Assembly: GCF_002113885.1 (NCBI RefSeq)
Contig: NW_018408922.1
Location: 2,098,458 to 2,162,457 of the forward strand
Reading direction: 5' to 3'
Origin: Mizuhopecten yessoensis
Taxonomy: Eukaryota
Length of the DNA stretch: 64,000 nucleotides
Part shown: piece after piece, positions 1 through 64,000 of the stretch
Position numbering within the stretch: the stretch's first letter is position 1
Layout: the number at the start of each line of letters is the position of its first letter
The notes under the pieces: model-generated
Told to the model about the DNA's origin: nothing
What the model saw: the letters and a program-made list of their open reading frames with translations, nothing else
The model's database searches: none
Program-made: the position numbers and the translations under genes

Positions 1-304
1 AAGCCCAATCAGATAAAATATCACTTCTGACTCTTGACATTTTGAGAAGGATTGCATTACGGAGTTGAATAACATTTGATATAATTTTCATAATAACACC
101 TGGACATTTGGATTTTTTTTCAAGACATGAAACTTAAATAACATATCACCTAATTGTAGATAATACATGTATAATGTGTTTTTAGATTTATAACAGAAAG
201 ACTTTAAAAGTAAATTTATAACTACCAAAACAGTTTGTACGTAACACAACAATGGCCCACTTCAGCCACTTAAATACAAATAATGAATATATATATAACT
301 AACT

Positions 305-418
305 TGATCTTCTTGAAAGACCACCCCTATTTAGCAATCATATCTATTATGAGATCACCTCTGTTAGGAGACCAAGTTTGGACCTTTCCTTGGGTGGTAT
401 GTCAAAACAGATTTGATT
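305..418. mobile_element. GACCACCT-subrepeat MITE family relic
   Basis: GAAAGACCACC...GAGATCACCT...GAGACCA...GGTGGTATGTCAAAACAGATTTGA. Confidence 0.45.
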
Positions 419-1397
419 TCCTGAGGTGAAACTTTCCTTATTAATTACAAACTCTTTACTCTATTAGAAAAGAGAAAAAGAAAAAAATTACTTCATTTAC
501 TTCATTTATTTCAAAGCAATAATTCAGAAGAAAAAAATAGCTCCATTGTTAAGTAATATGGAGAATCACGAAAGACAATCTCGTATTGCCTTCTTAACTT
601 CTGTGGAGCATTCAAATATGTAAGGGAGGCAACTCTAGCACAAATCACAGGTATAATGCATAAGGTAGCATACACCCTTAACTATCTTATAACCTCTGTA
701 TATCAGTGTTGAACAGTCGCTACACCTCCCTAATCATCAAAGTGGCCGAGCAAATATCGGACCAGACAGACTTTAATTCCTAACAAGCTTACAAGTAGAA
801 CAGCCAAATGCTCTGTCAAATTCAATTTTAGAAAGATTTGTCTAAAGCAGCATTTGTTTTATGCATTAGCCTTGAAAACAAACTTGCAAAACACTAAATA
901 ACTTTGAGAGAGCAATGCCAAATTCAATTTCGTATCTTTTTTTATCTGGAATACTGTTGAAGGTTGGGTGTTTTTGTTCACTGTAAGCATCACCGAATCC
1001 TAGTATGCCTATCACTCTGTTCACAGAGATTGTGTAATTGCTGGGGATTGCATGAGAACAGCTAGAGAAGGCGAGAAGAAAACATTGCTCGAGTAATCCT
1101 GCCTCACTCTGGCATGCATTGATACGTGTTTTACATGCGTAACGTAGGAAGTGAATTGTGATATCAGATGTCAATAATTGCTGCAATTGACAAAAATTAA
1201 GTATGAAAGCAGAAATGTGCCCCAGCGTGCACCTAGCGTTTGTTGTGAATTACGTCCTGCCAGGCTCACAGTGGTAGTTCGTTTATCCTTTTATTTGTGT
1301 ATTCCTTTATTCCCCCACAAAACGTGTAGTGTTGCCGTGGCTGCACAACGACAGGGCTGTGATACACCGAGATGTGCACGGCTTTTATACACCTCAC

Positions 1398-1574
1398 CGC
1401 TGTAACGGCCCCGGGAGCATGGATCGGAATGACTGGTACGTGTGATGAGAGATTGCTGCGTCTTGCTTTGCTATACATTAACATTGTCTGTGGGGAGGGT
1501 ATGTGTGGGCAGCTGCATAGTTCCTTGTAACAACACACAGGGAAATATGCTACCCCACAAACTGTGAATGTCAT
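1398..1574 (-). CDS. Weak candidate downstream alternative first exon (…MLMYSKARRSNLSSHVPVIPIHAPGAVTA)
   Basis: ATG-initiated frame of 59 codons reaches GCG|GTGAGG in phase 0, within a GC/CpG-richer island. The donor is only moderate. Confidence 0.25.
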
Positions 1575-4500
1575 ATGCTCTTTATGTATTGCATTTTTTG
1601 CAACGGTGCTATGCAGTCATTTTTTTTTGTTTTAAAAAAAAAAAAAAAAATGCCATCAGAAATTTTCCATTATCTTTAAAATGAACGTAAATTTTGAGGA
1701 GAAAAAACATTAAAACTGTACGTGAGAAGATTAAAAAGACAAAAAAGAATGCATCAAGTACAAGCAAATCTTAAAGATCAGAATGACAAAAACAAAAATT
1801 CCACAAAAAGACATGAATATCAATTTATTTATCTTAAAAAGAAATGCATATCGGCTCATCTGAAACCTAATCCAAATGTTCTAAAAAAAACAAATTGCAC
1901 TCAAAATTTTGCTATCATAATTCCAAACTAACTTCAAAGATCTTGTTAGGTAAAATATTTTCCAATTTGACAAAAGTATTGAAAATTCATCAAAAATCGC
2001 ACAATAACCACTCAAAGTACACATATATTCTACCCTACATTCATGAACTCGAACCTGTTTACAAGAATTCCTGACTTAATCAATGCAACGAGGACCTTTG
2101 GGTAAAAAACACCTGCATTAACTGCAAATCGCTTCGTTGGCAAAAGTACTACTCTGTGGTATTAACTATGGTAATTAGCCGTTACATAATTTGAAATTTT
2201 GTCACCTACGGCTGCGACTAATTATATCTACAACGACTGGGTTGTATTGCGAGGACAAAAACCTTGAACATTTTAAATTAACATGTATCAACATAGGTTG
2301 AAAGACTGATTAATGACGAATTAGCAATCTATTTTGTGATTTGTCTCGTACGTGACATCCAGAGAACAGGTAATGTCAGTACTCCCGTTGCTCTGCCTCT
2401 GATGAATTCTTCCATATTTTATGAAGTAGATTACCGCTCATTATCTCAACATATCTATTTTTGAAATTTCAACATCTCTTTTAATCAAATATGTAAATTT
2501 AATTTGAAAATTTGGTTTTAAAATGAGAGTTGATGTCTCTGTGTTCTTAACACTTGAAGAGTCTTGTCTGAATTCAGCTTGTTTGCCACAGATAGCATTA
2601 TATAGTTACATGCTCATGATCTAATGATAAATCTTTTGACCTCTGGTCATTCTGTTGACCTCTAGGTCACTGTGTTGACCCTTGGTCATTTTTTTGACCT
2701 CCGTTGGGCAAGTTAGACATGTGTCTAAATAAAGTCAAGGATTTTATAATATCGAACAGGTAATTATCTAGATTAATGAAGAAAAACTTAATTACTTCAG
2801 CAAGGTAAAATATGAATACAATGGATATCTCTATACAATTAAGCCCTGAGGTTGATACAATTAAATGATGGGAGTCAAACCCGTTATTCAGGATTCAAGC
2901 AGGCACTCAATTTACACCTCTTGGCTGACTAATTTAAGGCTTGTATATCTGATATTTAAGCTGAGGTCTGAGGCAGCTAAGACAGGGAGTCAAATAACAA
3001 AGGGCCTCAAACGAACGTGGTTAACGTTGAAAATATGTTGGTTTTTATAAGTTGTTTTAATACCCAGGTGTTTTGTTACACAAGTTTTACTTTGAAGGAC
3101 AAAAGACTCAAGATAAAGTGCATATTTTGTCAGATCCAATAGGTTACTGAAATACACAGGTTTCATACTGGACAGGTCAGTTTTAGTGAAGTATATTAGG
3201 TCAAGAACAGATTTTGTCATATAGGGCAGGTAGCTTTAAAATATACAGGATTCAGATTAAACAAGATGTATTGAAACATATTGGACTCAACATCCTTTAA
3301 ATCATATTAATTACTTTTCGACAGGTTTAAAATAAGACAGGTTTCACAGAAAACCATTGCCTAATGTACTATATTTTGGTCTCATTTTGGTCTTGTCCTG
3401 GCTAGTCGATTGCAAGCATAATCGAGTCAAACACGAGAAATACAAGTAATCCTTGGCTTAACACAGCTTTTAGACTCGCTGGTCTGTCAACAACTTGTCG
3501 TTAAGTACAACTAGTAGCCTAATTCTTATGTCTATCTGGAGAGAAAATCCTCCTTTCTATTATAACTGTCTGCCTAACAAAATTAGACAACTCGTACAAT
3601 TGTGTTTATATCTGTCCAGTGGGAGACCTGAGGCATTCTAGAACCCTTCAAGTACAATTGGAGGTGTTTATGCTATTAAAGCTATGAGACGACCAGATGG
3701 ATGAAACAAACAATCGATATTCTTCAGATTTTTTTCCCGTCTGGGAATAAAATGACAGTAATTTTCCAAACAAATATTTTGTAGATGTTTTGTCTTCCTC
3801 CGAAAGGTTGTCAGTGTATTGACACATATATAAGGAACACGTTTCCTGTACTTTCTCTCTTCCGACAGACAAACCACCATGTCTCTTTTAAAATCTGGTA
3901 ATTGATTTCCAGAGTTTGTCCCCAAACACCCAGTGGTGAAAGAAACTGGTCATTTTGTGGCAGTAAACGGAGTAGATATATCACCCAAGCAGTTTGTCCC
4001 CCTCTGGGGAGGGGCCCATGTGTCACCTTGGACAAAGCTTTCTGATTTAATGATTTGAGTTTCCTTGTTCCTAGCCGTGGTCAAGACTTGAGCCGCTGAA
4101 CAGCTTGACCAGGCTTGCAGCCTCTCCAACAATGCAAGCTGTCCACCTACAAGATTTATATCGGTCAGTTTATGGGGGACTAAACAATGACCACTATCAA
4201 CATGTGGCTGGAGATATAAAAGTGAATTTTTAATTTCCTCCAGGTGCCCTATATCAAGATGATTCCTACGATAGGCCAAATCAAAAGGTCAAAGGTTATA
4301 CTTTTTCACCTGGTAGCAAGCTTAAGCAAGCAAGGTAAACAAAATTCTCATGAATAATTCCATACTGTTTTTATGATAGATCCAATCAAATTGTGATTAG
4401 GATATAGAATATCCCCTAAATGGGGCTTTAAACACTGTCCCTTAATCTGACAGATATCTGACCCTTGCTTGCTTTCACTATAAACTAGAATATTTTAATA

Positions 4501-6139
4501 CCCGATACATTTTCTCCCTCAGCGTTTCAAAAACAAATATGCCCAGAATTGAACATGTTTCACATCAAAGATATTACTAACGGACTATACCTTACACTTT
4601 TCAAAACATATTTTTACTTTAATCAAAATGTGCCCTCCCGTTCCATGGGTGAAAATTTCGTGTTTCGTAATTCATCCAAAAAATCAGATAATATAATATA
4701 AGATATTTTGATCAGTTTTTGTCCGTAAGTGTATGTCACATGTACAAAAATATATGTAAATACTTTATAGTTGTGTAAAAAATGTAGATGGCATGGCCAT
4801 CAAATGATGTCATATTGCAAGATAAAGTGAGTTCATCTTTCATAATCGAGAAATGTCACATTTCATGATCAAGTAGCGTATGTCACACTTCATGATAAAG
4901 TGATGTTACATTTCAGAAAGGCCCTTTAATTTTACTGGAGTATACTAAAAAAAACTTCCCTCAGAGATTCAAGATGCAAATGAGTGTTTTATAACTGTAT
5001 CATATGATTTATTTGAGAAATCGTACGGCCAAATTTATAATACAATACTTTCTGTCATAATGAAGGAGACAGATATAGAAGTAAATAAACATTTGTTAAA
5101 AAATTACAAGTATATACCCGCATCGTTGATCGATGTACTCTAAATATACAGGTCGCAGACATAGTTTCGAGGCACAGTGGAGTCTCGTTAATTCAGCCAA
5201 CAGTAATCCAGATGTCCCACTAACCCACTTGTGTTTTGTATGAATGACAAGATTTCCCCTTTTCTACACAGCGCGATATCAAAATAATTCAGCCAAATTG
5301 CAAACCATTCACTTTAGATTGAAACAAATATAGAACTAATTTTACATGTATATAAATAGTTGGTAGAAAAAGACCTTTTCAAAGGCACAAAAGAAAAAAT
5401 ATATATAAATAATATTGTCTGTCAAAGAATTTTTCAGATGTTCAGACTGTCCGATGCATGTTTAAACACGGAACAAGATTTGACCTTGTGGTCACCTGCT
5501 TGGGACATTACCGGACAGCCTGGCATTGTTTGGGCGTATGTTTTGGGGCGAGGATTATCGCCCAAGCATGGTAACAGACATCTTTACGCCCAGCACAGGT
5601 GCCCAAGGTATAAATCGCCATGCAAGAACATGCCTGAGTGTGATTATCTCCGAAGCCAAGAATGGATCTTTGTCTATTTCAATGGACGTAGCGGCCAAAA
5701 ATTAAGTGATAGATTACCAGTATTTACCTTGAGGCTCTTTCTTATTAAAATCTAATTTTAAAGATGGTAATGAACCAAGATTGGTCCTGGTGGATAATAA
5801 GCTTGCAATTTTATCATAAAAAAAATCTTTATATATATAAGAGACAAAATTACAAAGCACAGGAATACCTGAATGAACATGTGTCTCCGGTAATTTTTTA
5901 GAAACATCTTCCAGTAAATTAATTCTTGAATAAAAAGAGGGTTACAGGTGGATATAATGATAATACAGAACATGAAGATTATCTGGAGAGAAGGTGAATA
6001 TTTAGCCTGCAGAGGTGGTCTCCGCCAGGTACCGGGTCAACAACATAAACACAATACCTGTCGCACATAATGGGAAGACACTCATCAGTCGCAGGTATAT
6101 ACAGGTAAAGTACGAAATTGAAACACCTTCATTGTATCG

Positions 6140-8710
6140 ACCCTACAACATCACACCCCATAATACAGTTATCGATCAGCCCCTTAGCATCATATCCCAT
6201 AATACAGTTATCAGCCCCACAACATCACATCCCATAATACAGGGTATCAGCCCCACCATGTCACATCCCATAATACTGGGTATCAGCCCCACAATGTCAC
6301 ATCCCATAATACTGGGTATCAGCCCTACAAAGTCACATCCCATAATGCAGGGTATTAGCCCCACAACATCACATCCCATAATACAGGGTATCAGCCCCCA
6401 CCATGTCACATCCCATAATACAGGGTATCAGCCCCCACAATGCCACATCCCATAATACTGGGTATCAGCCCCCACAATGTCACATCCCATAATACTGGGT
6501 ATTAGCCCCACAACATCACATCCCATAATACAGGGTGTCAGCCCCACAACATCCCATCCCATAATACTGGGTATCAGCCCTACAAAGTCACATCCCATAA
6601 TCCAGGGTATCAGCCCCACAACATCACATCCCATAATACAGGGTATCAGCCCCACAATGTCACATCCCATAATACTGGGTATCAGCCCCACAATGTCATA
6701 TCCCATAATACTGGATATCAGCCCTACAAAGTCACATCCCATAATACAGGGTATTAGCCCCATAACATCACATCCCATAATACAGGGTATCAGCCCCCAC
6801 CATGTCACATCCCATAATACTGGGTATCAGCCCCCACAATGTCACATCCCATAATACTGGGTATCAGCCCCACAATGTCACATCCCACAATACTGGATAT
6901 CAGCCCCACAATATCACACCCCATAATACAGGGTATCAGCCCCACAATGTCACATCCCATAATACTGGGTATCAGCCCCACAATGTCGCATCCCATAATA
7001 CTGGGTATCAGCCCCACAATGGCACATCCCATAATACTGGGTATCAGCCCCCACAATGTCACATCCCATAAAACTGGGTATCAGCCCCACGATGTCACAT
7101 CCCATAATACTGGGTATCAGCCCCAAAATGTCACATCCCATAATACTGGGTATCAGCCCCACAATGTCACATCCCATAATACTGGGTATCAGCCCCACAA
7201 TATCACACCCCATAATACAGGGTAGCGGCCCCATAGCATCATACCTCATAATACAGGGTATCAGCCCCCACAATGTCACATCCCATAATACTGGGTATCA
7301 GCTCTACAACATCACACCCCATAATACAGGGTATCGGCCCCATAGCATCATACCCCATAATACAGGGTATCAGCCCCATATATGCATCACATCCCATTAT
7401 ACAGGATATCAGCCCCACAACATCACATCTCATAAAAGAGGGTATCAGCCCAACAATGTCAAATCCCATAATACAGGGTAACAGCCCCAACAATGTCACA
7501 TCCCATTATACTGGGTATCAGCCCCACAATGTCACATCCCATAGTACAGGGTATAAGCCCCACAATGTCACATCCCATAATACTGGGTATCAGCCTTACA
7601 ATGTTACATCCCATAATACAGGGTAACAGCCCCGACAATGTCACATCCCATTATACTGGGTATCAGCCCCACAATGTCACATCCCATAATACAGGGTATC
7701 AGCCCCACAATGTCACATCCCATAATACTGGGTATCAGCCCCACAATGTCACATCCCATAACACTGGGTCTCAGCCCCCACAATGTCACATTCCATAATA
7801 CTGGGTATCAGCCCCACAATGTCACATCCCATAATACAGGTTATAAGCCCCCACAATGTCACATCCCATAATACTGGGTATCAGCCCCACAATGTCACAT
7901 CCCATAATACAGGGTATCAGCCCCACAATGTTACATCCCATAATACTGGGTATAAGCCCCACAATGTCACATCCCATAATACTGGATATCAGCCCCCACA
8001 ATGTCACATCCCATAATACTGGGTATCAGCTCCACAACATCACACCCCATAATACAGGGTATCGGCCCCATAGCATCATATCCCATAATACAGGGTATCG
8101 GCCCCATAGCATCACATCGCATTATACAGGATATCAGCCCACAACATCACATCTCATAATAGAGGGTATCAGCCCAACAATGTCACATCCCATAATACTG
8201 GGTATCAGCCCCACAATGTCACATCCCATAATACAGGGTAACAGCCCTACAATGTCACATCCCATAGTACTGGGTATCAGCCCCACAATGTCACATCCCA
8301 TAATACAGGGTATCAGCCCCACAATGTCCCATCCCATAATACTGGGTATCAGCCCCACAATGGCACATCCCATAAGACTGGGTATCAGCCCCCACAATGT
8401 CACATCCCATAATACTGGGAATCAGCCCCACAATGTCACATCCCATAATACAGGGTATCAGCCCCCACAATGTCACATCCCATTATACTGGATATCAGCC
8501 CCACAATGTCACATCCCATAATACAGGGTATCAGCCCCACAATGTGACATCTCATAATACTGGGTATCAATCCCAGAATGTCACATCCCATAATAGTATA
8601 GGTATCAGCTCCACAACATCAAACCCCATAAAACTGGGTATCATCCCACAGTGCCAAACCCCTGAACACAGCCAGGGAAGCCTTCTAGTGTCACATCCCA
8701 TAATATAGGA
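6140..8710. repeat. 36(-37)-bp minisatellite, subarray A (CCCCACAATGTCACATCCCATAATACTGGGTATCAG)
   Basis: About 70 directly visible tandem units. The C-run length varies (4 or 5), which shifts the frame of the repeat-derived ORFs. Confidence 0.97.
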
Positions 8711-9360
8711 AATCAGCCCTACAATATCACACCCAATAATACTTGGTATCAGCCCCACAATATCACACCCAATGATACCGGGTATCAGCCCCACAATATC
8801 ACACCCAATGATACCTGGTATCAGCCCCACAATATCACACCCAATGATACCGGGTATCAGCCCAACAATATCACACCCAATGATACCGGGTATCAGTCCC
8901 ACAATATCACACCCAATGATACCTGGTATCAGCCCAACAATATCACACCCAATGATACCTGGTATCAGCCCAACAATATCACACCCAATGATACCTGGTA
9001 TCAGCCCCACAATATCCCACCCAATGATACCGGGTATCAGCCCCACAATATCACACCCAATGATACCGGGTATCAGCCCCACAATATCACACCCAATAAT
9101 ACTGGGTATCAGCCCCACAATATCACACCCAATGATACCTGGTATCAGCCCCACAATATCACACCCAATAATATTGGGTATCAGTCCCACAATATCACAC
9201 CCAATGATACCGGGTATCAGTCCCACAATATCACACCCAATGATACCTGGTATCAGCCCCACAATATCACACCCAATGATACCGGGTATCAAGGCAGAGG
9301 CGGTTATATAGTTACCACCATCCAAACAGTCAGTGTTTCACCCAATAATACTGGGTATCA
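8711..9360. repeat. 36-bp minisatellite, subarray B (CCCCACAATATCACACCCAATGATACCGGGTATCAG)
   Basis: About 16 highly homogeneous, indel-free units up to ~9292, plus a partial unit at ~9340-9360. Confidence 0.97.
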
Positions 9361-11319
9361 GTTGACTTTAAAGACAAAACTATAAAACTGTATAGAAACT
9401 GTGATGAAAGAAAGTCTGCGTCTGTTTGACAATAGAATCACCAGCACAGTCTGAAGTGTCTCATAAAAGTTTGAAAAGTTATTTCAAAAACCATGGGAAT
9501 AATGTGTCATGAAATATACACTAATGGCTATATAACAGATCAAAGCAAACAACACCATTACCCTGTAACGAACCTGCAAATACCGAAACAGGTGAAGAAA
9601 TAAATTTGTTACAACCATTTCATTACACCATAACCGGAAACCTCAGAATGACTTACATATGTCTTGAAATTTTATGGCTTCCTCTTTCACCACAAAGTTT
9701 AAAGAGCTCTAATTATCCAGAAAGTTTCTATGTGTGAGAATTTCATTGCTGTTTAAATTCTTCCTTTTTCATATCATTTATTTAAAGCAAACAGTAACAG
9801 TATAAAAGCGGAATTCAATACCTTTTAATTTCTAACCACAGAAATTTTCTCCGCTTTGTATTGTTTACTTTTAAAAGTACGGCCTGTCAACACAATGACT
9901 TCTGCATCTTGTCAAAAACCGCAAACGAGCCCAGATCTGGTGTAGGTACAAAGATGACAAGCACTCGCTCAACACTGATCCGAGCATCAGTCATTTTCTC
10001 GCCATCCCAAGTACGAAACTATCCCTCGACACTTCTGTGAATGATGGGTCTTTCAATACAATTCAACATTATGCGTAACTATTAATGGCAGTTGCCCCAC
10101 CACCGCTTTGCATTCATCATTTTAAAACGTCAAACGTAATTGACTTCGAAACAAATTAGCCGAGCAGATCTTGATAGATATTATTTATTAATATATATAA
10201 AATGCTATCCTTCGATGTTCCTGACAACCATGGACACGTCATCGTAAAGAATTCCTTGCCAACACTCCCTAATTTACATATGTATTAGAAGCGTACAAAC
10301 TCCTGAACCATGAACAATCATGGTTAACTTGTGAATTGCCTTTTCACATCTAGTACGTAAAAGTTCTTTTTTTCCTTTTCATCGTAAATTGACAAGCATA
10401 TGATAACAGGGCTATTTGATGTCTGTCAGGCCATGAAAAAGATAGGTCTGGACAAACGAAAGGATCACGAGCCTCATGAAACCGCAATTTAACACACAAA
10501 AGACACGATTTTATGAATGAAATTTGTAGAGAAAAATGTTCATAAAAGATGTTTTAAGTTCTTTTTTACCCATTGATTAAAAAGAAGCTGACGTTATGAC
10601 AACGCCATCTATAAATTACCCGTAAGAGACCTAGCATTACTCACGAAATAAACCGGACCATATAAGGTACCGGAATAGTGTAGTCAGTTTCGTCCCCATC
10701 AAACACTTTACTCACAAATTGCTGCCTGTTTTTTAACGACAGTTTGACAGTTAACGTTAGCCCAAGGCCTGGAAGCCTTTCGACAAGTCCTTTAAAGTAT
10801 ACATGGTTACTGCAGAGTGCATTGATCTTTGTTAGAAGTTGTTCTTCACAATCACTGATCTTTGTGTTTCCTTTATTACTCCAGGGTTTTGCAAGTGAGC
10901 CGAAGCAGAAAATGAAGTTTACAAGTTCGACTTTCGACGTCTATGAAGTTTATATAGATTCTGCCGATGTTTTTGCAGAATCACAGCTGAAGCCTCACTC
11001 TGAGATGATCGTCCCGTACAATTTCCTGTGACATGATGTACTTTAGAGATGGCGACAAACAAGATTGAGTGCAAAAAAACCCGCAGAGCAGCATCAACCT
11101 TGTTTTAAGCTCGGGTCAACACAAAGGACATGTAAATGTGGAGTAAGTGAACAAATGACAGACAGAGAGAACAACTCTATACTAGCAAGTCATCAAATTG
11201 CTTTTATGCTTCATTCAATACCAAAGAAAATCTACATACATAGAACACGCAAGTCAACACTTCATGCGAATGAGAGTTAAGTTTCATCCAACAGAACAAG
11301 CTGTCGACAGTATACTCTT

Positions 11320-11510
11320 AAAACTTCTGGAAAAGGAAGAAAAATCTGCCATTAAAACCTTTCAAACTTAGGTCAACGAGTGGAATATCTATGTAGTCGG
11401 AACCGTCAAAACACTTTCAAACCAACACGAAAGAAAATCTGAGCCAGCAAAACACTTTCAAACAAACACGGCAGAAAATCTATCGTGCAAGCTGTCAATT
11501 CACTTTTAAT
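11320..11510. repeat. Degenerate ~45-60-bp tandem repeat
   Basis: AAAATCT...AAAACACTTTCAAA units recur about 4 times. Confidence 0.5.
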
Positions 11511-12968
11511 CCCTGGTTCAAAGCAAAGAAACATCCATCTTGTGTAAACCATTAGCGCACCTTAAAAGCTTGGAAAGTGAGACAAACTGTGCATACAGTT
11601 CAAACACCTCAATGGCCCTGATCTATAATACATCACTACGGATATGGGCAGAGCAGACAGATAGCCAGCAGGTCATTTCATTTCCCATCATCTGTCTGGC
11701 TTAAGACCCGAGGGCCTTAAGTTCAAACTCTATGGAGACTGGCCCCCTTTTTTTCAAATTATGTCTATGTATCTTTTATGGAACAAAGCGAATATTTTCG
11801 TTTCGTTTCTAAGTAGGGTCACTTTTACTATATCAGGATAGACGAATATCTGGAAAAACTCGGACAGATTTTAAAGGATGAAATGTTCTGAAATATTTTC
11901 AGCTAACCCAGCCTTGGTTTCTATTTCTGGACATAACAGGGCCATGCTATGAAATATAAACAAATTTTTTGTGTTTTCTGAATTTGAAATAGAAAGGACA
12001 ATAATAACTTCCAAGTTGTCTCCCTTGAAATGATGCTGTATTTGACAAATAGGCACACCTGCGTGATAATTGATATAGAAAAAGTAAAATTATGGTAAAA
12101 TACCACATACAGTAGGTAATAATTAAACCTATAACGTCAGAGTATAAACTCCCAGCGAGAAAACAGTACACAAATTTGTCAACATCGCTATAATGAAAGT
12201 AATATCAAAAGATATATAATATATGTACAATGTTCCGTAAGCTGAAATATGGAAGCAGACGGAGAAAATGCCAAAAATATGATCAATCACCTCGAGTGAC
12301 CTGGAGTGACGGGGCCAACAGCTGGATACTAATACCTGTTTATCCAGGTGTCGTTAATTACAATGTTTTTACCTGAGGACTCAGGTAGCGCTTCAAACTC
12401 TGGGTTAGTGCATTGTATCACAGAATTCATGTTTTTCTCTACTGTTCAACGGTCCAACCATATGAACCTTCTCACAAGGAAATCTTATTTTATTTTCCAC
12501 ATTTTATGTTTGGTTTTTTAATTGAATGTCATCTTTTCAATATTCAAATATCAAGACATAAATTGAGACAACTAGTGATGCACAGACATCACATTTCTCC
12601 AAATTTCTTCCCCATCTCAGGGCTAGACAATAAGGGTAACCTGCTAGTCTGAGACTTCTCAAATCTCCAGGTGGACTAGTGGTTCTAAAAATTGCTAGTC
12701 TGATTGATTAGTCAAAATTTGATAATACTTACCATGTTAAATAATATTGTTTTACTGGAAATTGCCATATGGACTAGTGAAATTGGTAACTGTTAGCCCG
12801 GCTGACTAATGTTTTTAAAATATCATTTTATTTTTATTTTTTCGTATTTCCGAAATTTTTCATTCGTGTCAACACATGTTAATTTCGAAATGACTAATTT
12901 TACTTTGCTTAAAGAAAATAGAAACTTTTCACCTGGTTGCAATGGTAGCAGGTATTAAACTGACTTAC

Positions 12969-13916
12969 CTTAATGGTAGGGCCGGCTCGATTCCCCTCTG
13001 GGCAAAGCAGGCGGAAGGCTTGACGCTTAAAGTGGATCAGACAGTTGCTACAGTGTTGACAGTAGCCTCCTCCGCGGGGACTTGACCTCTCGCCCCGGCC
13101 TGTGGGGGGAAGGTGAACCACAACTCTGTCGTAAATCCCTGGGGCGTACTTAGAGCCGACCCCTTTACCCGACGGCGGGGTAGAACACATAAACGAATTC
13201 TCGTAGACTCCACTAGGACGTTTGGCTGGGGTAACATCTGAGGAGGGGGACAAGGCACGTCTCTCCTGAGATGGTGGCGACCGACAACGGGATGGGCCCC
13301 GATCACTGAGGGGTGACATAGCCCTATGTGGGCCCCTGTCTCTGGGAGGAGATTTACACCTATAGGGGTCGTGATCGCTTTCCGGCGATAAACACCTCTG
13401 CTGATTCCTCCCACTAGGTGGCGACATGCACCTTTGAGGACCCCTGTCGCTCGGAGGAGATTTACACCTTTGGGGGCCTCGATCACTTTCAGGAGATAAA
13501 CACCTCTGTTGATTCCTACCACTAGGTGGCGACATGCACCTTTGCACGCCCCGATCATTGACAGGAGATGCAGGCCGTCCAAAAACAAACGACAACTCTG
13601 TGGCGGAGTCATCCGTGAACTTAACCTGGCCTCCGTCAGTAAGCGGTGAGAATGTTCCACGAATCGGGTAATCCATGATATCTTGATCCTGGGGGGTTGA
13701 GAAATCCATGCAAATATCCTCACCGTTGTGTAGTATTGGCCCCCCTCGGCTGACCCAATCCGACCCCTCCTTAATGGCTCGAAGCTCTTTCACTGTGGCA
13801 GACTTTTGGGATTTGTCTGGAGACGGCGACGGCAATTTTCGGATTTTCGCCTCACCACCAAACATGTGTACCGCAGTCTTCACACTGACAGTTTCTGTGT
13901 AGCCGTCTCTGTCATT
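12969..13916 (-). CDS. KIF26: Large internal coding exon (316 codons, phase 0-0) of a KIF26-like kinesin-11 gene, N-terminal non-motor region
   Basis: Acceptor TATGTAATTTCAG|AAT at 13917/13916 and donor AAG|GTAAGTCA at 12969/12968. The exon is 948 nt, fully open (NDRDGYTETVSVKTAVHMF...AGPTIK), and much more GC-rich than its flanks. Its C-terminal YCQHCSNCLIHFKRQAFRLLCP resembles the KIF26A/B N-terminal motif (human KIF26B ~[22 protein letters not shown], recalled from memory, not searched). Confidence 0.85.
13269..13556 (-). repeat. Coding tandem repeat, 8 x 36 bp (12 aa, consensus DRGPQRCxSPPS)
   Basis: Translation DRGVQRCMSPPS GRNQQRCLSPES DRGPQRCKSPPS DRGPQRCMSPPS GRNQQRCLSPES DHDPYRCKSPPR DRGPHRAMSPLS DRGPSRCRSPPS. 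Near-identical DNA at 13393 and 13501 (108-bp offset). Confidence 0.92.
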
Positions 13917-16900
13917 CTGAAATTACATAAGAACGGGAAAATATTATAACCTTACTCGGAAAATCCTTTTGAGCATTAGAACTTTGTAAAGCTAAAATTA
14001 AAGACATTTTTCTTAGTTATACACTTCAGAGATACTTTTTAATAATGTTTAACGAACAATACATACTTGTTATACTGCCATTTTGTGTAAAGTGAAAATT
14101 TGGCATTATAAAGGAGTATCCGTCAGATCAAGGTAGCTGTTTAACAAATTGATATGAAAAAGACAAAAGCAAGCTTTCTTTAACTTTGGCAGTTCAAGTT
14201 GGGTGGAAAATTAAACAAAAGGATATTATTATATCAGTTTTCAATGTATACATGTATTTTGGGACAGTGCAATATGCAACTGGTAAAACTTGAGACATAT
14301 TAATTAAGTTTTGACAAAATATCAAATTTTGATTGAGTTTCCAATTTAAGAGTCAGAAATCACACAAGATTTGATACAAAATGTCTGATGTGATTTTTTT
14401 CATCTTTATAATAAAAATTATAAATAAGATCTATGAGCTGATGTAAGACTGTTCCGTTTTGTGATATACATACACACACAGACTACTCTGTATAGGTAAT
14501 TTTTCTCTCTTGACACCCTGATTTAACGGACTAGTTTGTCAGGTAAGGTGTCATTGTCTCACCTGAGAAATGTCACCTGTATTCATTAGGAAGAAATATT
14601 TACCTCGACCCATAATTCATCACTGTAAACAAAATAAATCTGACATCCTGGATTTGACAACGTTTGTTTTGGAGGGAGAAAAAAAACACCTCTGTTTATA
14701 AAGACGGTAAATCCGAAACACTGAGGCGTGGAAACTGTAGGTCTGATGTTTGTGAAATAGACCCTCATTCGTCTTAATCATTTCAAGAGTAGATATCGCC
14801 TTGACATATATATACCAACATACATATTCTTTATAAACCTATTCTATATCATAACTCTATTATTTTAGCGTTTATGTAAGTACATAGTATTAAAACACTT
14901 CAAAAGATAATAGCAAAAAATCACTCATACATGTATACATGTATAAATGTTTTATTTTATAATTATTTAAAAAAAAAAGTCTTTTGAAGATTGCTTTGTT
15001 CCAGATAAGCCTGGGCCAACACTGATATTTTAAGAACATTCATTGTAAAACTATTTTGCAATCCGATTCAACAATATCACCTACTCATATATTCATTGTT
15101 GTTCAAGTTCTTGTATTGTTCTTAATTTAATTAAGATGTTGTGCATATTTTGTACACAATATAATTGTACCCATTTGAATAATCATAAAAATATTGTCAG
15201 ACAAAGTAACACATTTGATCTTTCACGGCAAGAACCAACTTTTCAACTGCATTGTCCTGTTCAAATTTTAAACGCCAAATTAAAATTCAGTAACAGGAAA
15301 AAATAATTCATTAACGTGTTTGAACTAATTATCTGACAGACATCATGAGCTGATATATATCACATGAACCGTGAAATCGTGAATCGACTCTGGTAACCAG
15401 CTTACGTAATTACGTGATTGTGTTCGGTAATCTCAACCATTTATCTGGCCAAGTAGTACCTATTTGTCGGAGTGTTAACCCTTCGTTTCCAGCCGTCCAT
15501 GCACTTGGTTCAGACTTTAAGAATCCCAGAGACCATACAGGCTATGGAAAATGGGGATCGAGCTAGAAAATCCTTACATGGCACTCTTTTTCGGGGTTAT
15601 TAAGGAACTGTGACAGATTCCATTTAAAATACTAGGCTTTATTTAGGGGGCACCTGTACTAGCGTCTGGGTTAATGATAATGACATTTATTCAAAACTAC
15701 TTAAGGGTAAATAACATTTAAAGACAGTGTTGAAAATGTGTATATATCATTTGGTTTGTATGTATAGTTTGCAATAGACATCTGCCTGTCGAGTCGAAGA
15801 CGATATATTTTAGATCCCACAGACGTAGGGCGTAGTCTGGGCGCTGATAAGTACCACAGTTTAGGTGTACATGGTACTTTAAGGTCGCCAAGGTCTTCGA
15901 GCACATCACTCAAAATTACACCAAAAATACATTACAGGCTTAAAAATACATTGTACTGCTCTGACAGCATTACCAATGTAACTGATTAAGAAAATAAAAA
16001 CGTAACAATGAAATATTGGAATGTTAGACATTGCAGTTTTGGTCAACTTTGATAATGCCAAAAAGTCAATTCTGCTGAGCTCTGCAGAACTTTATTTGCA
16101 GAATTGCGGCAAGAAATTTTAATGAATTTTATAATCATATAATTTTCAAATAAAGTGCAATGAAACCCATTAAAGTACAATTACTTTTTATACGGTGTCA
16201 ACATACAATGCAGTCATTTCACAAGTTCGACGGAAACTGATCAAATTACGAATCTTCAGATAGCCGATTTGGCTAGTGACTGTTTTTAAGGAAATGTACA
16301 GTTCTGTTATCCCAAGATTGAGTACATTCACGCATTTTCTCTGACAAAGGAAAATCCTACGGCTTAAATTCACATCAGTGACCATTTATCATAGTAGGCC
16401 ATTAAGCGAGACCTTTCTCATCCAATATTGGACTGAAAAGCCACAATACCAACCGTCCATTTTTGGTGTACGACCATTTTTCCCCGTTAATCCTCAAGCA
16501 GGGGAGTCATTAATGAATATCTTCATCAGTAATTTCATTTTCTTCAATGTACTTTAATTTGTCGCAATGATTACCCCATGGTTTCACACCTCAGTTCCGA
16601 TAATTAAAAGAAATCTACAATCTGCCATCTCGGTTTAATTGGTTGGGTCATATCCCCTTCTATCACGTTTTTTGGTCAAAACCCTGTAGCCACCTATCTC
16701 ATCATGGTAGCCTAGAGGCTTGGTCTAGCACCTTAAACGTCAAAACCCATCTGTATCGCCAATTCAAAACAATATTTTCCATTCAAGCAATTCAGCGATT
16801 TGTCTCGTAAATCTGCTAGTGTTGTGTTCATCGCCACTATTTATGTCCAGGTTTCCACCACGGTAATTGCGAGATGTAGTACATCACATGGTGGAAACCA

Positions 16901-17050
16901 CCCCCAGCATCTGTATCTTGTACTTTTATCCCTTAAACTAGTTAACTTATTAATTAATTAGAAACTTAAGAATTTGTTAGTTTTTGTAATATCATTATGA
17001 ATTCTGAATCATACTAATTATAATTTAAAGCAAAATTTCTCTTAATTCAT

Positions 17051-17076
17051 AAAAAAAAAAAAAAAAAAAAAAAAAA
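17051..17076 (+). repeat. Poly(A) run, 26 nt
   Basis: Seen directly. Confidence 0.9.
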
Positions 17077-20000
17077 TAACCTAGTAATTTTTTCAGAAAA
17101 AGGAAAGAAATTAAGAAAACTGAGATTTTTTATGCAAAGTACATTTGTAGCTCGCGCCATAATCTCTGTAAGGATTTAAATCAGAATCTAGCTAAATTGA
17201 TACAATAATCATATCTTATGGTACTATCTTTCAAGAGAAAATTTAGAACAGTGAAAAATAGAAATATTAATTCATAATATAATATTTACTTGTGACAACT
17301 ATTTGACTCAAGCCGATGAAGAGGCATGTTGGTNGGGGTCTGAAAAGAGTGTTAAAAGTTACAGAGATGCCTATAGCTGTCTCAAATTTTGTTGCTTTAA
17401 TATTTCCTTCAATTTGTAAAACTCTTCAACTCTGTCAAGATTTGTGTTTGTGAACTTATCTTCGTTCAAATAATACTACAATGTCCTTGCATATTATATG
17501 TTATGTAGATACTGTCCATGAAGCCTTTATTCCGGTCTTGGCTAGTGTTTCGTGTTTTCCGATAAGCACCATATTGAACCGTACAATCTAATTGTTCTGG
17601 TCATCTCAATGAGATAAATGTGATAAAAAGCACCCGACCCTAATTGTTTAATCTTGAATGTCAAACGTTCACAGGACTAAGATATTATACATCGCCTGTT
17701 ACATCACAGGTCCATACATTCGAAGCGTCTGTTTACTGTTTGTCTAACGTGATGGAGTGTCTGTCTGATGTCCTCATCGAACCACTTAACAAACTTCATT
17801 TGAAATCTAATCTACCCTTCTGTACGCCGTAGAACAAAGAACACACGAACCAGTTAGTCAACAAAACTACATTTTATAATCAGAGAATAAATAGATGTCT
17901 ATCTTATACCTACCTAGGGCCTGAAGTGTTATCATACCAATATAGACAAGTAGGCCCTCACTACACACATACAACCATTCTTTACAAGCCTTTCATCTAC
18001 CCTGAACTGATAACTATGATCTGGGTCAAAGAGATGCTTCTTTCAAGAAGGACTAGGGTTGCTATGGAGGTAGTACTGCTTTGCATTTGTTTTATGCTTA
18101 AACAATCTAATAGAAAACTTTAGGCTAAATTGTTTATATATTTCATAAAATATAGTGCAGCTCTGATCTGTTTAACCTTAAAAAGTTTATGGACTCCTCT
18201 AAAAACTGTAGAAAGTCTGCATTTATTTTCATAGTAACCTCCATTGCAAAGAGTGGGTTGGAAGAAAAACGATAATAGGGCCATATCATTAGTAGCCTTA
18301 ATTCTTCGAACAAAGTTCTACGAATCAGTAAAAATACCCATTAACATATGAAGACACATTTCGCTACAAATACATGTATCTTATTTTTTAAGAGAAAGAT
18401 ATCCATTTTCGAATTACCTTCCGATTTTTGTACCCATAATGCCAAGGACAAAACCTATTATTTTTTTTAAATCCCAACGCAAGACACTTCCAATAGGCTT
18501 TTTCTCTAATTTCGTCGGAATGAAAAAACATATTTGAAACCAAATATTTGAAAAATCCTTTGATATTTCATCAATTTGCTTAAGAGTGTGCAGTACAACC
18601 TATAATTATATAAGGGTTAATTTGGCTGTGCCGATTTCTAATGATCCCATTATAGTCTTATTTTACTCAAGATTTTAAAGAAATTTTACTCAGAAAGAAA
18701 GTGTCATTTATCAAAAGGATGGTTAATGCCCCATGTATCAGGATTCTGTCTTCGGGATTCAAATATTCTCAACACTTTCTATTAATCAATGTCGACTGTT
18801 ATAATGCGAGTCACTTAATTCCCTTTCGGTTTTTGGGGTCTGAATTCTCATCCCCTGATACATAGAGAAATAAGCACCCTGTGTCCCTTTAAGGGAGCCC
18901 ATACTGTGTCCCGCTAATGCCCTAAACATCTTCTGGGGTTAAACCCCTTCCCGTTTGGAAAGTCACAATAAACCGCCATTACATGGCATTCTATTTCCAA
19001 ATTACCATTACCAGATGAGTAATTACTTTGGCACATGATGGTCACATTTTTTTTGTACACCTCCCCATCAACGAAAATGGAGAATGTGTTCCGACTGATA
19101 AAATCTAGCTATATTCGCTGATGTATTGAGGCAATCACAGGAACAATCTAAAAACTGTTTATTAAAAAGCTGTAACTGGCAGTAATTACAACATCCGTGC
19201 ATTTCGTAATTGGTGTATTTGTAATTAGTTTTAACGATCGAGTGATATAATGGCTAATATTCAATACAGAAATATGTAATAAAATTTCAATAAAAAAAAT
19301 ACTGTGATAGTTGTCTAATCCTAATCCCAGAGTATTCTGACATATATTATACTGGTTTATTGTTGTATCCCTGTTTATTATGAAAACTAACAGATGATAC
19401 CTGTGCATTCCAACATCATGTCTAATCTGACCATTATATTGTGTCTCAAAAGAGTGTCAGATAAAACAGGTTTTGTTGCAGAAGAAATCTTCAGACAAAG
19501 CATTTATTTTATTTTTTCACTGAAAATTTATCAAAATAATCAAGGTCTCCAAAAAACTTCCCATACATAACACACATCCTATTAGGCAGATAGGCAGACG
19601 GAGTGTATACAACAGGCATATGAAAAAACTGTGTTGTTTTTGTCTGTAAGTAAATTGGATCTTGCAGCATATAAAATTCCATAACACACTGTAAATAAGT
19701 AAAACAAATTTTGAATACACTAAATTTGTAAATAGCGTCTACGAAGGTTGACACAAACGACCAAAATGATGGATTAATTATTTCATTATCACAAATAAGC
19801 ATAAATGTGTCTAATGACAAGTTCTGAAAAAAGTTTTCTATCCTGTTGTTTGGCGACTTAGACACACAGACTATACCGTAATCTATTCTATTTATATCCA
19901 AACGTTCATTAGCGAAAAATCATAAAAAACTCATTTGCCCACCCATAAAAAATTCACTTTTCGTGACATTTTGTGAACTTATGACACCCATAGTTAGGGC

Positions 20001-21199
20001 ATTTTCTTGACACGACAGTTAATGTACGGTAACGTTGAATGACGAATATATTATAAACTTCTACATGAAAAATAATACTTTTATTTAAATATGATAGTGC
20101 TGTTATCTTGTTTGTGGCATTTGATTGATTTACAAATCCTACGTTTTACACTACCTACTGGCAAGAGTGTCACATGACCGATCTTGGTGTCATGTTAGGG
20201 TTGAGGTCACACAACTAAAGGACCTGACAAGGTCAAGGTCATTTGAAACACAATGTTTATGTGTTGATATATATATATATTTATATATACATTCTATCAT
20301 ATTCAACTTTTGGTAAAGTTAGTTTTATTCCGTCACATGCTATTTTTCTTTATACTGAAATTGTTTGCATTTTCTCTAGCTGGAATCCTCAAGATTTTTT
20401 AAGAAATAAGTTTTAATTACATGTATATTAAAAATTCAGACAGGAACTTGAACACCAAATTTTTTTTTTACAATTTTCTTTTTTCCTCCTTTTTTATATT
20501 ACTTAACATGCAATTTCTGACCAATTTTTTTTTAAATTTCTAAATAATATACTACATGTAAAATATTAATGCAAAAGAAAAAGACAAATAAATTGAAATC
20601 AAATAAAAGAAATAAAACATGTTTATTACTTAAAAGACAAGGAGAAAATATCATCTTTGTAAAACTTAAGTGTCAGCTCGATTTGTTGGGGCTGGAGAGA
20701 AACCAGTGCCAAATAAAAACAGATCCTTCCAGATTTGTCATAACAATCCAGACAAAGAATAATTCCAATTCAGGTTTTGTCCGATTCAGAGTATAAAATT
20801 TATAGTTATTGGGTCCCACATCCAATTTATGTTATTCTTTGTCCGTAGATTAATCTTGCCCCATTAATTACTGTTGTAAATCTTTTGTTTCCTCCACAAA
20901 GTTCTGAGACCATCAAAGACATGACCCCTTAAATGGACAAGTCATTATACCAAAAACATGGCCACTAAAATGCTAGCAAATAAATAGCTTTTAACCTGGT
21001 CAATCGAAAGCTCAAATTTACAGCTGACCAACTGGCGTGCGTTGCATGGTAATCTTCAAAAAGACCTTCATTTTGGGGTTTTGTAGTTTTGGTAAAAATA
21101 TCACTGGATGTTTGTCCTAAGGTTTCCTGTCCCACTGCAGGGAAAACATAGATATAGTTCTACTTTTTAGTTTTTCATTTATACAGTTATCTCCCCTTA

Positions 21200-21420
21200 A
21201 TTTGTTTTGAATTTACTTCCTATTAACAGCTATGGTTATTTTAGGACATCTCAGGTTTTGTTGGTGGAGGAAAACCGGCGTACGGGAGGAAAACCACCAA
21301 CTTGCGGCCGGTACCTGGCAACTGACCCACGTAGGCCTCAAACCTGCAACCCAGTGGTGGTGGCCTTGGGCTAGTGATTGTAGACGGTCAGACGCCTTAC
21401 CACTGGGCCACTGTGGCCCC
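21200..21420 (-). mobile_element. tRNA-derived SINE with V-like core and ...TAGCTGTTAATAGGA(C)GT(T)AAA tail
   Basis: Minus strand reads GGGGCCACAGTGGCCCAGTGGTAAGG (A box), GGTTTGAGGCC (degenerate B box), GGTTTTCCTCCCGTACGCCGGTTTTCCTCCACC, then an A-rich CAAAACAAA tail. Confidence 0.8.
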
Positions 21421-24400
21421 CATTTGGATTGAAACTGAAGTATTCATTGGTTCTTGGTCTACTTCTTTTAACTCGCAATCCCCCTTAAATTCGCAGTGTA
21501 TAGAAATAACAAACCGGAAATATGACAAAACATCCTATTGGATGATGATCGGAAGTGACCTTTACAAAAAACATTTAGCCTGAATTTGATTGGCCATTGC
21601 AGACCTCTTAATTCACAAAAATATCAAAACAATCTAGAAACATATCATATGATCGAAAGTAGGAAATGACAGTGGCTTCCCAAAAATGATGATGCTTGAA
21701 TCCGACTGGACATTGACCTCCGAGCTCGCAAAAAATATTCAAGCACGATCTGTGGGTGACATATGAGCATAAATAACACCTTTATCGTGATCTGGCCAGC
21801 GCAGACTCCGCACAGCTCACATTTCACATCATTTCATTTGATCTGATAAAGTCAAAATGAAAACACGACGTTCTATTTCCTCTCCAGGGTGGCGGGGTTG
21901 TATCCTCGGTCGCGGTCTGTCCGGTGGACAGACTGAGAACCTGCCTCCATATCCCACAGCAGACAGATCTAATCTACGCTAAGTATTATCCAAAAATTTA
22001 AGGTTTTTTCTCGCCTGATAATTGAAATCATTGACTGATAAATTGTTTCATGCTGGGAAAACTTTCCGCGACTATATGACCCTTGCTGTCCACAGGTTAA
22101 AAGGTAACGAATGCGTCAGACAAAAGAACCTGCTTTCAGGGATTTTTGACAAGGTGAAAGTGGCATGTACAAAAAAATATACGAAATTTGAATCTTCAAT
22201 CCATTAATGCAATAAATAAACAAAATTCCCCAGACTCAAAATACCCATTTAATGTGCTAATAATGAAACCAAACTTCACAGCTAAAGGAAAATCTACCCA
22301 ATAGCTTCCTATTATCTGAGCATACCAAGACAAAAATAAGTTTTATGTTTCAGTATATATTCCTAATCAGCTAATTTCAATCGCACATTTCCTATAAAAA
22401 AGGGTGGAATATTCTTTTTTTTCCCACTGACTTGTATATTCTTATAAGTTTATTATAAAGCATCCCTATTTCAATTTTTGCTGAATAAAATGTTTCTGAC
22501 AAATAATACACCCGATAAACAGGTGTCCAATACAAGAAAAATCTTATACACCTTTGTAGACTTAAGTAATTATTACGATCCCACAGGTAATACGAAACTT
22601 GTTCAAACTACTAAGGTACAATAATAAACATTCAATGCGATGCCTCACCTGGCCAGGTAAAAAAAACAACGTCTTCAGTAGCCTTAGAGCTCACCTGGAA
22701 AACTTCTCACCTGTCTAGCTATAGTGTCGCCTCCCCAACTGGTGAATGCCCAATGAAAGTCTTCCCAGAGGCTTCCTACCTTTTAACGAATGACCCAAAA
22801 CCTGGGCCTTCACATTGTCACATGAAACAGAAATTACCCCCAATTTATAGCTTGGCCTGGTCCAAGGAACACTTGATTCCAGTCGACTTCTTTGAAGATT
22901 TTTAATATGAATAGGTATGTAGGTAAACTCGTTATGTTTATACCTACCTTTGGAAGGTCGGTAACATTAATAAAATTCCCCAGTAAATTAGTCTGTTCTG
23001 ATGTTATCACTATTCACCTTTGTTTGGTGTAGAGACACGTACATTTTTGATACCTCATCACTTCCAGACATTCTGCTGTATCGTAAATTTTATTCTTTTN
23101 CCCTTTCCCCCCTCCCCACCCTTTGAGCAGATTGGTGTCGGCTATAACTTATATAGCCCCCTGCTATTAAAGTATAGCGGAGACACACTTATTTAAACAG
23201 ACTATAAACTCCATTTTATGTGTTTAGATATAAAATAGACAATCTTTGGGACAGAATCTAAAGAAAACTGAAAATGACACATGTTAAACCAAGGGGGAAT
23301 TTGTACAAATACACATACCGTAGCAAAGAAAATACACAAATTTTTCACATTTTACAGAATTCTAAAAAAAAAAATCTTTCAAAAATGTAAAAAGAAATTT
23401 ACATAAGATACGTAAAAGATTTAGATTGTATTTAATGTCTAGGTTTTAAAAATTCAAACTGTAGAAAGTTAACAAAAAATAAAGATAATAAAAGTTTAAC
23501 ATTAATGGGTTTTCATATAGCTTTACATATATATATATAATCGGGACAGGCATGACAGTAAACCAGGGCAGGGATGTTTTATGTCACTGAAGAAAAATCT
23601 GTGTATATGTACAATATATTCGTTATTCAACTGAACAGTAACAGATACTAAATCTATTAAAAACTCACCAGAAAGATTCGTTCCCTGTTTTCTGGTATGC
23701 TAATTAATTTCCATGGATTCTTGTGACCTAACCTCCATTTGAATTATTTTCTTGAATACATTTTTTTTCTGCGAATTTAAATTTGGACTAAATTTTAACA
23801 AAACAATTACCGACATGCTGGCAAATTAAATCAACCCACAAACCTTGACCGCATTCGCCTAGCGGCTTTCTGTCAAAGTTCACACCATGTGGAAATGGTG
23901 AATTATATTACCCAGCATCCTCTACCACAGTGTCTAGAACCCCGCCCATCGGTTTGATTATTAGTACAGATTTAACTCTTGCGGAGTACAGAGAACATTA
24001 TATGAAAACAGCTGTGATTCTCCGTTCCTTTGTCCAGCATAAGCCAATATCGGCTACCTGCTTATAAATGGACACTCGCGGCCATCTTAGTCACCCATAA
24101 TGGGTGCTCCTTAGCATCGCATTGTTCAAGCTTTTGTTGTCCGAGGTCAATCTGAATAGGGAATACATGTGACGCTTTGTATGGGAGAAAACAAAATCCC
24201 GCATGAATTATTACAATAATCAAAAACATAAAAGGTTTCTCTCTTCAACCGCTGGCTGAACACTTCATTTTATCCTTGAAATTAATTCCGAGGCTCACGT
24301 CCTTGTGACAAACGTCAACCTTTTTTCTGTTTGACTGTTTTTCTTTTAAAGCAAAAATGAATGTGAAAAACACAACTCTTAACATATACATTTGTCATTT

Positions 24401-24863
24401 TCCCTTCTAACATAGTCTAGTGGAAATATATCATTTTTTGTTTTTCTCATACAGCTTTTAAAAATGTTATTAAATTGACAATAAAAATAAAAAAATTGCG
24501 TGATTTGATGGTAGTGCAAAATTTATGAAAAATTAACTTGGAGAATAACTTAACTTAGAGAATAACTTTTTTTAACCTATGCTACCTATTTAGATCTTGC
24601 ATGCATGTGACCGCCATTCCGATGTCAAGAGACTTCGACCTGTCGTTGTGCGTATTTTGTCGGGAATGCACGCCCAAGGGTATTATAAATTAATATAAAT
24701 GTACTTCACAGCAGTAAAGAAAATCTTTATATCAGTGTTGAAGTAAAATAGATAGCGTCTTATATTAAACAAGACCAGTCAACGTTATGAAATGCTGGTA
24801 CAAATTAACAACTAGATTTTCTCTAACAGAGCTATTATAAATATTTCTCTGTTATAAGTTTAC

Positions 24864-24958
24864 TGAACTCCTTCAACCCTGAAGACACATTTGAACTCTT
24901 CCAATTCAAAAGTTGGCATATATAGTCCATTATGAAATTTCAGGGGTGAATGAGTTAA
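24864..24958 (-). mobile_element. ~92-bp TTAA-flanked MITE, copy 1
   Basis: TIR (TTAA)CTCATTCACCCCTGAA. Its reverse complement aligns end to end with 38754-38845. Confidence 0.8.
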
Positions 24959-27139
24959 CATGTTTATACACACTGGCACACTCATACGAATCAATTTTCA
25001 GACAGCCATATTTTGTTGAAAAAGGAAAAACTTTTACAAAGAATTATCTCTTAAAAATTCTTGATTTTTGTTTCACTCTTCGGACATTGTTGATATCCAT
25101 ATTAAAAACACAACAATAATGTCTTTTAGAAATTCGGCCTAGATGGTGTTTTAAAGCTGAAACACTTTTGATACAGTGATTCTATTAATCATTTCTAGTT
25201 GCCTCAGGACAAGACATTATATGTTAAATAACGTGCCAATTTGTTAGATAAAATTATGACAACTGCATATAAATATGTTGATAAAGTGCAGTCCAATTTG
25301 TCAAGTGGCAATTTTTCACGCAAATCATGTTTCTGTCATTCAATCCATAATCTGAAATATGATTTGTTATTTAAATCATTAAAAATTGCATAATTTGTCT
25401 GATCAGGAAGATAAACCGGCCCTGAAATGAGTTCGCAAAATAAGAATCGGCCTAATCGTTTAATTTGATACAAATCAACGCCGGACGGTTCTTGATGTTA
25501 ATGTCGCTGGTCAATTACAATGGGGGTGATATCACGTCAATGTTTGTAAGAAGGGCAAACTAGCAAAGATAAATGTCACTACGTCTTAACAGCCCATCTT
25601 GAGCCACGCGCCATTTTGTAATGGCATATTTCACGCCAAATCATCTGAATTAGCATGGAGTCTAGCAAAACTTTACAACTCAATACATTCGTTATACCCA
25701 ATCAGTACGTCAGCTGGTATTAATATAGGTTCAGCGAGGAAAGGCAAGATAAAGTTAATCTGACGATAATGATACCATAGAATGAAATTACCGGTAGGAT
25801 CTTGTTAGGTCTGCTGATCTTTTAAAAGTGTAATTCTATATCCTATCCAACTACTCAATGACTTGTGATATGGTAGGACTTGTGTTTCCCCTCCCCATCT
25901 ATCTTTCTGTCAGTAAATGTTGACACACCAACAGGGGAGGAACAAGGGGGTTTGACATTTCCTTCGAAGGAGAAAACGCGGAAAAGAAAAAGCAAAGGGC
26001 AAAGGGAGCATCCTTGACAAAGACCTTCACTTGCAGCTCCATCTTGGGGACATCTGCTATTTAAAAATGCTTCGTTTTTCCAGCGATCATATTATCATAA
26101 TTAGCTTACACATTTTTTTGCCACTAAATATTACAGTATACAGCTAATGATCAAATTGGTGCAGCATAAATGCCTTGTTAAACTTTCGTAAGAAGCCCTC
26201 TTAAGTACAAATTATGGACATAATACCAGAAAAAAATTAATCTGCGTCACAGCAGGATCTCTCTCAATACCGCAAATGTCAGCTCTATTAGATTTTCTAG
26301 CAAATCTACAGCTTCTATTGTGATTTCCTTCGGGGCGAAAAAAATGATAAATGCATTTCGGTCTTAGTTCAGTAATTGATGTTCCTGTCCAATTTTTTTG
26401 GGTGACATGTACTATACTGATGCAAGTTTTTTCCAATTACTGCTTTGCTACTGCTGTTTATTGAGGGTTTCATCGTAAACTTTTTCCTATATTTCTATTA
26501 ACCTACATTTCATTATAGCCGCGCTATATAAATCATCAATGCAATGAACTCAATCAATATCTTATATTGATAAACTCATTTATCCTCATAATCAATTTCT
26601 TTGTGAGAAAAAAAAAGTCATTTGACCTAAGTTTAAACTAATTTGAATAAAAGCCTTTGAAATTAAATTACTACACGTTACAAGTAAATTAAGTAGGGTT
26701 TTCTTCAAAAGAAGATACATATCGTATCATTGGTTTCTTTCCACAAATATTTTTTTAATGCATTCATCATGAAGTCTGTATATAGTTACATATATTTTGT
26801 TCAAGTCGGCAGTATATTTACAAATATGTCATTTAAGAATTTGGAATATATAGCTTACTTGTCAAGAAAGTAAAGAATAGACAATTTCTATAGAACTATA
26901 GTCAATTCATTCTACACTACTGTGCAAGAAAATTAGTTTGCAAATATCAGTGACCCAGTATCCTATAAAATCTAAATTTCAATGAAGTACAATATCTGAT
27001 AACATTGATCGGGAAGATTTCAATTTTAAAATGTACTTTAATCAAGATTCTGATATGTGGCTGGAGGGTATATAGGAAAATCAGTCAGAAACACACTTCT
27101 CGTGATAGGATAATGTTTTTTTATGAAGAAAAGGGAAAA

Positions 27140-27375
27140 GGGATACAGGATAATCTGTCCAATCTGACACCCTGTGGGATCCACCAAGTTGTCTGGATAT
27201 GACAAGGTGTCAGTATAGACAGGTTTTTATATGATGGTTTTACTAGAACTGCAGAGATTAGTTATATGTTGGAAATCACAGGTTGTCATATTAGATAGTA
27301 TGTCCATATACTCAGGTGTCATATAAGGTTCTATGTCAGAATATGCATGTATCAGATTAGACATGTTTTACTATA
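27140..27375. mobile_element. Degenerate copy of the same MITE family
   Basis: CTGTCCAATCTGACACCCTGTG...GACAGGTTTT...CAGATTAGACATGTTTTACTATA is colinear with 29266-29536. Confidence 0.55.
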
Positions 27376-27449
27376 TAAATGTAATCCCTATATACCACTC
27401 CTGAGTAATGAAAACATTTCATAAGTAAAACAATTGAATGTGTTAAAAA

Positions 27450-27665
27450 TCCACTACCCCATCCAAACCACCAGAAACCCGAAATTATAACCCACCCTGA
27501 ACCCACTAGCCTATTGCCATTCAACCAACCACCAGAACCCCTAAATCATAATTCTACTTGAACTCACTACCCTATCCACTTCTCCCTCTAGCCATAAAAC
27601 CCTAAAAATTATAATCCACCCGGAACCCACCATCCATCCACCCAGAACCAGAATCTATCCATTAT
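27450..27665. repeat. Degenerate C/A-rich ~65-bp tandem repeat (3 copies)
   Basis: AACCC-AAATTATAA-CCACCC-GAACCCAC recurs at ~27475, 27537 and 27598. Confidence 0.6.
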
Positions 27666-29058
27666 CCATCTCTGTGCACTGTTTCCTCCCTCCTACCTCG
27701 AATCTGCATCTAGACAATCCATCACCTCATACAGGTTATTTTGAGCATGAGCATTACAGCAGCAATGATTTATAGGTGTCTATATCGACATTGAAATCTA
27801 CATACTGTCATTATAATCTAGAACTTTAGGGGAGGTGAGCTGACCGCATACTAATAGAGTGTGTTTTAAACAGGTTCAGAGACTTTGTCGTAAAGTGAAG
27901 CTATATTTTGTAGTGTACCAGGCCTCTTTACGTTTTTATAAACATTCATCGCAAAAACAAATGTCACATTTCGTAAATGCCCTGAACCATGAACAGATAC
28001 AGACATAAACTTGTGTACACATATTTAAATAAATGTCTACATTTTATCTAATGTATGCTAATAAATGTAGACAAGAGCAAGGATAACGATCTCCCGAATT
28101 TACCAAGCTGACAACGATCGAAATGAGACTAGGCCAGATCTGTATCTTACAAATGACACTTTCTTCACAGCAAAAATTATGAATGAGAAAACTCAAATTA
28201 CAGGTTTTTTTTATTTTTTTTTTTAAATTAAATGATATGCTCTGATGAGCAGAAGAAAGTTTGTATACAAGTGTTGGGCTCTACCGGTATCAAGATGTTT
28301 ATGGATCATATAAGTAAAAAAACATATACGTCACCAATCTCATCAAAACTGGTGGTAAAATCGACCCCAGCTGTGATGAAACTTGTGCAGCATGTAGATT
28401 AATTACGTATAAAACCCAACTTTTTTTACGATATTAATTTCATTAGTATCTGTCATATTTGTCGGCCACGACAGCAATAACTATGATGAACAATGAAGAG
28501 ATTGACCCCAGATTGTCCTTGAGGACCGAGATAAGTATCAGAGCAAAACATTGGCGTAAAAAAAGGTTACATGACTTCCCGTAGCGATCCGTCACCCGAT
28601 AGATAAGTTAATAAGATAGGCTTGAACACTTTCAAACTCTCAGACAATAACACTTACACTATATATGTAGATTACAATCTAGAAATGTTACAACATGATG
28701 TCTGTCATGGGGTCGTTTTTGTTTCATACACAATATATATCAAACCTACGATCGATATACTGATGTATATAAACACGAGGCATCATGGGAATGATGTAAG
28801 AATTACGATGTCCTACTTTCATTAAATTGATAAGTATCAAAAGCATCGGAGTCTTTTTTTCTCATCAAAGGGGGAGATAATTGATGTGATTATATCATGA
28901 TTGGAACTCTCCTCTGTGTAATTGCTGTTGACACAAAACTACTTTTTTCTCGTAAAAAGCTACAATCATGACAGGTCGGAATGAATGAGGATCAAAGCGG
29001 CTATACCAATTGTGTATTGCCACCTGAACGTTGTAATAATTCACACACATTTACTTAC

Positions 29059-29142
29059 AGATCGAGATCTCGACAAAAAATCTGATAACTTTGAAGGATG
29101 CATTTTGTCGACAGTAATATTTTCTGATGAATAGGAAGGCAT
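29059..29142 (-). CDS. Candidate alternative first coding exon (MPSYSSENITVDKMHPSKLSDFLSRSRS)
   Basis: Two in-frame ATGs (the second in AAAATG context), 28 open codons, phase-0 donor TCT|GTAAGTAA. Confidence 0.45.
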
Positions 29143-29265
29143 GGGAACTTTCTTCTTGCTGAGTTTTATAGAGTATATAATTCTAAATCTTCAGGTGTAG
29201 TATGTAGTAATTTCAAATGTACACTTCAAATATTTCACTCATGTGCATTAATAAAAATGAAAATA

Positions 29266-29536
29266 GAGTGAAACCTGGCTAATTTGACACCCTGTGAGTG
29301 GGACACAAACATGGTCAGGTCCGACAGGATGTCAGACTTCACAGGTTTTTCTTTAGAAAACACATAATTTTACCCTGATTCTGAAATTCTCAAGTTTCCT
29401 TTTTCTGTACATATAATTTATTAATCTGACCAAAAATCATTTTTAGTTTTCAGTAGAAATGGGATTACAACATCATGTTGTATTAGACAGGATGTCACTA
29501 TAATCACCTTTGGCCAGATTAGACAGGTTTTCACTG
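29266..29536. mobile_element. Tc1/mariner(pogo)-type MITE
   Basis: Imperfect TIRs GAGTGAAACCTGGCTAATTTGAC and revcomp CAGTGAAAACCTGTCTAATCTGGC, flanked by TA on both sides; 271 bp, non-coding. Confidence 0.7.
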
Positions 29537-29789
29537 TACATGTCAAACCTTTACAAATTGACCTCATCAATCTTAAACTGGATTAATCCATCCTGACATC
29601 ATCTCATTTTCTGGCGATTTCCAATTTCAATCCCTTCGATCATTCCATAACTAGGTAAGGAAATGACATTGGCTATATAAACAGAATTTCCCCATTACAT
29701 GTGAATAACAACTAAATGCTATAAAAGAACTCATAGTCTCACTACAATGATAAAAAGACCACAACATTTTTTGCATTTAACACGAATAG

Positions 29790-29992
29790 CACCTGTATAC
29801 ACAGGTTACCCTCATGAGAGACCACCTCTTTTATCAAAACAAATTACTACCTTTGTGAGGGACCACCTAATTTTTAAGACTGACAAAATTACTAAATTAT
29901 TTCAAAAGAACTGAACCTGTGTTTAGAAACCATTTTCCTTGAAAGACCACCTGTGTTTGTCAAAAGAGTTGGTTTCTCCAAACAGATTCTAC
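29790..29992. mobile_element. GACCACCT-subrepeat MITE family relic
   Basis: GAGACCACCT, GGACCACCT and AAGACCACCT units ending GTTGGTTTCTCCAAACAGATT. Confidence 0.5.
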
Positions 29993-30899
29993 ACCATATC
30001 AACACACATAGAACCAATGATTTAAACAACCTGTTATATCAATCATCACAACTTAGTGTGTCAAGATGATTTTGATGAACCTTTTGAATACATCATTAAA
30101 TTTTATTTCCAAACTATTAGAATTCAGATTTTTTTAAATTTTGATGCACACAGGATTCTTACTTACTAAATAAAAGTCATAGACGGAAGCCATATCTCAA
30201 GAGTATTGACTTTTCAAAAATTGTAAAAAATGGAATATTTCATAAGCATGTTACAATGACAGGCAGGCATGGAATGTCTGCAGCACTGCTCAACATAAAT
30301 CAGCCGGTCCCTAATTAAACCAAACAGGTTGTTTAACATGGGCAGACTTTCAATTAATGCACCCGTCAATGCCGCCTGTCCCTGCGGCCTGTCAGCTGTC
30401 AATACATCAAAGAAACATTGCGGAGTGTTACAGACAAGCCGAGTAAGGCTGAGCAGCACCTGAGAAGAATAAAACTGTGAAAGTCAGCGCTGACGATGAC
30501 ATTTGTGTCAGTAAGTATTTCGAGCTGTTGAAAGTGTAGGTGGTATTTTGGAAACAAGAGACATTGATGAGTGACATTTCGTGTGTCCATCACATCCATC
30601 ATGCACATGAATTACCCCAACAAGTCTGTGTTTCATCAGACGTTTAAACTGTAATGACATATAAGCATGCGGTATATGTGATGATATGCCTCTAGATTAG
30701 CATACTTGACAGAATCGTGGAGGCATTATGGCCGCGATGCTACATATTTTTATTACATCAACCTACTTGTGAACATCTAATTATTTATTGAACATCCATA
30801 GAGTTAATTTTTATATAATGCCATTACCTGGCTGTTCTTGTAAGTGTCGTTTTCAAGGCCTAGAAACATTAATTTTGTTCATCTCATCACAAATCTTTT

Positions 30900-31990
30900 T
30901 ATAAGACCCTTGGTTATAAACCTCTCATACTGCCATGAACATCAAGCAATCAACTTCTGAGGACCATTGGAAGTTCAGAATGCCAATAATTTCTGGAAGA
31001 CTATTGGAAGTGCAGGATGCCATTAACTTTTGAGGACCATTGGAAGTTCAGGTTGCCATCAATTTCTGGGGGACCATTGGAAGTTAAGACCCTTGGTTAT
31101 AAACCTCTCATACTACCACGAACATCAAGCAATCAGTTTCTAAATGACCACCTGTTGTTCATATTAACATCAACTTGTGGAAGACCATTAGAAGTCATGT
31201 TGCCATCAATTTCTGGAGGACCAATGTAAGTTCATGTTGCCATCAACCTGTGGAGGACCATTGGAAGTTCATGTTGCCATTAACTTCTGAGGACCATTGG
31301 AAGTTCAGGTTGCCATCAATTTCTGGAGGACCATTGGAAGTTTAGGATGCCATCAATTTCTGGAGGACCATTGGAAGTTCATATTGCCATCAATTTCTGA
31401 GGACCATTGGAAGTTCATGTTGCCATCAACCTGTGAGGACTATTGTAAGTTCATGTTGCCATCAATTTCTGGAAGACTATTGGAAGTTCATGTTGCCATC
31501 AATTTCTGGAAGACAATTGGAAGTTCAGAATGCCATCAACTTGTGGAGGACCATTGAAAGTTCAGGTTGCCACAATTTCAGGAGGACCATTAGAAGAGGA
31601 AATTTATCTTTCCATCAACTTCTGAGAACTATTGGAAGTTCATGTTGTCGTTAGCTTTTGTAGGACCATTGGAAGTTCACGTTGTCACCAACCACCTAAA
31701 CACCACTAGTTGTTCATGCTATCATTAAAGTCTCAAGAAACAGTGGTTGCCATTAGTCTTACTGGAATCAATTGTGGTTACAAAAATCTTTAGGTTGTTC
31801 ATGTTGCCCCAAACATTCAAACCTTCCAAGAAACAATGATTGCAATGAATTTTCTTAGAATGAGTTTTTATGGCTACCAACCTATCAGGGGTAATAGGTT
31901 GTTCTTGTTGTCATCCATCTCTGAAGAACCATAAGTTGCTCATGATGATATCAACCTCTGGAGAATCATAAGGGGTTCTAGTTGCCTCAA
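30900..31990. repeat. 36-37-bp minisatellite (GGAGGACCATTGGAAGTTCATGTTGCCATCAATTTCT), decaying after ~31690
   Basis: About 20 recognisable units. The block TAAGACCCTTGGTTATAAACCTCTCATACT is duplicated at ~30902 and ~31085. Confidence 0.93.
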
Positions 31991-34900
31991 ACATTGGCTA
32001 TTTTGCACCAACATCTAAAAATAACTGGTACATCATTTAGAACCCTTTGTAACATATTCAGATGTAATGAACAGGTGTTTCCATAAAAAGTCTGAAGTGG
32101 ACCAAAATACCATAAAAGTCACGGAACAAAGACAGGATTTTATCGGGGGTATTTGGGGAGGTGTATTAAAAGGATGAAATATATGAAAAGAGAAATTTTC
32201 ACCGGGTCTAAAAGGTTGTTGTCATTTAGAGAATTGTGGAAAGAGGTGCCGTTTAGGTTCTCATTAAATGACCCTTATGAGTACCCTGACAAATTATTAT
32301 GCCAAAAGGAAAGTTAATTTTGGCTACTGTTTCCACTATTGATAGAATATCTTTCATCAGTTTAAAAGCAAAATCATGATTTGTCATCAAATACATTAGC
32401 GTATGTAACAAAAGGCTACAGGTGTACAATGGTATCAATGCGACCAGGTAAATGTAACGAGATACCTGTACTTTACCTGGCCTATTATACCTGTAAACAC
32501 CTATACAGATGTTTGATCTTTCATAATGCTGTAATTAGGAAGTAATTTACCATGCAAAAAAATCTTCCCCGAAATGTTGCTAAACATCAATGACAGAAGT
32601 TAGGCTGTACTTATCAGCTGAATGAAAAACTGATGAACAGTGTCTATTTTGAGTTTCGTAAATACTTGAACACATGGTGGTATACGCATCCATTCACAGC
32701 TTGGTTCGTTCAAGATACCTGAACAAAGTGAAAATTACGCCATTAATCATTGTATTTAAAGTAATATTCACATGAGCATGAAAGTGCAGTCGTTTTTTTC
32801 TGTGAGGGTTGAAGAGAACACCCTGATCGACAGTTCACAGTACAGTCGATTATCCCTGTGAAATGTATGCATGCATGCACAAACATTTTGCAAGTGGGTG
32901 GTCCTCACGAAAAAGTCATAGACAATTGGAAAGTTTACTTTCCGTAGGTATTTTTTTTCTTTAAATTTGATGAAGACGTGTCACCTCGTTGTCAGTATCG
33001 TGTTACTATAGCAACTCTCCCCAAACTTGTTTTTGACACTACGATATACCAAGTAGATGTAAAATGGATGCCGGATTAAAGAACACTATATTCATTACAA
33101 ATAAACAGACATCATTCTTAAAATTTGACAGCGGAGTGTCGCCTTAATAAGATCAGTTCCCGACACATCTGTCACAGGTTGAAATCAACACACAATTGTC
33201 AGACAAACTCGCCTTCAATTCATTTTACTTTTTTTTCCCCCATTGACATCGTCATTCAGACCATTCAAATCCTTGTTTACAAGTTTCAAATACTTATTGT
33301 GAAAGTGGTTCTTGACAATTCTAGCATGACAAAACAACATTTTGACAGATGGATGTCAACAGGTAGAATTTAAATAAATGAAACTATCGATCATTTTCAT
33401 TTATTTGTTTTATAAGCAAATCAAGGATTAAATAAAACTGATGCAATATGCATTACAAAATTTAGGACATTTAGAAAAGCATGTTAAAAACGTACAATTT
33501 TATACTAGTACAATTTTTATAACTTTCAGATAAATGAAGAAAATTCCACGTTTTAAAATAGTCCTCATTATTAGGATCCAGTCCATTTTTAAATAACAAA
33601 CTACAACTAGCTAAGGTAAATTTTGAAAATTTCCCCAGCATTGATCTGATTTTTTTTCTCAATTTCGTTGTTCAAACTCCCCTGATTCCTGCATGACTAT
33701 GGCGAAATCAAATCCCTTGAGAAAAGTCGCTACAAGTACATGTCAACTGTTTTTAAAATTCTGTTAAGCTTGATGATAAATTTTTAAAAAATTGTTAAAT
33801 GTACGTTAAAAAATATTGCACCTTCGAAACTAAAACATACTTACACAGAAATTCAATAACAAATTTCTACAAACAATACTACACAAATATGATTGCAAAT
33901 TGTAAGATAAGTTGAAAAGTTTTTTACTTGAAAGTAAGCTACTTGTACTAACAAAGCTATAGCACTCTGCCCCTGAAGTACAGCCTCTAGCAAAATGTTT
34001 CTATAGTTTTTATATAAGGGTATTAATTCCGTCAAAACATTTTCTCAATGAAACGGCACCTTTTTTTGTGTGTCCTTTCGCACCTGTATGGTACAACTGT
34101 GTTGTAATGTATTAGCACAGCGTGTTTACTCTAGAGTGCACTGTATGTGTGTTCAACGACCGAAACGCTGCACCCACGACCTTTATGTGACCTTCAACAA
34201 TCGTGGCCTGTTTGAAATATACCAACTGGTAGTCTTTCAACTTTTAGAGAAAATAGAGAAAATTGCAACGTAATTTGATGTGACATAATGCAATTAAACG
34301 GTTCGTAAAAACATTTTCTCTTATCTAGCCTGATCAATGTTTTGAACATAATTAGTTTCTTATTTGGACGCAACTACTTCCTGTCAATATTTTTCGTCTA
34401 CGTCACTCTAAGAGTTGATATGTACCTCTAGCGAAGATATAACATTTCTGACACGCGGAGTTCACCCCCTCCCAAAACCATTGTCAATTTGTTGTGGGTC
34501 TGTAACTAGATCAGCCCCTTCCCCCAGCTGGAGTCAACTAGTTTAAGGTGAGCTCCAACAAAGGCGATTGTCTTGACCCCTAATGGCCAAAGAGAACACT
34601 AGACTACCCCCACCCGTAATTCACACCTGTACACAGGTAAGTATTGTTTACTGGACACAAGTTGACTCATTCATTAACGAGCTAGTCGTCACAGGTGTAA
34701 CAATAGCCCATCAAATGGGATGTAGACTCGAGGAATTTGAAAGCCGAGAGATCAGTATCTCCCTGTACGTTAGTTACTTTATGACACGACAATCGTAATT
34801 GTACTGCCGGAATGCCGTTTTGATAGCAAGCACCAGGATGTGAGTTTGTATATATATATACACACTCGAGTGACTTGTTATTACGCCTCCCCAGGGTCAA

Positions 34901-36739
34901 GTACAACCTACCCTAACTTATACCTCTTGCAAATGACAGGTCGATCTGACGAAACATATACGTCATACCCCGTGTCGGGACATCCCAAACAAACACACGC
35001 AGACCACAATGAGGCAGCCCGTAATTAAATTATACTGTTTGACTTACGTAGCTTAAAAGGTATGACAGACAATTTTGTTGCAATTTCGGTCCAAACGCCA
35101 ATGTCTATATGTGTGTTGAACACAAATGGGTTTGTACCTAAAACCACAATTGTTGCCAAAATGTTTAATCTGCAATAGACACCGACTTGTCAATTTCTGT
35201 CAATCATTTCTTTTCACCTGAGATCACTCATCGGCATGCACTCGTCAATTTTCTGACCAAGTGGACACGCTTCTATCCTTCTAAATATGTAACCCATCTA
35301 ATTGGTCTGGTAGCTCATAAATAAAAATGTACTTTTCAAAACTGTCAAGCTCTAAAGGATATTCTGGGAACGATTTTTTGTATTTCTTTGATAACCTTGT
35401 ATCATTCATTTTATCAACTTTCGAAATGGACAGCTCAAAATGACAAGCAGAAATATAGTAGCACCAGACCATTTGAAAGCATTTGTATGTACATCAGCGT
35501 AACCTTTACCGGAAAATGAAAAAAGTTCAGAAAAAATATCTCCCAAGATCAAAAATGAAGAATTAAGAAAGAAAATTTAAATTGTAATATGGTGTGCTTG
35601 AGTCTCAATAATGATAATAAAAGACTTGATATAAATATTATTTATTCAATATCAAGAACAGAAAAAAATGAAATTCTGTAAACTTATGAAAAATCAATGA
35701 AGCTGTAGAAAAGATTGTTTTTTTTTACAATTTAATTTAAAATGATGTCTTAACATATATAGTCATTGTGTTCATAGAATTATTGTAAAATTCTTTATAT
35801 ATTTGTGAAAACACTTTTACTGTGGGAACGATTATCTTACGATTATATATTGTAATGAATATTGAGCACAAAATATGGTTGATTACTATTTGAATGTTTT
35901 ATCAAGTTTTGTAGCAATCTTTTAAATATGATACTCAGTTCTGCGGTGGAAGAGGATTTTGCATGGTACACAATCTGGCGTTTCCCAGTAGTGTGGGACC
36001 TTATTTCTTCCTCTCCATTGTATGGACCTAAATATAATTTTATTTGATATGTTAGTCATCGTTAATCTATATTAGCAATTAATCAATCCTTTTAAATGTG
36101 TTTAAAAGTTGATTATTATCATAATATTTACTCTAATTGGTTTAAATGCAATTCAAAATTGGAACTCTCCTCAAGAGGAGATCAATTTAGTGTGGGTAAA
36201 GCTGATGCCCTAATTTTCTGTCAAGTGTCTGTGTGATAGTATTGGGTTGACAGTGTGCTCTGACACATGGCTAAACAAAAACGCTAATGAAATTTGGACA
36301 ATATCAACAATGAAGATCTCCATTTGACCGAAAAATTTGTTGTGACTGACGAGGCACAGGGTGACATCATGTCATGTTTCATTGTATGGATCTACAGGAC
36401 ACAGGGTAACGCGATATGAAACATGACACTCAACACAACAATGGCTGGTTAGCCGAGAAGACCTCACGCTTGATGACTGGTGTTTATACAGAACATAATC
36501 GGTACAAGTAATATTTATAGCTATATGAAGTACTGAGCTACATCAACTGAAAGAATATTATAATAGATTTCATTTAATCATTTATTTTTCAATATTTACA
36601 ATTTCATTGTATGGTTTTTAGGAAAATCTGTTGTTTAAATGCAGGTCTTGAAAATTTCTTTCATAATAGATAGATCAGTCTAAGAACAAACTGTCTTTTG
36701 TAACAGACCATTTTATTTCATGAGGAATAAACCGATCAG

Positions 36740-37012
36740 AGGACAGAACATGGTTTGAGAGGTCACCTGTCACCTAAGACCACCTATATTGGAAATTCTG
36801 TCTTGAAAGACCAGCTATTTAAGAGTCTACATGTGTCAATAGAGACAGTTTAGCTGTTTTTTCAATAGTGAGTTGTCTAGAGAACTAGAGATCACCTGTT
36901 TAAAGAGACCACCTGCCTACAGATCACCTGTCTAAAGAGACCATACCATGGCTATCTACTTTAGAGGTCGCCAATTACTTACGAAAGCAATGGCCTTTTA
37001 AGACAGGTTCTT
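36740..37012. mobile_element. GACCACCT-subrepeat MITE family relic
   Basis: Repeated AGAGACCACCTG/AGATCACCTG units ending AAGACAGGTTC. Related relics at ~310-415, ~29790-29990, ~52310-52540 and ~62525-62905. Confidence 0.55.
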
Positions 37013-37506
37013 AAGTATAATGGTTAGATGATAGCAAATTGGTCCATTTTCTAATATTAAGAAATTAAACCTGTTTATTACTGATAAAAGAATATATATG
37101 TCCTTCATATAAACAAAGAAAATATCTCATCTTTAAAACCAGTACATTTTCAGAATTTTCAGCTATTTTCATGTTTTGCTATTTTCTATTACCTAACTTT
37201 TGGAGGTTCTGGTCCTAAAACATAACATCTAAACTAGGGGTTTTCCGTCTCCAATGTGTCGAATAACCCATAAACTACATGCAGGCTACATGAACGAGGA
37301 AGAGCTCTCTTTGAGCCAATACCCATCTCCGAGAAAGGTTATTCAGTAAATATATTTTGCACTTAAACATGTCAAAAACATGTTTCGACTGAAACATTTT
37401 ATGCAGAATATGACAAATTTACATAAAAAACCTATTATTGTATAAAATTACACAAAAATAAAGTATACTTTTAAAAATGACATTATCTTGTGTAAATCAA
37501 ACTCAC

Positions 37507-37611
37507 CGTCTTGACCCGACCCTTTTTATCTGCGGAGGAGGGGATGTTCTCAACTCGCATTAATGACGAGACTACAAGATGGGGGCAGGCTCGTAAAGTC
37601 AACAATGGCAT
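37507..37611 (-). CDS. Candidate alternative first coding exon (MPLLTLRACPHLVVSSLMRVENIPSSADKKGRVKT; frame open from the ATG at 37698)
   Basis: CAAACAATG start, 35 open codons, consensus phase-0 donor ACG|GTGAGT, locally raised GC. Confidence 0.5.
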
Positions 37612-38753
37612 TGTTTGTTCCGGACTATACACTCTTCCAAACAGAATTACGCCCTTTTCTGAATTATATGTGACAATTATGATCCAAGTAAGGGTCATTT
37701 ATGGACATAAAATTTGTTAACAGGCCTAAATATAAAACATTTACGTTTGTTATTCATATTAAACGTATCGCAATAACTGTTTCACACAGTCTGGTTCGGG
37801 ATTTTTTTAATGTTTAGAGGATATGTTTTCCTAGACAGGGAACAGACATTTAGTGCTCGTATTATCCAAATGTTTCAACAATTACCGACCCCAGCATATG
37901 ACCTCCTGCCACCGTTGGCCAACACAATACATGTCACATTTTAACATTGACAGGGTTTGTCAACTTTTCAGCACCTTGCGATGCAGACTGATTGACATAC
38001 AAAAAGACATGTATTGTGTTGGTAGGAGTTCCGGATGTCACGGCCAAACTTGCTTATCGACATGTATACCTTACATACGTAAGTAAATAACTACTTACGT
38101 ACAAAGATTCAAGCAAATAAAAAGTATTGTTAGATTGACAAATGAATTGTTCAACATTAAAAATTAAAAAAATCCATAAAATTCGTAAAATGTTTATCAA
38201 TTTTCATTAAAGTTTTTTTTCATACAGCAGGGTTTAGATTATCACCTGGAAATTTTAAAGTTTATTTTAAATTATCATCTTTTTTTTTACCCATCAAGCT
38301 AAGCAGACTTCCAACACCTAGTCCTGACGTGAGTATTCTGTAATGCTAAACCAACAAAACATGCAAAACTGGTGAAAATATTTATAACCAAACAAAAATT
38401 AAAAGTGCATTTTCGTTTTTTCCCCCACACAAATTCTTGGCTTAGCTATAATGCATTCTTTATGTACGCTGATAATCGGACTCCGATATGAATGTAAAAT
38501 ATGGCAATCTTTAAGACCATATTTCTTTTCATTCATACTTTGTTACAATAATTTTCGTAATAAACACCCTTCACATTCACATATATATGCTGGAGAAGGT
38601 TGCTCACTACTTTTAACTTTTTATTTCGAAGAATAGCAGAGATTCAAGGGGGCAAAATGTTGGTCATAAATACATGTTATTGATGATTAGATTGTATTTT
38701 TTTTTTATCTATATCTAGAAATAAAATTAACTCTGACCTTACATCTTTAAACA

Positions 38754-38845
38754 TTAAACTCATTCACCCCTAAAATTTCATAATGAACTATTCCAACCTT
38801 TGAAGTGGAAGAGTTCCAATGTGTCTTCAGGGGTAAATGAGTTAA
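38754..38845 (+). mobile_element. ~92-bp TTAA-flanked MITE, copy 2
   Basis: TTAAACTCATTCACCCCTAAA...TTCAGGGGTAAATGAGTTAA; terminal inverted repeats with TTAA at both ends. Confidence 0.8.
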
Positions 38846-40299
38846 AAGGTAAACAATTACGTTTACACAAAATCAAAATCCTACATATTCTCCAAAATAA
38901 TGCAACCACCAAACAGGAGATAAGGCAGCAGAAAATGACACGATATAAATCTTAATCGTTTAAAAACTGATTATAACAGCATGATTAAAATGGAATGAGC
39001 ATTATTTTGATCAAATACGACAAACCCTAACCTTTTGACATATGTCAAATATTACAAAATATGACTAGGTGAATTCCAAAGGTGTAAATAATTACCAAAA
39101 CTGTAAGTACTTACCCTGTTCTTATATACTTATGTTTACTTAAATCAGTGCCTGGACGTTCCTTTTGTAGGTAGGAAATGTAATCTACAAAATCTGAAAG
39201 TCTAAAGAGGATTAGCGTTTTACGTGCATTGATGCTTGGGCAGCCAAATTTTATTATACGCTTAACATTTGATGTGTATTGCCAGGGCATTGTATGCTGG
39301 TCTCACCAATAGACCTTTCCTTAAATCCACAAAAAAAATGATATGCACCGTTCCAAACCCTGACATTAATCAAATACTCTCTCCCGAAAAATTAGAAAAG
39401 TTCTTTTTGCCGAGTTGCATGGCATTAGCTATTGGATACAGGTTTATCAATCTGCGGTGAATGAGGAATGACAACTATAACCCTTAAGCCATTGAAAGGT
39501 ATTCAAGTCTTTGGTAGATGTACTTCCCAGTATATATGTTTCCATTTCTACAGCTGGGATGGCTGGAACATTTTATCAAGGTCTTGGAATTCATAAGATC
39601 TCAAAACTATGAAACTCTTAAAAAGTCAGAATAAAGACTAATGGTACATTTGGACTATGCAAATACGTTTACTGTGGTATAATTTTGATAGTAACTATAC
39701 CATTCTAATAAAACAGCTGAACCAGCAATTCTGTGAACAAAGACCACCATTTTACCTCCTTATCAATTGGATGCTCTAGCTGTTCAGCCCTATTTATGCC
39801 AACTACACCAAGTGCCTGTCTATCAAAACACATTTGTTTTAAGTGTTCGTTACTTGAACAGTACCAAATTAAAACTTCCAACATCCCATCTTCAGAACAA
39901 AGCTTCTCACAAAATCTCACAAAGCAAAAAGTATTCAATATATGGTTTAAATGTTTTTGCTATTCTATCTTCTTCGTGGCTTAAATTATCATTTCTGTAA
40001 TTGAGTTTTTTTTAGTATTTCAACAAAAATCATTGAGAGATAATCTAAGTTATATTTAATCATTCATGCTTGCATTGCTCTGAGGGTTATATTTCTTGAG
40101 CCTTATAAAGCAACACTATATACTAGCCCTGTACGTTGTTGTGAGAAATGGTATTAACGTTTTATTGCAACTTATAACAAATTTCAGTACATTTCAATAG
40201 AATACTACAATTTTCACTTATCAAAACAGATTTGCTTTCAAACATTAGATTAACTAATTGACTCGAAGTGTGATTTCTAAGAACAGTATCCTATTAACA

Positions 40300-41715
40300 G
40301 AAAGTACAGTACCTGCCTATAGGAGCATTACTAAGTGCCTGTCTATATAGGAGTATAGTACCTGCCTATAGGAGCATTACTAAGTACCTGTCTATATAGG
40401 AGTATAGTGCCTGCCTATAGGATTATAGTACCTGCATGCCTATAGGAGCATTACTAAGTACCTGTCTATATAGGATTATAGTACCTGCCTATAGGATTAT
40501 AGTACCTGCCTATAGGAGCATTAATAAGTACATGTCTATACAGGATTATAGTACCTGCCTATAGGATTATAGTGCCTGCCTATAGGAGTATAGTGCCTAC
40601 CTATAAGATTATAGTGCCTGCCTATAGGATTATAGTTCCTGCCTATAGGAGTATAGTGCCTGTCTATAGGATTATAGTGCCTGCCTATAGGAGTATAGTG
40701 CCTGCCTATAGGAGTATAGAGCCTGCCTATAGGAGTATAAAGCCTGCCTATAGGATTATAGTACCTGCCTATAGGAGTATAGTGCCTGCCTATAGGATTA
40801 TAGTGCCTCCCTATAGGAGTAAGTGCCTGCCTATAGGATTATGGTGCCTGCCTATAGGAGTTAGTACCTGCCTATATGATTATAGTGCCTGCCTATAGGA
40901 GTGTAGTGCCTGCCTGTAGTAGTATAGTACCTGCCTATAGTAGTATAGTACCTGCCTATAGTAGTATAGTGCCTGTCTATAGTAGTATAGTACTTATAGT
41001 ACCTGCCTATAGGCCTGCCTATAGTAGTATAGTACCTGTCTATAGTTGTATAGTAACTATCTATAGTAGTATAGTACATGTACCTGTCTATAGTAGTATA
41101 GTTCCTGTCTACAGTAGTATAGTACCTGCCTACAGTAGTATAGTACCTGCCTATAGTAGTATAGTACCTGTCTATAGTTGTATAGTACCTGTCTATAGTA
41201 GTATAGTACATGTACCTGTCTATAGTAGTATAGTACCAGCTGTCTATAGTAGTATAGTACCAGCTGTCTATAGTAGTATAGTCCCTGTCTATAGTAATAT
41301 AATACCTGCCTATATTAGTATAGTACCTGTCTATAGTAGTATAGTACCTGTCTATAGTAGTATAGTACCTACCTATAGTAGTATAGTACCTGTCTATAGT
41401 AGTATAGTACCTGTCTATAGTAATATAATACCTGCCTATATTAGTATAGTACCTGTCTATAGTAGTATAGTGCCTGTCTATAGTAGTATAGTACCAGTCT
41501 ATAGTAGTATAGTACCTGTCTATAGTAGTATAGTACCTGTCTATAGTAGTATAGTACCTGTCTATAGTAGTATAGTACCTGCCTATAGGCATATAGTACC
41601 TGCCTATAGTAGTATAGTACCAGTCTATAGTAGTATAATACCTGTCTATAGTAGTATAGTACCTGCCTATAGGAGTATATTAGTGTAATATATAGTGCCT
41701 GTCTATAGGATAAGA
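40300..41715. repeat. 21-bp minisatellite (AGTATAGTACCTGYCTATAGK)
   Basis: About 65 units. These give the 7-aa periodic ORFs on both strands (IVPAYRS, YYTTIDR). Confidence 0.97.
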
Positions 41716-41737
41716 TTACTTGCATATAGTATTTATT

Positions 41738-42050
41738 GGCAAATTGGTCGAGTGGTTAACACTCCGGCCTTCCACGCAGGCGGCCGTGGTTCGATTCCCT
41801 AAATCATCGTACACATGGATTTTCAGAGAAAGTGTTTTTTCTCTTGCCCACACAACTCCAACAACCCAGCTGGAGTATAAATTGGTTTGGGGTGGGTGTT
41901 GCGGTATCTGTGCTGTAGCGTTCAAGTGAGGTGGCATTATAAATGATACCGTTGGAAGCACGGTCCCACTACAAACAGTACACATTACATCTCCAGCACA
42001 CATTCAGGCATACACACATAGGGAGATATAAGTCAGGTGGCATATAGGAC
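41738..42050 (+). mobile_element. tRNA-derived SINE
   Basis: A box TGGTCGAGTGG and B box GGTTCGATTCC, with a Gly/Glu-like GCCTTCCAC loop. The body has CCCAGCTGGAGTATAAATTGG and TTCAAGTGAGGTGGCATTATAAA. Confidence 0.75.
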
Positions 42051-42194
42051 TAGTAATTAGTGCCTGATAAAGCAGCTCCTGCGAATTCCTCAAAATTATA
42101 TTGATTATTGTATACCTATGCTAATTGTATTATGAGAAGTTCTTTTTACACAACCAATAAAATGTTTAGAAATATGCTAATTGTATTTATTGTA

Positions 42195-42290
42195 TATCTA
42201 TGTACTGTACAGCGCTTTCGAGTGGCTTATGTTAGCTAGATAGGGCGCTATATTAAATGCTGTATATCATTATTAATATATTATTATTAA
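42195..42290 (+). mobile_element. L2/CR1-type LINE 3' end (or LINE-derived SINE tail)
   Basis: GTACAGCGCTTTCGAG...GGGCGCTATATTAAAT followed by a (TAT)n tail, the typical L2-clade 3' stem-loop plus short repeat. Confidence 0.65.
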
Positions 42291-43351
42291 GGAGTATAGG
42301 TAATGCCATAGGAGTTTAGTCATTTCATATAGGTGTATATAGTGTCTGCCTAGCAGTAAAACGTCCTATACTCTAGCATACACTATTCCCTTTCCCTCAG
42401 TCAATGTTGACTTAATGGGTCCAGGAAGTCTCTCAAATAAACATCACCCTGATTAGACGACAACTAAATTATGATTGTCAAGTCAAACGGCACAAGCCAT
42501 TGACCATTAATAAACTTCACCAGCCAATATTCAATTTTCTCATGACACGTGGAAAAGCATGTCGTCTGCTGTGGGCGTGTATTACCCCTGCAGGGGTTCT
42601 ATGATTCTGAATTGGCAAGAAAACGCTATTGCTTCATCAAGTTAAATCTTCGGCCATTCATTTATAACTGCGGGTCATTCGGGTGGCAATTTTTGTGATT
42701 CGATCACGTAAATCATAGTTAAAAGGACAGACTTTATGTCGGACCAAAGGTCTGGTCATTATTTTCCTCATTATCAACAATTATGATGAATAGCATGGCT
42801 ATTAGGTTCATGCAGGAGGGAGGTCAAATTGGACATGAGGGGTCATTTCTATTTAACTGACCCTCGGATAATTCGAACTAACAATGCATTGGGCCATGAT
42901 GAAGTCAGAGGACTTCTCCCTAAGTACTTCAGATGTTAGAATTCAGAATTAATTCTGTGTTTTCCGAGTGAAATATTGTTCGTTTCAGACAGCTGCACGT
43001 GTACTATGGTAACGTAAAGTCTTTGTCTGAATGAGTAACACTTGTACCACTTCATGATTCTACCAACATCGAGTACAAACTAATCAATTCCTCTTGTTCA
43101 GATCAGTTTCTAAAAGAAATATAAAAAAAAAAAATCTGAAAAATTCTGTCCGACCATCAAACGATATCGCTAATAAGTCAATTTTTTTATGATGAAATTA
43201 TTGGAGATATTGTATCATAACAAATAACTGCTAGCACGAAACACCATTATGCTACTTATGGTAAAAACTTATCATAATGGAATTATTGATGATGTAGTGA
43301 AATTTTCTTTTTCAAAACATGGCTACGCTTGTTACGCTTGAAACAAGGGTT

Positions 43352-43504
43352 GGTCACAGGCACCATATGTAATAGGAGCAGAAAAAAAATGCACTGTCAG
43401 ATCGGGGTTCGAACCCATTACGACCTTCCAACCTCTAGACAAACACTTAACGATTGAACTATCTTATCAATATCGATCAACCCAGTCCAGTTCTCCCTAC
43501 TACA
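43352..43504 (-). mobile_element. Short LTR-like unit (TGTAG...TTACA, 43504-43368) containing a tRNA-like sequence, followed by a PBS-like TGGTGCCTGTGACC
   Basis: TG...CA termini, internal degenerate A box TAGTTCAATCG, B box GGTTCGAACC and a T8 run. A TGG-initiated PBS-like sequence starts 2 nt after the CA. Confidence 0.5.
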
Positions 43505-46500
43505 CCCTATTTATTCAGTGTATACACAATGTCATATATTTTGCTAATGAGCTCACATAATATGGCCTATTTTTAATGATAATGAAATGACATCACAGAC
43601 TTCAAAATTACAGTACATAACTCAAATAAATATAGAGCCAAATGGCAGAATTTTAGACTTCATGTTAGAATGACCTGGAAAGACATGTTTTTTCTTCAAT
43701 AATCGTAATATGCCTCTATATCATATGATAAAATCTTCAATTCATTTTTATTTCATAAAAGGTTCATAAAACTAGTCACAAAATTTTCCTTTTAGCCCAC
43801 TTCATATTAAAACCATCTATGAAATTGGAACTCATATGCAATCCTTACTATGGGTGTACATGACATTGATCATAATACGTCTTCAAGTTAAGGTGGGCTA
43901 ACTAATAGTCTAGACTATATATATCAATTTGAACAGAAACACATTCCATAAAACTGGGCCCTTGTGGAGAAACGGGTAAATTTTGGAACCATTTCAGTGT
44001 TTATCATCTATGTTGGATATATACATGTTTAAACCTAATATTTGATGTTATTAATATGATAAAATGTCGTAGAAATAACTTCACTTGTAATCAATATCCC
44101 TGAGACGATTTCAAACCCAAATGAAAGCAATCATATTTGCCATTGAACAGTTACCATGACAACAAAATTCAGACATTTTACCCATAATCATTCACTGTTA
44201 TCTGATTTCAGACCAAAATCAAATTTGTTTCCTAATATGATGTTTTCAATGATTCACGATTTTCATTTTAATCTTCCGGATATTAATTTGTCTCCCATTT
44301 TATCGGGTTATGTGAAAGGTGACACAGATTTTGACCTCTCCATCATGACAATCATCTGTCCGACAGATGTAAAAGATCGGAAAAAAATATAATCCAGATT
44401 ACTTTTTTTAGGTTTTGGATTGGTTTAAAATCCTTATTTCATCAAGACTTGGCGATTGTTAATATTTGTCAGTTCTGCAACTTATTCGCCGGTGAAGCGT
44501 AAGATATCAGCGTAAATCATCATTATTTCGTAAAGACCATTCTCGCTTCAGCGATTATTTTCCACAGAACCATGACAAGGAAACAAAATACGAGATAATT
44601 AATTGAACTTGTCTTGTTATCTTCACAGAAAGAGAAATTGCAATAACGTTCTTTCTTCAGAAGTCAGAGAAATAAATGAGGCTTATTGAAGGTATTTACA
44701 TTTCAATGTTGGAAGCAAAAATTAATATCATTACTTCGGAATCTTAATGAATAGAATCATAATACGAGAGGCGATCATGCAATTTGCATGTCGACAAAAG
44801 TGCGAAAATGAATACGGCATTGTAAAATGTTCCCCACCATTTACATTCATTAGGCATTAACGTCTGGTAGAGTTTAAAAGCCAAGTTAACAATTATGATT
44901 TTCAATATCTCAGAGCTTATCTGTATCATCTCTAGGGATAACATAATGTTCCGAACAATCTGGTTTTGTTTGTTGTCAAGCTAATAGTATCGCCAATCAC
45001 AGCTGTCAAATCATCATGAATATTCATGATTCATTGAAATCCTCAAAACGAAATATGAATTTTCTGCTCAACACGTTTTTTTTAATGAAAGTGACACCAA
45101 AGAAGATTGATTCTTTATGCAATATATGATTTAAAGATCGTGAAATCGTGGCATATAGAACAAAATTTTACCTAAAAAAGGTAATTGAGATATCCAAAAA
45201 AACATGTATTGTGCATTGTAAAGCAGACAAATTGAAATCTACGAATGAAAAATACACTTTCACTTAAACTCATTGCTTCCAAGATTACCAGCTCTGTGGT
45301 TTTGGTTAATTTCTGACATACCATATTCAAGCTAATAAATCGCCCAAATGTTTATATAGTCTTAGCAACCCATTATTTTACTATAATGTTCAGACAACTC
45401 AAAAAAGTGCAGTAATTCTTATTTTACCCATTTGCTTAGCACCCCAGCTCTCTGCATGTGCAGAATGGGTATAGCCACTGGAGTGCTACTTGATAGTGTT
45501 TAAGAAATATATCAAGTTTATCATACTTGCAAAACTTTTGGATTTTTTCTGGGGGACAAACTGCAAGATAAAACCTAAATGTGACTGGAAAAAAAACAGT
45601 GATCATAAATTCCTAGCTATTTGACACAACAATAATGTAGAAAGTCATAGTTTGGCTGTTCTATGCAATGAATATGAATTGAAGTTGACCAAATTGTAAG
45701 ATGAAGGGAACTCTGTTGAACAGGCTCCTTTGCTTCAAAATAGGGAGATTTGGTAAGTATGCAATATATACACATTTTGTCCATTTTGTAATTCTTCCAT
45801 TTTGAAAGATGTTGGAAGCTCATGACTATACATCCATCGCATGCAAAATTCCTGATTCATCAAATTAAAGTATTTGAATAATGAAATTAAACAAATTCTG
45901 GTAGACTCTAGTAGAACCAGGATATCATGGGCTCTTTTATATAAAATAATCTTACATACAGATGTCTGAAAGGGAGACAAAACTATCTTAATTAACTTGC
46001 CAGTCACTTCCCTAAGGGATCGCTCAGACGTTTGACATGCAGGCGAAAAATGTCCACAATACCCAACAGCATCAAAGAGAGGCTTGAACAATTAAGTTGG
46101 TAGACCTGTCTGCAAATTACAGTCAACATTTTTGTTCTATCCAAACTCAAATGACAAATTATCCTGACAATAGGATTTCATGGCGCTGTATTTTTTTCAA
46201 TGTTGTTAATTTCTGAAGTTTTGAGGTGATCTTCAGGACTTTTAAAGTCATCCATTAGGAATTACTCTATACAATTTAATGATAATTTTAAATATTAAAA
46301 ATACATAAGATTATATCCTAAACAGCCTTCTGCTCTACATTTGAGCTTCTTTTGTTTTATAATGAAGACAAATTTTAAAGAACTTTTAAATAAAAACCAA
46401 GAAACACTTTTTTTGGAGGGAGTCCCAGGGAATAGGAACTAACAGATTTATTTTTTTCCTTCAGACTAATTTCAGAACATTGCAAAATTTCTCTCTGCAT

Positions 46501-49500
46501 TTCACAGAAAGAACAATAGGGATTGAACAACAATAGAAATTAAAAATGGTTGAAGGATGTTGTATTTTTATTTTTCCCCTTTTAGACTATTAAATGAACC
46601 AAAAGGCATTACAAGAGGCGTTTATGGCACGTTCTTAGTTCAGATAAGCTTGGAAAAAGAAAAAAAAAAACTTGTCTGATTATTCAAGTGGGCACAAAAA
46701 CACTGAAGTTAAGTCAACGTTGCTATTTTTTTGTCAATTTTCACCAAGACAAAGCAATATAATGTCATTAAGGACAGCGCTGGTACTAAGCCAAATGTCA
46801 TTTTCACTTCTTGGACAACGTCCAGACGATGAGATTAGGTTTATTCGCAAATTGTTCCCTAAGAATCGTTCTACGAGCACTCATCATACACTCGAAAACG
46901 AACTGATTACTGCCGTAATCGGACTCATTCATGGTTCAGTGATTAGGGAATGAACATCCATTGTAGTGAATGAACGTGTACGGCTGTGATCGGAAATTCT
47001 CTCTCTGGTTAAATGACCCCAGAAAATCCCAACTGTGAAGAGCGACGAATCTTGCCTTCGGTGTTCAATATGTAACTCTAAGAGATATTGACTCCCGAGC
47101 AATGGAGAGTAGAAAACACAGATGTCGCACAAGAATGTTTCACGGAAGATTTGAATGATAGCTAAAATTAGATTTTATCAAGAGCACAAGGGCAAACAGA
47201 TCATCAGTCGTATTTATATCTCGAGTGTTGTAATAAATTTGCAGTTGAGAAAAAACATTTTCAAAAACAAACGAAAAAGTCATGTTCCCTTATAAACATA
47301 TGTTAATTAAATTTTGTAATGTTGTTATAATCATGAATTTCACAAATTTTATTTACTTTTTTCCAGTTTTTAATTTGTAACTATTTTCTTACAAGTTTTG
47401 TCGACAAGAAACATTTTGTCGTTACGACTCTCTTGAATTAAGATCTTTGTCCTTATCAGGAAAATTACAAAAATACCAAAGCTGTAAAAATAACCCTATA
47501 TATGTAATACACAATTTCCATTTTATACTCGTCTAGAAAACTACAGATGACCATTCTTTCATTTCACTCTTTGTCGCTAATTATGTTATATTTTTCGCAA
47601 TATACTGTATTTGACAGTAAAAATTAAATCTCTTCTATCTTATAGACTTGGTGTGTAAAAAAGTTCATCGTATTAATGACAGCCGATTCAATTATCACTA
47701 GACTTATCACATAAACACAGCAAAAAAAAAAAACACCTGAAAATGATCATGTTACAGTAGCATTCTTTGTTCTTCGACAGAACTTTTCAAGAATCAAAGT
47801 CTCTCTGTTGTACGGACGTAATCTCCAGGAGTTTGCAAAAGAACAAACAGAATCTAAAGGAAAAGAAACCACATGTGTATTTCTAACCTGTTAACCAGAG
47901 AAACGTAATTTACAATGTATCCAAGGAATCCGGATTTTGATAAATTCATCCTTCTTACATGAAAGCGAGAAACATATGTAATACCCCCCTCTTGAATGTA
48001 GGTCAACTCGACACCCTCCCAAACATCACAGACAGGTGAAGGACAGGTACACACAAAACTCTTACCTTTGATGTTGACTCAAAAGACAGGTAACACTCGT
48101 TTGGTCCAGGTAGATTATTAATAGGTACACACTTTTCCTAGGTGTTATGATTAATGATACATAAAAAACATAACTTAGACAACAAGCGTTAAGACTTCTC
48201 GTATACCACACCTCCATGTATCGAATCATATTTGCATTACAGTAGTTGTTTTATTCAAATCAAAATCTTTCAGATAGATCTCGAGAAAATAAACACTTTA
48301 GCTTGCACTTCCTTAGAAAAGGGAATCAAAAGGGATTTAACGAATTAGAGGGATTACATTTGGTCATAAAAACAGGGGTCATACCATGAAAATTGTATTG
48401 TGAACGGTCGTATTATTTGCGGCAGTATAACTTCAATTCACTGAAAGCCTAAATCTCTACCTACACAGAATTTACTCGGGATTAATATTTAACAAGTCAA
48501 TCTGCAGGGAGACCCTAAAATAAATACACAGATGCCAGGTCATAAAATATGAAGGTGACAATTTTTTTTTTAATTTTATCAAATGATCTATTTTAGTCGA
48601 TTGCAGTTTGTAATTCATTTTTATCAAAATCAATAATCTGAGAGTCAATTTTATTTTAGTTTTATCAAACAGCGATCTTTTTATTCCAAATTGAATTGCA
48701 ATTTTATGTAATAATAGTATCCAACGGAACCAATCACAGCTACGGAAACAAATGAGATCGGTTTAATCAAATGAGGCTTGATACAGAGTCAGATAGATGA
48801 CCTCTGACCTTTGTGCCAGTAAATTTCAACCAGACATTCTGTTGTTTGGTCTCCCCCATATTTCACATAAATAAAATGATATGTCACAGAATTTCACATT
48901 TTCATAGAATTGTTAAACAACGATTTGTAATTGTAAGAACCAACATCATGTACATATTACAATATACGTTCAATAGCTGAACAAAATTATCTTATGAAAG
49001 TGACATGATATTGGAGCTCTCGGGAGCAAACAGATCGAGTCCATTATTTCTGGACTTGCTTGAGTGACCCATCGAAACACAGAGCTTAACTTGATGTTCT
49101 GAAGCCACTGCGAGTCAAGTTCGACTCCTGCCTGGAAGGAAGCCAGTCTAACAAAAGCTTACTTCCCAATATGCTTGCAACCAATTTGTACTGCTGGGTA
49201 GATTGAAACAATCAGGGTAATGTTTCATGTTCAAAGATAAAAAAAAATATGTCAAGTGCTAGCTGTATTTGACTTTTTCCTTCCGAGGGAGAAATAAAAT
49301 ATCACACTAATAAATTATTAATTTTGATCTACATGGGGAAAACCTCTATAAAAAGTTCACAGTTTGTTTTTGAAAACTAACTTACTTAAATTAATTTGAC
49401 CAAACAGATAACTGATCTCCCACAAATAAAAAGGATGCATTACACTTTCAGGCAGAGGAATATCACTAGTTTCAAAAAACACAAATAACAAACTTTTCAA

Positions 49501-51868
49501 ATAAAACACATAATTTAAAAGGGAAACAATCCTTAATAAAAGCAGGACACTTTATTTGAGTGCTCACAATCTCAAAAGATAAAGTTAAACTTTGAAAAAA
49601 CAAAGCAAAGGAAAAGAAATTCAGTGTAAAGAAGCCATACATAATAAGACCGAGACATTTCTATCGACAATGCTGAAGAATGTCCACAATTGAGGCGACA
49701 TTGCCGCAATCCATATATATATATAGTAAATAAAGTCCAAAGCCCATCGCTCCCCGTACAAAACATTCGCTTTTTGAGGCAAGAACTCCGTAACTCAATT
49801 ACCTACACGTCCAGTTAAGGAAATGAGAACTTCTAACATTTGAACGAAGGCAGGTGGTATGTCATTTCGTAAAGTTCTTGATTTGTTTGAATGGCAAAAA
49901 ACCCAGACGAAGAAAATCAACGCTGGCAATACGATTTGTCCTTGCGCAGTCAACTCAATAGCAGCAATGATTGTCATATCGTGCTGAAGCAACTTAATAC
50001 CGTAGATGACCTTCAATTTAGATGGACACCAAGATCCAATTATCATTTTTTTCCTTAACATTCCTTTTGTTAATTTTATGTCATTTAAATTTTCAATTTA
50101 ATTAGAATCAGTGCTAACTGCTTTTAGTTTAAAATCCAACTTGTAGCAGCTGGGTCAATTTATTTTTTAAATATTCCCCTTAAATTCCTTGTTTAAACTT
50201 TTTCCGACATTTTCAGCAATCATATTTATTTGACCCTATAAAATGTGCATTTTAAATGTTTTTGATACGTTTGTTCCAGTTTAAACCAGGTCTCGGGTCT
50301 CTTAAAGATAAAACTGAATGGCTAATTGCAATGTCTTGTCTCGCGCTGTAGTAAAGATTTATCATAAATGGATATTTCTGATATTTTAAGAAACTACAGA
50401 AAAACATCTAGGAGTATTGTGTCTAGAGCTGCCGAGGTTATGCAATAGCGATAAGACACTGCATCTATGTTTTTTAAAGACTTATTTAAAGTGGATAGAG
50501 TATTGATTACGCCAGGAGATAAATGTCGCTTCATTTATAAACATCCTCCAAGATCATATCTCTATAGCTGTACTGTACTTATACATGCATCAGAAATGGA
50601 TTTTACTGAAAGTTATATTTTTGTACAAAAAATTATGTTATGTTGGATTTAAAATTCCTCCTATAATATCACTTTTAAGTCGGTTACCAATCTCATAATC
50701 TATTTATAGCTCCCGGCCCGTCCACCCAACATTCATGACTTTTAATTGAACTGTGTCCAATACTATCCACCATCCCCAAGACCCTTCCACATGATTCCTC
50801 CATCCTATATATATACATGACTAACCATCTCCTTGTCCCATCCCCACCCCTGGGGAATCCTACTTCACTGACTATACCTACCATTTCATTCATTATCCCC
50901 CTCCCCCATTTCCCTGCCAACCCAACCCTAACCCAACATGAAAATATCATTATATTAAATATCATTGAAGAACCCCTCAATTACTAAGTTTAGACCTTCT
51001 TAATGGTTTTAAATCAAACCATGTAAGTGATATTAATAAGTGTATAATATAAATGTGCTCAATTACTTATTGGCCGAGCTGAACAGTAATCTCATGTACG
51101 AGTCCTTGGATATTTAATTATGTATCTATAGAAGTTAAGGAGAATGTTAGTTTCTGAAGTTTTGCAGTGAAAAAAAAATGTTTGTGGAAATATGAATAAA
51201 GTGGTGACATACGTATACACTGTTGGAGCTTTGGGTGATGTTGACTGAAACTTCTTAAATCTTCATAATCCCAAATACATGAAAGTAACTTCTCTGACTT
51301 GGATCTATTTCTCATAATATCTGCAAATGATTACTGCCTGTGGACTTCATGTATCAGCCCAGTGAATAAGTACGTACGCCACGAACCATCAAACATCTCT
51401 GTCCCGTCGGGATCGGCTGTCAGTAGCAAACACATGTACAGCGGCCCCTACCATATTGTAAATGTGGGAGTTACTCCCCTTGAATCATGAAACGGGTAAT
51501 TAATCACATTTTTTTATTCAAAGCTTATATAATTTTATACAAGTTTCGTTTATGACAGTGATCGATTTGCCTGGAAAGATATCTGGGATTTATATATAAA
51601 AAAAAAAATCCGGGGGATTAGAATTAAAATCAACGAGATTTTTAAACTTAAAAGAGTTTGTGTGAAATCGCGAAACTTATGATTTTCATTGAAACAAGTT
51701 TCAAATATTGGATGACGAATAACAAATCAAATACGCTCGTGTCCACATATGATTAACGAAATTGTCGGAAATATGGTCCAAGTTCCACAATTATTTTATA
51801 CAGAAATCTTAGTGTTGACAGGTTGTTGGGTGTACAAAACACAGTCTTTAAAGAAAAGTTTATCTTAC

Positions 51869-51901
51869 CTTGTGCACTTTCCGCCAAAAGTATCCTGTCA
51901 T
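51869..51901 (-). CDS. Candidate alternative first coding exon (MTGYFWRKVHK)
   Basis: GAAAATGA start, 11 open codons and a strong phase-0 donor AAG|GTAAGA. A CpG/CRE-rich promoter-like stretch lies immediately upstream (51960-52080). Confidence 0.5.
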
Positions 51902-51929
51902 TTTCCCAAATAACTGACAACACTAGATA

Positions 51930-52080
51930 CAGTCAATATAGGGCTCAATGTACAACCGTTCTGTCCCACAATCTACGTCACGTCAGAGACGTTTACTACT
52001 ACTATGACTTTATATGTCTCTGGTCACGTAATACACGTGCATTTCCCCCGCCGATGACGTACGGACCAAACGTAGCAGTG
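51930..52080 (-). promoter_or_regulatory. Putative alternative promoter (CRE/ATF and E-box cluster)
   Basis: TACGTCACGTCA, GTCACGTAA, CACGTG and TGACGTA within ~100 bp, directly 5' of the 51901-51869 exon candidate. Confidence 0.45.
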
Positions 52081-52615
52081 ATCTGAATTTGTGTCAAAGA
52101 TATTGTTTTTTTACCAATGCCGTCGCCGTATGGCCATCTTAGCTATTGCAAAGACGTTAAAACCCTAATAATTCGACTACTTATGAAGAAATAAGGTACA
52201 TATATATCAATATTTTTATGCTCAGACGTTTCAAAATTGTAGGGTAACTTGAGGAGTTGAAGAGTCATGTCAGTGCATATAATCTCTAGTTAGACAGAAA
52301 CGCTTGTTAAAGGGCTGTGATAATCTAGTCAGCGCGGTCCTAAATAACGGCATCTGTAATAAACGGCCACCGTCTGTCTTCAGCGGTCACTTGCAGGTCC
52401 GCCGGCCTAACCCATTTTTAAGGCGGTCATATCTCTATAAAGCGACCAACGTTAACGCTCACTGCCGTTACGCGGTTATTTTAATATCCAGGAGTTTTTT
52501 GGGTCAACATCATTTGGTGAGCGGTCAGCTACACATAAAGCAAATTTAAACAAATATGGCAATTAAAATGTCTTCCCTATAATTTTGAAATCGACTATTA
52601 GTATATGCTTTTTAC

Positions 52616-52747
52616 CTGTGAGGTTGTGACTGTCCCGTCGCTACAGATGATGGGAGGGGGTGAGGCCTTCACAGGGGAGTGGCTGACAGGCACGGGTATG
52701 CACGACCGTGGCTTCCCTTTCTTCTCCATCTTGCATTTCCGGGAATC
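52616..52747 (-). CDS. Upstream exon of the same gene (44 codons, DSRKCKMEKKGKPRSCIPVPVSHSPVKASPPPIICSDGTVTTSQ); probable start ATG at 52729
   Basis: GC-rich island bounded by acceptor ATTCTTGCAG|GAT and donor CAG|GTAAAA. It is 132 nt and open, and its phase-0 end is compatible with the phase-0 acceptor at 13916. The ATG is in AAGATGG context. Linkage to the 13916 exon is inferred. Confidence 0.7.
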
Positions 52748-53009
52748 CTGCAAGAATGATTAAATAGAAATATTTAATTTTGATTGTAAAAATATTCAAT
52801 TTTCCTAAAATTACTATTACGAAAATTAGAGTAATCTTTTAACAAATTTGTTAGAATCCATTTAATTAAGGTTTTGAACTCGTCAACACAATTTCATTGT
52901 ACTTTACTATTTGAGACAGATGTTCCATTTATCAATCAAAATCCGTTTTTATAACCAACGGCTTTCTGCAACCTGTACTTCAGGGAATATTGTAGTCATG
53001 CATGTGCGC

Positions 53010-53120
53010 CCTTAATCCGGAAATGTAATGAAACAACCAAAAAAAGAAAACGATAGACGATCACATTTCCGGTCAGTCGTCGAACCGCATGACCATTCCT
53101 ACGACCGGAAGTGGTGTACA
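53010..53120. promoter_or_regulatory. ETS-motif cluster (CCGGAA x3), promoter-like
   Basis: CCGGAAAT (~53017), TTTCCGG (~53066) and ACCGGAAGT (~53104) in a CpG-rich patch just upstream of exon 52747. Confidence 0.35.
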
Positions 53121-53777
53121 ACTGCGCCAGACGTTCACCAGAGTACACGTGTCGATACTGTCATCACCCTTACTTTGATTGAAGAGCACTTCGGTCGGTT
53201 GCGGAAGAATCCTATCTTTGGGGGTTTTCAGGGTATTCCAAGATGGACGTCTTTAAACTACACACAGTAGGTTTTCAGCAGATGACTGATGTTTTTTACG
53301 ACCAACAACTCCAAAGTCTAGACGATGCAGTCATTGACAAAATTCTCCGACTTTGCTAGATTTATCAGATGCTACATAACACAGATGCTACGATTTTTAT
53401 TCAGGTACACGTCTAGCGCTTACGCAGGTGAAACATTTTCAGGTAGACTGCTTTCTAATACCCGACGACAAAATCGTACGACAGAGAGGTGTGCCAAAAA
53501 ACAGTATTAAACACAATGAAATAAACCCGTGTACAAAGCATTACTGCATCAAGAAGGTAAATTGACTTTGCAATCTTTGTCATCTACCTGCTCGGAATTT
53601 TCAGATACATTGTAGGTGGTGACGCGAGCTCACCTTGATTGCAATGCTTCAGAACTTCATATATGTAGGGGCGATTAATCTTGCATCTGAATGGCTCAGT
53701 AGGTTATAGACATTGATAAGTATGAGCTAAAGGAAGGAGAGGAGAGTAAGAGGATATCATTTTTAGCCGTTATTGGG

Positions 53778-54170
53778 TTGGTTTAGTTTTATATTGTTTA
53801 ACGTTTTATTAACATACAAGGTCATTTAAGGACGTGTCTCCATGTATGAGGTCTAAGCGTGCATGTGTGTATGTGTGCATGTGTGCCGGAGACAGGGTAT
53901 ATGTTGGTGTATTTGCTTCCTTGTCATAGCGCGGATCTGATGCCGACTTTATAGTGCCATCTCACTGAAATACCATGCCGAAGGCACCCAAACACGGCAT
54001 ATCGCCCGGTTAATTTATACTGACAACGGGTGAACCAGTTGTTGCCATTACCCTAAATGCTGAACGTTAAGCAGGGAATAACAACTACCATTTTTAAGGA
54101 CTTTGGTAAATATGGCCTGGCCTGGGAACAGAACCCAGTGCCTGTCTCACCTCGGCGAACGCTCAACAAT
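53778..54170 (-). mobile_element. Meta-domain SINE (BivaMeta/BivaMD-like)
   Basis: Minus strand has a tRNA-like head with GGTTCTGTTCC, then CCAAAGTCCTTAAAAATGGTAGTTGTTATTCCCTGCTTAACGTTCAGCATT (Meta-like), TTTCAGTGAGATGGCACTATAAA, a (CA)-rich spacer and the tail ATGACCTTG..TGTTAATAAAACGTTAAAC. Confidence 0.75.
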
Positions 54171-54329
54171 ACACAATAGGGGAAAAGCGATAGGAAAAAA
54201 GCTAGTTTGAAGTAAAGAGAAATATAAAGATCCCAACTATTGCAATGGGTGCAGTAGATTTATTTTAGGCGCTTTTGTGTCCCAAAGTAGAGGGCACAAA
54301 AGCAAATCCCCCATTCTGCAGTTTGTTCC

Positions 54330-54410
54330 AACATTAGTCGCCTCTTACTATACCTGCCGTGGGTGACAGCAGGTGTATTCTTTTCTCGATCCCCGACCTG
54401 CAGGGGTGAT
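54330..54410 (-). mobile_element. Retroposon fragment (GTAAGAGGCGACTAA motif)
   Basis: Minus strand AAAAGAATACACCTGCTG...GTAAGAGGCGACTAA, a motif I recall from invertebrate SINE/RTE-related repeats. Family uncertain. Confidence 0.4.
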
Positions 54411-55299
54411 TTAACCGTGATATACAATATATTGGAACTCAAAGATCAGGCTTCACAGTCATTGTTGTCACTCGGAACTCGAATGGGATGTCACTTGTTA
54501 TACTTTCTAGAGAGGCTCCGAATAAGGCAAACATGACCAGGGAAACTCCAGCGTGAGGGGCGAACATGCAATGGTTTATTTATCTCAATCATGTGATCAA
54601 TATAATCCAATGGGACACACTGTTATATATATTGGTGATATTCAATAATCCATATATCGTAATGAACGTTTCCGGCAATATATGCTTTAGTATATACATC
54701 GTATTTCATTTCCGGCGAATGCTATCAATGTTCTGGAATCCAATTTCATAGCAGCTTTGAAACATCACCCTTGAAACATACATATCTGCATTCAAACTGT
54801 CAGGGTAGAAATGTCAATTTCAGTGTGAGCGTCACTATGTAATCTATATCCCGGTGTGAAATCAATGCCTTTAACCCGTCATATACATTGTACTGATATG
54901 TTTTTAGCCAGTACGTTCTGGCCACAGTCTACGTCTCCGTTGCTTGACCAGTTTGTGAATCTATTTCAGGACTCGACAAACAATGATTGCCCTAGTTCAA
55001 TAGCAGCCACACATTCTGTTGTCTAAAACGATACAGCGCAATTTCGTGTATTGATTGTCATCTGTCAAAAATGATAGATTAAAAAACACAAATTGAGTTG
55101 AGAGTAACTACAGATGAATCCGCTTGACAATTAATCTACAGTGTTTATAAGACATTCCGAGCTGAAAACCAGATTAATAAAATCTCTGTCAACAGTTAAG
55201 ATGACATTTGTATTTTATACTTTTGTATTAAAAAGACAGTTTGAGAGACAGTCGCTGTGAAATTGCGGCTGTGAAGTAGGCACGCTATGTACTGCTACC

Positions 55300-55790
55300 A
55301 GAAAACGCTGAACTCCATCTTCTCCAATTGTAAGCCGTCCCTATTTTGAAAACCCACTTTGGTAGCATTGAATGAGACAGTGGTTTTCGTCACAGAGAAA
55401 GCTTGGTAATCGAAATAGTAAGGCGAAAGGGGACTGTACTTTTTGTCGGAATGAAACGCACTAAATCTCTTTCCTTCAAGACACTGCACTATCCCGAATA
55501 CCTTTGCACTAGACGAAGTACCGAAAAAGGCTTCAGGGAGGATTAAAATCGCGAGGGAAAAGTTCGAAAAGGTTTCTGCACGTTTTGCTTGAATATATTG
55601 CACAAAAGACCAGGCCATCACGGCTTGGCCTTGTTAGAGCGTCTGCTTTTGGTATCGGAGTGCCAGACACGAAAGTGTCGGTTCTATTGACCTTACTAAA
55701 AGCATCTCCATTTCGACTCGTATTGACTATGCAGGCGCGGGCGCTAAAACTGCGTCGATATCACATGTAGTCACGTATACTGGGATTATA
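55300..55790 (-). promoter_or_regulatory. CpG-rich putative main promoter / non-coding first exon region
   Basis: Marked CpG/GC enrichment (GCAGGCGCGGGCGC, GTCACGTA) 2.6-3 kb upstream of the 52747 acceptor, which requires an upstream exon. No strong donor was identified. Confidence 0.35.
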
Positions 55791-57034
55791 TTAATTTAAG
55801 TGGGAATCCTATTTCACTGCAAATACTTTAAGTGCACCATTGACTAAATCAGAAAGCGTTTAATACGCTCATTTAAAATTCTACTAAAATTGACATTGTG
55901 GCGGATTTGAAATACTTATCGCTCCGCTTTTTGACTATCTTGTAAGACAGTTTGTCGCCAAACACTTTCAATGTTTTTGTATTTTGCACGAGTACCATAC
56001 CAAAAGATTCCGGACACGCTATCTTGGTAACATACCGTCAAGGAGTTGCTTTGAAAGGGGATTTTCAAAATCGTCTCTGGAAAGGAAAAGAAAATGTAGA
56101 GGAATAAAGAACCTCGACCAATTGTTGAGGAGTCATAAAGACATCGTGATGTTATGTAAAATACTTAATTTCCGAGAATAAAACAATTCGTGGCTAAACT
56201 TCCTTAGAGTTGTTTGTTGTTCGCGAGAATTTTACTTTGAAAGAAAAGGCAATAACTACAAGTATCTGGGTGCTATTATAATTAGTGAGCTATTTTTGAA
56301 TTCTCGATCAATAATGAACATCTTGAGACACCTCTTGGTTTACCGACAGCCAGTCGACCATATTCCCCGAGGGTGGGAGGAGTGGAAGTAGGGTGGGGAT
56401 ATCGTTGTAGGGAATATGCATTTTGGTAGAGTACGTTTACATAGTTAATAAGTAGTGTCCGCTTTCAGCTATTGCAAGCATTTAAGAGAGAATTTTGAAC
56501 GCGATTACAAAATTCGTTTTCGAATTTAAAGCCTATGGTTCATTTTAAATAAACACAATTATTCACTGAAGACAGTTTGGTATTCTTAAAGAGTAATATA
56601 CTGCTCACGAAATATGAGTGTCTGACAGTATCTCTGCGAGACTACGTACAAAGGGATAGTCTCGCCAGGTTGGTTGTTGGACTGAGACAGGAGGCTCGGT
56701 TCCGGCTTGATTCTGAATCGTAAAGCCAATAAAAGCCCATAAAAATGTGTGATTTGCTATATTCTCATGAAAGTTCAGGGATCAAGTATAGTGTAGACGT
56801 AAGTAAATTAGCCAGAGATATCAAGATAGCATTGATCTTGTGTGCAACGCTTCATGGCTGGCACGAAACTGCCTCGCCTCCGCGTGTATGTCGCAAAGCG
56901 TGATAGGGGCTTTGGTAAGGACAGGCGCTATACATATATACAGGTCTAGTCGTGCGACGCTGTATTAAGTAAAATACATATATAGCCGTATAGTTATGTT
57001 ATAGAGCAATGCAGGTCTCTGGTATCAAATTGTA

Positions 57035-57520
57035 GCGAGAGAGAGTTGCTTGAATGTCACGAAGTCTAAGAAGCTGTAGGGAGAGGGTCTGCACGTCTTG
57101 AAGTCTTTAAGTCAAGCTTAATGGAGAGGTGTCCGAATGTCAAGGAGGCTAAGGTCAAGCTGCAGGGAGAGGTGTCCGAATGTCACGGAGTCTTGAAGAC
57201 AGGATGTAGAAAGATATGTCCGAATGTCACCGAGTCTAGGCCAAGCTGTAGAGAGAGGTGTCCGAATGTCACGGAATCTAAGTTTAACACAAGCTGTAGG
57301 GAGAGGTGTCCGAATGTCACTCAGTCTCAAGATTAACATTTAGAGAGGTGTGGCGACTTCAAATTGAGTAAAGTGACGCGATATTGCTGACTCAACAGCA
57401 TGAAGAGGTGTTAGAATTATCTTCGAATGTCATGAGTATTTCAGTGAAACTGCAGGGAGATGTCTTGGTGACGCAGAACTAAACTGTAATGTGAGATGTC
57501 TGGATGTCCGAATGACATTG
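57035..57520. repeat. Degenerate ~40-50-bp tandem repeat (core AGCTGTAGGGAGAGGTGTCCGAATGTCAC)
   Basis: GTCCGAATGTCA recurs at ~57131, 57174, 57217, 57260 and 57307, with decayed copies on either side. Confidence 0.85.
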
Positions 57521-58794
57521 TGAAAGCTACACATTGTTTAGGTACAGAAATGTCAAATGATCTAAGATTAGACAATGATCAGTGATTTACATTTTTTTTT
57601 TAAATATCAGCGTTATAATGTATGTATCGTCAGTGCAAACGATATTCCTGGAACAGTCTGACGTCACCTATGACATCGATCCATTTGCGTATATAACCCT
57701 GTAATTTCTGTTGGTAGTGTTTGTACAGATAGAAAATAAGTAACAGAAATGGTCTAGAATGCTGTGAAGTGTTTTTTATCTATGCTTATTATACTATTTC
57801 AAAGACAGTATTTTTGCACACAGTAATTTTTCGATCATTTTGCTTGGTTGATAGATGAGAAACCTGACAGACGCGTCAAGCGAAACAAGTAAAGCCAACA
57901 TGCCATGCAATTCAATCCAGTATTAAGCTTTCGAATCCAGATAGACAACGACTTAAAATGCTAAGCTTATTTCAATCTGTGTCGTCATTCTCGTACTCCC
58001 AATAGGGTAACGATCCCAATCCGAAATTGCCTCAGCATTCGGTATGCTCTGCTCCAGTTTGGGGTCCCAAGCAGTTAGACACAGACAATGGCAGTTTAAT
58101 GATCTCACGCACATCGAACGGACCGCGCAATCATTACGTGTACATACACGTCTTCGTACTTCACCTAGATCTGTTTAGACATTCTTTGGATGTCCGTCAC
58201 GTACCCTGCGGCAGTAATGGCGGGAACTGACAATGATACAAGTCTGTGTCGTTATATTAACGACACTGATGTCTCTACAATGGCTCTGCCTGCTAAGACA
58301 TGTAACCTTTGTGACACAGAGCAGCAAACGGAAAAGACAAACTGGAATCATGGTATTGTAGCGTAAGAATGACCTAGATGTGCGTGTTGTACATCATCGT
58401 ATAACGCCATTCGTAAGCAACTTTAAAAACATGCAAAATGCTAATCACTGCGAACGTGTGTATGCGCATGTTTTGATGACACGTGTGCATGTTTGGGTGT
58501 CCCAGTCCTAGATCTGTATGTACAATAAGTTTTCGGAAAATGTGTCAAATAGAGATATAAATAGGGATTCCAAGACAAACGATCTTTATATGAATCACAC
58601 ATGCTTTTTGTGCAATTTAGCCTATGATATGTCCCAAAACATTGTGATGTGATCTCAGTTATTCCGACTAAAATCGAGTGGTAGTTTTGTAGAAGGATGT
58701 TTGACCAAACGTGATCATCAGACAAGAAGTTTGACCTTGTGCGCTAGAAGCGTTCTTTTATTATTTTTACCTTTGATTATTGATATTCAGTTGG

Positions 58795-58972
58795 ATAACG
58801 TGATTGGTTTGGGATAAACGTCTTCGTAAAGGTCAATGTCAAATGACGATGGCGGGGCCAAATCTTGACCACTTTAAAATGCCACTCTATTGAAATATCG
58901 CCATGGTACCTGTTACATATCACACTACCAGGACGCATTATTCTGAAAACGAACCAATCGCAGATACAATGT
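58795..58972 (-). mobile_element. Degenerate SINE 3' fragment
   Basis: Minus strand GTTTTCAGAATAATG...TTTCAATAGAGTGGCATTTTAAAGT...TTGACCTT..GACGTTTA resembles the 3' half of the 53778-54170 element. Confidence 0.4.
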
Positions 58973-59449
58973 ACCTAGGGAGGCACCATCCAAAGAAAAT
59001 TAAAATAAATAAATTAATATAAAGAAAGCAATGAGTGTTGCCATGAGAGAGCAGATCGACTTTAATGTCCTCTATAAAGATACCAAAAAAACACCACCTC
59101 ACAATACTGATAAGGATCGGTATAGTGGGACGATTCATTTCTAACGTCCTCGAATCTACAGTGATAACACAAACGTCAACGTCCTGCCTGACCTTGCGTG
59201 ACCAATCAAACGACAAAGACGCTTTAGGCTATAAATAATCATATAAAACGCACGCGCGCGCGAGAGAGGGAGACCATTTCTATGTCACACAGTTCTGTTA
59301 AGCTTGTGTGGTCGATGACATTCAAGGTCAGTGAATCATACAATGCAGCCAACCGCACGCCGATTGTTGCAACATTTATCGTCTACTTTCTCCTTCTTTC
59401 GTGTCTTGTCTTTTACTTTGACACATGCATCACATAGTAGCCTTCCAAT

Positions 59450-59712
59450 AGTCAGGGTCCGGGTTGGTTCCATGATCGAAATGGTATCAGAAACTTAAAG
59501 AAAAGGTTTCTTTGTGCAATATTAAAATTGCTTTAATACATCATCTTGTGTGGTGCGTTGCCACGTTCAGAATGCGTTGTAATGTTAGGAGTATGTGACA
59601 TTACGCCTCTACAGGAAGGCACTATACAGTCGGTTCGAGTTCGCTCTCTATCTCTAATCGCATTTAGTAGTGAAGCGGGCGTAAAACCTATCAATCAATC
59701 AATCAATAAATC
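59450..59712 (+). mobile_element. Degenerate SINE with (TCAA)n tail
   Basis: B-box remnant GGTTGGTTCC, GGCACTATACAGTCGG block, and end GGCGTAAAACC followed by (ATCA)n. Confidence 0.5.
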
Positions 59713-62620
59713 AAGCTCTCTATCGACCCGTATTGTGCTGCAAGCGGACGTGGCCAGACAGACAACGTCGCTTTGGTGTCTTTCTAGACTCTCCAGAGAT
59801 CGAAATTGGGTCCAGGTATTTCAAACGTCCTGTATTATGGAATCGTTATGTTTAATTTGAATCTTTTTCCATTTGAAAACAAAATGTACAAAATGACTTA
59901 AGCTGCATGCGGACATGTTTGTGAAAAAAGTTTGGCTTGAAAACAATGTAAAACGGCCGTTATTGAATAGGTTATCCGTCTCCTTGATAATTGTTATTAT
60001 CTCTGAATGTATCTATCTAATATCAATATCGATTCGTCGGGCAAGTATATGACTTTAATTCAACCCCCAGGCTTGTAAACAGATTCGGTTTTAATTTACA
60101 TTCTTGTTGAAACAAATTGTATTTGGATTGTATAAGGGTTTCTTCCCTGAAGCGACGGAGATAAAAAAAAAATGTCCCCAACAACCTTTATATATGTCCT
60201 GAAATCTAATACAACTAAGGATAGGCTGAAATCCGATTCTTTTATCTCAAAATCAATGGATTGAAAAAGAAGTTTATTGGAGACGGAAGTCGGGGATTTC
60301 AAATTGCATACGTGCATGTAACTAGAATCTTTTCTTCTGTCGTAAGATCTCGAGAAGCGTCGAGAGCAACAAGGAATCAAAGTACAGTGAACACGAAAAA
60401 AATACCAGCAATCAACTTGGATTATACTGAAAGGAGTTCGGATTATTTTTTAGCAATGTGCTCTTCAAGTCGTCTGCAATTGTGTTCAATTGCAAACGGT
60501 GACATGTTTCTAGTTGCCAAGGGTTACATTGACATCACGTGATTACACAGGAAGTGAAACTGGATTTGATGTCAATTATAATGATTTAATGTACATTCGG
60601 AAGCTAAAATTAATGAAAGAACAGCCATTGAGCAGAAATCAGGGGAAATGAGGGGATCGAAAGATAGCTCCGTTTACAGTCGTTCACGGCCCTGAAAGCA
60701 ATTTATTTCATCATGATAGCTATATATTATAAAACATTTTTATTTGAAATGTCTCGTTTTCCCGCTTCAGTAATACATATAAATATACTAAGTTTCCATT
60801 TTAAAACATGTTATCAGACACTTTCAGAATAGAAGAGTTTTGGGCTGAAAGAATGAAGCCGTTCAGTTTGTCATTCGAGATTCAATCTTATCCGTAAACA
60901 TCGGTAATTCGTTGAAGTTTATATAGTTGCATACAAAATACGACATGGTGTGTTTGTTGCCCTTTTGCTTCGCACCAGTTTGGTCGCCATAGTTACCATG
61001 CAATGGTGTTNGTTACATGCAGCGGTATACAAAAGATTTTATTTTAGTAAATTTTAGTATTTTATTCTTGAGTTTGGAATAACGATATTCAAATGTATAT
61101 ATATAAATACATGGATATTCACTGAAATTCTTAAAAACAGGTTACCGTCAATCGTTTTGAACAATATTTAATTTCCCAGAAGGATTAACCTGAAATAAGC
61201 AGGTTTTTTTTTTTTATTAAAAGACGATGTTTTTGGAACAACACAAAAATGGCGACAACCCAATGTTCTACCCCAGACGGATGATAACTGTATACGGATA
61301 AATTGATCCGGATCGCAAGTACGTCTAATGATTTCTTCTTTTTGAATTAATTGGATATTTCCATATAAGGTCACGAAGATAATGGGATGTTTTCACTTTA
61401 TCTTCAGTATTCTCAATATTTGGGTCCATTTGTTAAGCTTACCTTGGCAATTCGTTTCATTTTGCCTGCGTTTGTTTTATACATCCCAAATCACAAGTAC
61501 ACTGAACCCACAACCTCCGAAAAAGGTGAAACGCATTTCAGCACATAAGGCTATTTATATACTCCAATCACCAAACACTATGGGGTTGATTAATTTTCCA
61601 ATGTAGGTTTACATAGAAATCGCATTAGAGTTCGTCTTCAAATTGGTCTCCTCATTAAAAAAAAAGTTCAACATAAATAACTGTATGTAAATTCCTGACA
61701 AATTTGCAATTGTATCGAATTCTGGAGTCCGCTGGTCTCCGAGACGAATACTCATCTTGTGTAATAAAGTATGTCTCTATGCGGTAGTTTAGTCGTAAGC
61801 CCATCTATAAAGCACTTCCGTGTATAATCTTTAACGGCTTAGAAGGGAACTTGAAAAAAATAAGAAATCATTACTTTTTTTTTAAAGTTCAGTTGCAAGT
61901 AGAAGAAATACAATGTGTTCGCACGCACGTACTTACATAGTATATACCTACACGCGAATATTTGCATAAATATAAGCTACACTAATCACCCATGCTGCGC
62001 AATAAGTAATACAAAATCAATGAACATGGATCACACCCTTTGTTCCTCGACAGATCGATAGTAGGAAATTGATTGATGATTGGTAAGTCATTCTAAGCAT
62101 ATCCCTCCCGATTCTGAGATAATTCCTTATAAGCAGTTACGTTTGATATCTCCTCTACTGAGCTTTGCTCTGGAGTTACCGCCAATGCTACTAGTCTGAG
62201 AACTCTCTTTAGTCGACCTGTACACACTGGATCCATATCGCAGGACTATCCAACTCGACAACCTTCTCAATATTTTAACGCATCTTCCATTCATTGGATG
62301 ACATATACGCACTTTCGCGGGCACAGCGTATTAGCATTCGATTTGCAGAGAGTACACAATCTAAAGGCGCTTTCAGCGGATCGGTGAATTTGTAGAATTT
62401 GAGGACGTGCATGATGATGATGACACTAGGGCACTTAGTTTTCAGACTTTCCGTTGGCAGACGGGACGATTTTATTTATGCGGCACGTTTATTTTTGACA
62501 GTTTCTTGCATGAAACGACATCATTATTAAGACACCACTATTTGAAGATCTCCACTACTGTTATTGTCATGAACCTGTATTAAGAGACCACCTGCAGTAA
62601 GAGACCGCTTTATCGGCTTA

Positions 62621-62865
62621 GGGTGGTCGGATGGTGCAGTGGATAGCGCACCTGCCTTTCACCAAGGCGGCCGGGGTTCGATTCCCCGATCGGACGTGAA
62701 AAGGTATGGGGTCACCTGCCCGACCACGTGGGTTTTCTCCGGGTACTCCGGATTCCTCCCACAATAAGACACCCATCGCGCTAACATCCATGCCAATAAG
62801 AGTGATAAATATAAGTTGAATTAACTTGTTTCATAATTGTTGTAAAATAAATAAAGTTTATATTT
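62621..62865 (+). mobile_element. tRNA-derived SINE with V-domain (BivaV-SINE-like), near full length
   Basis: A box TGGTGCAGTGG, B box GGTTCGATTCC, V-SINE core GGGTTTTCTCCGGGTACTCCGGATTCCTCCCAC, AT-rich tail AAATAAATAAAGTTTA. Confidence 0.88.
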
Positions 62866-63240
62866 AACTGCTTCTCAACGGTGGTTTCTGCAAAAAGGTT
62901 TGAATTTACCATATTATTAACACGGACGGACAAATGGGAACTCAATGTAGATTAAAAAGCATTCTTAAAAATATCCAGAACCAGTTGTTTTACTGCAAAC
63001 CACTAAAATTTCGTGGGTGAGTTATTATCACGGTAATCGATGTACAGCGAATATTATATTTGATGCATATCTTAAATTCAAACAAATTCTTGCAAAATAT
63101 TTTGAAACATAAAGCCAGTATTCAGAGAGGAAAAAACAATGTCTGCCATGATAGTGTAACACAATATGGTTATATATTGGGAAAAAGAAGGATATTCAGA
63201 AAACGGTAGATTTGTATAATAAAATTTGTCATTATTATTG

Positions 63241-63465
63241 GGTGATGGGGTGGCGCATTGGAGAGCGCACCGGTCTTTCACTAAGACGACGGGGGTTATA
63301 TTAGACTCCCCGAACCGACGTGAAAGGATATTGGGTCATCTGCATGGGGTTTCTCCGGTTTCTCTGGTTTCTCCGGTTTCCTATCACATTACGATCCCCT
63401 GTGCTCTTCCAACAAGTGGGATTAATATCAGTTGAAAACACTTGTTATAAAACTGTTTATATTTT
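63241..63465 (+). mobile_element. Older, diverged copy of the same V-SINE family
   Basis: Colinear with 62621-62865 (GCGCACC..CTTTCAC, CCCCGA..CGACGTGAAAG, GGGTCA, GGTTTCTCCGGTTTCCT, TAATATCAGTTGAA). Confidence 0.8.
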
Positions 63466-64000
63466 AATATTACAACGGTCGTTTCTTGCTAAATTTAACA
63501 AAGACGTTGTATTATTAGACACTGCAGTGTGATTCGTTTTAAAAAGAATCAGTCCTTATTGGTGAGAGGGAACCTTCTCGGGTGTCCATTCCGACAGCCT
63601 GACCTTAATCTGAGCCCCAACATATTTTTTCTTCGTTCCAGCCTTAATGAAACCCAGTGTAAGTTACTTTTGCCATCATATAAAAATTGCGGCCATGTGC
63701 ACGCAACGCCTCGATCATGCAACCAACATTATGACAAATGGAATGCATTCTGTACGTCCAAATGCAAAAGGTTTCACCACACGATTTTGTGGTATCACCT
63801 TATGCAGATTGTAACCTGTGAACACGCAAGTGGGCTAGACAGACAGCAGGGAGACAGGAGAGCGGTATATAGGGGAGATAACCTTTCGTTCCAACTAAAA
63901 TGGACATGATACATCGGCAAAGTATACGGCAATAAAAAAAATATCCCCAAAATACTGAAGCACGCACGGTGAAGCTATATTGAATATAGAAAACAAGAAA

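What the first reader, a model, noticed from the sequence alone, without database searches (positions are those of the whole stretch)
29059..52747. Array of mutually alternative, phase-0 N-terminal exons feeding one KIF26-like exon
Seen: four short minus-strand segments (52747-52616, 51901-51869, 37611-37507, 29142-29059) each have an in-frame ATG in reasonable context, an open frame and a near-consensus GT donor exactly in phase 0. This matches the phase-0 acceptor at 13916. Inference: a multi-promoter locus making kinesin-11 isoforms with swapped 11-38 aa N-termini spread over ~24 kb. Caveat: other strong donors I checked (48066, 39115, 35049, 33845, 22710) lacked an in-frame ATG, so some of the hits could be chance.
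Basis: partly seen in the sequence, partly recalled or inferred. Interest (0 to 1): 0.7.

Follow-up and report, generated by a model that had tools for sequence, protein, structure and literature searches.

The report
KIF26 start exon plus chance look-alikes
Of four proposed swappable first exons of a mollusc KIF26 kinesin gene, one is the ordinary, conserved exon carrying the start codon, and the other three look like the ATG-plus-splice-donor coincidences expected in a 39-kb intron.

Summary
All four minus-strand ATG / open frame / phase-0 GT segments exist as described, and so does the phase-0 acceptor at 13916. Such pairs are not rare here. At a mid stringency there are 18 in the 50 kb upstream of 13916, against 18.7 +/- 4.2 in shuffles. 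The criterion that admits all four picks gives 104.

Only 52747-52616 has independent support. Its ATG (52729) opens a peptide that aligns from Met1 with the N-termini of three gastropod KIF26-like gene models. It ranks 1 of 913 among all ATG-opened peptides in the window. In all four species the ATG lies 6-18 nt after a pyrimidine-tract/AG acceptor. So this is the canonical start-codon exon, most likely preceded by a non-coding exon. It is not one promoter-proximal member of an array.

The other three (51901, 37611, 29142) have no homologue, no Pfam family match and random-looking composition.

The gene is a real kinesin-11 orthologue. The exon 13916-12969 acceptor is conserved at the same codon in two other species. 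Motor exons with the KIF26-type 'DLGS' motif lie about 156 kb downstream on the same strand.

Verdict: ordinary gene structure with a 38.7-kb first coding intron. The alternative-exon array is unsupported, and only transcript data could exclude it.

The parts
52616..52747 (-). Start-codon exon of the KIF26-like gene: 18 nt of 5' leader after an AG acceptor (52749-52748), then 38 codons from ATG 52729, then donor GT at 52615-52614 in phase 0.
   Evidence: Sequence. Its peptide aligns from Met1 with gastropod KIF26-like N-termini and ranks 1/913 in the window. The same acceptor-then-ATG layout is seen in three gastropod loci. GC is 0.58-0.60 against 0.37-0.39 in the flanks. Single copy in the genome.
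52727..52729 (-). Inferred initiator ATG, in the context caagATGg (A at -3, G at +4).
   Evidence: Cross-species similarity begins exactly at this Met.
52694..52705 (-). S-C-I-P, an SxIP-type motif at residues 9-12, preceded by an invariant Arg8 (R-S-x-I-P invariant in all four species), inside a basic, Ser/Pro-rich N-terminus.
   Evidence: Alignment A1: R8, S9, I11 and P12 are invariant in the scallop-like sequence and the three gastropods. EB binding is not tested.
13917..52615 (-). Inferred first coding intron, 38,699 nt, GC 0.35. It contains a SINE and tandem repeats but no supported exon.
   Evidence: Direct joining of 52616 to 13916 is frame-compatible but is inferred, not shown.
12969..13916 (-). 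Large N-terminal coding exon of 316 codons, phase 0 at both ends. It ends inside the KIF26A/B tri-helical domain.
   Evidence: Homologues were found. The acceptor is conserved at the same codon in L006 and L007.
51869..51901 (-). Candidate 2: ATG plus 11 codons plus AAG|GTAAGA. Unsupported.
   Evidence: No similarity to any homologue N-terminus. It is one of 7 sites at >=8/9 in the window. It can also be read as a 45-nt in-frame cassette after 'tgttgtcag', by my reading of the sequence. My stricter cassette scan did not list it.
37507..37611 (-). Candidate 3: ATG plus 35 codons plus ACG|GTGAGT. Unsupported.
   Evidence: Single copy. GC is 0.505, moderately raised. No homologue similarity except one uncorrected p=0.015 against P0024 (n.s. 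against P0023 and P0036). No Pfam match for the 71-aa ORF. The opposite strand is also open across it.
29059..29142 (-). Candidate 4: ATG plus 28 codons plus TCT|GTAAGT. Unsupported and the weakest.
   Evidence: GC is 0.345, the same as the intron background. Poor ATG context, C at -3. Donor 6/9. No homologue or Pfam match.
21219..21484 (-). tRNA-derived SINE-like element inside the intron. It explains the strongest GC peak there.
   Evidence: tRNA-like head. The SINE label comes from inspection only.

Best explanation
The window holds the 5' part of one very long (at least 216 kb) minus-strand KIF26/kinesin-11 orthologue.

Translation most likely starts at ATG 52729, in an exon (52747-52616) that itself begins at a splice acceptor. 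A non-coding leader exon therefore probably lies further upstream, in or beyond the CpG-undepleted zone at 52-64 kb. That exon encodes a 38-residue basic, Ser/Pro-rich N-terminus with a conserved R-S-x-I-P motif.

Its phase-0 donor is most simply joined across a 38.7-kb intron to the phase-0 acceptor at 13916.

The three other ATG/donor segments are chance co-occurrences in AT-rich intron sequence. They are not alternative first exons.

Shown: the exon's homology, its architecture, and conservation of the exon 13916-12969 acceptor. Inferred: the splice join, the upstream non-coding exon, and non-use of the other three.
For: 1. Conservation in exon 13916-12969 runs right up to the acceptor. Two homologues lack the internal Met, so a coding exon upstream is required.
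2. The peptide from ATG 52729 aligns from Met1 with P0023, P0024 and P0036. Shuffle p values are <0.0005, 0.046 and 0.004. The other three candidates are essentially not significant: eight of nine comparisons have p>=0.1, and 37611 against P0024 gives an uncorrected p=0.015.
3. Window-wide, it ranks 1 of 913 ATG-opened peptides. Its score is 94 against 50 for the next, z 6.1 against 3.4.
4. It is also the best tblastx hit of the gastropod start regions in the scallop-like upstream 11 kb.
5. In L003, L004 and L005 the start ATG lies 12, 15 and 6 nt after a pyrimidine tract plus AG. Here the distance is 18 nt.
6. In the gastropods this start exon is part of the same gene model as the KIF26 N-domain. 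In P0024 the PF23081 match scores 51 bits.
7. GC is 0.60, like the 13916-12969 exon at 0.55, against 0.35 for the intron.
8. Candidate counts are at chance at 7/9. In-frame cassette candidates number 2 against 2.1 expected.
9. Kinesin motor exons lie on the same contig and strand.
Against: - No transcript evidence was reachable, so no splice junction or transcription start is demonstrated.
- BLAST E-values for the 38-aa exon alone are not significant (E about 0.2-4). The case rests on the start-anchored rank, position, strand and shared architecture.
- Only gastropod N-termini were available. No other bivalve N-terminus was found (blank; the length filter makes that blank uninformative).
- At the strictest donor threshold there is a nominal excess of phase-0 candidates: 7 against 2.3 +/- 1.5, with 0.5% of shuffles reaching it.
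- The 37611 segment is moderately GC-rich (0.505).
- The frame is open from the acceptor to the ATG in all four species, and the spacing is always a multiple of 3. The true start could therefore lie in a still more upstream exon.
Confidence: 0.8

Rival explanations
1. One reading: a multi-promoter locus in which two or more of the four segments are genuine, mutually exclusive first coding exons. Each is spliced to 13916, giving KIF26 isoforms with swapped N-termini.
For: - All four have an ATG, an open frame and a phase-0 GT.
- There is a nominal excess of phase-0 candidates at donor match >=8/9, 7 against 2.3.
- 51901 lies inside the CpG-undepleted zone, with o/e 1.2.
- 37611 is GC-rich.
- The C. 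elegans orthologue VAB-8 has several isoforms (bioRxiv 10.64898/2026.10.09.757662).
Against: - There is no enrichment at 7/9, and 104 candidates at the stringency that admits all four picks.
- There is no homologue similarity or Pfam family match for three of the four.
- The peptides are hydrophobic, aromatic and Cys-rich, unlike the Ser/Pro/Arg-rich KIF26 N-terminus.
- 52747-52616 begins at an acceptor, so it is not a promoter-proximal first exon.
- 29142 has background GC, a weak ATG context and a 6/9 donor.
Confidence: 0.08
2. 52747-52616 is an internal coding exon. The real start codon lies in a further upstream exon, and Met at 52729 is internal.
For: - The frame is open from the acceptor to the ATG in all four species.
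- The acceptor-to-ATG distance is 18, 12, 15 and 6 nt, always a multiple of 3.
Against: - The residues between the acceptor and the Met are not conserved, and cross-species similarity starts exactly at the Met.
- tblastx finds no conserved upstream coding block in 11 kb of the scallop-like sequence, 10 kb of Aplysia or 2 kb of each Elysia-type locus.
- Three separately deposited genome annotations start at this Met.
- The Kozak context is optimal.
Confidence: 0.08
3. The start exon is real, but one or more small unrecognised coding exons lie between 52616 and 13916. The two exons are then not joined directly.
For: - The intron is 38.7 kb.
- Gastropod proteins carry 100-300 extra residues between the N-terminal motif and the conserved N-domain.
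- The 51914-51869 segment can be read as a 45-nt in-frame cassette (from the sequence).
Against: - tblastn of the gastropod N-terminal regions finds nothing else on the minus strand.
- In-frame cassette candidates occur at the chance rate, 2 against 2.1.
- The GC peaks in the intron are explained by a SINE and by repeats.
- Phases 0 and 0 already fit a direct join.
Confidence: 0.12

Closest known systems
Vertebrate KIF26A/KIF26B (kinesin-11)
   Same: - The N-terminal region ends in the KIF26A/B tri-helical domain (Pfam PF23081). The window exon matches weakly because an intron cuts the domain. Homologues match above the cut-off.
- Downstream motor exons carry 'LHLIDLGS' in place of the usual switch-II DLAGSE, and blocks such as 'GKSYTM..LGIIPCAI'.
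- That these blocks are typical of KIF26 is my recollection of the human sequences. It was not tested here.
   Different: - The first coding exon is short (38 aa) and carries an N-terminal R-S-x-I-P motif.
- The first coding intron is 38.7 kb, and a gap of about 156 kb (one or more introns) precedes the nearest detected motor exon.
- The large 13916-12969 exon contains a Cys/Ser/Pro repeat expansion, which is the subject of another note.
Gastropod KIF26-like gene models P0024 (GCA_000002075.2), P0023 (GCA_019649035.1) and P0036 (GCA_003991915.1)
   Same: - The N-terminus follows the same pattern, M-x-x-x-x-[RKA]-P-(S)-R-S-x-I-P-..-S-[HK].
- The start ATG lies a few nucleotides after a splice acceptor.
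- The start exon is followed by the conserved 'DYPIRGT...FVFGRP...C-x-x-C-N-x-C...LKRQALRL' N-domain.
   Different: - The gastropod start exon is much longer, about 170 aa in Aplysia, and its intron is only about 0.25-7 kb.
- The second exon begins at a different place ('LERSVIGCE').
- That the assemblies are Aplysia and sacoglossan sea slugs is from my memory of the accession numbers.
C. elegans VAB-8 (KIF26 orthologue) isoforms
   Same: It belongs to the kinesin-11 family, and more than one isoform is known. That a shorter form comes from an internal promoter is my recollection only.
   Different: As I recall, the VAB-8 isoforms differ by the presence or absence of the motor region, not by short swapped N-terminal peptides. 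Nothing here shows an internal promoter.
SxIP microtubule plus-end-tracking (EB-binding) motifs
   Same: It has an S-x-I-P core in a basic, Ser/Pro-rich, apparently disordered context. The core is conserved across four molluscs.
   Different: Binding is untested. A full-text search for KIF26 together with SxIP found no paper describing such a motif in KIF26.

Membership tests
Kinesin-11 (KIF26A/B, VAB-8) | KIF26A/B tri-helical N-domain (Pfam PF23081) | tested here: inconclusive
   The window exon matches only profile positions 1-25 (E 0.1, 13 bits, cut-off 27), because the exon ends inside the domain. Most homologues of the same exon carry precomputed PF23081 hits (9 of 10), and P0024 scores 51 bits. 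The next exon was not found in the window.
Kinesin-11 (KIF26A/B, VAB-8) | Kinesin motor domain downstream in the same gene | tested here: met
   Pfam Kinesin matches lie on the same contig and strand at C5595:1954808-1955074, 1943148-1943321 and 1938335-1938547. The first and third score 39.5 and 40.4 bits, above the 29.3 cut-off. The middle fragment scores 24.8, below it. That they belong to the same transcript is inferred.
Kinesin-11 (KIF26A/B, VAB-8) | Degenerate switch II (DLGS instead of DLAGSE) | tested here: met
   The open frame in L008 reads '...RSRLHLIDLGSS...'. That this is a KIF26 hallmark comes from my own knowledge, not from a tool.
Array of alternative first exons (multi-promoter gene) | More ATG / open frame / phase-matched donor segments than chance gives | tested here: not met
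   18 against 18.7 +/- 4.2 at 7/9. Other phases and the other strand give similar counts. The excesses at 6/9 and 8/9 are inconsistent with this.
Array of alternative first exons (multi-promoter gene) | Each exon conserved, or encoding a recognisable N-terminus | tested here: not met
   Only 52729-52616 matches homologue N-termini. The other three have no such match and no Pfam hit. No close-relative genome was reachable, so DNA-level conservation of the three remains untested.
Array of alternative first exons (multi-promoter gene) | Own transcription start upstream of each exon, and splice junctions to the common acceptor | not testable with these tools
   No RNA-seq, CAGE or cDNA for this genome is reachable. 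52747-52616 begins at an acceptor, so it is not a first exon.
SxIP plus-end-tracking motif | [ST]-x-[IL]-P core in a basic, Ser/Pro-rich context | tested here: met
   Residues 3-17 read K-K-G-K-P-R-S-C-I-P-V-P-V-S-H. R8, S9, I11 and P12 are invariant in four species.
SxIP plus-end-tracking motif | Binds the EB homology domain and tracks growing microtubule ends | not testable with these tools
   This needs a binding or imaging assay.

The most novel reading that the evidence does not exclude
At least one of the other segments is a real alternative first or cassette exon. The most plausible are 51901-51869, which lies in the CpG-undepleted zone next to the start exon, and the GC-rich 37611-37507. 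Promoter or splice choice would then make a KIF26 isoform that lacks, or displaces, the conserved N-terminal R-S-x-I-P motif. That would switch a putative EB-dependent plus-end targeting on and off.
Probability: 0.08. Interest if true: 0.45.

Novelty: new member of a known kind. Interest (0 to 1): 0.15.

Why it matters
- It prevents a false isoform-diversity claim. In a 39-kb AT-rich intron, dozens of ATG / open frame / GT coincidences are expected.
- It fixes the likely true N-terminus of this mollusc's KIF26 protein. It also shows that the exon layout (acceptor, short leader, ATG, R-S-x-I-P) is shared by a bivalve-like genome and heterobranch gastropods.
- The one mildly interesting by-product is the conserved SxIP-type motif at the extreme N-terminus of molluscan KIF26. 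It gives a directly testable hypothesis of EB binding. That motif is the subject of a separate note.

Tried and rejected
- **Word search with the 13916-12969 exon and the full HMMER search.** They returned only single-exon ORF fragments and a few partial gene models. There was no full-length KIF26 and no same-species protein, so annotated isoforms could not be compared.
- **Word search with the 44-aa start exon.** It was blank. The length filter (about 24-77 aa) makes this uninformative.
- **P0002's 61-kb contig.** No DNA was available. The contigs of P0001 and P0015 are only 2.3-2.5 kb, so upstream exons of closer relatives could not be inspected.
- **Repeat test.** All four candidate regions are single copy, so they are not transposon-borne. 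Only a 40-50-nt repeat lies near 52027-51977, outside the candidate exon.
- **tblastn of gastropod N-terminal regions against the window.** Nothing was found beyond the start exon. Many spurious hits fell in the tandem repeats at 6-9.3 kb and about 40.5-41.7 kb.
- **PF23081 over the whole genome.** There was no match, because the domain is split by introns. The tool itself warns that this blank is uninformative.
- **Hidden features in the intron.**
  - In-frame cassette exons: 2 against 2.1 expected.
  - Recursive-splice 'ratchet' sites: 1 (near 22650) against 0.5 expected.
  - tRNA and Rfam scans found only a borderline tRNA-Glu-like hit at 62626-62696.
- **Conserved upstream coding exon by tblastx.** None was found.
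- **Left out by rule.** Exons were searched one by one, by reference. The single N positions (17334, 23100, 61011) were left as they are.
Full report
**Observation**

The four minus-strand segments are in the sequence as described.

| Segment | Content | Donor (match to MAG\|GTRAGT) |
|---|---|---|
| 52747-52616 | In-frame ATG at 52729, 38 codons | CAG\|GTAAAA (7/9) |
| 51901-51869 | 11 codons | AAG\|GTAAGA (8/9) |
| 37611-37507 | 35 codons | ACG\|GTGAGT (8/9) |
| 29142-29059 | 28 codons | TCT\|GTAAGT (6/9) |

- For the first segment, 52747 is the first base after 'ttcttgcag', not the ATG. An out-of-frame ATG at 52736 opens a 31-codon overlapping frame.
- For the third, the frame stays open back to another ATG at 37698.
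- For the fourth, the ATG has C at -3.
- The common acceptor is real. AG lies at 13918-13917 and the exon starts at 13916 in phase 0. It runs 316 codons to AAG|GTAAGT at 12969/12968. An in-frame TAA at 13925-13923 stops the frame from extending further upstream.

**Is it more than chance?**

I counted every ATG + open frame (at least 8 codons) + phase-0 GT on the minus strand of 13917-64000. I compared the counts with order-1 to order-3 Markov shuffles, with the other two phases, and with the + strand.

| Donor match | Observed | Order-2 shuffles | Shuffles reaching observed |
|---|---|---|---|
| >=7/9 | 18 | 18.7 +/- 4.2 | 63.5% |
| >=6/9 (needed to admit the 29059 donor) | 104 | 79 +/- 9 | 0.5% |
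| >=8/9 | 7 | 2.3 +/- 1.5 | 0.5% |

- At >=7/9, phases 1 and 2 give 18 and 21, and the + strand gives 11-14.
- The excesses at 6/9 and 8/9 vanish at 7/9. I therefore read them as limits of the null model plus a post-hoc threshold, not as a signal, but I record them.
- In-frame cassette exons occur at the chance rate, 2 against 2.1.
- Recursive-splice-like sites also occur at the chance rate, 1 against 0.5.
- The pattern as a class therefore carries no information. Each candidate needs its own evidence.

**What the gene is**

- The window is G000:C5595:2098458-2162457, in a 988-Mb assembly of 82,659 contigs. From memory those figures fit a scallop assembly. I did not verify this.
- The 13916-12969 exon has homologues that carry Pfam PF23081 (the KIF26A/B tri-helical domain). 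It matches the first 25 profile positions itself before the intron cuts the domain.
- On the same contig and strand there are kinesin motor exons. The nearest lies about 156 kb downstream of the 13916-12969 exon. They include 'GKSYTM...', '...LHLIDLGSS...' and a 1,060-codon tail exon.
- The gene is a kinesin-11 orthologue spanning at least 216 kb.

**An upstream coding exon is required**

- In two other species the homologous exon begins at the very same codon after 'tttcag' (L006 and L007).
- Protein similarity runs right up to that boundary.
- The internal Met of the scallop-like exon (residue 18) is absent in P0003 and P0004.
- The start codon therefore has to lie upstream of 13916.

**Which upstream exon?**

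Three partial gene models have spliced N-termini:
- P0024, from GCA_000002075.2, a 98-kb gene.
- P0023, from GCA_019649035.1.
- P0036, from GCA_003991915.1.

From memory these assemblies are Aplysia and sacoglossan sea slugs.

- All three models begin M-x-x-x-x-[RKA]-P-(S)-R-S-x-I-P-..-S-[HK].
- The peptide opened by ATG 52729 aligns with all three from Met1. M1, R8, S9, I11, P12 and S16 are invariant.
- Shuffle p values are <0.0005, 0.046 and 0.004. The other three candidates essentially do not match: eight of nine comparisons have p>=0.1, and 37611 against P0024 gives an uncorrected p=0.015.
- BLAST E-values for so short a peptide are weak, so I ran a window-wide test.
  - Among all 913 ATG-opened peptides of at least 20 codons, on both strands, 52729 ranks first.
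  - Its score is 94 against 50 for the runner-up, z 6.1 against 3.4.
- The architecture is shared too. In the three gastropod loci the ATG lies 12, 15 and 6 nt after a pyrimidine tract plus AG. Here the distance is 18 nt.
- The exon is a GC island, 0.60 against 0.37-0.39 in the flanks, like the 13916-12969 exon.
- It sits at the edge of a zone where CpG is not depleted, with o/e about 1 from 51.5 kb to the window end, against 0.4-0.7 over most of the intron.
- It is therefore the orthologous start-codon exon, and it is an internal exon of the transcript. A non-coding leader exon should lie upstream, in or beyond the window.

**The other three candidates**

- They are single copy.
- They have no similarity to any homologue and no Pfam match.
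- Their peptides are hydrophobic, aromatic and Cys-rich, as random AT-rich translation is. They do not resemble the Ser/Pro/Arg-rich KIF26 N-terminus.
- 29142-29059 has intron-level GC (0.345), a poor ATG context and the weakest donor.
- 37611-37507 has raised GC (0.505), but it is also open on the opposite strand.
- 51901-51869 lies 715 nt downstream of the start exon's donor. It can equally be read as a 45-nt in-frame cassette. Nothing distinguishes it from the other six sites at 8/9.
- The large GC peaks in the intron are a tRNA-derived SINE and repeats.

**Most likely mechanism**

- There is one main transcript: a non-coding leader exon, then exon 52747-52616 with the start at 52729, then a 38,699-nt intron, then exon 13916-12969, and onward to the motor exons.
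- The 52616-to-13916 join is in frame (phase 0 to phase 0), but it is inferred.

**Alternatives that stay open**

- The start could lie still further upstream. The frame is open from the acceptor to the ATG, and the spacing is a multiple of 3 in all four species. Against this, the intervening residues are not conserved, and tblastx finds no upstream coding block.
- Small unrecognised exons could lie inside the intron.
- Internal promoters could give occasional use of the other candidates.

**Comparison with known systems**

- This is an ordinary member of the KIF26/VAB-8 family with a long first coding intron.
Nothing here supports it.
- The conserved N-terminal SxIP-type motif is the only feature with some novelty. 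A full-text search found no paper linking KIF26 to an SxIP motif. It belongs to another note (s1-509513).

**Verdict**

- Interest is low.

Noticed in passing
window 52694-52708; P0023, P0024 and P0036 residues about 8-13: An R-S-x-I-P (SxIP-type) motif at the extreme N-terminus is invariant between this genome and three gastropod KIF26-like models. Aplysia P0024 carries a second, similar stretch ('T-N-I-P-A-L-V-G-S') further along, resembling its own N-terminal 'S-S-I-P-T-F-V-R-S'.
   Followed up: partly
window 52729-52747; L003 9989-10000; L004 1986-2000; L005 1995-2000: The distance from the acceptor to the start ATG is 18, 12, 15 and 6 nt in the four species. It is always a multiple of 3 and has no in-frame stop. 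This is either coincidence or a hint that coding continues from an upstream exon.
   Followed up: partly
window 52641-52736 (-): An out-of-frame ATG 7 nt upstream of the main ATG opens a 31-codon frame that overlaps the start of the coding region. L004 also has an out-of-frame ATG between the acceptor and the main ATG.
   Followed up: no
window 51500-64000: CpG observed/expected is about 1.0 and GC about 0.40 from roughly 51.5 kb to the window end. Over most of the intron the values are 0.4-0.7 and 0.35. This looks like an unmethylated promoter-side domain whose edge coincides with the start exon.
   Followed up: partly
L006 575-600, compared with window 13916-13890: In another species the homologous large exon begins with ATG directly after the acceptor (cag|ATG GAT GAT). 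P0014, P0016 and P0019 have the same Met. Here the position is AAT and the nearby ATG (13915) is out of frame. Some lineages may start translation in this exon.
   Followed up: no
window about 6000-9330 and about 40500-41700: Long tandem minisatellite arrays are open in several frames on both strands. One reads as 'SHPIILGISPT'-type units, the other as 'RYYTTID'-type units. They attract spurious protein hits.
   Followed up: no
window 62626-62696 (+), within the GC peak at 62550-62815: A tRNA-Glu(TTC)-like sequence scores exactly at Rfam's gathering threshold (29.1 bits against 29). It is either a tRNA gene or the head of a SINE.
   Followed up: no
window 51977-52027: A 40-50-nt repeat has at least six other copies in the genome at 86-95% identity. 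It lies just upstream of the 51901 candidate and does not overlap it.
   Followed up: no
window about 22650 (-): There is a single recursive-splice-like site, a T-rich tract followed by AG|GTGAGG, in the 38.7-kb intron. The expected number is 0.5.
   Followed up: partly
G000:C5595:1934922-1955074 (L008-L010): The motor-domain and tail exons of the same gene lie 156-177 kb beyond the 13916-12969 exon. They include one open exon of 1,060 codons. The gene spans at least 216 kb.
   Followed up: partly
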